In this document: one piece after another, positions 1 to 64,000 of the stretch | Position numbering within the stretch: the stretch's first letter is position 1 | Layout of the letters: each line of letters opens with the position of its first letter | Source of the DNA: Candidatus Multivoradales bacterium | GTDB taxonomy: Bacteria > Acidobacteriota > Thermoanaerobaculia > Multivoradales > J023 | Length of the DNA: 64,000 bases | Direction of reading: 5' to 3' | Assembly (NCBI GenBank): GCA_965248925.1 | Contig: CBDFLE010000005.1 | Coordinates: 2,048,001 to 2,112,000, forward strand | Made by a program: the position numbers and the translations under genes | Notes under the pieces: generated by a model | Seen by the model: the letters and a program-made list of their open reading frames with translations, nothing else | What the model was told of the DNA's origin: nothing | The model's database searches: none

Positions 1-209
1 TTATCACCCGCCGAGCCAGGGAGAGATCCTCATGCGCCATCTTCTAGATCGTGCTCCGAAATCGGCTGTTCTACAACTGAGAGTCGCAACTGCTGGAAAT
101 CCTCTGTTCGAGCCTAGCCCGATTTGCTACCGCAGGGCAAAGTAAGCCCGCCGCCAGCTACAATCTGCGCTAAGATTGCCCCCCCCCCCAACCCGCCCGG
201 AGGCAGCGG

Positions 210-1430
210 ATGGCCCGCAAGCTCTATCCCATCATCAGCATCGACCAAGCCGTGCGCTTGTGGTTCGAGCGTCAAGGTCTGAGTCAGCCGCGGGGCAGTA
301 CACCGCTGAGCCGGAAATCGCTCAACACCCACCTCGAACGCACCGGCGCGCTGCAGCTCGACTCGGTCAACGTACTTGATCGGGCACATTACCTGACCCT
401 GTGGAGCCGCTTCGGGAACTACTCCCGCCAGCAGCTCGACAGCTGGCTCTATGAGGACCAACTGGGCTACGAGTATTGGGGTCACGAGGCTTCAATTCTG
501 CCCATCTCCCAGCTGCCGATCAGCCGGCGACGGATGCGACGTTTTCCGCCAGCGAGCTGGTGCGACAGTTCCTGGTGGTCGGTCTACAGCACTTCCACGG
601 CATCCAAACGGCGAGTTCTGCGACGGCTGCGCGAACACGGCGCGCAGGAGAGTTCAGATTTCAAGCGCCGGCCGGATGAGAATGGCCAGATCCTGGGCTG
701 GGGAGCGCCGGTGACCAAGGAAGACAAGCGCACCCTGAAACTTCTGTGGCACGCCGGCAAGGTGGCGGTCGCCGGACGCCGTCATTTCCGCTGCGTCTAC
801 GATCTCGCCGAGCGGATCTACCCTGAAGGCGAAGCCCGCAGCAGCACCGAGCTGGCCGACAATTGGCTACTGACCGGCCTGTCAGGCAACGGCATCGCCA
901 GCGAACGTCAGCTGATCAACTACTTCACTGAATCCGAGCCGAAGAAAGAGCAACGGCGGCGGATCCTGACTCGCAACTTGAAAAGTGGCCGCATCGTCGA
1001 GGTGCGGCTCAGCGGCAGGCCGGAGCCTTACTTCGCTCTGCCCGAGCACCTCGAAGGACTCGACCAGCTACCGCCGCCCCACGGCACCACCCTGATCTGC
1101 CCCTTCGACTCCCTGCTCTGGCAACGCCGCCGCGCCGAAGAGCTGCTGGGCTTTACCTACCGCGTAGAGATCTACGTACCGCCAAAAAAGCGCCAGTACG
1201 GCTACTACGTTCTGCCCATCTTGCACCAAGGTCGGCTGGTCGGCCGGCTCGATCCCAAGCTGCGTCGCGACCGCGGTGAGCTGGAGATCAAGGCGATTTA
1301 CCTTGAGCCCGAGGTGGACCGCGATCGGCGTCTCGATCAGGGTCTGGCCTCTGCCCTTGACAGCCTGCGGCGGTTCAGCGGCGCGGAGCACTTGCGACTG
1401 CCAAGAGGCTGGCGCCAGCTCGATCGCTGA
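210..1430 (+). CDS. YcaQ/AlkZ-family winged-helix DNA glycosylase (crosslink repair, HTH_42)
   Basis: 406 aa; LQLDSVNVLDRAHYLTLWSR (QxD catalytic motif of YcaQ type), EYWGHEAS, LICPFDSLLWQR, YRVEIYVPPKKRQYGYYVLPIL. Confidence 0.9.
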   Translation: MARKLYPIISIDQAVRLWFERQGLSQPRGSTPLSRKSLNTHLERTGALQLDSVNVLDRAHYLTLWSRFGNYSRQQLDSWLYEDQLGYEYWGHEASILPISQLPISRRRMRRFPPASWCDSSWWSVYSTSTASKRRVLRRLREHGAQESSDFKRRPDENGQILGWGAPVTKEDKRTLKLLWHAGKVAVAGRRHFRCVYDLAERIYPEGEARSSTELADNWLLTGLSGNGIASERQLINYFTESEPKKEQRRRILTRNLKSGRIVEVRLSGRPEPYFALPEHLEGLDQLPPPHGTTLICPFDSLLWQRRRAEELLGFTYRVEIYVPPKKRQYGYYVLPILHQGRLVGRLDPKLRRDRGELEIKAIYLEPEVDRDRRLDQGLASALDSLRRFSGAEHLRLPRGWRQLDR

Positions 1431-1506
1431 GCGACCGAACCGACCGACACTTGGTACCGACGTGCTAAACTAGTCGGCGGTTGTCACTGAACCGAGGCCG
1501 CTTTCC

Positions 1507-2598
1507 ATGCGTCGAATCTCTGCCAAGAAACAGGGCTCAGAGCCCGCGCGCAAGCCGACCTCCGCGACCCGCCATACCCCCTTCGACCGATCAGCCGCCT
1601 CGGCACCGGACCTGCTCCTGCGCCGGGCCGAGTACCTGGGCCACCACGTCCGGCCAAATCGCCAGAGTCAGGATTCACGGCTACAACGTCAGCCGGTGTA
1701 CCACAAGCCACTTGCCGGTATCGCCAGCGACAAGACCGAGGAACAAGGCCTCAAGCAAGCCAAGCTGATCGACAAGCAAGTCGACAAGGCTTATGAAGAG
1801 TTCATGGGAGGCAACTACAAAGGCGCCAGCGATGCCCAGATTGAACTCTACTTGCTGCGCAAGCATCAGTTAGACAACGGCGAGAAAACGATGCACCCAT
1901 CGACCGCTGCCGGCTATGTGATCGAAGGCAAAGTCAACTCAGTGATCGAATCCTGGAAGGGTGTCAGCACCCAGGTCACCGACGCCCTGCCAGGCACCCG
2001 CCCGGATGTCAGCATCGACCTCGGCGACGGTGTTTTCGCCTTAGTCGACATCACCGCCTCGAACAGCGCCGGACACATCCTAAACAAGAAAGGAAATTGG
2101 CTGAACCATAAGAATATCCCAGTGGTCATCGAGTCGGTCTATCCGAGCATCGATTTCAGCACGATGAAGAAGATCAAACTGTCCGCTGAGCAACTCGAGC
2201 AAGTACATAAGCGAATCGCCGAAGACAAAGAAGCCAAGGCCCTCGCTCAAGCCGAACTCCAGGCGCAGATGGAGCAAGCCCACACTGAGCGCCAGAACGT
2301 GCTGATCAACAAGCTGAGCGAAGCGATGATGGCCTTCAGAGTCCGCAAGCGAGGCAACCGGACCGAGCTTGAGATCAAGAAGAAGGGTCGCACTCAGGCA
2401 CTGTGGAACGCCTGTGGTCTGGTGGTCGAGATCAATACCCGCGCGGGTTTCACCGACCTCGGCTCACCCAAGGAATGGGACGCCCAACGGATCCCTTACG
2501 CAGACTGGATCGATACCGTCGAAGATCGCACCGAATTGCGGAAGAAGGCCGCGCTCCTGCTCGGCGGTCTCAACCGGACACTTCGCCAGCTGAATTGA
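1507..2598 (+). CDS. Putative eCIS cargo/effector with PD-(D/E)xK-like nuclease motif
   Basis: 363 aa ORF; disordered N-terminus with DLLLRRAEYLGHHV...LQR leader shared with two other ORFs in the window; central GYVIE...TRPDVSI...LVDITAS resembles a restriction-endonuclease fold. Confidence 0.55.
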   Translation: MRRISAKKQGSEPARKPTSATRHTPFDRSAASAPDLLLRRAEYLGHHVRPNRQSQDSRLQRQPVYHKPLAGIASDKTEEQGLKQAKLIDKQVDKAYEEFMGGNYKGASDAQIELYLLRKHQLDNGEKTMHPSTAAGYVIEGKVNSVIESWKGVSTQVTDALPGTRPDVSIDLGDGVFALVDITASNSAGHILNKKGNWLNHKNIPVVIESVYPSIDFSTMKKIKLSAEQLEQVHKRIAEDKEAKALAQAELQAQMEQAHTERQNVLINKLSEAMMAFRVRKRGNRTELEIKKKGRTQALWNACGLVVEINTRAGFTDLGSPKEWDAQRIPYADWIDTVEDRTELRKKAALLLGGLNRTLRQLN

Positions 2599-2736
2599 AA
2601 CCGCGCTGACACCTCGAGCCTTCCCCCTGCCAAGCCAACGAAGGTATCTTCGGCCACAATCTGGAGATCTGAGCCCACGAAGTCGCACCGACAACAACGC
2701 TGCCGGCCATCTGATCGGCAATGAAAGGCCGACAGA

Positions 2737-3189
2737 TCAGGTAGTGTTGCCGTCCAACAAACGCACTTGCAAGCTGTCGTCCGCCGGTCGCCGCTGCAGG
2801 ATCTGGCGCATCTTCTGGTCAGCTTGATCGCGACTGGCATAGACGCCGATACGAACAACGTAGAGCACGCTGGCGTCGCCTTGCTCAACTTGCACGATTG
2901 ACGGCGAGAACGATCCCAGCTCACGCTGGCGGGCAGCCGCGTTCTGCCAGTCCGAGTAGGCGCCGGCCTGGATGGTGAAATCACCACTAATCGACGGATC
3001 GAGGCCCGACCAGGCGGCGATCGGCAAAGCCTGTACCGGTGAAGAGCTGGTGGTCTCGGCGGGCAACAAGGTGCGCTCGACATAATGCTGCCCGATCAAG
3101 AAGCCACCGGTGAACAGCACCGCACTGCCCAGCAGCAGGCCTACCGTGACCCTTGCCAAGGATCGCTTGTCGAAGACGAAGGCGTACAT
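2737..3189 (-). CDS. Membrane-anchored SPOR-domain (peptidoglycan-binding) protein
   Basis: N-terminal TM helix VTVGLLLGSAVLFTGGFLIG; C-terminal FTIQAGAYSDWQNA...LYVVRIGVYASRDQA is typical of SPOR. Confidence 0.85.
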   Translation of the reverse strand: MYAFVFDKRSLARVTVGLLLGSAVLFTGGFLIGQHYVERTLLPAETTSSSPVQALPIAAWSGLDPSISGDFTIQAGAYSDWQNAAARQRELGSFSPSIVQVEQGDASVLYVVRIGVYASRDQADQKMRQILQRRPADDSLQVRLLDGNTT

Positions 3190-3635
3190 TCAGGATACTC
3201 GCACTTGGAAAAATCTATCGCTATTTCCCTATATACAGCGAATTCTCCCCACCAGGGAAGATCAGCTAGCGACGGACCGAAAGCCGGTGAAATCAGCGGC
3301 ATAGCACTCCGCGAACTGAACCAACATAGCGCAGCATTGTAGAGCATCTGGCCGCCGACGCCTAATAGACCAGCAACCTTCGCCGTCCCTCACGAGTCTT
3401 ACCGTGGATTCGAGCCTCCCCCGCGGTCCGCTCTCCAACATGAGGATTGAAGCCCGAAGAGTAGATCGAGGAGTCTCAATATCTTGGAGATTGGACCACT
3501 AGAAGTTCTTGAGATACACCTTTAATAGCAAACTCCACTGTGAATGCCAACATATTCGCAACTACCGTCACGCCAAGGGCGCTGTGTAGGTTCTCAGAAG
3601 AATCTACAAAAAAGGCCCAAACACGCTCCATGCCC

Positions 3636-3665
3636 TTGACGAGATTCGTTGCTAAGTAGGATACT
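3636..3665 (+). promoter_or_regulatory. Candidate sigma70-type promoter of the eCIS operon
   Basis: TTGACG (3636-3641), 18-bp spacer, GATACT (3660-3665), ~130 bp upstream of the sheath start; GGAGG RBS precedes ATG 3798. Confidence 0.4.
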
Positions 3666-3691
3666 CGCCCACCTATTCATAGGTAGGCGAG
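3664..3691. promoter_or_regulatory. Inverted repeat (operator or leader hairpin) upstream of the sheath gene
   Basis: CTCGCC-C-ACCTAT-TC-ATAGGT-A-GGCGAG: 13-bp arms with one mismatch. Confidence 0.55.
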
Positions 3692-3797
3692 CAATCCTGA
3701 AGTGCTGGCGAGAGTTCTCGCATAGGCAACTCGGTGGGTGAGACGGGCGGATGGAAACTGGTACTAGGGATCCTCACTAAACGTCTTTGGAGGACCC

Positions 3798-6700
3798 ATG
3801 CCCATCCGAGTCTCGTACCCTGGCGTCTACGTTCAAGAGATTCCCGGCGGCCAGCCGGTCACCGCCGGTGTTTCCACGGCCAGCACTGCTTTTATCGACT
3901 TCTTTTCCCGCGGACCGATGGAAAAGGCCAAGCAGGTGTTCAGCATGGCCGAGGTCAATCGCAGCTTCGGCGGTTTACATTTACGCAGTGAGGCCAGCTA
4001 CGGCCTCAAGCAGTACTTCTTGAACGGCGGCCAGGAGGCCTGGATCGTCCGCGCCACCGACGGCACCGCGATCAAAGCGCTGCTCGACGTCAAGGTCAAC
4101 ACTCCCGGCTTGGATGTCCGCTTTCAATGGGCAACCGATTCCGCCGACGCCGCCGACAAGGCACAGCAGGCCGCGAAGCGCGCCGCCGAAAAGGCCAAAG
4201 ATGCGCTGACCGCGCTGGCGGCCGCGGTGAACGATCAGCAACGCACCCAGGGTGGCGGCGACTTGCGCAGCGCCACCACCGAGTCCGCCGACGAAACCTA
4301 CAAGGCGACCGCCGCCACCCGAGCCGCCGCCGAGCAGGCCAAGGCATCCAGTGACGAGCTGGCCATCGCCATCGCCGCCTTGGCGGCCGCCTCCGGGCCG
4401 GTCGCCGATCGCACCGCCCAAGCCGCCGAGCACACCGCCCAGGCCGCCGCCGCCTCGAGCGATGCCGCCAAGACCACTCCGGCGGTGATCGCCGCCGCCC
4501 AGAAAGCGGTCGAGGTGGCCAAGAAGGGGCTCAGTGCGGGCCAGTCCTCGCGCACCGCGCAAACTGCCGCCAAAACCCTCGCCGACCTGCAAACCGCGGT
4601 CGACGCCGCCAAGGCGGCGATCGCCACGGTTACCGCCGAGGAGACCGCGGTTACCGACGCTGGTGACAACTTGGTCGCTAGCAAGGGTGCCGCTTACAAC
4701 GCCGCGGTCGCCGCCGAGGACGCGGTGGCGCAAGCCGATACCGCTGCTCGCGAAGCATTGAGCGTCGCCAAGACGGTCTACGAGCACCACAAAGCCGCCG
4801 GCAACGACGACGACGCCAAAGCCGCCAAGGAGGATGTCGACGCCGCTAGCGACAGCGAACAAATCACAACCCTGGCGACCGCCGCCAACGCCGCCGCCGA
4901 GGCTCAGCTTGACTCGCAAACGATCATGGAGACGGCCGACGCCACCGCTGCTGCGACCAAGGCCAAAGGCGCCGCGGACCAGGCCAAGTCAGTGATCGAC
5001 AAGGTCGAGACAATCGCCGCCAAGGGTCTCACGTCAGTGCTCACCATGGCCTCCGAGGCCGCCGACACCAGTGCCACGCTGGCGGTGAAAGAGGGTGATG
5101 GCACCGTCGGCGAGGCGGTCAAGGCGGCCAATAAGGAGATCCTCAAGGCCAATGCCGCCGCCAAGGCGGCATTGGTGGCCTGCAAGCTGACCTCCGACGA
5201 CGCTAAGGTCGCGGCCAGCTGCGTCGGCTCGGCAAAGGTCAACCTCGACGCTCGCGGCGCCATCGCCGGAGCCGAGAAAGCCGCCGCCGACACCATCGAG
5301 ACGTTGAAGGCCGCCAAAGTCATCACGGCGCAGCTCAACAAGGCCCTGATCCTTGCGCTCGATTCGACCAAGCCGGCCGTCGAGTCCGCCGCCGCCGCGA
5401 CGGCCGCGGGTGGCAATGCCGACCTCTCGATCAACGAAAAGATAAAGGCCGCGGCGGCTGCCGCCCAAGCGGCGCTCAACGCCGCCAACAACTGCGTCGC
5501 CGCTGCCGAAGCTGTCGAAAAAGCAGCCACCGAAGTGTCGAGAGTCGCTCTTCAGGCGACTACCGCTGCCGACCTGGCGGCACGGGCAGCCAAGGTTGCG
5601 GTCGCCGCCAACAAAGAGGCCAGTCAACCGCCGACCCTGCGCATCGCCGCCGCCAACGAGGGCATCTGGGGCGACAACATCCAGGTCGAGATCAAGGTCG
5701 ACGGGGCTAACTTCTCGCTGGTGGTCACCGAATACCTCACCGAGCGCGGCGTCACCCGCCAGGTGGGACAGGAGAATTACAGCAGCCTCAACCTGGAGAA
5801 GGGCGAGAACACCTACGCCATCCCGGTGGTCAACGACCAGAGCGATCTAGTGTCGCTCGACTACATTGGCCTGATGGTCTCGGGGGCCTACCCCGCCGAC
5901 ATCGATGGCGAGTTCCTCAACGGCGGCGATGATGGCGGCCACGCCGACGCCACCCAGCTGACCGGTGCCGACGGCGCCATGTCGGCGCTTGAGGATATCC
6001 AGCCCTATATCTTCAATCTGCTCAGCCTGCCTTCCGTAGCCAACATGCCGGCCGCCGAGGCCAGCGTGGCCACCGCCAATGCCCAGGTCTACTGCGGCGA
6101 GAAGCGAGCCTTTTACATTGTCGACATTCCGGAAATCGTCGACGATACCGACAAGATGCTCGAATGGGTCAACAGCTACGGCAACGCCCAGGCCTATTAC
6201 ATGGCGGTGTATTACCCTCGGTTGGTGATTCCCGATCCGCTGCAGGACTTCCGAGAACGCAATGTCGGTCCCAGTGGCACTTTGGCCGGCATCTACTCCC
6301 GCACCGACACCGCTCGCGGGGTGTGGAAAGCGCCAGCTGGAATCAACGCCGTGCTGCAAGGTGCCCAGGTGTCGTCCAAGGTCACCGACATTCAGAACGG
6401 GCTGCTCAATCCACGCGGCGTCAATGTGCTGCGGACCTTCCCCATCTACGGCAACATCAGCTGGGGAGCCCGCACACTGGCTGGTGCCGACGCACTGTCG
6501 AGCGAGTGGAAGTACATCAGTGTTCGCCGCTTGGTCAACTACATCGAGGAGAGCCTCTTCCAGAGCCTCAAATGGGCCGTCTTCGAGCCCAACAACGATG
6601 TGCTGTGGGCCAAGATCCGCTCGCAGATCGCCACTTTCCTCTCCAGCTTGTTCTCACAGGGTGCGTTCCAGGGCGCCGGCGAGGGCAGCGCCTACTTCGT

Positions 6701-6836
6701 GACCTGCGACGGCACCACGACCACGCCGGTCGACATCGAACTCGGCATGGTCAATATCGATGTCGGCGTTGCACCGGTCAAGCCGGCGGAATTCGTCGTC
6801 CTCAGAATGCAACAGATCGCTCAGGCCGCCGCCTGA
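3798..6836 (+). CDS. eCIS contractile tail sheath protein with ~500 aa Ala-rich insertion
   Basis: N-terminal YPGVYVQEIPGG...YFLNGGQEAWIVR; C-terminal RTDTARGVWKAPAG, WGARTL, WKYISVRRL, WAVFEPN, APVKPAEFVVLR are sheath signatures. Confidence 0.96.
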   Translation: MPIRVSYPGVYVQEIPGGQPVTAGVSTASTAFIDFFSRGPMEKAKQVFSMAEVNRSFGGLHLRSEASYGLKQYFLNGGQEAWIVRATDGTAIKALLDVKVNTPGLDVRFQWATDSADAADKAQQAAKRAAEKAKDALTALAAAVNDQQRTQGGGDLRSATTESADETYKATAATRAAAEQAKASSDELAIAIAALAAASGPVADRTAQAAEHTAQAAAASSDAAKTTPAVIAAAQKAVEVAKKGLSAGQSSRTAQTAAKTLADLQTAVDAAKAAIATVTAEETAVTDAGDNLVASKGAAYNAAVAAEDAVAQADTAAREALSVAKTVYEHHKAAGNDDDAKAAKEDVDAASDSEQITTLATAANAAAEAQLDSQTIMETADATAAATKAKGAADQAKSVIDKVETIAAKGLTSVLTMASEAADTSATLAVKEGDGTVGEAVKAANKEILKANAAAKAALVACKLTSDDAKVAASCVGSAKVNLDARGAIAGAEKAAADTIETLKAAKVITAQLNKALILALDSTKPAVESAAAATAAGGNADLSINEKIKAAAAAAQAALNAANNCVAAAEAVEKAATEVSRVALQATTAADLAARAAKVAVAANKEASQPPTLRIAAANEGIWGDNIQVEIKVDGANFSLVVTEYLTERGVTRQVGQENYSSLNLEKGENTYAIPVVNDQSDLVSLDYIGLMVSGAYPADIDGEFLNGGDDGGHADATQLTGADGAMSALEDIQPYIFNLLSLPSVANMPAAEASVATANAQVYCGEKRAFYIVDIPEIVDDTDKMLEWVNSYGNAQAYYMAVYYPRLVIPDPLQDFRERNVGPSGTLAGIYSRTDTARGVWKAPAGINAVLQGAQVSSKVTDIQNGLLNPRGVNVLRTFPIYGNISWGARTLAGADALSSEWKYISVRRLVNYIEESLFQSLKWAVFEPNNDVLWAKIRSQIATFLSSLFSQGAFQGAGEGSAYFVTCDGTTTTPVDIELGMVNIDVGVAPVKPAEFVVLRMQQIAQAAA

Positions 6837-6870
6837 TCTCGGATCCAAGAAAACCAAGGAGGTTTTATCA

Positions 6871-7455
6871 ATGGGTACTCCCAAGAACCTACGTTCGACC
6901 ATCATGGATCCGCTGCTGAACTTCAAGTTCATTGTCAGCTGGGGCGAGGCCGGTTCGGCGAAATACGAAGTAGTCGCCGGGGTGAGCAAGTTCGGCCCGC
7001 TGTCGCGCAACACGGAAGTTGCCGAATACCGCGAAGGTGCCGATCCCTTTGTCACTCGTAAGATCCCAGGGCAGGTGAAATACGACGACATCAACCTCGA
7101 GCGCGGCATTATTCTCGATGTCGCCTTCGAGCAGTGGGCCAATAAGGTTTGGTACTACGAGCAGTCCGACGCCCTGGCCTCCAACCAGGTGTCGCTGATC
7201 GACTTCCGCAAGGACGTGCAGATTCAGCTCTGCAACCAGGCCGGCCAGATCGTCAACCAATACCTGATCTTCAATTGTTGGCCCACCAAATACCAGGCGG
7301 CGCCCGATCTCGACGCTTCGGCTGGCAACACGGTGGCGCTCGAAACCTTGACCTTGGCCAACGAAGGCTGGGTCCGTGACGACACCTACAAGGCCGTCAA
7401 GTATCCGACCTACGCCTTGCCGGATTCGCCAACAGGTGGCTTGCCACCCTCCTGA
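6871..7455 (+). CDS. eCIS tail tube protein (gp19/Afp1-like)
   Basis: DPLLNFKFIV, EYREG, RKIPGQVKYDDINLERG, CWPTKY...LDA...VALETLTLANEG; start reassigned to ATG 6871 behind AAGGAGG. Confidence 0.95.
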   Translation: MGTPKNLRSTIMDPLLNFKFIVSWGEAGSAKYEVVAGVSKFGPLSRNTEVAEYREGADPFVTRKIPGQVKYDDINLERGIILDVAFEQWANKVWYYEQSDALASNQVSLIDFRKDVQIQLCNQAGQIVNQYLIFNCWPTKYQAAPDLDASAGNTVALETLTLANEGWVRDDTYKAVKYPTYALPDSPTGGLPPS

Positions 7456-7460
7456 TCCAT

Positions 7461-8207
7461 ATGCACGCCCTCACCGCCCAAGAAGCGCTGGCGGCTTGGG
7501 AAAGAGGCCAGCGACTCGACCCTCTGGGCCGATCGCTGGCCTTTCTTTCGGTCGCCCTGCCGGCCGTCGAGCGCCTACGCATTCTGCAGCTGCCGGTAGG
7601 GCAGCGCGACGCTCTGCTACTGCGCTTGCGTTTCCGCACTTTTGGGCCGGGTCTGCGAGGTTCGGTCAACTGTCCATCCTGCAACGTACCGCTGGAGTTC
7701 GCAGTCGATCTGCGTAGCTACGACGCGATCGGCCACCTACAACGAGAGATCGGCGCCCGCGAGCTGGTCGTCGAGCCCTACCGAGTGGTCTTCCGCCTAC
7801 CCAACAGTGAGGACTTTTCCGCCATCGCCGAGGGCTGCGTCGACGCCGAGAGTGGCCGCGAAGTCCTGCTCGACCGCTGCCTGCTGCACGCCTTCGAAGG
7901 CAATCAGGAAATCGCGCCGCAGCAGCTCCCCGCCGAAGTTTTGGCTCAGGTCGCCGCTGAAATGGAGAGTCTCGATCCTCTCGCCGAGCTACCGTTGGCG
8001 ATCGATTGCGGCCGTTGCGATCACTCCTCCCTGGTGCTCTTCGACATCGGCCAGTTTCTTTGGCATGACATAGCCGCCTCCGCCAGAAGCCTGCTCGAAG
8101 AAGTCCACGCCTTGGCCACCGCCTACGGCTGGGGCGAAGAGCAGATTCTCAACCTGAGCGGGGCGCGCCGCCGCTTTTACATCGAAAAGATCCCAGCCGG
8201 GAGCTGA
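7461..8207 (+). CDS. eCIS baseplate hub-assembly/chaperone-like protein (T4 gp26-like, two CxxC)
   Basis: LPVGQRDALLLRLR, CPSC, FRLPNSED, CGRC, C-terminal EVHALATAYGWGEEQILNLSGARRRFY; usual position after the tube gene. Confidence 0.8.
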   Translation: MHALTAQEALAAWERGQRLDPLGRSLAFLSVALPAVERLRILQLPVGQRDALLLRLRFRTFGPGLRGSVNCPSCNVPLEFAVDLRSYDAIGHLQREIGARELVVEPYRVVFRLPNSEDFSAIAEGCVDAESGREVLLDRCLLHAFEGNQEIAPQQLPAEVLAQVAAEMESLDPLAELPLAIDCGRCDHSSLVLFDIGQFLWHDIAASARSLLEEVHALATAYGWGEEQILNLSGARRRFYIEKIPAGS

Positions 8208-8212
8208 AAGCA

Positions 8213-14625
<6,413 letters not shown>

Positions 14626-14629
<4 letters not shown>

Positions 14630-15921
14630 GCGACTATCGAGCCATCGCGGCTACCACCGTCACGCTGCAAAACATGCTTACCGAAGCGATTCGCGAGGTG
14701 GTGCCCGGAGCCGCTGTCGCCACCGGCACACCGCCCGCGAAGACCGGTCATGAACTCACCGAGGGGCTGATCAATATCTTCCTCTACAAGGTCGAACCCA
14801 ACCCGACTTGGCGCAACGAGGAATTGCCGGTACGCGCCGCCGACGGCAGCTGGATCCGCCGGCCGCAACTGGCGATCAACTTGTTCTTCTTGTTGTCGTT
14901 CTATGGCGATGACGTGAAGCAGATCCCTTCCCTGTTACTCGGTACAACTCTGGCGACCCTGCATGCAGAACCCTATCCCCACCGGCGGCATTTCCCCCAA
15001 GCACGCCCAGACGGTCCAGGGCACAGCAGCTTTATCGACGGCAGTCCCAACCTGGCGGGCTCTGGGCTGCTCAACCAACGCCACGGCCTGTCGTTTTCCT
15101 TGCTGTCCTCCGAGCAAGACGAAGTCATCCAGACCTGGACGCAGCTGCTGCACCAGTCCTACACCCTGTCGGTAGCCTATGTCGCTCGGGTGGTGTTGAT
15201 CGAGCCGGCGGTGGTGCCAGCCGCGGCGTTGCCGGCGCGCCGCACCGATGTTCGCTTTAGCAGCACGCGACAACCGCGCCTAGAGAGCCTGGCTCCAGCC
15301 ATCTTGCCTTTCGCCCCCGCCGCCGAACTGCGGCTGCGCGGCCAAGGACTGACCGCCGAGCATGTGCGAGTCGCTTTCGGCGGCATCGAAGTCGAACCCC
15401 TGATGCGCTCAGCGACCGAGCTGCGAGTGCTGCTCCCAGACCAGCTGCAAGCCGGCGCGCAACCGGTCAACGTGGTCCACGGCGAACAACGGGACGATGG
15501 CCCGCTGCGTTGGAGCATCGCCTCCAATCAACTTTCGGTGGTCATCCAACCAGTGCTGCTGGGGGCCGCTTGGCGAGCCCAGACTTCCGACCCGGCCCCC
15601 ACCACCACCACGGGCTCCACCAGGACTAGCGGCACCATCGAAGTGCAGATGGCGCCGCCAGCCACCGCCCCGACTGATGTCGAGCTACTGCTCAACGCCA
15701 CCCCACCCTCCAACCGCGCGGCAGCACCGCCGGGCTATGTTTTCGCAGCCACGGTCGACCCGTCCCGCCCCGATCGAGTCGACTTCGTGGTGACCGCACC
15801 CCCGGGCCGCTATCTGGCGCGTATCAGGGTGCTCGGCGCAGACAGCCCTTTGACCGTCGACAAAGATCCGTCAAGTCCGAATTACCAACGCTTTGTGGGC
15901 CCCATCGTGGAAATCGGCTGA
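14626..15921 (+). CDS. DUF4255 / Pvc16-Afp16-like cap (sheath terminator) protein with IPT-like C-terminal domains
   Basis: MSDYRAIAATTVTLQNML, INIFLYKVEPNPTWRN, YTLSVAYVARVVLIE; located before the ATPase. Confidence 0.88.
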
Positions 15922-17900
15922 TGGCGGACCTATTCACCAGCATCTTGACCGAGGTTCGCTCGGCGCTTCAGCGACACGCCGAGAACGCGCCCTCGGAGAG
16001 CACCGAAACAGCTGCCGCAGACACCGCCGCAAACACAACTCCGGCACCAGCCACAAGCGCCGACGACAGTCAAGTTTCGAGGTTGCGGCAGCTCAGCCAG
16101 CTGTTCGAACTATCTGACTTCGAAGTGCGTGTGCTGGTGCTCTGTGCCGGCCTCGAGCTGGACTCCTCTTTCGCACCACTCTGCGCCAAGGCACAGGTCG
16201 ACCCTAAACGCGCCTACCCTACTTTCGGCCTCGCCATGGCGACTCTGCCGGGAGCGCAATGGCAAGCTCTGCTGCCACAAGCACCGCTGCGCGCCTGGCA
16301 GCTGTTGCGACCCGCCACCGGCGAACCCCTGACCGCCGCCGAGCTGCGTATCGACGAACAGATCCTGCACTACCTTATGGGTTTCGACAGCCAGCCCAAG
16401 GCCCTGGCGCCGCTGATCGAACCGGTGCTAGAGGATCAGCTCGACCTGGTGGCATCGCACCGGCGGCAGGCTGATTTGATCATCTCCACCTGGCGCCAGA
16501 CCCGGGGCAGTAGCGAGTTTCCGGTGGTCGAGCTGCGGGGCGACAACCACGCCGCCAAACGGCCGATTGCCGCCTTGGCCTGCCAACAACTCGACCTGCG
16601 CCTGCAGGCCATCGCCGCCGAATCTCTACCCACTCAGCCCGAGGAACTTGAATCCCTGCTCCGCCTGTGGCACCGCGAAGCACTGCTCGATGGCGCAGCT
16701 CTGCTGGTCGAAGCCGACCAGCTACGACCCGACGATGCCCGCGAGCCGGTGCTGCGCAGCTTTCTCGACCGCAGCCGCACCGCCATGCTGGTTACCCGCC
16801 GCGGTCGCCTGGCCCTCCGCCACCGAGCACTACTCAGCCTTCCAGTCGAGAAGCCCCAACGGCAGGAACAACGCAGCCTTTGGCAGCGCCTGGGAGAAGC
16901 CCGTGGGATCTCACTCGACCCTCAGCAGCGCGTCGCCTTGGCCGATCAATTTCACCTCGGTGCGAAGGAGATTCGCAGCATCTGGGTCGAGGCCCTCGGC
17001 CGGCTACCGAGCGACGGCGAGACTATCGATCAACAGCAGCTGGTGGCAGCGCTGTGGCAAACATGCCGCCAACAGGCACGGCCGGCCCTGGAGGATCTCG
17101 CCGAACATGTAGAACCCAAGGCTACTTGGGACGAGCTGGTGCTGCCCGAGCCGCAGCTCCAGACCCTGCGCCAGATCTCCATTCACTTGCGCCAACGAAG
17201 CACCGTGCACGACAGTTGGGGCTTCTCCAGCAAGAGTTCGCGTGGCCTCGGAATTCATGCTCTGTTCAGCGGCTCCAGCGGCACCGGCAAAACGATGGCC
17301 GCCGAAGTGCTGGCTGGCGACCTCGGCCTCGATCTGTTCCGCATCGACCTGTCGTCGGTGATCAGCAAATACATTGGCGAAACCGAAAAGAACCTCGAGC
17401 GGGTCTTCACCGCCGCCGAAGCCGGCGGTAGCATCTTGCTGTTCGACGAAGCCGACGCCCTCTTCGGTCGCCGCGGCGAGGTCAGCGACAGCCACGACCG
17501 CTATGCCAACATCGAAGTCAGCTACCTGCTGCAACGCATCGAGACCTATCGCGGACTGGCCATCTTGACCACCAACTTGCGCGGCTCCCTGGACAGCGCT
17601 TTTCAGCGGCGGCTCGAATTCATCGTCGAATTCCCCTTTCCGACCCCAGTCGAGCGGGCGGCTATCTGGGCTAGGGTATTCCCCGCCAAAACGCCGACAG
17701 ACAACCTGCATCTTGATCGCCTGGCGCGACTCAACTTGAGCGGAGGCCATATCCGAAATATTGCCCTGAATGGCGCTTTTCTGGCCGCCAAAGACTGCGC
17801 TCCTGTTAACATGAAGCATCTGCTGATTGCCACCCGTCGGGAACTGGCCAAATTGAACCGGCCGCTGCCTGAGACCGAAGTCCAGGATTGGTTGACATGA
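15921..17900 (+). CDS. eCIS AAA+ ATPase (Afp15/Pvc15-like)
   Basis: Walker A GSSGTGKT, SKYIGETEKNL, Walker B LLFDEADALFG, DRYANIEVSYLLQR. Confidence 0.96.
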   Translation: MADLFTSILTEVRSALQRHAENAPSESTETAAADTAANTTPAPATSADDSQVSRLRQLSQLFELSDFEVRVLVLCAGLELDSSFAPLCAKAQVDPKRAYPTFGLAMATLPGAQWQALLPQAPLRAWQLLRPATGEPLTAAELRIDEQILHYLMGFDSQPKALAPLIEPVLEDQLDLVASHRRQADLIISTWRQTRGSSEFPVVELRGDNHAAKRPIAALACQQLDLRLQAIAAESLPTQPEELESLLRLWHREALLDGAALLVEADQLRPDDAREPVLRSFLDRSRTAMLVTRRGRLALRHRALLSLPVEKPQRQEQRSLWQRLGEARGISLDPQQRVALADQFHLGAKEIRSIWVEALGRLPSDGETIDQQQLVAALWQTCRQQARPALEDLAEHVEPKATWDELVLPEPQLQTLRQISIHLRQRSTVHDSWGFSSKSSRGLGIHALFSGSSGTGKTMAAEVLAGDLGLDLFRIDLSSVISKYIGETEKNLERVFTAAEAGGSILLFDEADALFGRRGEVSDSHDRYANIEVSYLLQRIETYRGLAILTTNLRGSLDSAFQRRLEFIVEFPFPTPVERAAIWARVFPAKTPTDNLHLDRLARLNLSGGHIRNIALNGAFLAAKDCAPVNMKHLLIATRRELAKLNRPLPETEVQDWLT

Positions 17901-18223
17901 AAATCGATCTAGAAATCGACCACTTGCGCCTTCCGACCGCCGCCGGCTTGCGCGGCGAGGATCTGGCCACCGCTATCGAGAGCGAGCTCGACCGGCTGAG
18001 CGAAATCTACGGTTTGCCCGCTTATGGTAGCAATGCAGGCGGGGTCGATATTGACCTGGCGTCGTTCCCGATCAACCCTCACGCTTCCATCGACCAACTC
18101 GGCGCCTCGATCGCCCGCTCGCTGATGCAGGGTTTGCATCAGAAGAGCGGCCGGGTTCCGCGAGAACTCGACAGAGGCCCTGACGCGCCCCACGATACTT
18201 CCTCCAACGAGGTAGTGCGATGA
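17897..18223 (+). CDS. Small eCIS-associated hypothetical protein
   Basis: MKIDLEIDHLRL...AIESELDRL...LGASIARSL; ATGA overlaps on both sides. Confidence 0.7.
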   Translation: MKIDLEIDHLRLPTAAGLRGEDLATAIESELDRLSEIYGLPAYGSNAGGVDIDLASFPINPHASIDQLGASIARSLMQGLHQKSGRVPRELDRGPDAPHDTSSNEVVR

Positions 18224-18918
18224 GCGCCAGCGGCACCTCCACTTATCCGCCGGTGTTGCCGAAGGTCGCCCAGCGGCCGACTCCCTACAATCTGCAAAAA
18301 CGTTTCAAAGGAGCGCTGGTTTCGGTCACCAAGACCGGTAAGAAAACCACTGTACCTTTCCAATACAACCCGGCCAAACTCGACCGCACTTTGACCCCGC
18401 GAATGTACGACGGCCCCGAGGGCCAAGCCCAATTCGTGGGCGGCGCCAGTCAATCGATCTCCGTCACCGTCGAGCTGCAAGCGGTTGACACTATGGTGGC
18501 GCAGTCAAAGAAGAACAAGCTAGCCAACGCGGCCAAGGGGCTCTACGCCCACCTTGCTGCCCTCGAACTACTGCTCTACCCGGCGACCAAGGATATCGAA
18601 ACCTATCGCAACGACTTGGACAACAACGTCAAGGGCGCGGTACCGCCGCAAGCGCGACCGACACTGTTTGTTTGGGGTCCCCAGCGAGTCCTGCCGGTGA
18701 ACCTGAAGTCGATGGTGGTCAAGGAAATCCTCTTTAACATCGCGCTAAGCCCGGTGCGCGCCGAGGTCACTCTAACCATGAATGTCGAGAACGTGATCGA
18801 CACCGAGGGCGATTCCTACCAATTGCTGTTGGCCCATCTCAAGAACATGGAACAAATGCGCCAAACCCAGGGGGCCGAGGTCTTCGGTAGCAACAAGATC
18901 ACCGGAGCCCAGTACTGA
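18220..18918 (+). CDS. CIS tube-initiator-like protein (Afp7 N-terminal-like)
   Basis: VPFQYNPAKLDRTL, LAALELLLYP, PTLFVWGPQRVLPV, PVRAEVTLTM. Confidence 0.85.
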   Translation: MSASGTSTYPPVLPKVAQRPTPYNLQKRFKGALVSVTKTGKKTTVPFQYNPAKLDRTLTPRMYDGPEGQAQFVGGASQSISVTVELQAVDTMVAQSKKNKLANAAKGLYAHLAALELLLYPATKDIETYRNDLDNNVKGAVPPQARPTLFVWGPQRVLPVNLKSMVVKEILFNIALSPVRAEVTLTMNVENVIDTEGDSYQLLLAHLKNMEQMRQTQGAEVFGSNKITGAQY

Positions 18919-18936
18919 GTCTAAGAGCCAATAAAG

Positions 18937-19212
18937 ATGATCAAGAAATCTAGTCGCTACCACGGCTTCGACCACCATCGGCATCTAACTCCCGGTGGTC
19001 ATGAGATCCTCTATCTCGAACGTCGCTTCATTCCGCGATTGCAGACCTCCGGCAAGACCACCAACGCTCAAAGCGAACGCCTCGACCTGATCGCCGATAG
19101 AACCTTGGGCAATCCGCAGCTCTACTGGCGCCTCTGCGACGCCAACGAGGAGACCAATCCGTTCGTGCTCTCCGAACGATCCGGGCGCACCCTCAAGCTA
19201 CCCAACCTATGA
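18937..19212 (+). CDS. LysM/tail-X-like baseplate protein
   Basis: SSRY...YLERRFIP...ERLDLIADRTLGNPQLYWRLCDAN. Confidence 0.85.
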   Translation: MIKKSSRYHGFDHHRHLTPGGHEILYLERRFIPRLQTSGKTTNAQSERLDLIADRTLGNPQLYWRLCDANEETNPFVLSERSGRTLKLPNL

Positions 19213-19225
19213 GCGGCAACCCTCC

Positions 19226-20416
19226 GTGAAGCTAAACCTCAAGGTCGGTCCCGACTCTCCGCAAGGCGCTTCTGAAGAAATGATGGCGGCGCTCAGCGCG
19301 GTCGAGGTGACCCGCGCCACCGCTGGACCGTCGGGCTTTCAACTCAGCTTCGCCACCAGCCGCTACGATCTCGACGACCCGTCCTCGGTCGAGGAGTGGC
19401 CGCTGCTCAGCGATCAGAACCTGCAACCCTGGAGCCGGGTGCAGCTGGAGGTCGACGATGGCGACTCGAAGATCGTGTTGATGGACGGTTTCATCACCCG
19501 TCAGGAAATCAATCTTGACCACAAGAGCGGCTCCAAGATAGTGGTCACCGGCGAGGATGTCAGCCTGAAGATGGATCTATTCGAGGTCTCCGCCGAGTAT
19601 GAGCAGAAGAAAACCTCCGAGATCGTCACCGCCATCCTCGGCAAGTATAGCTCGGCGGGAATCACCCAGAAGGACGTCCAGGCGCCGCAGAATGAAGTCG
19701 CCCCGACCGGCTACGTACCACAGCAGAACTGCACGGATCGCTTCTACGTCCAGCAGCTTGCCGCTCGCCACGGCTTTGAATTCTACGTCGTGCCCGGCAG
19801 CTCGGCGGGCAGCAACAATGCCTATTGGGGACCGCCGGTGACCGACGGTTCGGCGCAGGCCACCTTGATCGCCAATAAAGGACCGAAAGACACCGTGCTG
19901 TCGATGAGCCTGAGCTGCGACGCTCTGGCGCCGACTTTGGCGTATGGCCAGGTGCTGGATCTGACCAAGAACCCGGCCGAGGCAGGCGACATCGCAATTG
20001 GCAGCGCGACGAAGAAACCCGACCTCTCAAGCGGCGGCGCGATCCCTTCAACCCCCAGTCCAGGCGGCCTGGCGGCGACCCCGACAACCTACAGCCAGAA
20101 CCTCGACAAACTCGCCGTGCGCGGTCGGTTGGTGCACTACCCAGGCTTCCCCTTGGCCGAGGCGACCCAATTTGCCCAGGGCAAGACCAACCGTTCGGTC
20201 ACCGACATGGTGACCATCGAGGGAGAACTCGACAGCGACGTCCTGGGCACAGTGCTCAGCGCGCCAGGAGTGGTCGAAGTCGAGGGTTTGGGGGCGATGT
20301 ACTCCGGCGACTACTACATCAAAGAAGTTACTCATAACTTCCGCTTTGAAATCGAAACCTGGTACTACCGCCAGAAGTTTGTCCTGACCCGCGGCGGTCT
20401 GGGACTAAAAAGTTAG
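19226..20416 (+). CDS. Baseplate hub, gp27/late control D-like (VgrG N-terminal half)
   Basis: SGFQLSF, LMDGFITRQE, VTGEDVSLKMD, QQNCTDRFYVQQLAARHG, GAMYSGDYYIKEVTH. Confidence 0.85.
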   Translation: MKLNLKVGPDSPQGASEEMMAALSAVEVTRATAGPSGFQLSFATSRYDLDDPSSVEEWPLLSDQNLQPWSRVQLEVDDGDSKIVLMDGFITRQEINLDHKSGSKIVVTGEDVSLKMDLFEVSAEYEQKKTSEIVTAILGKYSSAGITQKDVQAPQNEVAPTGYVPQQNCTDRFYVQQLAARHGFEFYVVPGSSAGSNNAYWGPPVTDGSAQATLIANKGPKDTVLSMSLSCDALAPTLAYGQVLDLTKNPAEAGDIAIGSATKKPDLSSGGAIPSTPSPGGLAATPTTYSQNLDKLAVRGRLVHYPGFPLAEATQFAQGKTNRSVTDMVTIEGELDSDVLGTVLSAPGVVEVEGLGAMYSGDYYIKEVTHNFRFEIETWYYRQKFVLTRGGLGLKS

Positions 20417-20425
20417 GAATCACCA

Positions 20426-21277
20426 ATGGCCGACAACCACCTGGTCGACGTGCTCAACGATCCGCAGTGGCGCCGCGATGGGCGCTATTTCGGCAAATAC
20501 CGCGGCATCGTGCAGGACAATAAGGACCCCGACAAACTCGGCCGCATCTTGGCGACGGTGCCGGCGATTTCCGCCATGGCGAAAAACTGGGCCCTACCCT
20601 GCTCGCCCTACGCCGGCAAGGATGTCGGCCTATACACCATCCCACCGGTCGGCGCCAAAGTATGGATCGAATTCGAAGGCGGTGACCCGACGTTTCCAAT
20701 TTGGAGTGGCTGCTTCTGGCAAAAAGACGAGCCGCCGACCGAGATCGGCACCAACGCCGACGATCCGTCGCAGGTCAAGATTCTCAAGACTCGAGTGGCC
20801 AAAGTATGGATCGACGACACCGATCAGAAAGGGCAGATGGTAGTGCAGTTCAACGACTCCACCGTCGATCAGCCGATCACCGTCACCATGACCATCGACT
20901 CCACCGGCATCAAGGTTGAATGCGCGGGCGAGAACACCAGCACGGTGATCCAAACCCCCGACGACATCTCCACCGACAGCCAAACCCTGGCCACCACCAC
21001 CGCCAAGGACACCACCCTGACCGTGGAGCAGAATCTCAAAGCGACGGTGAGCCAAGACCTCACCATGCAAGCCGATGGCAAAGCCGATCTGAAGGCCACC
21101 GGTAACTTGACTTTGGAGGGGGACCAGGTGGCCGCCACCGCCCAACAAGCGATCGATCTCAAAGGCATGAACGCCACCTTGGAGGCCACCTCGGCGGTAA
21201 CCGCCAAGGGAGCCACCGCCGAGGTCAATGGCAGTGGCACCACCACCATCAAAGGTGGCATGGTTAATATCAACTAG
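20426..21277 (+). CDS. Spike protein, gp5/gpV OB-fold with beta-helical C-terminus
   Basis: FGKYRGIVQDNKDPDKLGRI, WALPCSPYAG, PPVGAKVWIEFEGGDP..PIWSG; Thr-rich beta repeats ending IKGGMVNIN. Confidence 0.92.
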   Translation: MADNHLVDVLNDPQWRRDGRYFGKYRGIVQDNKDPDKLGRILATVPAISAMAKNWALPCSPYAGKDVGLYTIPPVGAKVWIEFEGGDPTFPIWSGCFWQKDEPPTEIGTNADDPSQVKILKTRVAKVWIDDTDQKGQMVVQFNDSTVDQPITVTMTIDSTGIKVECAGENTSTVIQTPDDISTDSQTLATTTAKDTTLTVEQNLKATVSQDLTMQADGKADLKATGNLTLEGDQVAATAQQAIDLKGMNATLEATSAVTAKGATAEVNGSGTTTIKGGMVNIN

Positions 21278-21285
21278 CGAGGACG

Positions 21286-21678
21286 ATGGTGAAGAGCAGC
21301 GATCTCGAGGTAGGTTTTCCGTTCCAGCTCGACACCCGTGGCCGGGCCTTCGATCCGGGCTACGAGGATCACGTCAAGCAATTGATCGAGCTGGTGTTGT
21401 TCACCACCCCCGGCGAGCGGGTCAACCGGCCAGATTTTGGCTGCGGTCTGCTGGAGCTGGTGTTCTCCCCGGAAACCGAGCAGGAAACCACCGTCACCCG
21501 GCATTTGGTGCAAGCGTCGCTGCAACGCTGGCTCGCCGAAGTGATCTCGGTGCGGGAAGTTGAAATCGATGTTAACGACACTAGACTCAATATCCGCATT
21601 GCATACCAACTGATCGACTTCGAAAATCAAGAGCAAGTAGCGACCTTCGAGTTTCGGGACCTGCCATGGGAGATCTGA
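21286..21678 (+). CDS. gp25/GPW baseplate wedge protein (Afp9-like)
   Basis: GFPF...LFTTPGERVNRPDFGCGL. Confidence 0.94.
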   Translation: MVKSSDLEVGFPFQLDTRGRAFDPGYEDHVKQLIELVLFTTPGERVNRPDFGCGLLELVFSPETEQETTVTRHLVQASLQRWLAEVISVREVEIDVNDTRLNIRIAYQLIDFENQEQVATFEFRDLPWEI

Positions 21679-24266
21679 ACCACAGCGATCCGCGTTTCCG
21701 CGATCAACGGCGCAAAGCGGTGGCGGCGAGTCCAACTCTGGTCGGCCTCGATCACATCGACGTCCGGCACCTCGATACCAGCACCAGCAGTGGCACAGAT
21801 TCCGCCAACGAACTGTGGGATCTGAACTTGCACTTCCTGCCCCCCAGCGAGCAGCGCCAGGACCAGCAGTTCGCGGCTTTACCCAGCCTCGTGGAAGCCG
21901 ACAACATCCGCATCGAGTTCGGCGAGAATGCCGACCCGGCGATCCATGTCCGCCAGATCATGCCGCTGGCAGATCATGTTCTGCGGGTGCGGGTAGCCCG
22001 CAACGTCAACTCGGCGACCCCCCCCGCCCACCTGCCCGCCGACCTCCATCTCGCGGCCGGCCACTTGCCGATCTACCGCTTGCGCCTGGTCGACCTGCCG
22101 ACCGTTGACCGCTTTTTTGATCAGGCCCTATTCGCTTTTCGCGACGGCACCACCGATCTCGGCCTGCCCTCTGAGCTGCCCGAGCAGCGACCCACGTTGC
22201 GGCTGCCCGAGATCGACTACCTGTCGAAGGACTACGAGAGCTTTCGCCAATTGCTGCTCGACCGCCTCAAGCGCGAGGTACCGAGCTGGCACGAGCGCAA
22301 CCCCGCCGATCTCGGGGTCACCCTGGTCGAACTGCTGGCCTACGCCGGCGACTATCTGAGCTACTACCAAGACGCGGTCTCGAGCGAAGCCTACATCGCC
22401 ACCGCCCGGCAGCGCATTTCGATCCGTCGCCACGCCCGACTGGTCGATTACCGCATGCACGAAGGGGTCAATGCCCGCTGTTGGGTGCAGATCAAGATAC
22501 TGCCCACCGAGGCCGAGTCTGGCAGCGCGGCCAGCGCCGCGCCAGAGCCCTTTGAGCTACCCGCCGGCACTGAAGTGCTGACCTCCTGCGGCCAAGTGCC
22601 AGCGATCGTGCCGCGGCTGTCGCGCGAGGAACGCAAGGCTCGGGCCGCTAGGCCGTTGGTATTTCAAACCCTATTCCCCGTCCGCCTGCACCCGCTGCAC
22701 AACCGGATAGAGATCTACACCTGGGGCGCCACCACCTACCGCCTGCGAGCTGGTGACACCCGCGCCGCGCTGGTTGGCCACTTGCCTCATTTGCACCGCG
22801 GCGATGTGCTGATCTTCGAGCGGATGCGTCTCGCTGAGACCCTGGGCGGCAACCTGGACGACCTGCCGACATCGCAGCCGGTGCGGCTGGCCCACCACCC
22901 GCGCCTATCCCTCGATCCAACCCTCGGAGATGACGGCCAGACGGTGCCGGTCACCGAGATCGAGTGGCTGGCCGAGGATGGGTTGGACCATGATCTAGAA
23001 GTCTCAGTACGGATCGGAGGCAAGGTGCGACTGCTGGCCTGCGCGCGGGGCAACAACGTCCTGGTCGACCACGGGGAAAGCCGCTATGAGGTGCTACCGC
23101 AGGTGCCCGCCAACCAACGCTACGGGCCGCGGCTGCGCCAACTCGGCCTCACCCGCCGAGTACCCTATGACTCCGAACGCGCTTCGCGCCTACCGGCCCA
23201 CGGCAACTTGGAACAGGACCCTCGCCAAGCGCTGCCGGCGCTGGAACTCTACGAACTGGCGCCGGTAGAGTTCGAGCGTTACCCCGACGGCGTCCCCTTG
23301 GAGGTTCTGGGCCGCACTCAGCGACAGGTCTGGCGGGTTCGTCATGACTTGCTGGCCAGTGATCGCTTCGGCCAAGACCTGGTCGTCGAGACTGACGATC
23401 GGGGCTACGCCCAGCTCCGCTTTGGTGACGATCGCCAAGGGCTCAGTCCCTATCCCGGCAGCCGCCTGCAGGCCGTCTACCGAGTTGGCTCGGGGCCGGC
23501 TGGCAACGTGGGCGCCTATGCCCTGCGTCATCTGGTGATTGCCAGCAGTGAGTTGGAGCGTTGCGCCGACCTCGGGTTGCGCCTCATCGAGGCTCGCAAC
23601 CAGCTCGCCGGCCATGGTGGGTTGGAGTCCGAGAACAGCGAGCTAGCGCGACACTACGCACCGCAAGCCTTGCACAGCGGTAGGCTCCGCCGCTGTGTGA
23701 CCGAGGATGACTATGCGCGGGTCGCCGAGCGCCATCCCGAAGTCGAGCGGGCGGTCTCCAGACTACATTGGAATGGCACCTCCTGGGTGGCCTTTATCTA
23801 CGTCCAACGCCCGGCATTGCGCACCCTCGACAGCCACTTGAAGCGCCGCCTGCTACGCTTCTTCGCTCCCTTCTTGCTGGCCGACTGTGAGGTCGAGATA
23901 CGCTCTCCGCGATGGGTGCCCCTCGATCTCTGTTTCTTGGTACACCCTCAGGGCTCGGCCCCGCAAGCCAGCATGCGCCAGCGCCTGGGCACTCGCGTCG
24001 AGCAGGGAGAGTTGCCCTTTCTGGCGCCGGACTACTTCACCTTCGGCAAACCGCTCTACCTGAGTGAGTTGATCACTCAGATCATGGAGTTGCCGGAAGT
24101 CAGCAGCGTCGAGGCCAAGGTGTTCAAGCGCTGGGGCGAGAGTTCGCAGGGGGAGCTCGAGCAGGGTGAAATTTCCCTCGCCCCGCTGGAAATCGCCGTG
24201 CTGCGCAACGATCCCTCGGCGCCGCATCTGGGTTCGATACAGGTACGCATTGAGGAGGAAGCATGA
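21666..24266 (+). CDS. Baseplate J-like wedge protein 1
   Basis: IDYLSKDYESFRQLLLDRL, ADLGVTLVELLAY, EAYIATARQRISIRRHARLVDY, LRFGD, RCVTEDDY. Confidence 0.92.
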   Translation: MGDLNHSDPRFRDQRRKAVAASPTLVGLDHIDVRHLDTSTSSGTDSANELWDLNLHFLPPSEQRQDQQFAALPSLVEADNIRIEFGENADPAIHVRQIMPLADHVLRVRVARNVNSATPPAHLPADLHLAAGHLPIYRLRLVDLPTVDRFFDQALFAFRDGTTDLGLPSELPEQRPTLRLPEIDYLSKDYESFRQLLLDRLKREVPSWHERNPADLGVTLVELLAYAGDYLSYYQDAVSSEAYIATARQRISIRRHARLVDYRMHEGVNARCWVQIKILPTEAESGSAASAAPEPFELPAGTEVLTSCGQVPAIVPRLSREERKARAARPLVFQTLFPVRLHPLHNRIEIYTWGATTYRLRAGDTRAALVGHLPHLHRGDVLIFERMRLAETLGGNLDDLPTSQPVRLAHHPRLSLDPTLGDDGQTVPVTEIEWLAEDGLDHDLEVSVRIGGKVRLLACARGNNVLVDHGESRYEVLPQVPANQRYGPRLRQLGLTRRVPYDSERASRLPAHGNLEQDPRQALPALELYELAPVEFERYPDGVPLEVLGRTQRQVWRVRHDLLASDRFGQDLVVETDDRGYAQLRFGDDRQGLSPYPGSRLQAVYRVGSGPAGNVGAYALRHLVIASSELERCADLGLRLIEARNQLAGHGGLESENSELARHYAPQALHSGRLRRCVTEDDYARVAERHPEVERAVSRLHWNGTSWVAFIYVQRPALRTLDSHLKRRLLRFFAPFLLADCEVEIRSPRWVPLDLCFLVHPQGSAPQASMRQRLGTRVEQGELPFLAPDYFTFGKPLYLSELITQIMELPEVSSVEAKVFKRWGESSQGELEQGEISLAPLEIAVLRNDPSAPHLGSIQVRIEEEA

Positions 24267-27200
24267 GGGAGCAGCAACCACCGCCCCTCCCCGCCGCGGC
24301 CACCGCGCCGAGCCCCGACTCGCGGTTGGCTAACCCACCAGGGCAGCGTCAGCTGATTCACCGCATCGGCGACTACTACAGCTTCTACGACTCCATGTTG
24401 CACTGCCTGGCCCGCCAGGGCCGGCATCCGTTGACCACCACCGTGCCTTGGGTTGAAGACGCCGAGGACCAAAAAACTCGTGCCGAGCAGCCCCGCAGCG
24501 TCCTTGGCGAACAACGCACCGCCACTGGCAAGGGCCGCATCTGGCTCAACCTGTCGCAGGCCGACAATTGGATCCTCGGCTTACTCAGGTCGTGGGCGAC
24601 GATCGGCGAGATTCTCGCTTTCTATCAAGAGCGGCTGATCAACGAAGGCTACTTGCGCACCGCCCGCGAGCGGCGTTCGGTACACGAGCTGGCGCGATTG
24701 CTCGACTACCGGCCGCGGCCGGCGGTGGCCGGTGCCACCGAGTTGGCCTTCGACACCACCGATGTCGAGGGCTTGCCGCGAGACATCGCACTGGTCGCCA
24801 GCACCCCGGTCGACAGTGTGCCCCCCGAGGGCGCCGAACCGCAGAGCTTCGAGACCTCCGGCCCACTAGTGGCCCGCGCCGACTGGAATCGGCTGGGGGA
24901 AGCCGCGCCGGCTCGCCCCCTACCCTTGGAACTTGACAACGGCGCCAACCGCCTAGGTCTAGCCAACCAAGCGCGGTGGCCCGATATCGGTTCGGGGATA
25001 CTGATCCGCGGCCGGCAAAACAACGAGGAGCGCCTCTTCTACCGCCCGGTCGCGGCGCTCGAAGATCCCGCCGCGAAGCTTCCGGGCAAGGATCTGGTGT
25101 GGAGCGAGGCCGTCGAACTACAGCCCGCGGAACCGCCTCTCGGCGACCTAGAGGTCTACGCCCTGCGCCAAGAGCTGCGCCTCTTCGGCTATGCCGCGCC
25201 ACTGTGGCCAGAGCAATCGCTCGCAGTGCGCCGCCGCTATCGCGACCTGCAAGGCGGCTTGCGGGTGCTCCAAGACGGTAGCTGGCGCGCGACCCACGGC
25301 AGTCTGCCGGAGGCCGAAATCCGCTGCCTGGTCTACAGCCCCGACGGACACCTCTTCGCCGGCACCAGCGGCCAAGGCATCTGGCGCCTGAGCGCGGGTG
25401 AGAAAAGCTGGCAAGGTCCCTCCCGTGGTCTCGAATTGGGCGACATCTGCGCTCTGACCGCCACCGACGACGGCTTGCTGATCGCCGGCACGGCAACCGG
25501 CGGAGTTTTTCACTCGACCGACGGCGGCGATGTTTGGACCCAACTCACCGGCCGCGCCCTGGGCCGCGCCCGCTGGACCCTGGTGCGCCGTTCGCGACGC
25601 CTCGACAGCTTGCCGCAGACGCCGGTGCGAGCCCTCCTATCACTGCCCACCGGCGAGGGCGCTGCCAAAGGCGCCTGGCTCTTCGCCGGCACCGACAGCG
25701 GCCTCTACCGTTCGACCGACCTGGCCAACACCTGGATGCCGTCCAACCGCGGCTTCCCGGCAGTCGACTCGGGCACCGGCGAGACGTCGACCGCGGTCAC
25801 CGCCCTGATCGTCAATCCGCTCAGCGGCGAACTCTTCGCCGCCACTTCCGCTGGCGTCTTCTCCTCCACCGACCGCGGTCGGCGTTGGCAGGCGATCAAT
25901 CTTGGTCTGCCGGAGATGGATCTGTTCAGCGAGCTGCTACCGCGGGGAGTGCGCGACTTGGCCTTGCACTACGATCGGCGGCGGCGGACTTCGACCCTCT
26001 TCGCGGCCACCACCCAGGGAATCTACCGCTCCCGCGACCGCGGCAACAACTGGCAGCTGGCCAGCAGTGGGCTCGAGATCGAGCGTGACGAGCTGCCCGA
26101 GATCACCTGCCTGGCCCTGGAGCGCAACAAAGTCACCGTCACCTCTCGCCTCTTCGCCGCCACTGCTGAACGGGTCTGGTGCTCACTTGACGAAGGGGAG
26201 AGCTGGCGGCCGGCGTCCCTCGACGCCTTACCCGGCGGCCGCGCGCTGGCGGCCAGCAGCAGCCGCGCGACGCTGGCCGCGGCTACCCCTTTCGGCGGTT
26301 TCGCCAACAATCAATGGCCGAACTTCTTTCTCTCCCGCGGCCACATCGATCTGGAACGTGAAATCCCTGCCCTGCCCGCCGACGGCTGGGTGATCCTGGT
26401 GCCCGATGCTGACCAACCGCAACCACCACCGGTGGGCATCTTCCCGCTGCTCAAGGTCAGCACCGTGCGGCGCACCGACTTCACCCTCAACACCAAGATC
26501 ACCCGCCTGCAAGTAGACCCCGACCCGGCTTTGCGGCGCTACGATCTGCGCCGCACCCGAGTGCTTGTGCATAGCGAACCGCTTCTGCTGCAGACGGGTA
26601 ACCGGGTCGATCCCAGAGACACCCTGGCCGCCCTCTGCGCCAGGCTCCGGCAGATGCCCGCCGATCGGCCAATCCTGGCTTGCGCCCTGCACTCTCCGGG
26701 CAACCATGACTCGCCAGTGCACGAAGCGGCGCAGAGCCGCGCCGAGCCGCTGGCAAACCAGGCCGCCTGGCAGTATCTTTCGAGCTCCGCCGCGCAGCTG
26801 TTGGCATCTCTGGAGAAGAGTGCCCAGACCGGCTTATTAACCCTCGCCAGCGAGCCCACCAGTAGCGCCAAGGCAGGTCAAGCGGTCGCCGTTTCGAGCG
26901 ATTCGCTGCAAGTCTTCGCCAACGTCATAAACGCCACCGAAGGGGTCACCATCCACCGCGAGGTGCTGGGCAGCGGCAACGCCGCGCAAACCCTGCAACA
27001 GTTCCCGTTAGTCGAGATACCAGCCTTTCTGCGCGGCTCGCCGGATCCCCGATCGACGGTCGAGATCCGGGTCGGCGATCAGCGCTGGAGAGAGGTGCCA
27101 AGGCTCCTCGATCAACCGCCTGAGCGCCGGGTCTATGAGCTGCGCCGCGATCACCAGGGCTTCGCCACCGTAGTCTTTGGCGATGGTGCCCACGGCGCCC

Positions 27201-35594: not shown

Positions 35595-37588
35595 CCAGAT
35601 CGGCTGACCCAGCGCCAACCCTCCGGCAGTCGTACCTCTTGGTCTAGTCGGGCAGCTGAGATCTGCCGCCGAGTGGCACCGATGACTTGGCGCAGATCAG
35701 CACCGCGTAAGTCGGCGCCGCTGAAGTCCGCGCCTTCGAGATCCGCACCCTCCAGGTTGCAGCCACGCAGGTCGGCACCGCGTAGGTCGCAGCGGCGCAA
35801 GCGCACCCGGCGTAGACCAGCACCCTGCAAGTAGGCGCCCGCTAGATTGGCTACTTCCAGGTTGGCGTCGTCGAGGCTGCCAGCGCGCAGATCCGTGCCG
35901 CTCAGATCGCAGTTGAACAGCACCGCCCGACTCAGGTTGGCGCCGCGCAGACACGCGCCCGCCAACCGCGCACCACTAAGCTCTGTTCTAGACAGGTCAG
36001 CGCTACTCAAGTCTGCGTCTTCCAGGCGGCTGGCTCCCAATTCCGCACCGCTCAAACGAGTGCCAACCAGGCTGGCGCGGCGCAGATCGACACGCATCAT
36101 CACCGCCGAGCCCATCTCGGCGCCATCGAGCTTCGCCCCTACCAGATTGGCGGCGGTAAAGTCGGCCCGCAACGCCCGCGCGCCGCGCAGATCGGCGCCG
36201 CTCACTTCGGCCAGGTACAGCCGGGCGTCGGAGAGGTCGGCGCCAGCAAATGAGACATTCTCGAGCACCGCCCAGCTCAGCTCCGCGCCCCGCAAGTCCG
36301 CGTTCTTCATATCGGCGTCCACCGCGACCGCCCCCACCAGGTGAGCGGCTCGCAGGTCAGCACCGCCGAACGCCACTCGTTCGAGCTTGGCTCCGGTCAG
36401 CCGAATAGCGCGCAGATCAGCACCACGGAACAGCGCTCCACTAAGCTCCTTGGCCGACAGATCGAGGCCACGTAGATCGGCGGCGCTGAAGTCTCCGCCA
36501 GCCAGGTGGGCGGCGCCGAGATTCTGCACCTGGCGTAGATCGACCTCGCGCAAATCGGCCCCAACGAGTTCAGCGGCGGCCAGGTCAGCGCCGGCCAGGT
36601 CGGCGGCGCCATCGCAGTCGGCACAGTCAACTCGACACTCGGGGGCACGGTCACACTCAAGGGGGCCGAGGGAGGCACCGGCCAGGCATACGCCCCGAAG
36701 GTCGGCGTAGCGAAGGTCGGCGGCGCTCAGCTTGGCTTGCCACAGATTGGCACCCGCCAAGAGTGCGTGGCGCAGGCTGGCGCGCTCGAGGTTGGCCCCC
36801 GCTAGCTCGCTATTGCGCAGATGCGCCTGGTCCATGCGGGCGGCGGTGAGGCTCACCCCCGGCAGATGGGCCTCGGCAAGACTGACATGGCGCAGGTCGC
36901 ACGCTGCCAGAATCGTGGCCTCACCAGCTACTTCGTCAAGATCGGCCCGGCATAGATCAGCCCTGGTGAAGTCTGTTCCAGCGAGCTTGGCACCGTGAAG
37001 ATTGGCTCGCTCGAGCCTCCCATCGCGAAATACGGCATCCCGCAGCTGCGCATCGGCGAGTTGAGCTTCTTCCAGCACCGCCGCATCGAGCCGAGCCGCG
37101 GTTAGATCGGCCCGCACCAAGCTGGCACGGCTCAGGTCGGCCTCCTCTAGCCGTGCCGAGCGCAGCTCCGCGCGATCAAGGCTAGCCTCGCCAAGCCGCG
37201 CCTGGCGCAAGTCGGCACCATTGAGTTTGGCTTGGCGCAAATCAACCTGACGCAGGTCGGCACCGCGCAGCTGCGCATCGGTGAAATCAGTTTCGCGCAG
37301 CCGCGCTTGGCGCAGGCCGACGCCAGCGAGCTGTGCTTGCTGGCCTTGAGCGCCCGTCAGGTCAGAACCGCTCAACCGCGCCTGGCGCAAGTTGGCGTCA
37401 GACAGCCTCGCGCCTCGTAGATCGGCGCGGTAGAGGTCGACCTCGCGACCATCGAAGTCTTCGAAATCGATGCCGACTAACGAGGCATGGCGCTGCGCCC
37501 GCTGCTCAAGGTCCGGCCGGTCAAGTCTTAGAAACGTGGGTTCGCTATCGTCGGATTCGACAGCAGTCGTGCTGGGGGTCGTGCTCAT
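35591..37588 (-). CDS. Long pentapeptide-repeat protein
   Basis: 665 aa made almost entirely of A(D/N/R)LxG/x repeats. Confidence 0.93.
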   Translation of the reverse strand: MSTTPSTTAVESDDSEPTFLRLDRPDLEQRAQRHASLVGIDFEDFDGREVDLYRADLRGARLSDANLRQARLSGSDLTGAQGQQAQLAGVGLRQARLRETDFTDAQLRGADLRQVDLRQAKLNGADLRQARLGEASLDRAELRSARLEEADLSRASLVRADLTAARLDAAVLEEAQLADAQLRDAVFRDGRLERANLHGAKLAGTDFTRADLCRADLDEVAGEATILAACDLRHVSLAEAHLPGVSLTAARMDQAHLRNSELAGANLERASLRHALLAGANLWQAKLSAADLRYADLRGVCLAGASLGPLECDRAPECRVDCADCDGAADLAGADLAAAELVGADLREVDLRQVQNLGAAHLAGGDFSAADLRGLDLSAKELSGALFRGADLRAIRLTGAKLERVAFGGADLRAAHLVGAVAVDADMKNADLRGAELSWAVLENVSFAGADLSDARLYLAEVSGADLRGARALRADFTAANLVGAKLDGAEMGSAVMMRVDLRRASLVGTRLSGAELGASRLEDADLSSADLSRTELSGARLAGACLRGANLSRAVLFNCDLSGTDLRAGSLDDANLEVANLAGAYLQGAGLRRVRLRRCDLRGADLRGCNLEGADLEGADFSGADLRGADLRQVIGATRRQISAARLDQEVRLPEGWRWVSRSG

Positions 37589-37603
37589 CAGCGACCGCCG
37601 CGA

Positions 37604-38293
37604 TCAAGGCTCGCGTACCTTCGCCCCGTTTTGCTGCACCACATGGGTGAGTTCGTGGGCCAGCAACTGCTGGCCACTGGCAGAACCGGGACGATACTCG
37701 CCCTGGCGAAAGAAGATGTCCTGACCGGTGGTGAAGGCTCGCGCTTCGAGCGAGCGGTTGAGCTGATCGGCCTTGCCATCGGCATGGACCTTGACGCCGC
37801 TGAAGTCGGCGCCGAAGGCTGACTCCATCGAGGAACGCAGGGGAACATCGAGCGCCCGGCCGCCGCTACGCTGGCTGTCGATCGAGGATTCGAGGCTACT
37901 GTCGATGGCTCCGCCTGCTTGCAAGGAGGAGGCACGTTGCAAATACTTCGGCTGGGCGGTGGCGGCCGGGGCGTCGCTAATCTCCGCCTCTTCGACCGCC
38001 GGCGCAGCCAGGCTGGTCATCACTTGCTGCGCCACCTGATCGGCTTCGCGCTCGTAGGCGTCGGCGGCCGGGCCAAGGGTTAGCTTGGGCTGGATGGTGC
38101 CCCTGTCGACCCGCAGCCGGTGGCCGAGCACCTTGGCGCGGGCCAACTGCAGATCGATGTCCGCCGCCGTCCGCTCCGCCAGCGGCCGCGGTGCCAGCGG
38201 CCGCGGTGCCACCCGAGTCGGGCCGGACGGAGCCAGCGTGGACTGATCCTTGCTGCCTGTGACTCGATTTTGCCCTAGTCGATCTGTTCGCAT
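37604..38293 (-). CDS. DUF4157 (eCIS core domain) protein
   Basis: IQPKLTLG..DAYEREADQVA, MESAFGADFSGVKVH, ARAFTTGQDIFF, LLAHELTHVVQQ (HExxH); start reassigned to ATG 38293 with GAGGA RBS. Confidence 0.93.
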   Translation of the reverse strand: MRTDRLGQNRVTGSKDQSTLAPSGPTRVAPRPLAPRPLAERTAADIDLQLARAKVLGHRLRVDRGTIQPKLTLGPAADAYEREADQVAQQVMTSLAAPAVEEAEISDAPAATAQPKYLQRASSLQAGGAIDSSLESSIDSQRSGGRALDVPLRSSMESAFGADFSGVKVHADGKADQLNRSLEARAFTTGQDIFFRQGEYRPGSASGQQLLAHELTHVVQQNGAKVREP

Positions 38294-38405
38294 GTGAATC
38301 CTCGGAGCCATCTTACCGCATCTTTGGGAGCCTACCGGGCCGCTCGCCAACCGGCGCCTGATATCCTGAGCGCGGCGCCCCCACCACCGACCGCAGGAGA
38401 CAGCG

Positions 38406-38792
38406 ATGGGTAGTCCAGCAGCCCGCCTGGGCGATATGGTTTTGCAGGATGCTCCGCATTGCCATGCGCCGATCCACCCCCCGGCCCTGGTTCCCACCGC
38501 GGTGCCGCATCCGGCGTTACCACTAGCGATCATCAAGGGCGCGCCCACGGTCATGATCGGTGGCCAACCAGCCGCCCGCGTGACCGATCAAACCGCCCCC
38601 TGCGTGCTGCCCAGCTGCGTGCCCAACGGGCCGGGAATGATCGCCAAAGGCTCGGCAACGGTGATGATCGGCGGCCTGCCGGCGGCGCGGATCAACGATA
38701 TGACCGCTCACGCTACTTGTGTCGCGCCCATCCCCAGCCCCACCGGCAAGATTCTGCCCCCCGGCTGTCCGACGGTGATGATCGGCGGCTAG
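38406..38792 (+). CDS. PAAR-repeat spike tip protein
   Basis: Three PAAR motifs (SPAARLGD, QPAARVTD, LPAARIND) with TVMIGG repeats and His/Cys ligands. Confidence 0.95.
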   Translation: MGSPAARLGDMVLQDAPHCHAPIHPPALVPTAVPHPALPLAIIKGAPTVMIGGQPAARVTDQTAPCVLPSCVPNGPGMIAKGSATVMIGGLPAARINDMTAHATCVAPIPSPTGKILPPGCPTVMIGG

Positions 38793-38801
38793 GAGCCGGT
38801 C

Positions 38802-41800
38802 TCACCAAGTGCCCAGGCTGACCTCGACGGGGAAATCAGCCGGTTGCAGAGTCTCGGGCAACGGCACCCTGACCGCTTGTCCGTCGCTGCCCAGCAGCCG
38901 CACGCGGATGAACACCCGCGCCTCGCGATCCGGCCGTGGCGGCGGCGGGGTCGGGGGTGGCGACGGTTTATTCCACGGCCAGTGCCACTGTCTCTTGGCG
39001 ACCGTCTGGGTCGACGGCTCGGCGCCCACCTTGATCGTCGGGATGAACAGCTCCAGGATGTCCGGGCAGATACCCGGAGTCGGCGATTGGTGACTGCCTA
39101 GCAGGGTGAGCAAAGCCCAGTTGTTCTGGTAGTCAAAGGTCACCGTCTTGCCGACCACCGGCGGCCCGCCGGGCTGATCGTAGGGCTCGCGCGGGGCGTC
39201 CTGGGCCCAGCCGAGCAGCAGCTTGACCGGCTGTCCCTGGACCCATTCCGTCGGCACTTCCTGGCTGCCGTCCGGCACTTTCTGGCCATTCACTTCGACC
39301 GCCCAGCGAATAATCTGGTTGGCGTCGACTTCGCGTTGCTGCCGCTGCATGCGGTAGTCGACCTCCAGCGGGAAGGAAAGCGCCGATTGCGGACCTTTGA
39401 CCAAGGCCAGCAGATAGGGGTCGAAGAAATCTCGCAACGTCGCCAACGAGGCCATGAAATCGCACAACCCGAGTAAGCCCTTGGCTCCCCGCAGCGGCTT
39501 GGCGGCGGTGCTCAGACAGGAGCACAACCGCGCCAAGGAAACTTCCGCCGAAGCCGCCGTGGCCGTGCTCGAGACAGCGGTGCCCAACGAGCCCCCACAG
39601 GCCGCGGCTGGCGCGGCGCTGTTGAGACAATCACTGAGTTTCTTGAAATCAAAACCGCGCTGCGGCTGGCTGGCGGCCCGCCGGAGGAAACTGTCGACCG
39701 CGGCGCGGTGATCGTCGTAGATCTTCAAGAAACTGACCACGTCTTTGCGACTGGCCTGACTCTGACCGGTCTTGAAGTCGGCGGTGAAGGGATACTTGCC
39801 CTCCAGCCCGCCGCTGAAGGCTTGGCGAATGCTGGCATAGGAGCTGCGGGCCAGCTCCACGCCGAGCCGCGAACAGCGCTGTTCGAGGGCATCGGTGAGA
39901 TCGCCGCCACGACTCAAGAAGTAGTCGCAGGGTAGGTTTCGCAAGCTGACTGGCGTTGCCAGCGAGAAGCACTTCCGTGGCTCGAGCGCCGCGAGGCAGC
40001 TCGAACCATCGACCGTCATCATTGTCTGAGTCACCAGCTCGCGCAGGCTGGCGGCCGCGCTATTGGGCTTGTCGTTGGCCAGGTCTTGAAGATCGCTTTG
40101 GATGAGCTGGAAGCGGCGTTGGTTCTGATCGTGGTTGAAGCAATTCGACGAACTCTTCGCGCCGAGCAGCGCTTGCGTGTAAGTCTCGTCGAGCTTCTGC
40201 ACCAGGGCCAACCAGGTGGTGAAGTTGCTCGCCGCGGCGTCGGTATCGGCGAAGGAAAAGAGCGTCCGCGCCGGTCCGGTCGAGCCGTCCCAGCTGGCCA
40301 GTAGGCCGGCGTCGACCCGGTAGGGATAGTAGGCGTCGAGCATCCGCTTCATCATCTGGAAGATATATTCGCGCTGATATTCGACGACCTTCTTCAGCTG
40401 ACACCAGGCACTTTCCGGTTGCCAAAGACAATTCTTGCAGGTCACCGGGTCGGGCAGGGTCTCTTGTAGCCGGACTTGAAGCAACACCAGATCATCGCTG
40501 TTGGCCAGGAAGGCGGTGGCGATGCGTTCGAGATGGTCTGCCAGTTGGTCGTTGCTGTCCAGGGCGGGCTGGCGCAGAATCTCCTGCCCAAACTCGAGAA
40601 TGCTCAACACGTAGTTGGCGAGCTCGGTCAGCGCGGTTTGCGAGTGCATCACCTCTACCCCTTGAGGATCGTCGTCGAGAGCTTTGATCGAGCTGTCGTA
40701 CTCGCTGAAGGCACCCACCGCTCGCCGCAGACTGTCCGCGCGCCAACTCAGGTATTCGTCATCGCCGGCTAGCAGCAGCCGACCTCCGCCCTGCTTACCG
40801 CTGAACGGCTGGCTGAGGAATTCTTGCAAACTGCGACGAAGCTGCTGCAGGGGGGCAGAGAGCACGAAACGGCCACTGTCCGGCGACCGCTCGAGCAGCG
40901 GACCGATGTCCGATCGCGGCGCCACTAACGCGGATTGGAGAGTGGTAAACCCCTCGTTGCCAAGGGTCGCTAGTTCTCGCCGCATGTCGACACCGAGGAA
41001 ACGTGACTTGCCCATAGCTCGCCACCAACGGTCGTATTGCAACCCCAGATCGAGGCTCTTGCCATGCACCCAATTAAGCCCGACATCCTCCAAAGACAGG
41101 TCGACCGTTTCGATCCAGAACAGGAGTCTGGCCGCTGCATTGGCCAACGCCTCGGGATCGATTTGGGCCCCGGATCCCGCCGCGCCAGAGCCGCCGACGG
41201 CGCCTAAGAAACCCGCGCCCGAAAGACCACCGGCACCACCGTCCAGGCTGCTGGCAAGAATCCCACTGCCCGCGTCCGCAGCGGTCCAAGCAACGGCGGA
41301 TCCAGAGGGCGCCGCGATAGTTACCTGATTAATTTCTTTATCTAACTTATCCAAGGCGAGCACCAGCGCGTTGTGTTCAAACAAGGTGTCGAACATCCAG
41401 CGGCTGAGCTGCCGGGTCTTGGCTTGCAGCTTCGGGGCGTATTCCTCGACCTGGTATTCATCCACCTTGACCTGCCGCAGAACTCGCCGAACAAACTGCT
41501 GGGTGATCGCATTGGGCGGTTCGAAACGCTCGCCGTAGAGATCCTGTTCCAATCGGTAGATACCTCCCGGTGAACCGCACAGGAGACCTTGGGGGACAAA
41601 GCAATCATAGATCCGCAAGCTATTTTCGACCCGGCCAAGTTTGGCGCTCAGCTGCTCGAGCAGAGTGAACTCAGGTACTGTCTCGACTCCCAGCACCGGT
41701 ACTTGGGGCGACAATTGCCGGGTCGGTTTGGTGGCCAGCTGGTCGAGGCCGTTGCCCAGCGCTCGCCGTGCTGCCGGGAAAGTATTCTTGCTGTACAGCT

Positions 41801-43319
41801 GGGCAAAGCTGCGGCGTAACTCACGATCCGCCGGCCAAGGCACGGGGGGGAAACCCAGGGAGTAGGCGCTGATTTTCTGCCGCGACTCGCGCAGCTGGTG
41901 GGCAATCTCATCGCTGTTCAACAAGCCCCCGCCAAGGCCGATTTCGATCGGGTCGAGCAGACCAGCTAGCACTTTGGCGCGAGCCGGGATCTGTTGGGTC
42001 ACGTTCCACAGCAGCCACGACAAGGACAAGAGAGTCACCACCAGCAGAGAACGCAGCACCGTCACTAGGCGGCGGCGGCGACGAAGTGCCCGAGCGGTCG
42101 GCCGCGCCAGATTCCACTCATAGAGAATCTTGGCTCTAAACAAATCGTGCAGAAAGTCGACCCGCCGGTGGTCCTCGCCGGCCGTCTTCAGCCGCGGCGG
42201 CGCGGAGGTCTCATCGGGCGACTCGCTGCTCGATGGGGTCGGGAAACCGCGACCGCCGCAGAAGTACACCCCGCGCAGCACCGCCGGCTCTTCGGCGGAG
42301 CCGCCAGCAAAAATCTGGTTGAGGACGATGGCGAGAGGCTCTTGCAGCCGGCACAAGGCCGCTGGAAAGGCGGTCAGGCGGCGCTCGCCAGCAGTCGAGC
42401 GGCGCTCAGTAAGGGCGCGAAGTTGGGCCAGACAGAGCGCCCGCTGGGTGCTGCTGAAGACCCTGTCGACCCAGCTTGGCGAATAGGGTTTGTCGAATGC
42501 GCCCGGCGCCGACCAACCGAAGGTCTCGCGGCGCAGCTCGGGATCGAGCAACTCGACAAAGTCGCCATAGCCCTCAACCAGGTCGCATTGGCTCACCAGC
42601 ACGAACACTGGCAAACGTAGCCCCAAGGTCGCTTGGGCGTCGAGCAACTTGCGCCGTAGCACGCTGGCCCGCGCCGCGAGATTCTCCTGCGCCCAGGTGT
42701 CATCTGCCGCCACGCCGAGAAACTCGCGCGCCGAAAGAACTAACAGGATGCCATCGGCGGGATGCTCGGTGCGGTAGCGCTTGAGCAGTTGGAGAAAACC
42801 ACGCCAAGCTAGCTGGCTCGACTCAGTGCCCTCGGCGCGAAGCGTCAAGTCGCCGGCCAGATCGGCGGCGACGGCGCGGTCGAACAACCACCAATTGCAG
42901 CCCGATGGGGCCGTGTCGGGGATCTCGCCAGGCTCTCCCAGGGGCAGCACTAGGCCGCTCTGGCCAAGCAAGGTGGTCTTGCCTGAAGCCGTTGGCCCGA
43001 GGGTCAGCAGCCAGGGGGTGCGATAGCTCGATCGGGCGCCGGGCAGCATCTGCCGCAGCAGCTTGCGCACCTGCTTGAACGAACGCCGCAGAGGCGCGCT
43101 CTTGGTGCCCGAACGCCAATCGACCACCGTAGCGCTAGCGTCCTCTTGCAGCTCCTCCCAGCGCGACGAGGCATCGCCGGGGACCGCCCGCGCCACCCGG
43201 TTGGCACGGGCCAAGCGTCGACCGACTTCCAACGCCAGCAGCAGGAATGCGATCGCCAACCCACCGAGCAAGAATGGCAACATGCCCGCTGCATCGATCG
43301 TAGGTTCGAGATCGTTCAT
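38802..43319 (-). CDS. tssM: T6SS membrane complex TssM/IcmF-like protein
   Basis: N-terminal TM; PWLLTLGPTASGKTTLL (Walker A), CNWWLFDRAV, LPVFVLVSQCDLVEGY, LRGVYFCG, second TM, long periplasmic part ending YQNNWALLTLL. Confidence 0.88.
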   Translation of the reverse strand: MNDLEPTIDAAGMLPFLLGGLAIAFLLLALEVGRRLARANRVARAVPGDASSRWEELQEDASATVVDWRSGTKSAPLRRSFKQVRKLLRQMLPGARSSYRTPWLLTLGPTASGKTTLLGQSGLVLPLGEPGEIPDTAPSGCNWWLFDRAVAADLAGDLTLRAEGTESSQLAWRGFLQLLKRYRTEHPADGILLVLSAREFLGVAADDTWAQENLAARASVLRRKLLDAQATLGLRLPVFVLVSQCDLVEGYGDFVELLDPELRRETFGWSAPGAFDKPYSPSWVDRVFSSTQRALCLAQLRALTERRSTAGERRLTAFPAALCRLQEPLAIVLNQIFAGGSAEEPAVLRGVYFCGGRGFPTPSSSESPDETSAPPRLKTAGEDHRRVDFLHDLFRAKILYEWNLARPTARALRRRRRLVTVLRSLLVVTLLSLSWLLWNVTQQIPARAKVLAGLLDPIEIGLGGGLLNSDEIAHQLRESRQKISAYSLGFPPVPWPADRELRRSFAQLYSKNTFPAARRALGNGLDQLATKPTRQLSPQVPVLGVETVPEFTLLEQLSAKLGRVENSLRIYDCFVPQGLLCGSPGGIYRLEQDLYGERFEPPNAITQQFVRRVLRQVKVDEYQVEEYAPKLQAKTRQLSRWMFDTLFEHNALVLALDKLDKEINQVTIAAPSGSAVAWTAADAGSGILASSLDGGAGGLSGAGFLGAVGGSGAAGSGAQIDPEALANAAARLLFWIETVDLSLEDVGLNWVHGKSLDLGLQYDRWWRAMGKSRFLGVDMRRELATLGNEGFTTLQSALVAPRSDIGPLLERSPDSGRFVLSAPLQQLRRSLQEFLSQPFSGKQGGGRLLLAGDDEYLSWRADSLRRAVGAFSEYDSSIKALDDDPQGVEVMHSQTALTELANYVLSILEFGQEILRQPALDSNDQLADHLERIATAFLANSDDLVLLQVRLQETLPDPVTCKNCLWQPESAWCQLKKVVEYQREYIFQMMKRMLDAYYPYRVDAGLLASWDGSTGPARTLFSFADTDAAASNFTTWLALVQKLDETYTQALLGAKSSSNCFNHDQNQRRFQLIQSDLQDLANDKPNSAAASLRELVTQTMMTVDGSSCLAALEPRKCFSLATPVSLRNLPCDYFLSRGGDLTDALEQRCSRLGVELARSSYASIRQAFSGGLEGKYPFTADFKTGQSQASRKDVVSFLKIYDDHRAAVDSFLRRAASQPQRGFDFKKLSDCLNSAAPAAACGGSLGTAVSSTATAASAEVSLARLCSCLSTAAKPLRGAKGLLGLCDFMASLATLRDFFDPYLLALVKGPQSALSFPLEVDYRMQRQQREVDANQIIRWAVEVNGQKVPDGSQEVPTEWVQGQPVKLLLGWAQDAPREPYDQPGGPPVVGKTVTFDYQNNWALLTLLGSHQSPTPGICPDILELFIPTIKVGAEPSTQTVAKRQWHWPWNKPSPPPTPPPPRPDREARVFIRVRLLGSDGQAVRVPLPETLQPADFPVEVSLGTW

Positions 43320-44032
43320 CCGGTGTAGTGCTCCCGAATCGCGGCGATGGCTTCAAAGACGTCAGAGATACCGCCCCACCACAGCGGCAAAGTGGTCATC
43401 AGCAGCAAAAACAGCGCAACCCCAAGCGCGATCCACCAGGGACGGGCATTGGCGATCGACTGCGCCCGGCCGCGCAGCTGCTGACGCCGATAGGCAGCCG
43501 GAAAGAGATGCTCAGGCTCAGCCTGGAGCTGCGGAAACTGAGCGCTCAACACCAGCAGCAAACGCGACGCCGAATCCTCCTCCGCTTCTACTCCGCTGAC
43601 CAACGCTAGCAAGTAGAGCTGCACCAGATCGGCACTCGGCTGGTCTTCTTCGAGCAACTCGTCGATCTGCGCGGCGAACTCCGCGGCGACGCCATCGGCC
43701 GGCGGATAGGATTCGCGCAGCGGCGGCCAAACGCTGTCACCGTCCCACGGCAGCGGATCGAGAACCGCATCGACGGTGCGGGCCATGAGGTGTTGCGCCT
43801 GCTGGAAGAGGACCGTCTCGGGATCGTAGCCGGCTGGCCGCGCATCGATTTTCTGCCGTGCCAGCGCCGCTTCCAACTCGTCTTTCACCGCCGCCGGCAG
43901 GGTGCGCTGCGGGTCCTCGCCACGAGTGATCGCCGCCCTCTCGGCAGCCAGACGCCGCTCGGTTTCGAGACTGAGATCGAGCAGGCGGCGAAAGGCAAGC
44001 TGGAGAAATGAGTCGGCTGCCGGCGGCTTCAT
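43316..44032 (-). CDS. tssL: TssL/DotU-like inner membrane protein (divergent)
   Basis: AQHLMARTVDAVL..LPW, LVQLYLLALVSG, LFPAAY, single C-terminal TM; ATGA-coupled to tssM; ATG 44032 with GGAG RBS. Confidence 0.7.
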   Translation of the reverse strand: MKPPAADSFLQLAFRRLLDLSLETERRLAAERAAITRGEDPQRTLPAAVKDELEAALARQKIDARPAGYDPETVLFQQAQHLMARTVDAVLDPLPWDGDSVWPPLRESYPPADGVAAEFAAQIDELLEEDQPSADLVQLYLLALVSGVEAEEDSASRLLLVLSAQFPQLQAEPEHLFPAAYRRQQLRGRAQSIANARPWWIALGVALFLLLMTTLPLWWGGISDVFEAIAAIREHYTG

Positions 44033-44092
44033 CCCCAATACTCCGAATGTCCGGCCCGGACTTGAAGACTTCGCACGAGTTTCAACAAACTC

Positions 44093-44572
44093 CTAACGCA
44101 GCACGGTAGTAAATTTTGCTTCGCCGAGTTGCAGCAGCAAGCTGCGATTCGGTGCGAAGCGGCGGCGATGGTCCCCTTCAGCCTCGTAGGCAGCGAAGAG
44201 AAAAGCCGCAACGGCACCGCGGCGATAGCCGAAACGCTGCTCTGGCACCGCCTGACCCGGAGTCCACTCCCAGCTCTTGAAGGTCAGCAGCTGGGAATCC
44301 TCGCTCAACTGTGCCCGCTTGCTGAACCACTGCACCGAGGTGTAGCCGCTCAACGATTTGTCGAGATCCTCGTCATAGACGATCACTAGGTCGACCGCCA
44401 CCGGCGCGTCGCCATTGAGCTGATCGTCGACCTCCACGCCGAGGAAGCTATAGCCACCGAGGATCTGACCACCCCCCAGGGGCAAGGCGCCCTTGACTAA
44501 GCTACAGCCGGCCAGCAGCGAGCCCAGCAGCACCAGTCCGGCTGCCAGACTTGGTCGCGCGAACCCGCTCAT
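44093..44572 (-). CDS. tssJ: TssJ/SciN-like outer membrane lipoprotein
   Basis: Lipobox LLAGC; QLNGDAPVAVDLVIVYD, WEWTPGQ, FLFAAY...GDHR; upstream of tssL-tssM. Confidence 0.75.
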   Translation of the reverse strand: MSGFARPSLAAGLVLLGSLLAGCSLVKGALPLGGGQILGGYSFLGVEVDDQLNGDAPVAVDLVIVYDEDLDKSLSGYTSVQWFSKRAQLSEDSQLLTFKSWEWTPGQAVPEQRFGYRRGAVAAFLFAAYEAEGDHRRRFAPNRSLLLQLGEAKFTTVLR

Positions 44573-46884
44573 GGCGGTGGCCCCCCTTGGCAGGCCGAGT
44601 TGGTGGGTTGCAGAGTGAAGGCATTCGGCAACGTGTCGGTACAGCCGGTGTCGAGGTGCAGCACGCGGACATCGACACTGGTCGGCAACAGCTGAAATCC
44701 GTCCGTGTCGCTATCGATGGCGCAAGTGACCTGAGCCAAGAAGGTATCGTCGACCGCGGGAGTCAACACCTGAATCTGGCCGCTGTTGACGCTGACCACC
44801 TGGGCTGCCGCCTCTTGAGCGCCAGAGAGGAAAGTCACCCGCGCCGGTGTGACAAAGGAACTGCCACTCACCAACAGCAACAGATTCCCGATCTGCGCAC
44901 CGCTACTCGGTGAGACGCTAGTCAATAGCGGCAGCTCAACGGTGTAGCTGAAGGTCAGATCGCCGGTGCCCGAATCACCGCTATTGATATTGGTGACCTT
45001 GAGCCCTTGCTGAGGCAGGCGCCCATCGTCGGGACAGGCGCCAACCGCCACTCCGACCGTAGTGAAACTGATTTCTATGCTGTTTTTGAAAACCTCGCCG
45101 CTTTGGCGGATGCCACCCAGCTCGACCGTCACCGGGTCGGTGAAACCGCTGCCCAGCACCTTGATAGTGCTACCGCCGGTGTAAACGCCCTGACTGGGAA
45201 CGATGGCGCTGACCACCACTGGATCGGCCGGTGCTTCCGCCTGATAGGTGTAACCACCCGCCAGGGTCACCGCTTGCTCCCCCGCGGCAGGGAAAATGGT
45301 CACCGCCACATCCACCGCTCGCAACTCCCCTAGCATCAGAGCGGGTGCCGGCTGCGGCACCGTCACAGTGATCTTGGTCGAGTTGACGAAGGTCGGTGAA
45401 ACTCCAGCAATACCACCAAAATCCACTCGCAGCGGGCTCTCGAAGCCACTGCCGACGATGCTGACTTGCTCGCCGCCATTGGCATCGCCGACGCTCGGCT
45501 GCACCTCCTGGATACCGAGTACGCTGTCGGGCACGTAGCGGAAAGCGCCGGGCAGCACGGTAGATCGCGGCTCAGCGTCGTCCAGCGCGTTGACCAGGGT
45601 CACATCGACCACCGAGGCGGCGCTGGGATCGGTCGCGGGCGGCGTCACCACGGTAACTCTGCCAGTCGATTCTACTTTTGCCGACAACCCGACCTGATCA
45701 CCGAACTGCACCCTGACCGGCGCCTCGAAGCCGCCGCCGCTCAAAGTCACTTTGTTGCCACCGTCGACGGTGCCGGACGGAGGATCGATAGCACTCAGAA
45801 ACAGCGCCGGCACCGCATCCGGGGTATAGGTAAAGGCGCCAGCCAAGGTCACCGACGGCGGCGCGGCCTGGTCGAGAGCGTTGACCAGGGTCACATCGAC
45901 GGTCTCGACCGCGGTCGGATCCATCGCACCGGGAGTGGTGACCCTGATCACGCTGGCCGACTCGACCACCGCGTTCTGCCCCGCGCGACCGCCGAAATCG
46001 ACCTGGATCGGCGCTGCGAACCCCCCCCCATGCAAGATCACCCGATCGCCCCCGGCAACATTGCCAGCGGCTGGCGTGACCTCGAGCAAAAACAGCGGCG
46101 GCGGCGCTTCCGGCGAGTAGGTAAAGCCGCCAGCCAAGGTCGTCGTCCGCGGATTCGGCCGATCCAAGGCGGTGGTGATGAATACATCCACCGCCAGCGT
46201 CTCCCCCGTCGCCACCGGAGTTACCGAGGCCGGCGTCTCGACCACCAAAGCGGTTTCCGAACTCACCTCGACCACCGTCGCCTCGACACTACCGAAACGC
46301 ACTTGCAGCGGCTGGCGGAAGCCCTCGCCTTGGATCATCACTTGGTCGCCGCCCTCCGGCACTCCACTGGCCGGCACCAGCGCCGCAATCGCCAGGGTGG
46401 TCTCGACCACCTCGATCGCCAGCTGGCCGACCGCGCCGCCCACCTGGGCCAGCACGGTGGCGGTACCGAGGTCCGTACCGGGCAGCAGATTGACCGACGC
46501 CACGCCCGAGACTAGCTCTAAGTTGACCAGCTGCACCGCGTTGCCTTGGGCATCGGCACCGAAGTTTCCCAGGTTGGTGTTGATCGTCACCATGGTGCCA
46601 TCTGGTGGCGGCTGCTGATCACTGGTCTGGCTAACCGTCACCGAAATCGCACTGAACTCCGTCGAACCGGCCTCCAGGCGGGTCGGATCAGCGGCCAGGG
46701 TGACGGTGACGCTCTGCGTACCGCCACCACCACCGCCGCCATTGGTGGGTGCTTTCGGCGCCACTGGATTGCTGGAATCACAAGCCAGCCAGGCAGCCAC
46801 CAGGGTGATAGCCGGCAACCAGAGCCAGCGCCGCCAGCGCGGCCGCTGACGGCCGGCATCGAAGCTACGGGCTGACTCGCTCAT
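44569..46884 (-). CDS. Lipoprotein with Ig-like domain and six IPT/TIG repeats
   Basis: Lipobox-like WLAC; six PxxGxxxG(G)xxVxIxGxGF-type repeats; ATGA overlaps with both neighbours. Confidence 0.85.
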   Translation of the reverse strand: MSESARSFDAGRQRPRWRRWLWLPAITLVAAWLACDSSNPVAPKAPTNGGGGGGGTQSVTVTLAADPTRLEAGSTEFSAISVTVSQTSDQQPPPDGTMVTINTNLGNFGADAQGNAVQLVNLELVSGVASVNLLPGTDLGTATVLAQVGGAVGQLAIEVVETTLAIAALVPASGVPEGGDQVMIQGEGFRQPLQVRFGSVEATVVEVSSETALVVETPASVTPVATGETLAVDVFITTALDRPNPRTTTLAGGFTYSPEAPPPLFLLEVTPAAGNVAGGDRVILHGGGFAAPIQVDFGGRAGQNAVVESASVIRVTTPGAMDPTAVETVDVTLVNALDQAAPPSVTLAGAFTYTPDAVPALFLSAIDPPSGTVDGGNKVTLSGGGFEAPVRVQFGDQVGLSAKVESTGRVTVVTPPATDPSAASVVDVTLVNALDDAEPRSTVLPGAFRYVPDSVLGIQEVQPSVGDANGGEQVSIVGSGFESPLRVDFGGIAGVSPTFVNSTKITVTVPQPAPALMLGELRAVDVAVTIFPAAGEQAVTLAGGYTYQAEAPADPVVVSAIVPSQGVYTGGSTIKVLGSGFTDPVTVELGGIRQSGEVFKNSIEISFTTVGVAVGACPDDGRLPQQGLKVTNINSGDSGTGDLTFSYTVELPLLTSVSPSSGAQIGNLLLLVSGSSFVTPARVTFLSGAQEAAAQVVSVNSGQIQVLTPAVDDTFLAQVTCAIDSDTDGFQLLPTSVDVRVLHLDTGCTDTLPNAFTLQPTNSACQGGPPP

Positions 46885-48227
46885 TGAAACACCGACACTC
46901 CCAGAGACCAGGCAGTGTTGCGGTAGTTGCCATTGAAATCATCGACGTTCGAAGTCACCTGACGCTCGGCGAACTCGATCCACTGCAAGGCCACCCGCAA
47001 CCAATCGCGGCTGTAACCGACGCTCAACACGGTGCGGTCGGCATCGACAAACAGGGGGCCAACAGTCGAATCCGGCTGTGGGCTTTCATCGATGGCGAAG
47101 CCACCAAACAGAGACGAACCATTGGGACGCCCATACTGAAAGCCAAGGCGGTAAGTCATGGTGTCTTCGAAAAACTCCATGTAAGTGCGAGTCAACTCGG
47201 GCGCCGATGGCGAGTCGATAACCAGCCGATCAAAGCTGCTCCAGCCGGTGCGGCTAACATCGACCTCCAACACCGCCTTGCCAAGGCTGGCCGCCAAACC
47301 AACGGTGAGCACCTCGGGAAAAGTAATGCTCGAAGCAATCCCCAACTCCTGGCCAAAAGGCAGCGAGGCGGCGTTGAGTTCGTCGAGCTGGTCATTACCG
47401 GTCGAGATCTGCGTCAAGCGGCCGACGCCGGCATATTGCACTTCGATCTCACTGCGATACGAGGCCCCCCAGGAGATGCTGCGAAGACGCTGCTGAATGC
47501 CCAGACTCCAACCGAAAGCGCCTTCGAAGTCGCTCTCCGCTTGCCAATTGGCAATGTCCTGCACCTGGCCGGTGAAAGGGTTCTCCCCCGGCAGCCGGCG
47601 GCTCACCGACAGATCCGAGACGCGGTAGATCAAGCCAGCACCGATGCCCAAGCCATCACTCAGCCGATAAGCCAGGGTGGGATGCAGGTCATAGGTCCGC
47701 AGATCGCTCTCGGTCGCCAGGTAGCGACCGGCGAAGTTGTCTGGATCGCTCCACTCGGTGCTCATCCAATAGGGCGAGTAGATACCCAAACCCGCCACCA
47801 GCCGCTGGCTCAGCGGTCGCGACAAATAGGCATGAGCCGGCAGGTCGACACCGGTTTCTTGCTCGGCGACGGCGCCGACACCGATGCCCGGTCCCTGGCC
47901 CTGGTAGAGTGACTCGGAGAGCACCGAGGCGGTGGCGCCGACCAGCACATTGGCTTTGGCGAAAGCCAGCCCGCCAGGGTTGTAATAGATCGCCGACGGA
48001 TCGCCGACCCGAGCCGCCCGAGCGCCGCCCATGGCGGTGGCTTGCGGATCTTGGTCGGTCACCGCGAAGCCGGCCGCAAGGCTCGGCGACGCCGCGAAGA
48101 GTAGCCAGATGAGCACTCCCACCAGCAGTCGAAGGTCGGGCAGAGCTACCGCCCGACCCGCAGAAAGCTGGTTTATACTCAGCCGATAACCGCTTGAACT
48201 TGACCGAGAGCTTTGAAACGCCGTCAT
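46881..48227 (-). CDS. FadL/TodX-family outer membrane beta-barrel (true start probably downstream of 48227)
   Basis: Signal peptide ..ASPSLA/AGF, AMGGA, DPSAIYYNPGGLA, PTLAYRL, terminal LGVSVFQ. Confidence 0.88.
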   Translation of the reverse strand: MTAFQSSRSSSSGYRLSINQLSAGRAVALPDLRLLVGVLIWLLFAASPSLAAGFAVTDQDPQATAMGGARAARVGDPSAIYYNPGGLAFAKANVLVGATASVLSESLYQGQGPGIGVGAVAEQETGVDLPAHAYLSRPLSQRLVAGLGIYSPYWMSTEWSDPDNFAGRYLATESDLRTYDLHPTLAYRLSDGLGIGAGLIYRVSDLSVSRRLPGENPFTGQVQDIANWQAESDFEGAFGWSLGIQQRLRSISWGASYRSEIEVQYAGVGRLTQISTGNDQLDELNAASLPFGQELGIASSITFPEVLTVGLAASLGKAVLEVDVSRTGWSSFDRLVIDSPSAPELTRTYMEFFEDTMTYRLGFQYGRPNGSSLFGGFAIDESPQPDSTVGPLFVDADRTVLSVGYSRDWLRVALQWIEFAERQVTSNVDDFNGNYRNTAWSLGVSVFQ

Positions 48228-49292
48228 CTAGAACTCCTCGCTCCGCTGTGTCCGGTCTGCCTGTCCCGCGGCGAGGCGGCGGCGCCGCTGCGAGTCGCCA
48301 GCGTCGATCACGAAAGCGACGACGACATCCTGCAGGGAGTGCTGCGCTGCGCCAACGGGGATTGTCAACGCGAGTTTCCGATCCTCGACGGTATCCCACT
48401 GATCATCGCCGACCTGCGCCGCTACGTCAGCGAGCAGCTGCTGTCGATCAATGCCCGCCAAGACCTGTCGGCCGATCTCGAAAGCGTGCTCGGCGACTGC
48501 TGCGGGCCAGGTTCGGCCTACGACGTGCTGCGCCAGCAAATCAGCGCCTACGGCTTCGATCACTATGGCGACCTCGATCCGCGGCGTGACGAGAACGATC
48601 GTCCCGGCGCGGTCGTCGAACTGCTCAAACGCTGCCTGGCGCTGGTCGACAAGCCGCCCGCGGGGCCAGTGATCGACCTAGGCTGCTCGGTTGGCCGCAC
48701 CACCTTCGAACTCGCTGAGCGGCTCGACCGGCCGGTGCTGGGCATCGATCTCAACTTCGCCATGTTGCGTCTCGCTTCGCGGGTTTTGCGCCACGGCCAG
48801 GTGCGTTATCCACTGCGCCACCTTGGCCTGGTTTATGACCTTCGCGAATTCTCGGCCTCTTTCGCCCATGCCAAGAACGTCGACTTCTGGGCTTGCGACC
48901 TGATCGCACCCCCCTTCCGCGACGATCTCTTCGCCGCCGCCAGCAGCCTCAACGTGCTCGACTGCGTGGCGGCGCCGCAACAGGCTCTAAGTTCGTTGGC
49001 GCGGATTCTGGCTCCCGGCGGCCTGACCTGGATCGCCTCACCCTTCGATTGGTCGCCCTCGGCCACTGCCTTCGGGCAATGGCTCGGTGGCCACTCACAA
49101 CGCGGCGAAAGCGGCGGTGCCAGCGAAATCGTACTGCGCGACCTGCTCACTCCGGGTGCCCACCCAGCAGCCACTCCAGGTCTGCGAATCGTCGCCGAAG
49201 AAGCCTCGTTGCCGTGGCGAGTGCGCAGCCATGCCCGCAGTACCGTTGAGTACCGAGTGCATTTATTGATTGCGCAGGCCATCGCTAGCTAA
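48213..49292 (+). CDS. Class I SAM-dependent methyltransferase with N-terminal Trm112-like Zn-ribbon
   Basis: LLAPLCPVC..GVLRC...C.REFPILDGIP; VIDLGCSVGR, LGIDLN, LNVLDCV, ILAPGG. Confidence 0.85.
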   Translation: MKRRHLELLAPLCPVCLSRGEAAAPLRVASVDHESDDDILQGVLRCANGDCQREFPILDGIPLIIADLRRYVSEQLLSINARQDLSADLESVLGDCCGPGSAYDVLRQQISAYGFDHYGDLDPRRDENDRPGAVVELLKRCLALVDKPPAGPVIDLGCSVGRTTFELAERLDRPVLGIDLNFAMLRLASRVLRHGQVRYPLRHLGLVYDLREFSASFAHAKNVDFWACDLIAPPFRDDLFAAASSLNVLDCVAAPQQALSSLARILAPGGLTWIASPFDWSPSATAFGQWLGGHSQRGESGGASEIVLRDLLTPGAHPAATPGLRIVAEEASLPWRVRSHARSTVEYRVHLLIAQAIAS

Positions 49293-49419
49293 GCTCCCAC
49301 TCAACCGAGATCTTCGCGCCCGCCCTGAACCTCATGGATTTCGGTATGGCAATCTTACAAGATCGGCCTAAGTAAAACCACCAGGGAGATAGCGTAGCGA
49401 CAATTCTGGCCGTGACTTA

Positions 49420-49477
49420 GCCCCTTCTCTGGGGGCAAAAGCAAAAGCCGGCGATGGGCCTCTGCCCATGCCGGCTT
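49420..49477 (-). terminator. Tandem Rho-independent terminator hairpins after the helicase gene
   Basis: AAGCCGGC-G-ATGGGC/GCCCAT-GCCGGCTT (49445-49477) followed by Ts on the minus strand; second hairpin GCCCC/GGGGC at 49420-49436. Confidence 0.6.
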
Positions 49478-49500
49478 CTACTCAACGGTGAACTGACGGA

Positions 49501-50874
49501 CTAGCCGCGAGCGGCCTGTGCTGCCGGCCGCGAACGGCGACGGCGGCGGCGGCGCGGGGCATTGCCATCGGGATGCGACTGACGCTCTCCCTGCGGCCGA
49601 CCCGAGTTGCCATGGTTGCCAGCCCCCCGTCCTTGACCTTGGCCTTTGCGATCGGCCTTGGCCCGGGCCCGAGAGCGCTCGTCAGAGCGCCGGGAACGGA
49701 TCGCGGCGATGCGCTGACCGATAGGGATTTCGAGCTTCTCCCCCGGCGCGGCGTCGTAGTTGAAGCCATCGAGCTTGCGCCGTGGCAAGCGATTGCCCAC
49801 AGCGCGCTCGATCGCCCCCAAGTCCGACGCCTCCTGGGGCGAAGCAAAGGTGTAGGCCTCGCCAGCGGCGCCAGCGCGAGCGGTGCGACCCACCCGGTGG
49901 ATGTAGTCCTCCGGCATATGCGGCACGTCGAAGTTGACCACATGCGACAGGGCCTCGACATCGATGCCGCGAGCGGCGATATCGGTGGCTACCAGCACCC
50001 GGGTAGAGCCGCTCTTGAAGTCAGCCAACGCCTTGGTGCGCTGGTTCTGGCTCCGATTGCCATGGATGCGGTCCGCCGGCACTCCATGCTTCTCCAAGAA
50101 CATGGCCAAGCGATTAGCGCGGTGCTTGGTGCGGGTGAAGACCAGCACATTCTTGATCTCGTCGGTTTGCAGCATCATCACCAGCAGCCGTGACTTGAGA
50201 TCCTGACGCACCGGGAAGATCACCTGCTCGACTTTGTCCGCCGGCTCCGAACGACGCTCGACATTGATGCGCTTCGGCTGCCGCAGCAGCTGTCGCGACA
50301 AGTCGGCGATCGGCCGTGGCATGGTGGCTGAGAAGAGCATGATTTGCCGTGGCTCGGGCAGGTGCTTCAGCACCCGGCGAATATCGGGCAAGAAGCCCAT
50401 GTCGAGCATCCGGTCGGCCTCGTCAAGCACCAACACTTCGAGGCCGTTAAGCTTGGCGTAGTCATATTGGAAATGGTCGAGCAAGCGCCCTGGGCAGGCG
50501 ACGATCAGGTCGACGCCACGGCGAAAAGCCGTCGCTTGCGGAACCATGCCGACACCGCCAAAGACCGCCGCGGCGCGCAGCCGGGTAAAGCGGGCCAGGC
50601 CGTTGAAATCCTCGACAATCTGCGCCGCCAGCTCACGGGTCGGAGCGATCACCAGGGCCCGCGTGGTACCCGGCTGCTTGCCACGCAAGCGCTCGAGGAT
50701 AGGAAGTAAGAAGGCGGCGGTCTTGCCGCTACCGGTCATCGCGCAGGCCAGCAAATCGTCGCCAGCGAGCCCCGGGGGGATCGAGTCGCGTTGAATCGGG
50801 GTGGGTTCAGTAAAGCCAAGCTCGGCAATGCCGCGCTCGATCTCGGGATGGAGTTTAAAGCTCGAAAAGCTCAT
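49501..50874 (-). CDS. DEAD-box RNA helicase (RhlE-like)
   Basis: Q motif PTPIQ, TGSGKT, PTRELA, DEAD, SAT, ARGID, HRVGRTAR; start reassigned to MSFSSF. Confidence 0.96.
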   Translation of the reverse strand: MSFSSFKLHPEIERGIAELGFTEPTPIQRDSIPPGLAGDDLLACAMTGSGKTAAFLLPILERLRGKQPGTTRALVIAPTRELAAQIVEDFNGLARFTRLRAAAVFGGVGMVPQATAFRRGVDLIVACPGRLLDHFQYDYAKLNGLEVLVLDEADRMLDMGFLPDIRRVLKHLPEPRQIMLFSATMPRPIADLSRQLLRQPKRINVERRSEPADKVEQVIFPVRQDLKSRLLVMMLQTDEIKNVLVFTRTKHRANRLAMFLEKHGVPADRIHGNRSQNQRTKALADFKSGSTRVLVATDIAARGIDVEALSHVVNFDVPHMPEDYIHRVGRTARAGAAGEAYTFASPQEASDLGAIERAVGNRLPRRKLDGFNYDAAPGEKLEIPIGQRIAAIRSRRSDERSRARAKADRKGQGQGRGAGNHGNSGRPQGERQSHPDGNAPRRRRRRRSRPAAQAARG

Positions 50875-51365
50875 ATTGCGTAATTGTACTCTCTCTGCGG
50901 CGCAGCTCTTGATGGCATCCTGCCAACGGGCAGAAATTACCCGTGGCGCCGAGCTGAGCGCAAAATCCATCCGGCGTGTTGTAAGAAGGGCGGGAAGAAC
51001 GGGGGACTAGCCGGTGAGGCCACCGCTGTGGGCAGAAAGCCCGGTGAGTTGCGTCGAGTACCCCTTCAGACCTTGGACTTCGGCTCGCCGGGAATCAGCT
51101 GGGAAGCTGCCCGCAAGCGGAGATCAGCACATCGACTTGTGCAGTCTGGCACAGGCTGGTCCTGAAAAGCAAGGGCGATTCCAACCTCCTCATTTGCCTA
51201 GTGATCGCCAGACCTGCCAGCGGCTAGATAAATAGCGTAAGTGCTGCCCTTGCCAGCCGGTACCAGCTGTGGATAATCAGCTACGAGGGCGACTAGTCAG
51301 CGGCAACCAACGGGAGATGGCGGCTCTGACCAACCAGCGACAACTACACCGGAGGAGAATCTCCC

Positions 51366-52925
51366 GTGCCGCATCAGGATCTGCTACCGAAGAACGGCCA
51401 AGTCCTTTTGAGCGAGCCGTCAGCGCCTACGCCACTCCCAACTCCTGACCAGCTCCGTTGGCTGCGCCTAGCCAGCCGACCGCTACTAGCCGAACTCGCC
51501 GCCAAGCACCCTACGGGCGACACTCAGACCGATCTGGTCCTGACCTACATCGAGCGCCGCCTATTCGAGCCTGACTTCACCATCGAAGCCGCCTTGCTCG
51601 CCAGCGGCGTCCGCTACAAAGACTTCCCAAGACAATTCAAGAAACGCCTCGGCCAGACCCCTGGCGTCCTCGTCGCCCAAATCCGCCTAGCCACCGCCGC
51701 CGAACTGCTCCGCACCTCGAACCTGAAAATCCACACCATCGCCAACCTGGTTGGCTACAAGACCTCCCAAGGCTTCCAACGCGCCTACTCCCGCCACCAG
51801 GGCGAGGCCCCGAAAGAAACCCGCAAGAACTCCACCCAGCCACGCAAGGCTGAGTCAGAGCACTCACCGATCACTATCCGTTTCTCAGACAAGAAATACA
51901 AGAACGTCGCTTGGAAAGTGGCTCAGGCCCTGTGGGATGAAGTGGAAGGGCTCGATTCCAAAGAGCAGGCGGCGCGGATGTTGGAGGATTTGAGTTGGGA
52001 TGGGGGGGAGCTGTTTGAAGTTGCCCGGATGCGTACTAAGGAGACCCGTGTTTACGAACCCATAAAGGGTGATCGAGCCGCAAGGCTGCTGATTCGACTA
52101 GCTGAAACAACTGGCGAGCTGGATCGAATGGCTTGCGCCTGGATAATCGCTTCCTTCGCAGAGCTGAACATGCGCGGGATCCGAGCGGCCAGTTCTTTCC
52201 TAGACCAAGCTGACCGATTCAACAGCCGCAACTCAATCACCCTCGCACATATCAGAGCAAACAGAGCCTACCTGCTCTTCCTTGGAGCAGAGAAAAAACA
52301 GGCTATTAGAAACCAAATGGAAATCATCCAGATATACTCTTCACCCACAAGAAAAAAAGAGTTCGAAAGGGCAATGCTCTTCTTAGCAATATATTACAGC
52401 TCGGTCAACTCAGAAGAAGCGGAAAGAATCTACTCGTGGCTTCTGGAGCGAAAGTCAGATCTCGAAGACGAAGTAAGAGTAGAGCTGCATGGGGTCATGG
52501 GTTCCAGGTTCGTTGATATTGCATTACCAGACTTGGCGCGGGATCACTTGCAACCCCTGGCGAACTACGAGATAGCCACGCGATCCCCCATACGAAAAGG
52601 TCAAATACTCATACTCAAGGGACGCATTCTGTCGCTTGAAGGCAAGCCTGATGCTGCATGGAAACTGATTTCTGAAGTCTCCAATCTCCTTGAGGCAATG
52701 AGTCCAATACACCAGGCTGAGCTGAGGCTTGATTGTGCAAGTATCGCAGCAGGAACAGGCCGTCTAGATGAATGCATGAGATTTGCGGAGACTGCCTACC
52801 GAGACAACAGGCACTTCGGAAAGAGAGCAGAAGCCGAGAAGGCACTGCAGCTAATTCAGAGCTCTGAAAAGCAGCTACTGTCCAGAAACATCTATCCAGT
52901 ACAGACCCAAAGCCGAGCAAGCTAG
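51366..52925 (+). CDS. AraC-type HTH protein with long helical (TPR-like) C-terminus
   Basis: FKKRLGQTP...IRLATAAELLRTSNLKIHTIANLVGY....FQRAY; GGAG RBS upstream. Confidence 0.75.
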   Translation: MPHQDLLPKNGQVLLSEPSAPTPLPTPDQLRWLRLASRPLLAELAAKHPTGDTQTDLVLTYIERRLFEPDFTIEAALLASGVRYKDFPRQFKKRLGQTPGVLVAQIRLATAAELLRTSNLKIHTIANLVGYKTSQGFQRAYSRHQGEAPKETRKNSTQPRKAESEHSPITIRFSDKKYKNVAWKVAQALWDEVEGLDSKEQAARMLEDLSWDGGELFEVARMRTKETRVYEPIKGDRAARLLIRLAETTGELDRMACAWIIASFAELNMRGIRAASSFLDQADRFNSRNSITLAHIRANRAYLLFLGAEKKQAIRNQMEIIQIYSSPTRKKEFERAMLFLAIYYSSVNSEEAERIYSWLLERKSDLEDEVRVELHGVMGSRFVDIALPDLARDHLQPLANYEIATRSPIRKGQILILKGRILSLEGKPDAAWKLISEVSNLLEAMSPIHQAELRLDCASIAAGTGRLDECMRFAETAYRDNRHFGKRAEAEKALQLIQSSEKQLLSRNIYPVQTQSRAS

Positions 52926-52960
52926 CAGATCCCAATGACACATTCTCAAGTTCTCTTCCT

Positions 52961-54391
52961 TCACAACCCAACCACCCTCCCACCCAACTCCCCTTCCAAG
53001 ACCCCCGCCAGACTCTGCCGCTCGTTGATCACCGTCACTTCCCCACCGTCGATCATCACTTCAGCCGGTCGGCCGTGGTCGTTGTAGTTGGAGGTGATCG
53101 ACATGCCGTAGGCACCGGCAGAAAACACCGCCAGCAGATCGCCACGCTCAATCGGCGGTAGCTCGCGGTCGCGGGCGAGAAAGTCGGAGGATTCGCAAAT
53201 CGGGCCGACGACTTCGCTGCGTCGCAGGCCGGGAAGATCTAGCTTTTCGGCACGCCGGGGCGGCAGGTGTTGGGGTTCTACCACCAGGGGCCAAACGAAG
53301 TGGAAGGCGCTGTAGAAGGCTGGCCGGATCAGAGTGTGCATGCCAGCATCGCAGATCACGAAGCGTTTGCTGCGGCCTTGTTTGAGGTGCTGCACTCGGG
53401 TCAGCAATACACCGGCATTGGCGACGATCGAGCGGCCGGGCTCAATCAGCAGGCGCACACCACGCTCAGCGGGGCCTTTGAGCAGGGGAGCCAAGGCTTC
53501 AGCGTAGGCAGTGAGGGGGGGTGCTTCACCTTCGGCGTAGTCGATCGGCCAACCACCGCCCAGATCGAGCACCGAGATCGTATGGCCCTCGCTTTCGAGC
53601 TGCTCGCTGAGATCGAGCAAGGCTTGGGTAGCGGCGATGAAGGGCTCGACTTCTTTCACCGGCGAACCGATGTGGACGTGCAGGCCGATCAGGTCAACCG
53701 CGCCGACCCCCGCGAAGCGCTCGAAGAGATGCAGGATCTGCTCCCGATCGATGCCGAATTTGTTTTCTTCTTTGCCGGTGGTGGTGAATTCGTGGGTGCG
53801 AGCGTCGACGTTGGGATTGAAACGCACGCAAACCCGCGCCACCACTGCCAACTCAGCAGCGATAGCAGCGATGCGCTCCAGCTCGCTCTCGGATTCGATG
53901 TTGAACATCCCCACCGAGCCGCGCTCGGCGGTACCGGTGATGCCAAAGCGCTCGGCTTCGTGCAACAGTGAGCTGTGGCGACCGTCGAGGGCGGCGCGTA
54001 TCTCAGCGTCGCGTTTGCCAACCCCGGCAAAGCAAATGTCGGCCATCGGTGTGCCGGCCAACCAGGCGCGCTCTAACTCACCCCCCGAAACCACATCCAT
54101 GCCCGCCCCCAGCTGGCGCAGCAGGCGACAAACATGCAAGTTGGCGCACGCCTTGACCGCGTAGTGCGGATGGGCGCCCAGCGGTGCGAAGGCGCTGCGC
54201 ACCCGCTCGTAGGCGGCCCGCAGGCCATCCGCTGAGTAGACATAAGTCGGCGTTCCGACCGCCGCCGCAACCTCGCTGAGGTCGACCTCACCGGCCATCA
54301 GGCATCCGTCGCGATAGGCGAAACCATCGAGCCCAAGACTGACATCGGCTCTAGGGTGGTGTCCTAGCTGCTGGCCAACTGCCTGGCTCAT
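52961..54391 (-). CDS. lysA: Diaminopimelate decarboxylase
   Basis: GTPTYVYS, YAVKAC (PLP lysine), DVVSGGEL, HVHIGS, EPGRSIV, GPICESSD, GAYG...SNYN. Confidence 0.95.
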   Translation of the reverse strand: MSQAVGQQLGHHPRADVSLGLDGFAYRDGCLMAGEVDLSEVAAAVGTPTYVYSADGLRAAYERVRSAFAPLGAHPHYAVKACANLHVCRLLRQLGAGMDVVSGGELERAWLAGTPMADICFAGVGKRDAEIRAALDGRHSSLLHEAERFGITGTAERGSVGMFNIESESELERIAAIAAELAVVARVCVRFNPNVDARTHEFTTTGKEENKFGIDREQILHLFERFAGVGAVDLIGLHVHIGSPVKEVEPFIAATQALLDLSEQLESEGHTISVLDLGGGWPIDYAEGEAPPLTAYAEALAPLLKGPAERGVRLLIEPGRSIVANAGVLLTRVQHLKQGRSKRFVICDAGMHTLIRPAFYSAFHFVWPLVVEPQHLPPRRAEKLDLPGLRRSEVVGPICESSDFLARDRELPPIERGDLLAVFSAGAYGMSITSNYNDHGRPAEVMIDGGEVTVINERQSLAGVLEGELGGRVVGL

Positions 54392-55893
54392 GGTGAGCCC
54401 TCCCGCGCCGTGGTGCTTTGGACTGGATCGGAGTTCTGAGGATAGAGATAGTCGTAGCGTCGCCGAATGCGCTCGACCCGACCTTCGGCATCGAGTTCGA
54501 ACACCACTAACTCACCATCGGACAAGCGGAAGGTGTGCTCGGCTACCGGCTGTAGCCGGCTGAGACTGCCTGCGGCAGTGGCTTCCGGCGGATACGAATG
54601 CTCGTATAACATCAGCTGCCCACCCCTTACCAGCACCCGGTATTGCCAGGCCCAGGGATCGGCATAGGTGCCAACGTAGGCTTGCCAGGCGGGATCGGCT
54701 ACCTGCGGCGGCGCTGGTTTGGCAGTGGCCTCGGCAACCGCCGCCGCCAGTTGATCGAAAATCTGATAGCCAAAGAAGCTCGGGCTGCCATCATCGGCAT
54801 TGATCATCACGATCACCGCCAACTGCTCTTTGGGCGAGAGCAGGAAGAGGGTGCGATTGCCACCGATCCAACCGCCGTGCAGAGCCAGCGTCTTACCCTG
54901 ACGATGACTGACCGAGAAGCCCAGCCCACGGCCTCCGCTCCAATCCTCGCCCACCCAATGGGGGCGCTGCATCTCCCGCGCCGTCGGCGAACGCAGGATC
55001 TCATCGCCAGCAGCCAGTTGGCCGAGGTGCAGGGCGGCGAATCGGGCCAGATCTTCCACCGTCGACACCACGTTGGCGGCTGGCGCCAGGGCGCCGGTGT
55101 CGTAGTAGTCGAAGATTCCCCGACTGCCATCGGCCAAGCGACGCATGTAGGGCACCGCCCGCTGGGCCAACAACTTCTCGCCGGGGGCGCCACTAGAGTT
55201 ACTCATTTGCAGAGGCTCGAAGATATGCCGCCGCAAATACTCGGCCCAACTCTCTCCCGACACCGCGGCCACCACTTCGCCGAGCAAAGCCATGCCGAGA
55301 TTGGAGTACTTGTAGCGGGTCGCCGGTGGGTAGATAGCCGGCTGGCTGCCGAGGGCGCTGCGCAACTGCTCGGAAGTCGGAAAAAGATGGTCGGTCCAAT
55401 AGGGAAAGGCCGCCTCGCGAGGCAAGCCGCCAGTGTGGGTGAGCAGCTGGCGCAGGGTGACCGGCCCCTGCTCACCCGGCGGATCCTTGAGCCCGAACCA
55501 CGGCAGATGGCGGACCACCGGATCCTCAAGCGCCAACTTGCCCTGATCGCGCAGCTGCAAGATAGCAGTGGCGGTGAATAACTTAGACACCGAGCCGATG
55601 CGGTAGACCGTCGCGGCATCCGCCGCCTTGGGCTCGACGCCTTCTCCACCCCGGTCGCTAAATCCCCAACCCCGCGACCAGATCAACTGGCTGCCATAGA
55701 CAACACCAGCCGAGATTCCAGGAAGATCGCGCGCTTGGCGCTGCTCCTCCACCCACAGATCGAGCAAAGAAATCGCATCTTCCACCGCCGGGTGCTCGGC
55801 GATTGAGTCGCTGGTGGCCAGCGGCGAGGGAGCGGCCAGAATCGGCGAGACGAGCAAAAGGGCAAGCCCAAACGTAGGCGTGATCCGGAACAA
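54388..55893 (-). CDS. Secreted serine hydrolase, beta-lactamase class C/AmpC family
   Basis: SxxK (GSVSK), LLTHTGG, YSN, HGG; start reassigned to TTG 55893 behind GAGGAGGAG, followed by a signal peptide. Confidence 0.88.
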   Translation of the reverse strand: MFRITPTFGLALLLVSPILAAPSPLATSDSIAEHPAVEDAISLLDLWVEEQRQARDLPGISAGVVYGSQLIWSRGWGFSDRGGEGVEPKAADAATVYRIGSVSKLFTATAILQLRDQGKLALEDPVVRHLPWFGLKDPPGEQGPVTLRQLLTHTGGLPREAAFPYWTDHLFPTSEQLRSALGSQPAIYPPATRYKYSNLGMALLGEVVAAVSGESWAEYLRRHIFEPLQMSNSSGAPGEKLLAQRAVPYMRRLADGSRGIFDYYDTGALAPAANVVSTVEDLARFAALHLGQLAAGDEILRSPTAREMQRPHWVGEDWSGGRGLGFSVSHRQGKTLALHGGWIGGNRTLFLLSPKEQLAVIVMINADDGSPSFFGYQIFDQLAAAVAEATAKPAPPQVADPAWQAYVGTYADPWAWQYRVLVRGGQLMLYEHSYPPEATAAGSLSRLQPVAEHTFRLSDGELVVFELDAEGRVERIRRRYDYLYPQNSDPVQSTTAREGSP

Positions 55894-56146
55894 AACGGCT
55901 CCTCCTCGGGGCGGTGGTCTTCGAGATGGCAGTCTTCGGGACGGCAGTCGGATCGGGCGACAGTATATGAACCACGAGCCGCTCGGCGAATGAGTCATGT
56001 TGCCAAATTGACAGGGAAACAGGCCGAACGTTGGACACCGCTGGACGGTTGCCGCATGCTGCACACACCACCTGCGAACCGACCCTCTCAGGCGCCCGGT
56101 TTGCCGTGGTGTACACTGCGCCGATCCTCCAATTACAGCGACGAAA

Positions 56147-57934
56147 ATGCAATTAGCAACCCTCGACTGGCTGGTTCTTGCCACCTTCCTGATTTTCTCG
56201 CTCGGGGTGGGCATCGCTCTCGCTCGCCGAGCGGGTTCTAGCTCGAAAGAGTTCTTTCTTGCCGGCCGCAACATGCCCTGGTGGCTGCTCGGCATCTCGA
56301 TGGTGGCCACCACCTTCTCGACCGACACGCCTAATCTGGTGGCCGACATCGTGCGCCAGCAGGGAGTCGCTGGCAATTGGGTGTGGTGGGCTTTCCTGCT
56401 CACCGGCATGCTGACCACCTTCGTCTACGCCCGGCTGTGGCGACGCTCAGGGGTGGAGACCGATGTCGGTTTCTACGAGCTGCGTTACTCGGGCCGGCTG
56501 GCGGCTTTTCTGCGCGGTTTCCGGGCGGTCTACCTGGGAGCCTTCTTCAACGTCGTGATCATGGCCTCGGTGACTCTGGCGGCGATCAAGATCGGCGGCG
56601 TTCTGCTCGGCATAGACCCGCTGACCACGGTGCTGGTGGCCGGCTCGCTGACCGTGATCTACTCGATGCTCGGTGGCCTCACCGGGGTGCTGATCACCGA
56701 CTTCGTGCAGTTTATCGTCGCCATGGCGGGTTCGCTGGCGGCGGCCTATTACGCCTTATCGCGGCCCGAGGTGGGTGGCCTGTCGGGTCTGCTGAGTCAT
56801 CCCCAGGTACGGGAAAAACTATCCCTGGTGCCGGACTTTTCAGATCCGTCGCTGGTCTTGACCCTGCTGGTGATTCCCCTGGCGGTGCAGTGGTGGAGCG
56901 TTTGGTATCCCGGCGCCGAGCCCGGTGGCGGCGGTTATATTGCCCAGCGCATGCTGGCGGCGCGCAGCGAGGGGCACGCCCAGGGTGCGACGCTGCTGTT
57001 TAATGTTGCCCACTACGCACTGCGACCGTGGCCTTGGATTCTGGTGGCGCTGGCCTCTCTGATCGTTTTCCCGGATTTGCAATCACTCGCCGTCGCCTTC
57101 CCGCAGATCGATCCCGAGGTCTTGGGCCACGACCTGGCCTACCCGGCGATGCTCAGCTTCCTGCCGACCGGCCTTCTCGGCCTGGTGGTGGCTTCGCTCG
57201 CCGCCGCCTACATGTCGACCATCTCCAGCCATCTGAATTGGGGCGCTTCGTATTTGGTCCACGACGTTTACCGCCGCTTTGTCGACCCCGAGGCCGAAGA
57301 TGGGCGATTGGTGATCGTCGGTCGGCTGGCGACGGTGTTGCTGATGGTCTTGGCCGGCTTGTTGGCGCTAGCACTTAGTAACGCGCTGGCCGCCTTTCAG
57401 CTGTTATTGCAGATCGGCGCCGGCACCGGCTTGCTGTTTATCTTGCGCTGGTTCTGGTGGCGCATCAACGCCGCTTCTGAACTCACCGCGATGACGGTGT
57501 CGTTCGCAGTCGCGGCGTGGTTCCAATTCGGCCATGCCCGGTGCTTCGGCGAACGCCTCGAGGGTTGGCAAGAACTGGTCCTCGGCGTGGCCATCACCAC
57601 CACCGCCTGGCTCAGCGTCGCCATCTTCGGCCCAGCGACCGACGAAGCGACGCTGCGCAGCTTCTATCGCCAACTGCGCCCCGGCGGCATCGGCTGGCGT
57701 CGTCTGCGCCAGCGCGCCGCCGCCGACGGCGAACCGCTGCCGACCGCCATCTCGGGCCTTTCGCGAGGTATCGCTGGCATGCTGCTGGGCTCGGCAGCGG
57801 TCTACGCCATCCTCTTCGCCACCGGCCTGCTGCTCTATGGCCACACCGCTGGCGGGCTGGCTCTAGCCCTGCTGGCTCTGCTGGCCAGCGGCGGCATTTA
57901 TTCTCTGTGGCAAGGAACTGAAGATGAACTCTAG
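56147..57934 (+). CDS. Sodium:solute symporter family protein
   Basis: FFLAGRNMPWW, SMVATTFSTDTP, YIAQRMLAA, AAYMSTISSHLNWGASY; many TM helices. Confidence 0.93.
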   Translation: MQLATLDWLVLATFLIFSLGVGIALARRAGSSSKEFFLAGRNMPWWLLGISMVATTFSTDTPNLVADIVRQQGVAGNWVWWAFLLTGMLTTFVYARLWRRSGVETDVGFYELRYSGRLAAFLRGFRAVYLGAFFNVVIMASVTLAAIKIGGVLLGIDPLTTVLVAGSLTVIYSMLGGLTGVLITDFVQFIVAMAGSLAAAYYALSRPEVGGLSGLLSHPQVREKLSLVPDFSDPSLVLTLLVIPLAVQWWSVWYPGAEPGGGGYIAQRMLAARSEGHAQGATLLFNVAHYALRPWPWILVALASLIVFPDLQSLAVAFPQIDPEVLGHDLAYPAMLSFLPTGLLGLVVASLAAAYMSTISSHLNWGASYLVHDVYRRFVDPEAEDGRLVIVGRLATVLLMVLAGLLALALSNALAAFQLLLQIGAGTGLLFILRWFWWRINAASELTAMTVSFAVAAWFQFGHARCFGERLEGWQELVLGVAITTTAWLSVAIFGPATDEATLRSFYRQLRPGGIGWRRLRQRAAADGEPLPTAISGLSRGIAGMLLGSAAVYAILFATGLLLYGHTAGGLALALLALLASGGIYSLWQGTEDEL

Positions 57935-60794
57935 CCTCCATCAGCGGCTGCTCTGGTCGGCACTGGTCCTGGCCTTGCTCAACCCCTCGAACCTAACTTT
58001 CGCCACCTCTCCCCCAGTCGAGTCCCTGTCGACCGCTGATCAGCAGTGGGTGGACTCCAGCCTGGCTGCGCTGAGCTTGGAACAGAAGGCAGCGCAGATG
58101 GTGATGGTGCGGATCTACGGCCGCTATCACCATCCCGAGTCGAGCACCTTTCGCCGCTTGGAACAGCAGGTTCGCGAACTCGGAGTCGGCGGCGTGGTGC
58201 TCTTCGACTCGGATTTGCAGACCGTGCCGCGCTTACTCGACCACTTGCAAGGCCAAGCCGCGCTGCCGCTGTTGGTGGCGGCGGATTTCGAACGCGGGAT
58301 CAACATGCGCATCCGCCGCGGCGCGGTGGAGATGCCCTGGGCGATGGCCATCGGCGCCAGTCGCTCCACCGCGGCGGCCCGCTTTCTCGGCGAGATCACC
58401 GCCCGCGAAGGCCGCGCCCTGGGGGTTCATTGGGCTTTCGCACCGGTGGTCGATGTCAACAACAACCCGGCCAACCCGGTAATCAACCTGCGTTCGTTTG
58501 GCGAACAGCCCGAGTTGGTCGGCGAGCTGGCGACGGCCTTCATCGCCGGTGCCCGCGGCCAAGGCTTGCAACACGGCGGAATGATGACCACCGCCAAGCA
58601 TTTTCCCGGCCATGGCGACACCGCGGTCGACAGCCACCTCGGGCTACCGACCCTAGACTTCGATTTCGAACGCCTCGAACAGATCGAGCTGCGCCCCTTT
58701 CGCCAGACCATCGCCGCCGGCGTCGACGCGGTGATGGTTGGCCACATCGCGGTGCCAGCGATCGATCCAAGCGGCGACCCAGCTACCCTCTCGCCGCTGC
58801 TCACTCATCGGCTCTTGCGTCAGCGGCTGGGGTTCGAGGGCCTGATAGTCACCGACGCCATGGGGATGGAAGGAGTGGCCGCGACCTGGTTCGGCGCCGC
58901 CGCGGTGCGCGCTGTCGCGGCCGGCACCGATGTCGTGCTGATGCCCCCCGATCCGCGCATCGCCATCCAATCGCTAGCGCGAGCAGTGGCCGAGGGGCAA
59001 CTCACCGAAGAGCGCCTCGACCACTCAGTCCGCCGCCTGCTGGAAGCTAAAGCGCGGCTCGGGCTGCACCGGCAGCGCCTGGTTGGCAACAAGGCCGTCG
59101 AGCAACAAGTCGCCCGACCCGCAGACAGCGCCCGCGCGCTGGCCATCGCCCAACGTTCGATCACTGTGCTGCGCGACGCCGACAAACACCTACCGCTGCA
59201 CGCTGAAAGCGATCCAAATCTGCTGTTGATCGAAATCGAGCAAGGCTTGCGCAGCAGCTCGCGGCTGGCGACGCAGCTCGACCGGCGCAAGATCGCCTAC
59301 CGCCGCTGGCAGCTGGGGCCGGAAATCTCGCCCCAGACCCTCGACAAGATCATCAAGAGCGCCGACGAACACAGTCATATACTGCTGGCGGCGTTCATTC
59401 GCCCCCGTGCCGACGGTGTCGACCTATCGCCCAGCCAACTCGATCTGGCGCAGCGCTTGGCGGCCCTGGACAAGCCACTGCTGATGGTCTCCCTCGGCAG
59501 TCCTTATTTGCTCGCCCAGGTGCCGGGAGTCGACACCTACTTCTGTGCTTGGGGCAGCGACGCCTCCAGCCAGGCAGCAGCTATCGGCGCGCTGTTTGGC
59601 GAGTTCGACATCGGCGGCCAGCTCCCGGTGTCGTTACCTGGACTGTACGACTTTGGCCACGGCCTGAGGATTCCCCGTCACCCGATGTCGCTCGAAAGAA
59701 CCAGCGCCGCTGCAGCCGGTTTCCGCACCGCCGGCTTGGCCAAAGTCGAACAGTTGCTCGATGGTTTCGTCAGCGACGGCGCCTTTCCCGGCGGCATCGT
59801 GGCCGTGGGTCACCGCGGCAAGCTTGCCCTGCTGCACCCCTTCGGCAAGCTGTCCTACGCCGCCGACGCGGCAGCAGTGACTCACGAGACCCTCTACGAC
59901 CTCGCCAGCCTGACCAAGGTCATCGCCACCACCACCATGGCGATGATCCTGGTCGATGAGAAACGCCTCGACCTCGACGCCAGGGTCGATAGCTTCCTGC
60001 CCTTATTTCGCGGCGCCGGCAAAGAACAGGTCACCCTCCGCCATCTGCTGACTCACTCTTCAGGGTTGGATTGGTGGGCGCCGCTGTTCGAAACTCTTTC
60101 CGGACAGCTGGCCTACATCGAGCACATCCAGGCGATGGAGCTGGTCTATGCGCCCGGCAGCGACACCAAGTACAGCGACCTCGGCATCATCCTGCTCGGC
60201 GAGATCCTCGAGCGAGTTGCTGGAGAATCGCTGGAGCACTTCTTCGAACAGCGGATCGCCGCTCCCTTGGGGATGACCGAGACCCTTTTCCGCCCCGGCC
60301 CAGAGCTCTTGCAACGCATCGCACCGACGGAGCACGACTCTGGACGCGGCCGCCTGCTGCGCGGCGAAGTCCACGACGAAAACGCCTTTGCCCTGGGCGG
60401 CGTAGCTCCCCACGCCGGCCTGTTCGCCACCGCCGGAGACCTGGCCCGATTCGTCCAAATGCTGGTCAATGGCGGCGTCTTCGAGCATCGACGGATCATT
60501 TCGCGGTCGACCCTCGACCTGTTCACCCACCGCGCCAATCTGGTCGCAGGCTCCGACCGCGCCATTGGCTGGGACACCAAGTCGGCGGAAAAGAGCTCCG
60601 CTGGCGACTTCTTCGCGGCCAGCTCCTACGGCCACACCGGCTTTACCGGCACTTCGATCTGGATCGATCCCGAGCGCCGGTTGTTCCTGATCCTGCTGAC
60701 CAATCGAGTGCATCCAACGCGGGAAAACAACCAGATCCGCAAAGTCCGGCCGGCACTCGCCAACGCGGTGATGCAAGCTCTTGCTGATCCCTGA
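57924..60794 (+). CDS. GH3 beta-N-acetylglucosaminidase (NagZ-type) fused to a beta-lactamase-like serine hydrolase
   Basis: KHFPGHGDTAVDSH NagZ motif; C-terminal LASLTK, YSDLG, GHTGFTGT; signal peptide. Confidence 0.93.
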   Translation: MNSSLHQRLLWSALVLALLNPSNLTFATSPPVESLSTADQQWVDSSLAALSLEQKAAQMVMVRIYGRYHHPESSTFRRLEQQVRELGVGGVVLFDSDLQTVPRLLDHLQGQAALPLLVAADFERGINMRIRRGAVEMPWAMAIGASRSTAAARFLGEITAREGRALGVHWAFAPVVDVNNNPANPVINLRSFGEQPELVGELATAFIAGARGQGLQHGGMMTTAKHFPGHGDTAVDSHLGLPTLDFDFERLEQIELRPFRQTIAAGVDAVMVGHIAVPAIDPSGDPATLSPLLTHRLLRQRLGFEGLIVTDAMGMEGVAATWFGAAAVRAVAAGTDVVLMPPDPRIAIQSLARAVAEGQLTEERLDHSVRRLLEAKARLGLHRQRLVGNKAVEQQVARPADSARALAIAQRSITVLRDADKHLPLHAESDPNLLLIEIEQGLRSSSRLATQLDRRKIAYRRWQLGPEISPQTLDKIIKSADEHSHILLAAFIRPRADGVDLSPSQLDLAQRLAALDKPLLMVSLGSPYLLAQVPGVDTYFCAWGSDASSQAAAIGALFGEFDIGGQLPVSLPGLYDFGHGLRIPRHPMSLERTSAAAAGFRTAGLAKVEQLLDGFVSDGAFPGGIVAVGHRGKLALLHPFGKLSYAADAAAVTHETLYDLASLTKVIATTTMAMILVDEKRLDLDARVDSFLPLFRGAGKEQVTLRHLLTHSSGLDWWAPLFETLSGQLAYIEHIQAMELVYAPGSDTKYSDLGIILLGEILERVAGESLEHFFEQRIAAPLGMTETLFRPGPELLQRIAPTEHDSGRGRLLRGEVHDENAFALGGVAPHAGLFATAGDLARFVQMLVNGGVFEHRRIISRSTLDLFTHRANLVAGSDRAIGWDTKSAEKSSAGDFFAASSYGHTGFTGTSIWIDPERRLFLILLTNRVHPTRENNQIRKVRPALANAVMQALADP

Positions 60795-61016
60795 ACTCAT
60801 GAGCCCACAAACTCGTACGGCACCTTGACCAACTGAGACACCCTCGGAGCTGGCAGTACCTCACTGCGGAGAGTGTCTACTTCCAGACCTCCCCATCCAA
60901 GAGTTCTCTGTGGTAGAAAGATATTCTCCACCAAAGAAGATTTCTGTGAGACTATGAACTCAAGAGATGGGATATAGATTCGAATTTTTCGATCAATTCG
61001 ATCAAGGAGGACGAGA

Positions 61017-61451
61017 ATGGGATTGCCCTTATCCCACAAACCCATGACCGGAGCGCACATCCGCCAGACTGTGCGCCAGATTGCCGCCCAGCTCACCGGC
61101 GCCAACCTCCGCCTACACCATCCCACCATCGAGAAACTAGCCGAGAACATGCCCGATGAAGAGGCACCGCTTGAAGACCTTGCCGGGGTCGTTCTAGCCG
61201 GGGTTAATCACTGCTATCTCAAACATGCCAACAGGGTCCTGTGGTTTCTAGATCTCGCGCTCGACGGCAATAAAAAAGGCAGCGATCATGCCGAGCAAAT
61301 GCTCCGAGCCCTGGCTAAGAATCCGACATCGGCACCACCCAAAAACCAAGAGATTCCAGCCAGTGAAGGCCAAGCCAGCTTCACCCTGGCCGAGATCCAA
61401 CGCGTTCTCGGCGACCCCAAGGACTTCTGGCGTACCGACAACAGCAACTGA
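61017..61451 (+). CDS. Hypothetical protein
   Basis: 144 aa ORF with AGGAGG upstream, filling the gap between known genes; no family recognised. Confidence 0.5.
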   Translation: MGLPLSHKPMTGAHIRQTVRQIAAQLTGANLRLHHPTIEKLAENMPDEEAPLEDLAGVVLAGVNHCYLKHANRVLWFLDLALDGNKKGSDHAEQMLRALAKNPTSAPPKNQEIPASEGQASFTLAEIQRVLGDPKDFWRTDNSN

Positions 61452-61479
61452 CCGGCTGAGGTGCTCCCCGGATTCTGTA

Positions 61480-63678
61480 CTATCGGTGGAAAGCGACGGT
61501 CGGCGCCATGGCTTCTACCACGCCTTCGATGCGGATCACCGGATCGGTGTTCTTCGACTGCCATCTTTCGATAGGTGTGTTGTTCAGCAAGCGAAAACCC
61601 GCTTGTCCGCAAGCCCTGAAGACCAGATCAGACACTCGGTCCACAAGCTCCGGGTCCCAGAAGGAGCGGCCTGAGCGGCGGTCCAAACGAACGACCACAT
61701 TGAGATTGAGGTATTCGAGCCGCTTAGAGCCCAGGAGAAAGCGCGAGCGCCGTGGATCGTGAGCAACATCACGGGCATCTAGCTCTAGCAAGCTGCCATC
61801 TCCCCGAATCACCCTGACCGGCACGCCCTCACCAGGGAAAATCACCTCACTGATCTCCGCCCAAGGAAGGGCTCGCAGAACAATGTCGCGGACCATGGCA
61901 TCACTAAACAAGTTGCCATCGAGAGCTACGACAACTCGATCGCCCAGCTGGTCGGTGCTGGCAATACCCTCTGGCCGCTCCCGGTTGCCAGTAGCGATGG
62001 CTGCCCGGTCCGCCGAACTCTTAACCTTGACAACTGGATCCTCCTGATCGAGGTCCCGCTCTGAGTCGCCCTCGCGCAGCCGGTCATGACGGTCAAAGCC
62101 AGGTCCGGGCCGGTCGTTCAGCACTTGCTGCAGCTCGGTGATGCGACCTTCGAGGCGCTCGATTCTCTCCGCGTACTGCTCATTCACCAAGTTCGAAGCG
62201 GATTCATCCTCTTCCTCGGACGGTTCTACTCGCAATGAGTTGACGGCAGCTCTGAGGGTCTCGACACGCTCCCGCCTCGCTGCCACCAGTTCTTGTTCGA
62301 GGCGCTTGATCCTCTTGCGGTTGTTGCGCGCCGCGTTTTCGGCCTGCTGCAGCTCTTGGGTTTGCTTCTTGGCTTGGTCCTCAGCTGAGATGAAAAACTG
62401 GGTCATGGACTCTACTTGGGCCGCAGCATCGTAGGCACGTTCGCGTTCGCTACTCAGGCGGGCGGTGAGGTGGTTGGCCAACATCGCCGTGCAAAGCAAC
62501 GCCGCAAGGGTGTAGAGCACCGCCGTCTTGTGCCGCAGAAGAAACATCTGTAGTCGATAGAACAGAGTGTCGGGCCGGGCCCTAACCGGCCGCCCTGCTT
62601 GATATCGCCGCAGATCCCGTGACAGCCGCTGCACAGATTCGTAGCGCCGCTGCGGCTCTTTGTGCAAAGCCTTCAGCACGATCTTGTCCAAGTCACCTTC
62701 CAACCGGCTGCCATGGGCCGCAGGAGAGCGCTTGACAGATGCAGACGGCGGACGAGGTGGCTGATCCCGGACCCGCCGGAGAAAGCCCTCGACAGGCCGA
62801 GTACCGAGCTCGAACGGACGACTTCCGGTCAGCAGCTCGTAGAGCAAGACACCGAGCGAATATACATCGCTAGCGGTGGTAATCGGCTGCCTCGCATGTT
62901 GCTCGGGACTGGCATACTCAAGAGTCAGCGGCGCCAATCCGGTGGTGGTGGTCGCACCCAGGGTGTCGACGTGAGGCCAAATTAGTTTCGCAATGCCGAA
63001 GTCGAGCAGTTTCGGATCGCCGGTCGCGGTCACCAAAATATTCGCCGGCTTCAGATCGCGATGAACTACCAGGCTCTGGTGAGCGGCGTGAACCGCTTCA
63101 CAGACTCGCCGGAAGAGGTCGAGTCGTTGATCGATCGTCAGCTCTAGCCGATCGCAGTAGCGGTCTATCGGCTCCCCCTCGATGTACTCCATTACCAGGT
63201 AGGGACGGCCATCCACATCGCTGCCTCCATCCAGCAGGCGGGCAATGCCAGGGTGGCGCAGATCGGCGAGGATCTGCCGCTCGCGTTGAAAGCGGCGCTC
63301 TGAGTCGGCGCCAATCCAGCGATTTCGCAGCAACTTGATAGCAACATATCCGCGATAGGCGCGGTCGACCCGCTCCCCCAGGTACACGGTTCCCATCCCG
63401 CCCCGGCCAAGGCGACGCAGCAACCAGTAGCCGCCGACTTGGCGCCGGCGGGCGGGCGACTCCTGAACCGATTCCCTGGCGCTCGCGGCCAAAGCCAGCA
63501 ACGACTCCTCCATGAAGTCCCCGGCTTCTTCGGCTACCGCCACCAAGGCTTCTACTTCACGGTGAAGGTCAGGGTGATCTGCGCAAAGCTGGCGCAACAA
63601 CGACCGCCGCTCAGCGGCAGGCGCCGCCAAAACTAGTGGGAGAATCTCCTCTACGCGAGCCCATTGGTTCTTAGTCAC
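61480..63678 (-). CDS. Membrane Ser/Thr protein kinase (ECF-sigma associated)
   Basis: LGRGGMGTVY, VAIK, HRDLKPANIL, DFG, YASPE, SDVYSLG; TM then coiled coil; GTG 63678 overlaps the sigma factor stop (GTGA). Confidence 0.93.
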   Translation of the reverse strand: MTKNQWARVEEILPLVLAAPAAERRSLLRQLCADHPDLHREVEALVAVAEEAGDFMEESLLALAASARESVQESPARRRQVGGYWLLRRLGRGGMGTVYLGERVDRAYRGYVAIKLLRNRWIGADSERRFQRERQILADLRHPGIARLLDGGSDVDGRPYLVMEYIEGEPIDRYCDRLELTIDQRLDLFRRVCEAVHAAHQSLVVHRDLKPANILVTATGDPKLLDFGIAKLIWPHVDTLGATTTTGLAPLTLEYASPEQHARQPITTASDVYSLGVLLYELLTGSRPFELGTRPVEGFLRRVRDQPPRPPSASVKRSPAAHGSRLEGDLDKIVLKALHKEPQRRYESVQRLSRDLRRYQAGRPVRARPDTLFYRLQMFLLRHKTAVLYTLAALLCTAMLANHLTARLSSERERAYDAAAQVESMTQFFISAEDQAKKQTQELQQAENAARNNRKRIKRLEQELVAARRERVETLRAAVNSLRVEPSEEEDESASNLVNEQYAERIERLEGRITELQQVLNDRPGPGFDRHDRLREGDSERDLDQEDPVVKVKSSADRAAIATGNRERPEGIASTDQLGDRVVVALDGNLFSDAMVRDIVLRALPWAEISEVIFPGEGVPVRVIRGDGSLLELDARDVAHDPRRSRFLLGSKRLEYLNLNVVVRLDRRSGRSFWDPELVDRVSDLVFRACGQAGFRLLNNTPIERWQSKNTDPVIRIEGVVEAMAPTVAFHR

Positions 63679-64000
63679 TCGGGCTTCACCTCGGCCTGCG
63701 AATCGCCGATCGAAGACGCCTGGCGTACATTCAGATAGCGATAGAGCCACAGCTTGGCGGTCCGCCAGCGGTTGTGCACGGTCTGCGGATGGACGCCGAG
63801 AATCTCTGCTATCTCCTGGCTGTTCAAGCCACCAAAGAAGCGCATCTCCACAATTTGGCTACCCTGCGGATAGGAACGGCTCAAATCCTTCAGCGCGTCG
63901 TCCAAGCGCAGAATGCTCTCCTCGGTCCAGGGGCCAATCCCCAGCTCGTCTTGGTACTCCACGTTGCCAACTCCGGCACCCCGCTTGGCGGCCTTCTTGC
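63675..64000 (-). CDS. ECF-type sigma factor (STK-associated, TIGR02999-like), 5' end outside window
   Basis: AAKRG, LDDALKDL, IVEMRFFGGL...EIAEILGV...TV...WRTAKLWL. Confidence 0.88.
   Translation of the reverse strand, partial: KKAAKRGAGVGNVEYQDELGIGPWTEESILRLDDALKDLSRSYPQGSQIVEMRFFGGLNSQEIAEILGVHPQTVHNRWRTAKLWLYRYLNVRQASSIGDSQAEVKPE

Follow-up and report, generated by a model that had tools for sequence, protein, structure and literature searches.

Three open reading frames flanking a phage-tail-like contractile injection system, otherwise unlike one another, carry close to their N-termini one sharply defined motif, and the segment around it is probably (at around 0.6) a lineage-specific cargo-loading leader for the adjacent system, if the analogy with the PVC and AlgoCIS systems holds. 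The frames lie in the window, a stretch of 64,000 nucleotides from Candidatus Multivoradales bacterium. Published eCIS signals are described, in the available text of the reports, as disordered and system-specific and as being without a conserved sequence, and so cargo is predicted from gene position, from DUF4157 and from bulk physico-chemical features. A sharp tag names residues that may be relevant to loading (L-G-H here, G-N in other lineages), and finds cargo candidates away from the operon, in this genome two to three extra ones, one of them with a peptidoglycan-binding domain.

The injection system locus

The structural block of this Afp/PVC-like system runs from 3798 to 33601 on the forward strand and by Pfam contains sheath, tube, Pvc16_N, AAA, tube-like, gpD, VgrG-like, gp25, gp6-like, Baseplate_J-like and P2_I-like genes together with a Kelch/DUF6519 fibre candidate. 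The AAA+ ATPase of the system is of the Pvc15/Alg15 type (15921..17900, forward strand; Pfam AAA and WHD). Directly upstream of the block lies ORF A (363 aa; 1507..2598, forward strand) and downstream of it ORF B (214 aa; 34950..35594, forward strand), both candidate cargos that match no Pfam family and show no match to PF13699 at E ≤ 0.01; GC3 favours the frame of B (0.70 vs 0.61 for a shadow ORF). ORF C is on the reverse strand (37604..38293; 229 aa from the Met at 38293) and consists of the leader, then IQPKLTLGPAADAYEREAD, then a C-terminal DUF4157 domain, which matches PF13699 (eCIS_core/DUF4157) at E 5.4e-33 and 113.5 bits (the cut-off is 22) and has the HELTH motif. The block with its AAA ATPase is flanked by A, B and C, and similarity among the carriers is restricted to their leaders. 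A pentapeptide-repeat protein of 665 aa (35591..37588, reverse strand) starts 15 nt past the stop of ORF C, and no leader was detected in it. A PAAR gene (38406..38792, forward strand; PF05488, E 5.2e-20) is divergent from ORF C, and IcmF-related_N (TssM-like, 1505 aa) and DotU (TssL-like) genes (38802..44038, reverse strand; Pfam) adjoin this cargo region. The second PF13699 match of the genome (C6:3644501) falls in the C-terminal part of a YD-repeat (RHS-type) protein without the leader, and was set aside.

Searches with A and B gave leads at most. B has no homologue by word-index search or in 23 genomes of the family, and its protein atlas scores are 0.93 to unnamed clusters, 0.92 to a cluster with T4SS_Ceg10 in 26% of its members and 0.89 to transglutaminase-like clusters, all of them leads only. 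For A the best atlas score was 0.82, with nothing usable, and a PDB sequence search returned one match at chance level. AlphaFold2 single-sequence models were too poor for a fold search (pLDDT 41 for A and 43 for B); in these models, poor as a whole, residues 1-82 of A and 1-68 of B have pLDDT values under 50.

The leader motif

The core of the leader is DLLLRRAEYLGHHV in A (aa 35-48; 1609-1650, forward strand), DDLLQRVRLLGHRI in B (aa 39-52; 35064-35105, forward strand) and DLQLARAKVLGHRL in C (aa 47-60 with the Met at 38293 as residue 1; 38155-38114, reverse strand). The common pattern is D-x-x-L-x-R-[AV]-x-x-L-G-H-[HR]-[VIL] and then, after 6-10 residues, [LIV]Q[RP], the distance being 10 residues to LQR in A, 7 to VQR in B and 6 to IQP in C. 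The glycine of LGH is residue 45 in A, 49 in B and 57 in C, within the first ~20-80 residues. The N-terminus before the motif is basic and hydrophilic in all three, with a mean Kyte-Doolittle value of −0.89 to −1.27 over the first 35 aa and a net charge of +4 to +6 for the stretch before the motif; for the leaders taken together the ranges are −0.88 to −1.30 and +1 to +8. No hydrophobic run or Sec-type hydrophobic core is visible in the leader sequences.

BLASTP alignments among A, B and C are confined to the leader regions, except for one 24-residue match between A and B (E 0.043). The preliminary description had given the three frames, their motifs and coordinates, the basic N-terminus and the spaced LQR, VQR and IQP tails, and all of this was confirmed from ORFs and translations; that the sequences diverge past the leader also holds, bar the one short match. 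Over the 42 bp encoding the motif 19-26 bases are identical between carriers, and codons differ at synonymous sites, which rules out a DNA repeat as the source of the shared motif. Conservation is at the level of the protein and not of the DNA, and across nine leaders R, L, G and H are invariant with diverged flanks and different codons.

Specificity of the motif within the genome

Six-frame translation of the 8 Mb genome gives 15,961,154 residues, in which the exact pattern has three matches, all at A, B and C, within 37 kb and flanking the genome's only Pvc16_N locus. This pattern was derived from A, B and C themselves and so the count is circular; profile tests were run as the less circular measure. 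With a 22-residue profile A, B and C score 38.9-43.3 bits and the next ORF 13.2 bits, and the leader scores overall are 39-60 bits vs at most 15 bits for decoys. A profile trained on leaders of DUF4157 proteins only (four leaders, those of C and three relatives) and scanned against 92,946 other ORFs ranks A first of them all, at 14.8 bits with decoy maxima of 12.7 and 11.5. B is absent from the top nine of this profile, and the dispersed carriers D and E, at 12.3 and 12.1 bits, are at the decoy level (12.7).

Dispersed carriers

A further profile (A3), built without D and E, recovers these two frames on another contig at 18.2 and 16.2 bits with decoy maxima of 15.2 and 13.0, D and E exceeding the decoys by 1-3 bits. 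The G of LGH is at aa 80 in D (691 aa) and at aa 54 in E (712 aa), and both contain RIQRA[EQ]LLGHR. A third frame, F, in which LGY replaces LGH (G at aa 62), scores 13.3 bits, which is within the noise, and from its sequence would be a weak candidate. All three lie far from the injection system amid unrelated genes, and in pairwise BLASTP of A to F every best match falls in the leaders. D has a PG_binding_1 domain and a HEYTH motif, a PDB sequence search also finding peptidoglycan-binding domains for it, and is the sole carrier among A, B, D, E and F with a recognisable domain; the same search found nothing for E. No PF13699 match was seen in D or E at E ≤ 0.1 or in F at E ≤ 0.01. One more weak match (C6:3699439-3698939), a 167-aa frame that lacks an obvious start, is probably non-coding and was left out. 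A, B, E and F are putative effectors.

The preliminary description had foreseen a dispersed effector repertoire, to be revealed by a profile scan of the genome and its relatives, with hits among diverse toxin-like frames that co-occur with eCIS loci. A dispersed set does seem to exist, in D and E and in carriers of the related genomes G006 and G004, F adding a weak case, and in D and E the motif is N-terminal; none of D, E and F is near the eCIS, and of A, B, D, E and F only D has a recognisable domain.

Relatives and taxonomic range

Among the 23 family genomes there is one homologue of A (G006:C90; E 9.3e-17, 34% identity over aa 34-235), which retains the leader and adjoins a SPOR gene and a sheath gene, as A does. 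Besides this homologue of A, G006 has two further N-terminal carriers (per-genome E 5e-4 and 3.6e-3); a partial homologue of D in that genome (33% over 157 aa) retains the motif. The relatives of C (P0004, P0005 and G004:C56) retain the leader, G004 having, besides its C homologue, one more carrier (E 0.014). Orthologues in two other genera have preserved the motif. The closest family orthologues of the AAA+ ATPase are in these same genomes, at 60% identity in G004 and at 64% and 47%, in two pieces, in G006. The leader is linked to the injection-system lineage, and from these sequences its co-occurrence with the closest ATPase would be that of two related genomes. Beyond G004 and G006 the pattern of ATPase similarity tracking leader type is not clean: in G008:C235 (ATPase identity 51%) ERADRLGHSF precedes the DUF4157 domain, and G003:C664, at 52%, has no LGH-like motif.

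Outside these relatives the range is narrow. The other 21 of the 23 family genomes have no match or one weak match each, and the leader was not found in them; eight weak matches in family genomes were inspected and none looks like an N-terminal leader, except possibly one in G018. Word-index searches that used the leader alignment, aa 1-110 of C or B as the query brought up P0004, P0005 and P0006 and otherwise just proteins of the window itself, and among 1.84 billion representative proteins nothing matched beyond the profile's own sequences. A sample of 400 genomes of the phylum gave no further member: in this search, over 401 genomes in all, LGH-like matches occur in 21 other genomes (E 2e-4 to 0.01), and all 24 loci inspected are off-frame or internal. 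At 79 genome loci with DUF4157 no LGH-type leader was found (best 8.8 bits), and at 80 loci from metagenomes the LGH profile picked up just four proteins, all closely related to P0005. Given this narrow range in the searches, the leader is a system-specific tag and not a general one. Its expected co-occurrence with eCIS loci stands for G004 and G006, which hold the closest ATPases.

A parallel leader in other phyla

A second motif, LQRTIGNQAVxRLL (the GN type), occupies the place of the LGH motif upstream of DUF4157 in 47 of 113 ORFs with at least 60 residues upstream of the domain, drawn from the 79 DUF4157 loci, which come from many phyla. N-termini of this kind are, we presume, common to many DUF4157 proteins. 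The pre-domain stretch of C, IQPKLTLGP..D.YE.EAD, is shared by 82-85 of the 113 relatives and provides a QxKL anchor: the G of the GN class stands 9-15 residues before the anchor Q in 26 of 33 ORFs, its median distance from the first Met being 59 residues, and that of the LGH class in DUF4157 proteins 11-13 residues before it, at aa 46-57. Both motifs lie ~40-80 residues from the start, run L-Q/x-R ... hydrophobic-G-[N/H]-x-hydrophobic and also occur on DUF4157-less neighbours; the LGH type differs from the GN type in having two more residues between R and G, and H for N. Alignment of the two profiles with hhalign gave a probability of 0.9% over 4 aligned columns and so no support for kinship, and the equivalence of LGH and GN is positional only. 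No GN-type leader was found in the present genome, the best score (11.9 bits) being that of an off-frame ORF.

The architecture of a leader on a DUF4157-less frame recurs, with this different motif, in other phyla. At the 79 loci the GN motif is N-terminal in 10 ORFs without DUF4157, at 13-29 bits with a decoy maximum of 8.9. Two of these ORFs have toxin domains, one being Colicin-DNase/WHH and the other Peptidase_M15_4, and 7 of the 9 loci concerned have injection-system core genes. At the 80 metagenome loci 11 of 60 GN matches are in ORFs without DUF4157. Some of the GN carriers that lack DUF4157 (at least L259 and L283) end at a contig edge, so that the domain may lie beyond.

Comparison with known cargo signals

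The physical character of the A to F leaders matches that of published eCIS signals, which in the available text of Danov 2024 are hydrophilic and positively charged. The closest parallel may well be AlgoCIS of Algoriphagus machipongonensis, where, as far as the available text goes, a disordered N-terminal domain upstream of DUF4157 is needed for loading, DUF4157 itself is dispensable and the AAA+ protein Alg15 is needed (bioRxiv 10.64898/2026.05.27.728243). Its cargos Cgo1 and Cgo2 are described there as having a disordered N-terminus before an optional DUF4157, the order also seen in ORF C, and N-terminal segments that resemble one another within a system but differ from system to system; both, however, carry DUF4157, whereas A and B, of the three carriers linked to the present locus, and the dispersed carriers do without it, and here a short searchable motif can be defined, the likeness being drawn from the description of the Cgo proteins rather than from their sequences.

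For PVC and Afp (Pnf, Pdp1, Cif and Afp18) the available text of PMC11495950 and PMC11297309 likewise describes hydrophilic, positive N-terminal leaders of 20-70 residues on unrelated effectors without DUF4157, falling into sequence groups and loaded in dependence on Pvc15. In that description homology is rare and no conserved sequence is reported, in contrast to the sharp motif here, and the effectors are directly downstream of the operon, whereas here one carrier precedes the sheath gene and others are encoded far from the system. C is itself a member of the DUF4157/PVC-metallopeptidase polymorphic toxins (PMC3482391, PMC8213781), which have constant N-terminal and variable C-terminal parts; those papers take the peptidase domain as the constant marker, whereas here the constant part, which C has in common with A, B, D and E, is the leader upstream of it. 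The MIX, FIX and RIX markers of type VI secretion (RIX: PMC10435454), as described in the text available, are also N-terminal on polymorphic cargo effectors and help to find dispersed ones, but are folded domains of classical T6SS in Proteobacteria, unlike a short motif in a disordered leader of an Afp/PVC-type system; with Pfam, as distinct from dedicated MIX, FIX and RIX models, neither A nor B has a match, and homology is not indicated. A DUF4157-independent N-terminal signal is thus a concept already published for PVC, Afp and AlgoCIS, and what appears to be new is tags defined by sequence; neither the LGH nor the GN motif was found in the running text of the literature searched, as distinct from its figures and supplements.

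Proposed role and alternative explanations

The leader would have three parts, a basic hydrophilic stretch of ~35-70 residues, a short probable helix L-x-R-A-x-x-L-G-H-x-hydrophobic and then [LIV]Q[RP], and would mark its carriers as cargo of the adjacent system. As reader the system's own AAA+ ATPase is the likeliest candidate, which may unfold a tagged protein and thread it into the tube, and the leader may act with or without a DUF4157 domain, C being the form in which the two are joined and A, B, D and E forms in which the leader would have met another domain through the recombination typical of polymorphic toxins. We infer both the loading function and the ATPase as reader by analogy, the latter from the PVC and AlgoCIS papers. 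A binding prediction for the B leader (aa 1-75) with the ATPase scored 0.01 against a mark of 0.32 and counts neither for nor against. The packaging signal independent of DUF4157 claimed in the preliminary description is upheld in so far as A and B have the leader and no DUF4157, packaging itself being suggested by the likeness to AlgoCIS and PVC. The comparative evidence agrees with the AlgoCIS deletion data in making the leader, and not DUF4157, the module common to the cargos.

It is unlikely that the segment is instead where the DUF4157 zinc peptidase recognises or cuts its substrates, C in cis and A, B, D and E in trans, and so a propeptide junction for release or maturation of the proteins rather than an address for loading; the two roles could also coexist. 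C, a DUF4157-only protein with HELTH intact, is encoded beside leader-bearing genes, and a short fixed motif with constant spacing to the QxKL anchor would suit a protease site; autoproteolytic toxin release by this peptidase was proposed by Zhang et al. 2012 (PMC3482391), and its acting in cis or in trans is discussed in the available text of Danov 2024. Against this, AlgoCIS cargo by the available account still loads without DUF4157 and not without its N-terminal domain, Cgo1 inhibits growth without need of its metalloprotease motifs (PMC8894135, in the text available), and G006, whose genome is 81% complete, has leader carriers and no PF13699 match. A leader that, much like MIX, FIX or RIX, targets the spike and PAAR or a membrane-anchored T6SS-like route, with no AAA+-directed loading into the tube lumen, seems improbable. 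C is divergent from the PAAR gene and adjoins the IcmF-related_N and DotU genes, and its G004 homologue neighbours an IcmF-like gene, the closest ATPase being on another contig; A and the homologue of A in G006, however, are at the sheath end of the block away from such genes, the parallel GN leader is found at loci with AAA, sheath and tube genes, and neither A nor B has a T6SS marker domain by Pfam.

That the segment is a relic N-terminal module spread by recombination of toxin genes, or has some other use, for instance as a docking site for a chaperone or immunity protein or in controlling turnover of the protein, we also think unlikely. Polymorphic toxins do exchange modules, D, E and F are unlinked to the injection system, and PVC signal peptides, which depend on Pvc15, also affect cargo stability (PMC11495950, in the text available); but the four residues invariant in nine leaders despite diverged flanks and differing codons, the strictly N-terminal position and the retention in orthologues of two other genera speak against it. 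Chance matching of short Arg/Leu-rich segments is a very remote prospect, even though six-frame translations of GC-rich DNA yield many weak LGH-like matches, as in the 21 genomes of the phylum: it is contradicted for A, B and C by three exact matches in 37 kb with none elsewhere in 16 million residues, by the gap between leader and decoy scores and by retention in orthologues, and is possible for F.

Returning to the loading leader, a wider proposal, made tentatively and with the odds somewhat against it, is that short tags of defined sequence, set in disordered N-termini, form an address code read by the Pvc15-type AAA+ unfoldases of DUF4157-lineage systems across many phyla. Were this so, the tag and not the DUF4157 domain would define the cargo set, and a profile search with a system's own tag would list its whole repertoire, including genes far from the operon, so that, if the tags are functional, each repertoire could be read from the genome; the current view that loading uses no conserved sequence would be contradicted. 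The present lineage would have LxRAxxLGHxV as such a tag, and many Chloroflexota, Cyanobacteria, Acidobacteriota, Proteobacteria and others would have LQRTIGNQAVxRLL.

A common leader on genes flanking the injection system

The window is C5:2048001-2112000 of the source genome G000 (8.0 Mb, 62% GC), which has one Pvc16_N locus only, the Afp/PVC-type contractile injection system block at 3798-33601 (+), in which Pfam recognises the sheath, a gp19-type tube protein, Pvc16_N, an AAA+ ATPase with a winged-helix domain, a tube-like protein, gpD, a VgrG-like OB domain, gp25, gp6-like, Baseplate_J-like and P2_I-like proteins and a DUF6519/Kelch fibre candidate. Immediately before the block comes ORF A (1507-2598, +), with an opposite-strand SPOR gene between it and the sheath gene. 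A UPF0175/DUF3368 pair (33765-34542), presumably toxin-antitoxin, follows the last structural gene and precedes ORF B (34950-35594, +). ORF C (37604-38293, −) carries a DUF4157 domain (PF13699, E 5.4e-33) and pairs with a gene for a 665-aa pentapeptide/decapeptide-repeat protein (35591-37588, −), which starts 15 nt past the ORF C stop. Past this pair a divergently oriented PAAR gene is followed by genes for IcmF-related_N and DotU.

The preliminary description had placed an N-terminal leader, here called LGH (D-x-x-L-x-R-[AV]-x-x-L-G-H-[HR]-[VIL], then [LIV]Q[RP]), in A, B and C at 1609-1650, 35064-35105 and 38155-38114 (residues 35-48, 39-52 and 47-60), and these positions are correct. LQR, VQR and IQP come 10, 7 and 6 residues after the motif, the segment ahead of it is hydrophilic with a net charge of +4 to +6, and BLASTP among the proteins confines their similarity to the leaders. 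Neither A nor B matched a Pfam family. The exact pattern occurs three times in 15,961,154 six-frame residues of the genome, at A, B and C, and a 22-residue profile gives these 38.9-43.3 bits and the next ORF 13.2 bits. Pattern and profile both derive from the A, B and C sequences themselves, and so a second profile was built from DUF4157-type leaders alone (C, its relatives P0004 and P0005, and a homologue in the related genome G004). With it A, at 14.8 bits, heads the list of 92,946 other ORFs (decoy maxima 12.7 and 11.5), ORFs D and E on another contig rank next (12.3 and 12.1 bits), and B lies outside its top nine ORFs. Just 19-26 of the 42 bases in the 14 leader codons are identical among A, B and C, with synonymous changes among the differences, so that selection acts on the leader as protein.

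Further carriers and range of the leader

Profile A3, made from seven leaders of which none is from contig C6, has as its best matches after A, B and C the ORFs D and E, both on C6 and both with the motif N-terminal. D (691 aa, ALDRRIQRAELLGHRW, 18.2 bits) contains PG_binding_1 and a HEYTH motif at its C-terminal side, and E (712 aa, LEARIQRAQLLGHRV then TVQR, 16.2 bits) matches no family in Pfam (E up to 0.1) or the PDB (E up to 1); decoy maxima were 15.2 bits for reversed and 13.0 bits for shuffled ORFs. ORF F (421 aa, LDQRLRRATALGYRI then ARVQR) has the right architecture but scores 13.3 bits only, and so stays a candidate. The neighbours of D, E and F are unrelated genes. The C-terminal end of E (L095:9887-12025) is hydrophobic, and the protein includes an MNCFLRC segment, which we take to resemble an OTU-type cysteine-protease motif. 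Also on C6, an identical 63-aa open frame at no fewer than eight places (e.g. 537317-537505 and 3352019-3352207) indicates a dispersed repeat or insertion element, and a YD-repeat (RHS-type) protein matches DUF4157 weakly (25.5 bits; 3644501-3644731, L002) in its C-terminal portion, at the toxin position, an arrangement noted by Zhang et al. 2012 (PMC3482391).

Among 23 family genomes A has one homologue, in G006 (E 9.3e-17), which retains the leader (FDQRIARAECLGHRPV ... AVQRS) and, as in the window, has a SPOR gene and a long sheath gene on either side; no homologue of B was found in these genomes or by a word-index search. Relatives of C that keep the leader are P0004, P0005, four metagenome genes and the G004 gene, whose neighbour is IcmF-like. 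Profile A4, from nine leaders, adds two N-terminal carriers in G006, a 671-aa ORF (LEKRHQRAQLLGHRLE) that is a partial homologue of D and a 548-aa ORF (DGRLRRAELLGHRF), and one in G004 (LGTRLRRSELLGHGM). The closest orthologues of the window ATPase are likewise in G004 (60% identity) and G006 (64%/47% identity), a co-occurrence that, with two related genomes only, is suggestive and does not amount to a statistical test. Elsewhere the leader is rare: its profile found 5 matches (E up to 0.001) among 1.84 billion representatives, all its own sequences, no convincing example came from a 400-genome phylum sample, and none from 79 DUF4157 loci of named genomes in many phyla (best score 8.8 bits).

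Leaders of other DUF4157 proteins

These 79 loci hold 118 DUF4157 ORFs, in 113 of which the domain is preceded by 60 or more residues. The QxKL anchor before DUF4157 is present in 82 of the 113 and a YExEAD stretch in 85, and C has both. Another leader, the GN motif (consensus PADVLQLQRTIGNQAVGRLLQQ), is found in 47. The G of GN precedes the anchor Q by 9-15 residues in 26 of 33 measurable cases and is, by median, 59 residues away from the first Met; for LGH leaders the distance from the G to the anchor is 11-13 residues, and the G falls at residues 46-57. Thus the two motifs hold the same place, and since hhalign did not support homology of the profiles (0.9%) the claim is limited to positional equivalence. 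The GN profile also matches 10 ORFs lacking DUF4157, all near the N-terminus (13-29 bits; decoy maximum 8.9), one with Colicin-DNase/WHH domains and one with Peptidase_M15_4. Injection-system core genes were in the fetched flanks at 7 of 9 loci of these carriers and, by a simple phmmer test, at 49 of the 79 DUF4157 loci overall. At 80 metagenome loci 11 of 60 GN matches fell in ORFs without DUF4157, at least two of the 11 being cut by contig ends. A leader followed by an optional DUF4157 domain and a variable C-terminus is a general architecture, of which the window leader is a private variant.

A third type, "FF" (e.g. PFFS, FFQ), precedes the anchor in 16 of the 113 ORFs at 10 loci (L128-L206), mostly of Bacteroidota and Cyanobacteria judging by record title. 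In three DUF4157 proteins, at L135, L167 and L189 (Cyanobacteria, Anaerolineae), the sequence around residues 50-60 reads hydrophobic-G-H-x-hydrophobic, e.g. LSQAAQLGHQLGQV. They may be remote relatives of the LGH leader, but score below noise with its profile.

Possible roles of the leader

That N-terminal leaders direct loading is already published. In the accessible text on AlgoCIS (bioRxiv 10.64898/2026.05.27.728243) loading needs the N-terminal domain and the AAA+ protein Alg15, DUF4157 being dispensable, and PVC signal peptides are described as depending on Pvc15 (PMC11495950, likewise in part). Because of these experiments on such leaders we favour, at roughly 60%, the LGH leader as this system's loading tag: it would mark cargo for the window injection system and would have the ATPase (15921-17900) as its reader, the link between motif and loading being inferred. 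The pentapeptide-repeat protein, in which the leader was not detected, may be a partner, or cargo using C in trans.

For A, B and C chance resemblance is ruled out. Remaining rivals are that the leader is a site for the DUF4157 protease, which follows the releasing-peptidase idea of Zhang 2012 (PMC3482391, accessible text), that it targets proteins to a route linked to PAAR and IcmF, or that it is a recombination relic or has some other function.

The rarity of the LGH leader fits the published view of loading sequences as system-specific. The accessible portions of three sources report no specific conserved sequence (Danov 2024), homology among signal peptides that is rare, with groups (Evans and Waterfield), and a loading sequence not conserved between systems (the AlgoCIS preprint). 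LGH and GN motifs were not found in the accessible text of the DUF4157/contractile-injection, loading-sequence and PVC-metallopeptidase literature, whose figures and supplements may hold such alignments; the literal strings IGNQAV, GNQAVQRLL and LQRTIGN had no literature match, and LGHRL occurs in unrelated papers only.

Other features of the locus

Directly beside the injection system, 38406-48227 encodes PAAR, IcmF-related_N (1505 aa), DotU, a TIG-repeat protein and a FadL-like outer-membrane protein, and in G004 (contig C56) the DUF4157 gene likewise adjoins an IcmF-like gene; the window system may be membrane-anchored and not released. The sheath protein (3798-6836) has 1012 aa, of which the sheath model matches the last ~100 only, the remainder being mostly alanine-rich low-complexity sequence, and its G006 homologue (L090:16751-19999) has at least 1083 aa. 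Between the tube/baseplate-like genes and Pvc16_N a 2138-aa ORF (8213-14629) with strong AT skew and no real Pfam match may encode an unusually long tape-measure protein. In the tail-fibre candidate (30152-33601) DUF6519 is joined to a Kelch beta-propeller, and Laminin_G_3 matches weakly.

Follow-up and report, generated by a model that had tools for sequence, protein, structure and literature searches.

Conserved pairing of an Afp/PVC-type contractile injection operon with tssJLM genes lacking tssK suggests a new hybrid injection machine in an acidobacterial order

The window, here meaning the whole stretch of 64,000 nucleotides that was analysed, belongs to an acidobacterial genome (7.98 Mb, 6 contigs, 96.9% complete) and pairs an Afp/PVC-type contractile injection system (CIS) operon with a nearby tssJ-tssL-tssM operon without tssK (Table 1). 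The CIS operon, complete and of the eCIS lineage by Pfam, occupies 3798-33601 on the + strand, and the tssJLM operon occupies 38802-44572 on the - strand, convergent to it, with genes for a TIG lipoprotein, a FadL-like outer-membrane protein, PAAR and a DUF4157 protein as neighbours. The original prediction of an eCIS operon with PAAR, tssM, tssL and tssJ-like genes close by was confirmed by Pfam matches and by the fold of TssJ; the conserved neighbourhood exceeds the right edge first assigned to it and includes the FadL-like and methyltransferase genes.

Table 1. Features of the CIS and tssJLM region, in window coordinates.
Feature	Position	Strand	Evidence
SPOR protein, membrane-anchored, N-terminal MYAFVFDKRSL	2737..3189	-	Pfam SPOR 36.5 bits; one TM 14-32
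Contractile sheath, 1012 aa	3798..6836	+	Phage_sheath_1C
Inner tube protein, gp19 family	6760..7455	+	Phage_T4_gp19 123.5 bits
Second tube-like / baseplate-hub-like protein	7461..8207	+	T4_baseplate 40.1 bits; phrog_150 baseplate hub
Tape-measure-position protein, 2138 aa	8213..14629	+	position only, between tube and terminator genes
Tail terminator / cap, Pvc16/Afp16 type	14626..15921	+	Pvc16_N 105.1 bits
eCIS AAA+ ATPase, Afp15 type	15921..17900	+	WHD + AAA
Conserved 111-aa protein	17888..18223	+	42% identity to homologue, same place in G008
CIS tube-like (tube initiator) protein	18220..18918	+	CIS_tube 18.6 bits, below cut-off
Spike GPD hub	19226-20416	+	Phage_GPD 18.9 bits, below cut-off
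Phage_base_V spike	20426-21277	+	Phage_base_V 87.8 bits
Baseplate wedge gp25	21286-21678	+	Pfam
Baseplate wedge gp6-like	21666-24266	+	Pfam
Baseplate_J, 1260 aa	24263-28045	+	Pfam
Tail_P2_I baseplate protein	28042..30138	+	Tail_P2_I 21.5 bits
DUF6519 (eBAP5) fibre-like protein	30152..33601	+	DUF6519 193 bits + Kelch
Pentapeptide-repeat protein, 665 aa	35591..37588	-	Pentapeptide 405 bits
Stand-alone DUF4157 (eCIS_core, HExxH) protein	37604..38554	-	eCIS_core 113.5 bits, residues 235-311
PAAR spike tip	38406..38792	+	PAAR_motif 71.9 bits
TssM-like inner-membrane protein	38802..43319	-	IcmF-related_N 158.9 bits, cut-off 25
TssL/DotU-like tail-anchored protein, TM 201-219	43316..44038	-	DotU 34.2 bits, cut-off 27
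TssJ outer-membrane lipoprotein, 159 aa, lipobox LLAGC	44093..44572	-	fold
Lipoprotein, six IPT/TIG domains	44569..46884	-	TIG 142.8 bits; lipobox
FadL/TodX-family outer-membrane beta-barrel	46881..48227	-	Toluene_X 137.9 bits
Class I SAM methyltransferase	48213..49292	+	Methyltransf_25/11

Regarding the tail, the Pfam set on the + strand comprises Phage_sheath_1C, the gp19 tube, Pvc16_N, the WHD and AAA ATPase, a CIS_tube-like protein, Phage_GPD, Phage_base_V, gp25, a gp6-like protein, Baseplate_J, Tail_P2_I and DUF6519 with Kelch. The nearest solved chains to the sheath are CIS/eCIS sheaths (Pvc2, Afp2-4, All3325, 7adz and others) and not TssBC; the protein has a large internal insert (approximately residues 100-610), with full-length sharing only with the homologue in genome G008 (57% identity over the full length). 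The tube gene probably starts downstream of the listed ATG, because the gp19 family match starts at residue 54. For the tape-measure-position protein the family search gave one low-complexity match and nothing else, and conservation in relatives is limited to the first ~68 residues, while the 111-aa protein had no match in Pfam, NCBIfam or PHROG. The CIS tube-like protein is kept in all related CIS loci, and the spike complex is split over two genes (19226..21277). Baseplate_J carries a BNR beta-propeller insert at approximately residues 220-680, matching the BNR glycosyl hydrolase 3b7f; the insert is missing from the three CIS loci of TssM-less relatives. The DUF6519 protein, product of the last CIS gene, contains a LamG insert and ends in a Kelch propeller (AF2 model pLDDT 88.5; Foldseek matches to LamG/pentraxin folds).

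The three membrane-complex genes are true relatives of tssJ, tssL and tssM. The TssM-like protein, the sole IcmF_N match in the whole genome, has a transmembrane (TM) segment at residues 12-30, a cytoplasmic P-loop domain (GPTASGKTT), a second TM segment at 418-436 and a periplasmic part of ~1070 aa; it scores just 205.8 against 388 with the NCBIfam TssM equivalog, in the N-terminal part, and matches to TssM from TssK-bearing clusters cover residues 730-1210 and 1283-1490 as well. The NCBIfam model gives the TssL-like protein 24.4 bits (against 89.95), and its C-terminal TM segment is conserved in a 12-sequence alignment. The topology of both proteins is of T6SS type. For the TssJ lipoprotein (AF2 model pLDDT 85.6) all of the top 10 Foldseek matches were TssJ chains (3zhn, 4a1r, 6ixh, 3rx9, 4y7o_C; TMt 0.59-0.67), and true T6SS clusters with the order tssJ-K-L-M in other Acidobacteriota (L038 and L040) have a homologue with 39% identity in the tssJ position. 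Homologues in L036, L038 and L040 lie in tssJ-tssK-tssL-tssM clusters, followed in L038 and L040 by TssA, Hcp, TssE, TssF and TssG. The gap between tssJ and tssL is 54 bp to the listed TTG start of tssL and 60 bp, the figure given originally, to the in-frame ATG two codons inward (reading MKPP).

Further envelope proteins accompany this complex. Homologues of the TIG lipoprotein adjoin tssJ both in the canonical T6SS clusters L038/L040 and in CIS-linked loci. FadL-like homologues (38-46% identity) were detected in G010, G038, L032, L033, G498 and G547, and beside the sheath gene in G008, while none was seen in the canonical T6SS loci L036/L038/L040. The SPOR gene is divergent from the sheath gene, as had been noted, and belongs to the conserved set as well: a custom HMM detected homologues in 7 related loci (E 1e-36 to 1e-70). 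In G008 and G022 they are divergent from the sheath gene, in G010, G038, L032, L033 and G498 they lie within the FadL/tssJ module, and none was seen in the three canonical T6SS loci inspected. The protein is a candidate peptidoglycan anchor of the system. In G010 and G038 the PAAR gene (82-83% identical) directly follows the DUF6519 gene and is itself directly followed, at the end of the CIS operon, by the methyltransferase gene (53-54% identical); as the two are adjacent operon-end genes there, the tssJLM block of the window sits between them. The 5' part of the listed DUF4157 frame overlaps PAAR on the opposite strand and relatives align from about residue 131, and the true start probably lies well within the frame. 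In G008, L030 and L032 the DUF4157 gene lies between tssJ and tssL, the slot of TssK.

Regarding the remainder of a T6SS, no tail genes were seen within the window, and a search of the whole genome for TssA, TssB, TssC, TssF, TssG, TssK and Hcp gave no match; this search covered these seven families, and a control genome was recovered each time. The one other sheath gene belongs to a phage-tail-like cluster at a distance of ~150 kb. The genome is therefore without a T6SS tail or TssK, within the seven families searched in a 96.9% complete assembly, and the expectation that no T6SS tail locus would be found elsewhere, set beforehand as a refutation test, held. That tssJLM serves a normal T6SS tail elsewhere in the genome, or consists of decaying pseudogenes, is very improbable and largely refuted: the assembly is not closed and ClpV lay outside the search, but all seven tail and baseplate families were unmatched, TssK had no match in the remaining TssK-less genomes either, the TssM frames are all long, open and free of internal stops at only 23-46% identity, and all 15 TssJ sequences compared keep the lipobox cysteine.

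Among 300 genomes of the window's order, related and thus not independent samples, a TssM match was detected in at least 58, TssK in 43 and TssM without TssK in at least 19; the TssM search used a stricter first look, so its tallies are floors. After removal of G550 and addition of a second locus of G547, the set comprised 19 genomes with a TssK-less locus, of which 10 are CIS-adjacent, 8 lie on contigs ending too early to be judged and one (G008) is non-adjacent. G547 carries a canonical T6SS as well, so the TssK-less tssJLM is not always the sole tssJLM of a genome. In 10 of the 11 assessable loci, from four families of the order, the distance between TssK-less tssJLM and the final CIS gene (DUF6519-Kelch) is 0.2-10 kb, and that gene always faces tssM convergently; the predicted linkage without tssK is thus kept in relatives. 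Where a TssK-bearing locus shares a contig with a Pvc16 match, the two are separated by 59 kb or more, among the matches listed.

The two modules might be mere neighbours, tssJLM being a remnant of a lost T6SS with another envelope role, co-inherited or co-mobile with the CIS. In G008 the tssJ-DUF4157-tssL-tssM block, on a 52-kb contig, has no CIS gene within 20 kb, the gaps of up to 10 kb contain unrelated genes (in the window a toxin-antitoxin pair between the CIS and tssM), and CIS loci are frequent anyway (112/300 genomes, and 26 of the 43 that bear TssK). This reading is nevertheless decidedly unlikely given adjacency in nearly all assessable loci across four families at such low TssM identity. 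Co-occurrence with one CIS lineage is also exact: strong matches to the Baseplate_J insert (at least 157 bits) were detected in 6 of 24 genomes of the family, exactly those with TssK-less tssJLM, so the enlarged Baseplate_J already remarked upon in the window tracks tssJLM within the family. Moreover, single genes are interleaved differently from genome to genome, which mere co-transfer does not predict. The SPOR, FadL/TIG, AAA+ and DUF4157 genes are exchanged between the CIS and tssJLM modules: FadL, TIG and SPOR genes adjoin the sheath gene in G008, and in L032 a 57%-identical homologue of the AAA+ gene lies between DUF4157 and tssL in the membrane-complex module.

Phylogenetic analysis gave a cluster of TssK-less TssM sequences (SH-aLRT 86, 14 of 35 rows), with a split supported at 98 (11 versus 2 rows) when near-full-length TssM was pieced from tblastn, and the Tail_P2_I tree separated 8 CIS linked to the membrane complex from 3 CIS without one (support 100). 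The pairs G010 with G038 and G543 with G242 recur in both trees. The pairing with this CIS lineage is conserved and old in one order of Thermoanaerobaculia. Conserved linkage, exact co-occurrence within the family and gene swaps between modules together give good support for functional coupling of the two, which is very probable.

Compared with T6SS-i, the locus shares TssJ (by fold), TssL (DotU), TssM (IcmF_N, two TM segments around a P-loop domain and a big periplasmic part), the order tssJ-tssL-tssM and the TIG lipoprotein partner common to acidobacterial clusters L038/L040, but it has no TssK between tssJ and tssL, TssA, TssB, TssC, TssF, TssG and Hcp are unmatched genome-wide, the sole adjacent contractile tail is of eCIS lineage, and the FadL-like barrel and SPOR protein are extra partners. 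The tails of T6SS-iv (Amoebophilus-type) are anchored inside the cell and offer a precedent for an eCIS-related tail as a cell-anchored machine; to our knowledge T6SS-iv is without homologues of TssJ, TssL and TssM, unlike the present locus. The window sheath is most similar in sequence to a broad group that includes 8bky, 8bl4 and 7b5h, presumably cytoplasmic or thylakoid-anchored CIS of Streptomyces and Anabaena; as far as we know, these have their own membrane adaptors or none and no TssJLM, whereas TssJLM is found here and no TM segment was detected in the six CIS proteins scanned. In PMC10781749, T6SS-iv is given an origin independent of classes i-iii, and T6SS-iii of Bacteroidota is described as a T6SS-type tail docked via TssK on an unrelated TssNQOPR membrane complex. 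T6SS-iii is thus an example of tail and membrane complex acting as exchangeable modules, and the present locus is the reverse swap, with the canonical membrane complex retained, another tail lineage and no TssK. With eCIS (Afp, PVC, AlgoCIS) the locus shares operon content and order from sheath to fibre, the nearest solved sheaths and the markers Pvc16_N, CIS_tube, DUF4157, DUF6519 and AAA+ ATPase; eCIS, however, are by definition free particles that lack a membrane complex, whereas TssJLM is conserved here beside the operon and in the window lies within it. No published description of a CIS paired with TssK-less tssJLM was found, and the eCIS censuses consulted discard loci with T6SS genes within reach (PMC8213781; PMC12923769).

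The pairing in a genome without a T6SS tail, repeated in related genomes, suggests a new hybrid injection machine. The most likely mechanism, to which we give a probability of about one half, is that an Afp/PVC-lineage tail fires while anchored on a TssJLM-derived envelope complex. Such a composite system would have a tail of sheath, tube, tape-measure-position protein, terminator, AAA+ ATPase, spike, PAAR, baseplate and DUF6519 fibre-like protein, and a T6SS-descended envelope complex of TssJ, TssL and TssM with the TIG lipoprotein, the FadL-like barrel and the membrane-anchored SPOR protein, the last fastening the complex to peptidoglycan. The tail would be built in the cytoplasm and its baseplate would dock on the cytoplasmic parts of TssL and TssM by lineage-specific baseplate additions replacing TssK; this role might fall to the DUF6519-LamG-Kelch protein, which Tail_P2_I would carry, to the BNR-propeller insert of Baseplate_J, or to both. 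Contraction would then drive the tube with spike and PAAR along the TssJLM channel and into an adjacent cell. Tail_P2_I is said to resemble TssG in PMC12923769. Several findings count against anchored firing: profile comparison showed no similarity between DUF6519 and TssK (hhalign probability 0.1), the DUF6519 protein of the linked locus L037 is short and lacks Kelch, and the tail retains eCIS hallmarks not obviously needed by an anchored machine, namely the tape-measure-position protein, the terminator and the fibre-like protein with its lectin-type LamG and Kelch domains. TssK was also absent from the top 50 fold matches of the N-terminal DUF6519 model, matches that the LamG insert dominated.

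Alternatively, and somewhat unlikely, a free eCIS may act outside the cell, with the TssJLM complex and the FadL-like, TIG and SPOR proteins as an exit or assembly station; particles or cargo might leave via a local opening of the envelope without full lysis, or assembly might be positioned at the membrane. The particle-export alternative raised by the original prediction has gene linkage as its sole support, and the linkage data do not discriminate between an exit station and anchored firing. The full eCIS gene set, including the tape-measure-position, terminator and fibre-like genes, would suit such a particle, which would bind targets via LamG/Kelch; the C-terminal domains of DUF6519 proteins elsewhere vary (Kelch, beta-helix, NHL, BNR), like receptor-binding fibres, a scan of window genes revealed no recognisable lysis cassette, and both the FadL-like barrel and the SPOR protein are extras by comparison with the three canonical T6SS loci. 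However, the conserved cytoplasmic P-loop domain of TssM and the cytoplasmic TssL fit a docking partner in the cytoplasm, and no TssJLM complex is known to pass anything wider than an Hcp-type tube, while a baseplate is several times wider. Also in favour of a free particle, DUF6519 is classed as a tail-fibre anchor domain in PMC12923769.

In the anchored mechanism, DUF4157 neighbours would mark cargo, in the window the pentapeptide-repeat protein. The presence of this gene was predicted correctly; the Tag-type accessory role proposed for it is not supported, no homologue being found in any related locus compared. Given this and its start 16 bp past the DUF4157 stop, its product is probably a variable cargo or effector and not a conserved part. 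The original interpretation as a whole is partly supported.

Pfam scans of 38 window ORFs revealed one long plus-strand operon at 3798-33601, in which genes encoding a sheath, a gp19-type tube, the Pvc16/Afp16 terminator, an Afp15-type AAA+ ATPase, gp25, the gp6/J baseplate and a VgrG-like spike were detected together, with a PAAR gene following 4.8 kb after the operon's end; capsid, portal and terminase families were not detected among the 38 scanned window proteins. The solved structures nearest to the sheath are CIS/eCIS sheaths (Pvc2, Afp2-4, All3325, 7adz, 8bky), not TssBC. Thus, the structural neighbours of the sheath and the operon content confirm the eCIS structural operon of the original prediction, which shares with eCIS the full Afp/PVC-type gene set and the lack of phage head genes.

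Features of the window (positions in window coordinates)
Feature	Position	Strand	Remark
SPOR gene	2737-3189		divergent from sheath gene
Operon gene 1, sheath	3798-6836	+	1012 aa
Operon gene 2, gp19 tube		+	
Operon gene 3, second tube/hub-like protein		+	
Operon gene 4, tape-measure position	8213-14629	+	2138 aa
Operon gene 5, Pvc16_N terminator		+	
Operon gene 6, WHD+AAA ATPase		+	
Operon gene 7		+	111 aa
Operon gene 8, CIS_tube-like protein		+	
Operon gene 9, GPD hub		+	
Operon gene 10, Phage_base_V spike		+	
Operon gene 11, gp25		+	
Operon gene 12, gp6-like wedge protein		+	
Operon gene 13, Baseplate_J		+	1260 aa
Operon gene 14, Tail_P2_I		+	
Operon gene 15 (last), DUF6519 protein		+	1149 aa, Kelch propeller at end
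UPF0175/DUF3368 toxin-antitoxin pair	33765-34542		downstream of operon; UPF0175 antitoxin-like gene (33765-34064) overlaps DUF3368 PIN-like gene (34057-34542)
Gene without assignment			214 aa, downstream of operon
DUF4157 (eCIS_core) gene		-	
Pentapeptide-repeat gene		-	665 aa, 16 bp after DUF4157 gene
PAAR gene	38406-38792	+	
IcmF_N protein (TssM)	38802-43319	-	1505 aa
DotU-like protein (TssL)	43316-44038	-	
Lipoprotein (TssJ)	44093-44572	-	159 aa
Six-TIG lipoprotein	44569-46884	-	
FadL-like barrel	46881-48227	-	first gene of membrane-complex operon
Methyltransferase	48213-49292		

At 1012 aa the sheath is roughly twice the usual length, and no family matches its ~500 additional residues (about 100-610). 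This insert was rejected as a lineage marker, as the full 1012-aa form is common only to the window and the related genome G008, the other linked loci having shorter sheaths or two sheath genes (G242). The protein in the tape-measure position has a strong compositional skew with a histidine-rich low-complexity stretch (about residues 1501-1569), and its conservation in relatives is limited to the first ~68 residues. The toxin-antitoxin pair, inserted after the last CIS gene and ahead of the DUF4157 and pentapeptide genes, is absent from related loci.

Regarding the membrane complex, TssM scored 158.9 with Pfam IcmF-related_N (cut-off 25) and 205.8 with the NCBIfam equivalog, below its cut-off of 388 and over the N-terminal part only. 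Transmembrane segments at 12-30 and 418-436 flank the P-loop domain and are followed by a periplasmic part of ~1070 aa, of which residues 730-1210 and 1283-1490 match TssM proteins adjoining TssK in relatives; C-terminal TssM families were not detected in the window TssM by Pfam. TssL passed Pfam DotU weakly (34.2 against 27), was below the NCBIfam cut-off and has a tail-anchor transmembrane segment at 201-219. The 159-aa lipoprotein gave no sequence-family match; it has a lipobox, the cysteine of which is invariant across 15 homologues, and the Foldseek top ten for its AlphaFold model (pLDDT 85.6) were all TssJ (3zhn, 4a1r, 6ixh, 3rx9, 4y7o_C; probability 1.00, TMt 0.59-0.67). Searches of solved-structure sequences with TssM alone, the TssM profile or the TssJ profile yielded neither TssM nor TssJ chains, and TssJ was identified by fold search only. 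In a word-indexed homologue search, TssM residues 450-1505 matched nothing but the query; six-frame genome searches were needed to find relatives.

In three canonical clusters of other Acidobacteriota (L036, L038, L040), homologues of the lipoprotein, DotU and TssM are arranged around TssK in the order tssJ-tssK-tssL-tssM, followed in L038 and L040 by TssA, Hcp, TssE, TssF and TssG. In the latter two the lipoprotein in the tssJ slot has 39% identity to that of the window, and of the three clusters only these two showed a homologue of the TIG lipoprotein. Since their homologues flank TssK in canonical clusters, and given the TssJ fold and the Pfam matches, the window tssJ, tssL and tssM descend from a genuine T6SS membrane complex, and a TssJ lipoprotein and TssL (DotU) with TssM (IcmF) are what the window shares with T6SS class i.

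The window genome differs from class i in TssK and in the set of TssB/TssC, Hcp, TssF/TssG and TssA. Family searches of this whole genome (7.98 Mb, 6 contigs, 96.9% complete) gave 0 matches each for TssK, TssC, Hcp, TssF, TssB, TssG and TssA, with the E. coli control found in every search, and the claim that no T6SS tail locus exists elsewhere in the genome held for these seven families. IcmF_N occurs once, in the window TssM gene, TssK was not detected in the tssJ-tssL gap, and the locus encodes a single ATPase, which belongs to the Afp15 type of eCIS. A second sheath-C match is located ~150 kb upstream (G000:C5 about 1888000-1900400; loci L061, L062), in a cluster with a weak tail-assembly-chaperone match, a protein of 1152 aa and an NHL-repeat protein of 1446 aa. 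This second sheath gene was considered as a hidden T6SS tail and rejected, as it has no similarity to the window CIS proteins and its neighbours are phage-tail-like; the cluster looks like a prophage tail or tailocin.

Investigation of 40 relatives and the window's own genome revealed TssM-like matches in 14 of the 41 genomes, TssK in 7 and Pvc16_N in 23. TssM without TssK was detected in seven genomes, namely the window genome plus the six relatives that scored highest, and in the other seven TssM genomes TssK is located 2-3 kb from tssM. Among 300 genomes of the whole order (TssM threshold E<=1e-20), TssM was present in at least 58 (from a stricter first look), TssK in 43 and Pvc16_N in 112, and 19 genomes had TssM without TssK before two adjustments. 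G550 (74% complete) was dropped as a TssK-less case, since on its 4.7-kb contig tssA comes after tssM, the canonical arrangement. G547, which has a canonical cluster and a second, TssK-less locus on another contig, was added. The final set comprises 19 genomes with TssK-less tssJLM from four families (f1, f3, f5, f7), the 18 besides the window genome likewise being without TssK, except for the canonical cluster of G547 on its other contig. Of 401 genomes sampled across the class, only G000 (the window genome), G008, G038 and G242, all of this order, had TssM without TssK.

Adjacency was judged by tblastn of window proteins against related contigs. The last CIS gene, encoding the DUF6519 protein, is convergent with tssM in 10 genomes, with gaps of 5.2 kb (G000), 9.5 kb (G010), 7.8 kb (G038), 1.4 kb (G015), at most 1.8 kb (G577, locus L032), 2.4 kb (G543, L037), 3.2 kb (G242, L048), 6.7 kb (G498), 0.2 kb (G547) and 0.26 kb (G548). 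Only G008 is non-adjacent, with tssM in the middle of a 52-kb contig, and the eight genomes in which the contig ends less than 7 kb from tssM (G002, G022, G458, G501, G540, G541, G542, G604) stand outside this count. The predicted linkage of TssK-less tssJLM with the eCIS is thus borne out in relatives, in 10 genomes against one, counts from related genomes that are not independent trials. Among the matches listed, canonical TssK loci on one contig with Pvc16 are at least 59 kb from it (59 kb in G588, 61 kb in G581, 147 kb in G573, others >400 kb). G547 carries both kinds, a canonical T6SS with TssK and TssK-less tssJLM 0.2 kb from a DUF6519-Kelch gene (L081 = G547:C136; G547:C420), and therefore two kinds of membrane complex can coexist.

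The CIS lineage tied to the complex is also distinguishable by its own genes. Three TssM-less relatives (G016, G024, G009) have CIS loci with the same gene order and without both the Kelch domain and the Baseplate_J insert (about residues 220-680, a BNR propeller). In an insert-only search of the 24 family genomes, strong matches (157-344 bits, the query's own match aside) were confined to G000, G002, G008, G010, G015 and G022, which are precisely the six with TssK-less tssJLM; scores in the other 18 were at most 63 bits. The Tail_P2_I tree separated eight loci linked to the membrane complex from three without it (support 100) and the TssM tree eleven TssK-less from two canonical sequences (support 98); the pairs G010+G038 and G543+G242 were recovered in both, with deeper nodes unresolved in both. 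A wider tree of 35 rows, built on the N-terminal part of TssM, brought the 14 TssK-less rows together (SH-aLRT 86) within an acidobacterial clade of support 100, next to canonical acidobacterial TssM. As judged from these trees, the pattern fits a presumed single old capture followed by co-inheritance.

Several genes are shared by the two modules or have moved from one to the other. The CIS operon of G010 and G038 ends with DUF6519-PAAR-methyltransferase on one strand, and in the window the PAAR and methyltransferase genes are parted by exactly the tssM-to-FadL block, which places the membrane-complex module inside the CIS gene set. L032 has an AAA+ gene (6899-8863) with 57% identity to the CIS ATPase between DUF4157 and tssL, inside the membrane-complex operon, and in G008, L030 and L032 the DUF4157 gene is located between tssJ and tssL, the slot of tssK in canonical clusters. 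In G008, the sheath of which is the closest relative of the window sheath (57% identity, full length), FadL-like and TIG homologues and a SPOR gene are directly upstream of the sheath gene. The SPOR protein has an N-terminal MY-F-FD-RSL motif, a transmembrane segment and a SPOR domain; homologues were detected in seven further loci, beside the sheath (G008, G022) or beside FadL/tssJ (G010, G038, L032, L033, G498), and in neither the canonical L036, L038 and L040 nor the CIS loci of the three TssM-less relatives.

The only known role of TssJLM, according to PMC10781749, is that of contractile-tail anchor and trans-envelope channel, with TssK as the link to the baseplate. Because of this role, and because TssJLM has long been kept intact in genomes where the neighbouring CIS is the one tail that matches it, a putative anchored machine firing through TssJLM is favoured. 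The eCIS-lineage tail would be anchored on, and fired through, TssJLM, the SPOR protein may act as peptidoglycan anchor and the DUF6519 protein is the candidate connector. We give a probability of roughly 0.45 to these loci being a further class of type VI-like secretion, in which a fixed-length eCIS-lineage tail docks on and fires through TssJLM without TssK, using its own fibre and baseplate additions as connector. In a less likely alternative, the particle would work extracellularly and the envelope module would be used for particle exit or assembly; this reading is kept alive by DUF6519 proteins elsewhere, which carry many alternative C-terminal domains as is typical of receptor-binding fibres.

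The DUF6519 protein was chosen as candidate connector of the anchored machine because, in PMC12923769, DUF6519 is the fibre baseplate-anchor domain eBAP5, Tail_P2_I resembles TssG and related eBAP3 fibres resemble TssK, and because its gene always faces tssM in linked loci. As a TssK relative it was rejected on profile and fold evidence: hhalign of DUF6519 against TssK profiles (63-sequence against 15-sequence alignment) gave a probability of 0.1, and the Foldseek matches of a model of the N-terminal 720 aa were dominated by the LamG insert, with LamG/pentraxin folds and without any TssK among the first 50. The idea of a TssK analogue therefore goes back solely to the eBAP3 statement in PMC12923769. 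A protein atlas offered nothing beyond a weak lead to phage DUF4815 (0.81, under the 0.9 level), and complex prediction of TssM 31-417 and TssL 1-198 with the DUF6519 Kelch domain (800-1149) as partner gave no verdict (score 0.00, without controls) and weighs neither way. Among Myxococcota records (P0022, P0050), one DUF6519 protein of Archangium is Kelch-ended and one of Myxococcus is NHL/lactonase-ended.

A contractile injection system is classed either as a free particle (eCIS) or as an envelope-anchored T6SS, with the presence of TssJLM as the dividing line. The window differs from eCIS as defined by census, which requires the absence of a neighbouring T6SS membrane complex, in having tssJ, tssL and tssM 5.2-11 kb from the last operon gene. 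One eCIS census drops any locus that has a T6SS COG, for example TssM, no more than 10 kb away (PMC8213781), and in another, 18 clusters carrying T6SS Pfams were 'manually excluded' (PMC12923769); loci of the present kind may be among the clusters so excluded, and the conserved lineage combining an eCIS tail with TssJLM falls in this blind spot. No description of an eCIS-type tail with TssJLM was found in the full-text literature outside subscription papers, and the system is rated as a contractile injection system whose modules are combined in a new way. If the tail uses the complex, these loci are a natural experiment on baseplate docking to TssL/TssM without TssK, bear on the origin of TssK from fibre-like proteins, show modular evolution of secretion machines and add a possible weapon or interaction system to the Acidobacteriota, an abundant soil phylum. 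Should they be such a further class, T6SS membrane complex and contractile tail would be modules interchangeable in both directions, and the 'extracellular' and 'type VI' CIS branches could recombine. If the complex instead serves particle release, it would address how eCIS exit from Gram-negative cells.

Regarding the remaining genes, the pentapeptide protein was considered as a conserved T6SS Tag-type accessory, a role rejected here as no homologue was detected in any related locus. DUF4157 genes are reported by Geller et al. (PMC8213781) to flank eCIS toxins; given its position after the DUF4157 gene and the lack of related-locus homologues, the pentapeptide protein is read as candidate variable cargo. 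Two serine beta-lactamase-family genes (54388-60794) are located on either side of a sodium:solute symporter gene, one of them (57924-60794, 956 aa) being a fusion with a glycoside hydrolase family 3 domain; they look like genes of cell-wall recycling rather than resistance and are apparently unrelated to the injection system.

Follow-up and report, generated by a model that had tools for sequence, protein, structure and literature searches.

A contractile injection system sheath with a 511-residue alanine-rich insert predicted to form a helical bundle

The sheath gene and its cluster

The window (the whole 64 kb stretch of DNA analysed here) contains an Afp/PVC-like contractile injection system (CIS) cluster, delimited with Pfam (3798..33601, + strand), whose first gene encodes a sheath protein of the Afp2/Cis2 type (3798..6836, +). 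The ORF is open over its full length and specifies 1012 amino acids, and ORF analysis, Pfam, Foldseek and phmmer all bear on its identity. The Phage_sheath_1C family (PF17482) matches residues 902-1006 (E = 9.1e-13, 48.6 bits against a cut-off of 26.9). A Foldseek comparison of the AF2 model with the PDB gave 85 matches at E ≤ 0.001, the best being 9ezm_A (E = 3e-21), and the top-ranked PDB matches listed are all sheaths: 9ezm_A, the Streptomyces coelicolor CIS (9gts, 9gtp), PVC, AFP, tCIS, AlgoCIS, and T4 gp18. By sequence, the best match among solved structures is S. coelicolor Cis2 (9e-57 with phmmer against the PDB; 4.4e-117 in a profile alignment), and the closest solved relatives are the Cis2 sheaths of S. 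coelicolor and Halogeometricum borinquense. One of these closest relatives belongs to a cytoplasmic system (Streptomyces) and the other to what has been described as an archaeal type six secretion system.

Pfam identified one sheath among the 36 ORFs scanned, and with the N- and C-terminal portions of the sheath as queries tblastn found no second copy in the 64 kb window, which upholds the statement in the first-pass annotation that this is the only sheath gene. From its sequence, we predict that the protein is the sole sheath of an Afp/PVC-like CIS, with polymerisation and contraction themselves part of that prediction.

The N-terminal core segment (residues 1-100; 3798..4097, +) carries the conserved YPGVY motif together with the first strands and helices of the core, aligns to Cis2 residues 6-88, and is modelled with a pLDDT of 89-97 over residues 21-100 in the full-length AF2 model. 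The beta-rich domain 3, the conventional surface-exposed domain, spans about residues 612-715 (5631..5942, +), with AF2 strands at 613-618, 628-635, 638-649, 652-665, 685-690, and 702-706; from these strands and the alignment to Cis2 residues of about 126-200, we infer that it is the counterpart of Cis2 domain 3. The C-terminal sheath core (residues 716-1012; 5943..6836, +), delineated by Pfam, phmmer, and profile alignment, includes the Phage_sheath_1C match. Alignment to solved sheath structures covers residues 7-119 and 784-1009 by sequence, to which the profile adds residue 612 onward, and the core fold is like that of solved sheaths, assembled from the N- and C-terminal segments. This sheath retains an intact beta domain 3 and an intact conserved contraction core.

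Directly 3' of the sheath gene lies the gene for the tube protein (6760..7455, +; Phage_T4_gp19, E = 7e-36, Pfam). An ORF read from 6760 overlaps the sheath stop, so the gene probably begins after that position. The order sheath, tube, T4_baseplate-like is kept in nine of the ten loci checked, the exception (L033) being an N-terminal fragment. Other cluster members matched by Pfam above cut-off include a Pvc16_N cap (4.8e-30), an AAA ATPase (4e-25), a Phage_base_V spike (6.2e-25), and Tail_P2_I, and matches to Baseplate_J, gp6-like, CIS_tube, and Phage_GPD fall below their own cut-offs; the cluster also encodes the T4_baseplate-like protein and a DUF6519 protein with Kelch repeats. An Afp16-like cap, an Afp15-like AAA+ ATPase (15921-17900, Pfam), and spike and baseplate genes are found together in one cluster, as is typical of an eCIS-type system. 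At the position expected for an Afp14-type tape measure lies a 2138-aa ORF with no family match above cut-off, which looks mostly disordered and repetitive and whose conservation in related loci is confined to the N-terminal 30-70 residues. Genes with IcmF-related_N and DotU domains occur 5-10 kb away on the opposite strand. The related genomes are mostly titled Thermoanaerobaculia.

The alanine-rich insert and its predicted fold

Between the N-terminal core segment and domain 3, the sheath contains a nested, Ala-rich, all-helical insert of 511 residues (101-611; 4098..5630, +), defined by composition, AF2 modelling, and periodicity, which we propose as a fourth, outermost sheath domain. It is bounded by KALLDVKV, which ends at residue 100, and by PTLRIAAANEGIWG, which begins at residue 612. 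The first-pass annotation had described an Ala-rich, nearly aromatic-free insertion of about 500 residues at 4125..5627, amounting to about half of the 1012-aa protein, and each part of this description holds with slightly wider bounds. The insert is composed of 33.1% Ala, 8.8% Thr, 7.8% Lys, 7.0% Asp, and 5.7% Glu with only 1.0% Phe, Trp, and Tyr combined, as against 11.0% Ala and 9.8% aromatic residues in the rest of the protein, of which it makes up 50.5%. The reported lack of repeats is likewise borne out, as no long DNA or protein repeats were found in the insert: Tandem Repeats Finder returned three small rows within it, the longest of 47 nt, and a DNA repeat search returned 19 families of 15-33 nt with non-reference copies 69-89% identical, all of them GCC-rich codon runs. 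Internal duplication of helical hairpins was considered and rejected, the best hhalign probability among seven helix segments being 20.6%, against 21.8% in a reversed-sequence control. The insert is genuine coding sequence and not a product of chance, because alignments with 29 full-length relatives run through it at 42-65% identity.

The insert is predicted with good confidence to be a bundle of long, amphipathic, Ala-packed helices. The full-length AF2 model has a pLDDT of 86.0, and its blocks in residues 241-600 average at least 70 and mostly exceed 90; a model of the insert by itself reaches a pLDDT of 84.9 and a pTM of 0.74, with 268 of the 511 residues at 90 or above. DSSP assigns the secondary structure of the insert entirely to helix in both models. 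The AF2 helices span residues 106-141, 146-287, 292-333, 337-350, 353-374, 379-428, 437-474, 479-522, 524-539, and 545-608, and the longest modelled helix has 86 residues, which at 0.15 nm per residue amounts to about 13 nm. The Ala, hydrophobic, and identity profiles of the insert all show Fourier peaks at 3.4-3.75 residues, and this repeat of about 3.5 residues, together with the all-helical DSSP assignment, fits a predicted heptad-based helical bundle or coiled coil. Residues 159-199, the most conserved stretch, are the least confident part of both the full-length and the insert-only models. Two copies of residues 112-611 modelled together, without controls, scored 0.00, a value that speaks neither for nor against self-association.

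In the profile alignment, the insert occupies the site of roughly residues 89-125 of Cis2, whose residues of about 126-200 fall on residues 612-690 of the window protein; by our reading of this alignment, the equivalent Cis2 linker is about 35 residues long and rich in Ala, Gly, and Ser. The site is shorter than 40 residues in 42 of the 120 aligned relatives, which, with the roughly 35 residues of S. coelicolor Cis2, accords with the earlier remark that this stretch is normally short in sheaths. The alignment suggests that the insert is nested in the linker leading out to the surface-exposed beta domain 3, and it probably lies on the outer face of the sheath. Domain 3 is described as surface-located and flexible in Cis2 (PMC10066040), as facing outside (PMC12998442), and as the most variable part of CIS sheaths (PMC11566945), and particles in which Cis2 carries a YPet insertion are reported to be still contractile (PMC10066040). 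Every subunit would carry the insert, because there is a single sheath gene. The first-pass proposal of a helical bundle coat on each subunit is accordingly supported in part: the predicted all-helical bundle, the site before surface domain 3, and the single sheath gene agree with it, and the coat itself is a matter of interpretation, to which we return below.

No Pfam family falls on residues 101-611, and Foldseek found no match to the insert fold at E ≤ 0.001 either in the PDB or among the viral predicted structures of BFVD, where the best match was a tape measure protein (6.1e-3). Matches in these two databases to P-glycoprotein (3.3e-3), the Umb1 particle (2e-2), and tape measure proteins (6e-3) were non-significant and were rejected as generic helix matches, and a search for look-alikes in the ESM Atlas gave no usable match. 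An exhaustive HMMER search of 1.84 billion protein representatives returned only six matches to the insert, all of them sheaths, whole or fragmentary, from the same clade. In the freely accessible full-text literature, we found no description of an Ala-rich or helical-bundle insert in a CIS sheath, and the Pfam, Foldseek, and HMMER searches showed no similarity of the insert to the extra sheath domains that have been described (Ig-like beta sandwiches, Alg2 domains III and IV, and T6SS domain 3). The suggestion that it might prove to be a common sheath domain already on record thus finds no backing in Pfam, the PDB, BFVD, or this literature. Extra sheath surface domains as a class, by contrast with this apparently undescribed helical one, are already well described.

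Conservation, length variation, and possible roles

Inserts of at least 480 aa were found in 35 relatives. Across 30 long homologues, mean identity is 0.39 in the insert versus 0.71 in residues 1-100 and 0.64 in residues 612-1012. Within the insert it is highest at residues 151-200 (0.59), with values of 0.54 at 551-600, 0.49 at 201-250, and 0.24-0.44 at 251-550. The most conserved stretch in the alignment, residues 167-206 (4296..4415, +), contains the signature ELAIAIAALAAASGPV at the turn between helix 2 and helix 3; T167, A177, A178, A181, L188, I192, and G200 are invariant in all 30 sequences, and 13 further positions are conserved at 90% or more. A strict pattern for this motif recovers 28 of the 57 clade members and none of the 63 other relatives, and a looser one recovers 24 of the 57 (at least two of them at non-homologous positions) and two of the 63. 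Both patterns under-count, because all 30 long forms have the same residue at each of the columns L188, I192, and G200. The 35 relatives with inserts of at least 480 aa, and the lack of an internal repeat, point to purifying selection on a defined architecture. All 30 aligned long forms carry a negative net charge, ranging from -6 to -33.

Across the clade, inserts range in length from 165 to 738 aa. A single sheath match was found in each of the six genome loci with Ala-rich inserts, three of these loci covering the 5' side only in part; locus insert lengths are drawn from these six alone, as the BLAST estimates for non-Ala inserts are rough and may include a divergent domain 3. In long forms the signature motif lies 89-90 aa past the start of the insert, and in short and mid-length forms it precedes the end by 95-113 aa, suggesting growth on either side of a shared module. 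A composition-corrected BLASTP search with the insert against 119 sheath relatives retrieved 29 proteins and no short-insert forms. An HMM built from five short inserts (about 187 aa) and run against the set of 35 matched residues 109-291 of the window protein (E = 7.9e-07, with 80 bits of composition bias), and an HMM of eleven inserts of about 120 aa from a second clade gave no match. The comparison of short and long inserts is composition-biased, and their homology, for which the shared motif and the core tree are the main arguments, is weakly indicated.

It is conceivable, if on balance doubtful, that the insert was born in place, with an Ala-rich linker of 10-35 residues becoming a hairpin, then a four-helix base of about 185 aa, and then forms of 330, 440, 510, and up to 740 aa, by growth at distal loops without domain capture.

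Our preferred reading, to which we assign a probability of roughly 0.45, is that the insert is an outward fourth domain that serves as a passive acidic helical coat of evolvable length, docked at its base, acting distally as a shield or spacer, and standing outside the contraction engine. Each subunit would display one helical domain of about 50 kDa, with six subunits per ring assumed by analogy with solved CIS sheaths, so that the sheath would become roughly twice as heavy and a thick, hydrophilic, net-negative coat of these helical domains would surround the tube-sheath core. Both termini of the insert, along with the conserved turn between helices 2 and 3 that bears ELAIAIAALAAASGPV, would sit at the end next to the sheath body, with the other end pointing away; this orientation of the bundle, radial as opposed to flat on the surface, is drawn only from the helix lengths and the conservation pattern. 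The conserved base, which is the stretch poorly placed by AF2, would dock the coat to the sheath, and the distal part would act as a steric and electrostatic shield or spacer that prevents particles from sticking to one another or to surrounding material. Relatives may have lengthened or shortened the domain at its distal loops, giving the range of 165 to 738 aa. Shielding is the default reading of an acidic, aromatic-free surface; residues 159-199 could equally bind a neighbouring subunit or another protein, and processing could remove the insert.

Contact with neighbouring subunits is central to one alternative, in which the domains lie flat along the sheath and touch neighbouring rings, bracing the lattice to stabilise the extended state or to set the energy barrier to contraction. 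The conserved motif is dense and partly polar (T167, T174, R175, Q180, S185, E187, G200, P201) and resembles a specific contact surface, which AF2 cannot place in the monomer, as expected of an inter-subunit interface; moreover, a bundle of some 10-13 nm would by our estimate span about three rings, and a stabilising role has been proposed for the extra domains of phage sheaths (PMC9230969). We nevertheless regard bracing as unlikely: a fixed helical lattice is difficult to reconcile with lengths of 165 to 738 aa in one clade, conservation is lowest in the distal two thirds of the insert, and uniform negative charge disfavours tight packing of neighbouring domains. The net negative charge shared by all 30 long forms, with the nearly aromatic-free surface, also argues weakly against self-adhesion, as would be needed if the domains of one particle bound those of another, or bound a cell structure, so as to bundle particles into arrays or hold them at a membrane. 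A domain on every subunit would give such binding high avidity, and the IcmF-related_N and DotU genes 5-10 kb away on the other strand make a membrane-associated mode possible; however, Foldseek searches of the PDB and BFVD matched no array-forming or anchoring homologue, the freely varying length (165 to 738 aa) leans weakly against bundling as it does against a precise lattice, and we give arrays or tethers little credence.

Equally improbable, in our estimation, is a docking platform, in which the helix-turn motif is recognised by another component, such as the Afp15-like AAA+ ATPase encoded in the cluster (15921-17900), an effector, or a fibre; recognition by the ATPase would resemble that of the T6SS helical domain 3 by ClpV. 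The presence of a conserved polar motif within an otherwise fast-evolving domain would suit this role, but a domain of 500 aa far exceeds the need for a docking helix, and neither Foldseek nor phmmer against the PDB linked the insert to domain 3 of T6SS sheaths by structure or by sequence. The remaining alternative is neutral expansion, a tolerated low-complexity outgrowth of the Ala-rich linker with no function of its own. Dozens of relatives with identities of only about 50% have retained an insert of about 510 aa, the helical periodicity is conserved, the predicted fold is confident, the insert lacks repeats, and 50% more protein per subunit is costly to make, all of which leave this reading very improbable despite the Ala, Gly, and Ser richness of the Cis2 linker itself, the very variable insert length, and the dispensability described for sheath surface domains in other systems (PMC9230969).

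No part of contractile injection systems is less well understood than the surface domains of the sheath, and in the closest solved relative of this sheath the surface domain is unresolved. Here, one clade of environmental bacteria devotes half of its most abundant structural protein to what would be a helical coat without known relative. If this coat shields, spaces, or braces, it would imply a selective pressure unseen in model systems, for example for stability or against stickiness or crowding, and would offer a natural, length-tunable display scaffold at a site tolerant of very large insertions, useful for engineering injection particles. The graded insert lengths are a promising case for how a large folded domain arises: were the scenario of growth in place true, the clade would preserve living intermediates in the de novo origin of such a domain, and the outer diameter and surface chemistry of the machine would be set by an evolvable helical fur.

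Comparison with known contractile systems

The window sheath shares its order of segments (N-terminal core, linker, beta domain 3, C-terminal core) with S. coelicolor Cis2 (PDB 8bky, 8bl4, 9gtp, 9gts), which is likewise a single sheath protein and in which domains 1 and 2 are described as forming the wall and domain 3 the surface (PMC10066040). Unlike the window protein, which has 511 helical residues besides domain 3, Cis2 is 534 aa long and has a linker of about 35 residues. Alg2 of AlgoCIS from Algoriphagus machipongonensis (PDB 7adz, 7aek) is also a single eCIS sheath, described with extra domains III and IV that are directed outward (PMC8894135); it matches the window sheath through the core only, and its extra domains have no match to the helical insert.

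Phage sheaths such as T4 gp18 and those of the Bacillus phages AR9 and PBS1 are described as having, like the window sheath, insertions nested in a core formed by the N- and C-terminal parts; their extra domains are said to sit away from the tube and are thought to be non-essential for contraction (PMC9230969). According to the same account, most phage extra domains are Ig-like beta sandwiches, unlike the insert, and those of AR9 and PBS1 are mainly alpha-helical (PMC9230969). The likeness of the AR9 and PBS1 domains to the insert is one of description only.

Further parallels come from helical surface domains and from alanine packing. T6SS sheaths (VipA/VipB, TssB/TssC) have a helical domain 3 that is recognised by ClpV after contraction. 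The window sheath is like them in having a helical surface domain, here predicted, on a contractile sheath and a locus with an AAA+ ATPase; the insert is several times larger than T6SS domain 3, and Foldseek and phmmer searches of the PDB found no sequence or fold similarity between the two. Alanine-packed helical bundles are known as the "Alacoil" type. No solved helical bundle matched the insert, which is nonetheless like an Alacoil in that its conserved positions are dominated by Ala and recur every 3.4-3.75 residues.

The sheath insert and its placement

The sheath gene, first in an Afp/PVC-like contractile injection system (CIS) cluster (3798..33601), is an open frame encoding 1012 residues (3798..6836, forward strand). 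The first-pass annotation had described an alanine-rich, nearly aromatic-free stretch of about 500 residues after KALLDVKV that makes up about half of the protein, and this holds: KALLDVKV (residues 93-100) and PTLRIAAANEGIWG (from residue 612) enclose 511 residues (nt 4098..5630) with 33.1% Ala, followed by Thr, Lys, Asp, Val, Leu, Glu, and Ser, and 1.0% aromatics, as compared with 11.0% and 9.8%, respectively, in the rest of the sheath. G+C climbs to 0.67-0.71 over the insert DNA. Meaningful DNA repeats are absent from the insert, as had been noted; Tandem Repeats Finder reported three tiny rows only, and the 19 repeat families, each of 15-33 nt, are GCC-rich codon runs. Pairwise profile comparison of the helix segments likewise gave no internal protein repeat that scored better than reversed controls. 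Pfam recognizes only the C-terminal sheath domain (residues 902-1006), and neither Pfam searches of the ORFs nor translated searches with parts of the sheath found another sheath gene, so that the claim of a single sheath gene extends to the whole 64-kb window.

The insert is all helical in both AlphaFold2 (AF2) models, one of the full-length sheath and one of the insert alone. The latter (pLDDT 84.9, pTM 0.74; 268 of its 511 residues score at least 90) contains eleven helices, including three of 86, 64, and 50 residues. Across 30 aligned sheath relatives with long Ala-rich inserts, conserved Ala and hydrophobic positions recur with a period of 3.4-3.75 residues, and many invariant positions are Ala at spacings of 3, 4, or 7, a pattern that fits tightly packed alanine cores. 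Model and periodicity thus agree with the long helical bundle proposed earlier. An exhaustive HMMER search of 1,835,955,588 cluster representatives returned six proteins at E <= 0.001, of which five are same-family sheaths and the sixth is a fragment of a sheath; the insert is present in relatives, and no match at this threshold falls outside this sheath clade. Its being a common, already described sheath domain is contradicted within the scope searched: the insert has no Pfam family, no Foldseek match to the PDB or BFVD at E <= 0.001, and no usable match in the Atlas, and a full-text search of the literature outside subscription journals found no description of an alanine-rich or helical sheath insert. 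Within that scope, the insert is real, conserved, and undescribed.

The full-length model (pLDDT 86.0) matches solved CIS sheaths in Foldseek, including that of H. borinquense (9ezm, E 3e-21) and those of the S. coelicolor CIS, PVC, AFP, the Anabaena tCIS, AlgoCIS, and T4 (gp18). The closest solved protein by sequence is Cis2, the 534-residue S. coelicolor sheath (9e-57). In a profile of 120 relatives, Cis2 residues 4-88 match the N-terminal core of the window sheath and those from about 126 onward match residues from 612, making the beta-rich segment 612-715 equivalent to Cis2 residues of about 126-200. These are probably the additional domain 3 of Cis2, described in the available text of PMC10066040 as a highly flexible, unresolved domain on the sheath surface; according to excerpts of two further papers, domain 3 varies more than any other part of CIS sheaths (PMC11566945) and is an exposed epitope (PMC12998442). 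By our reading of the profile alignment, Cis2 has an Ala/Gly/Ser-rich linker of ~35 residues at the insert site, so the insert does not replace domain 3. The sheath alignment thus places the insert, as a predicted fourth domain, within the linker running out to surface domain 3, and because of this position the domain would face outside.

Distribution and growth of the insert

Among the best 120 of 141 sheath relatives from a word-indexed search (aligned sequences, query included), the insert site holds fewer than 40 residues in 42, an insertion of another, non-Ala type in 10 (in some of them clearly beta-rich), and an Ala-rich insert, defined by a minimum of 28% Ala, in 68; 35 inserts reach at least 480 residues. 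In a FastTree phylogeny of the sheath core with insert columns removed, the window sheath belongs to a clade of 57 (support 95), of which 53 are Ala-rich by this threshold and the remaining four contain 19-26% Ala, with inserts spanning 165 to 738 residues. In a second clade of 20, 15 members have an Ala-rich insert, which in 11 cases is 94-127 residues long; since the tree is quick and midpoint-rooted, gain and loss of the insert are indistinguishable on it. Six loci in the reference-genome collection have Ala-rich inserts, of 513-561 (L002, L003, L004, L041) or 187-188 residues (L040, L043). Three of the six carry Thermoanaerobaculia MAG titles, and in the DNA examined each has a single sheath gene, with tube and T4_baseplate-like genes coming after it.

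Other sheath arrangements occur in related loci. Two Thermoanaerobaculia loci have tandem pairs of sheath genes (L007, 527..4705; L042, 9935..14399), the first with a non-Ala-rich insert (16-18% Ala) of 337 or 417 residues and the second with none; in these lineages only one of two paralogues is decorated. A Bacteroidota MAG locus (L031, 5369..19000) has eight consecutive sheath-like ORFs of about 500-540 residues without inserts.

Identity along the insert is 0.59 and 0.49 over residues 151-250 and 0.54 over 551-600, with values of 0.24-0.44 between these ends. Conservation peaks at residues 167-206, a motif with polar residues T167, T174, R175, Q180, S185, and E187 and a Gly-Pro helix break at 200-201. 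Its strict form is found in 28 of the 57 sequences of the clade and in none of the 63 outside it, among them all 15 with Ala-rich inserts in the second clade. The motif lies ~90 residues past the insert start in long forms and 95-113 residues ahead of the insert end in the 187-residue and 330-440-residue forms. We read these offsets as pointing to a common base module of four helices and about 185 residues, with the motif on the turn between helices 2 and 3, and two distal loops that were extended, a different one in different lineages. Judging from this topology, the motif turn may sit at the same end as the insert termini, beside the sheath body; this placement is weakened because the motif segment has the lowest confidence in both AF2 models and homology across the length classes is weak and composition-biased. 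Confinement of the domain to this sheath clade, together with intermediates of many lengths, raises the somewhat doubtful prospect of a large folded domain born in place and grown stepwise from an Ala-rich linker.

Genes of the injection-system locus

Pfam identifies in the cluster a tube protein, a T4_baseplate-like protein, a Pvc16_N cap, an AAA+ ATPase, a Phage_base_V spike, and a P2-I-like baseplate protein. Matches below the cut-off point to a second tube-like protein, to gp6-like and J-like baseplate proteins, and, weakly, to Phage_GPD. The sheath gene end is overlapped for 77 nt (6760..6836) by the longest tube ORF; because the Pfam match and homologue alignments of this ORF start at about residues 27-54, translation of the tube protein probably begins after the sheath stop codon. 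Between the T4_baseplate-like and Pvc16_N genes, in the tape-measure position, lies a low-complexity ORF of 2138 residues (8213..14629, forward strand) that is rich in Pro, Ser, Thr, Gln, and Arg, has a poly-Q run, and is apparently mostly disordered. The ORF includes direct repeats, nearly identical and 300 nt or longer (9006/10038, 99%; 11190/13227, 98%; 12155/12887, 98%), and 21 tandem copies of the Ala-Asn-Glu repeat GCCAACGAG (12725-12917), is conserved in related loci only over its N-terminal 30-70 residues, and is dissimilar to a helical tape measure. Within 24263..33601 (forward strand), the Baseplate_J-like protein is unusually large (1260 residues, weak BNR and Sortilin-type repeat matches), and the last cluster gene encodes a 1149-residue DUF6519/Kelch-repeat protein, likely a fibre or receptor-binding protein.

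Immediately downstream, a 316-residue eCIS_core (PF13699) protein adjoins a 665-residue pentapeptide-repeat protein (35591..38554, reverse strand); both are candidate cargo or effector genes, and L033 has an eCIS_core homologue upstream of its sheath. At 38802..44038, on the strand opposite the cluster (reverse) and 5-10 kb from it, are genes with an IcmF-related N-terminal domain (1505 residues, E 2e-46) and a DotU domain (240 residues), components of T6SS-type membrane complexes; the genes after them encode a 6xTIG protein and an outer membrane protein resembling FadL. Their proximity raises the question of whether this CIS is membrane-anchored instead of released. Upstream of the sheath, a 363-residue ORF without a Pfam match (1507..2598, forward strand) has a counterpart at the same position in L002 (32% identity).

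Proposed role and comparison with known sheaths

The sheath core is intact and the nested helical domain is conserved; its length varies freely. With six such domains per ring, each of about 50 kDa, the sheath would gain a thick outer layer. The 86-residue helix would be ~13 nm long; in excerpts of the structural papers, the AlgoCIS sheath has an outer diameter of 24.6 nm when extended (PMC8894135) and the Cis2 sheath one of 23.3 nm when contracted (PMC10066040). The net charge of the insert is acidic in 30 of 30 long homologues. Given this uniform negative charge, the variable length, the poorly conserved distal part, and the near absence of aromatics, we favor, with a probability of roughly 0.45, a repulsive, hydrophilic coat projecting outward as a shield or spacer. 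A lattice bracing the extended state is unlikely, as a precise lattice fits less well with variable length, weak distal conservation, and negative charge. The charge and near lack of aromatics likewise suit an adhesive less well, leaving the bundling of particles into arrays or their tethering, as the first-pass annotation proposed, improbable. The conserved motif could instead mark where the AAA+ ATPase or some other partner docks, and the free variation in length could reflect a neutral outgrowth; we give little credence to either.

Extra sheath surface domains as a kind are already well known. From the available parts of the respective papers, they include domains III and IV of Alg2, the AlgoCIS sheath (PMC8894135), domain 3 of Cis2 (PMC10066040), and the extra domains of phage sheaths, which are mostly Ig-like and rarely helical, as in AR9 and PBS1 (PMC9230969). 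New here are the size of the insert, half the protein; its predicted all-helical, alanine-packed architecture without a detected relative; its position in the linker, additional to domain 3; and the graded series of insert lengths.
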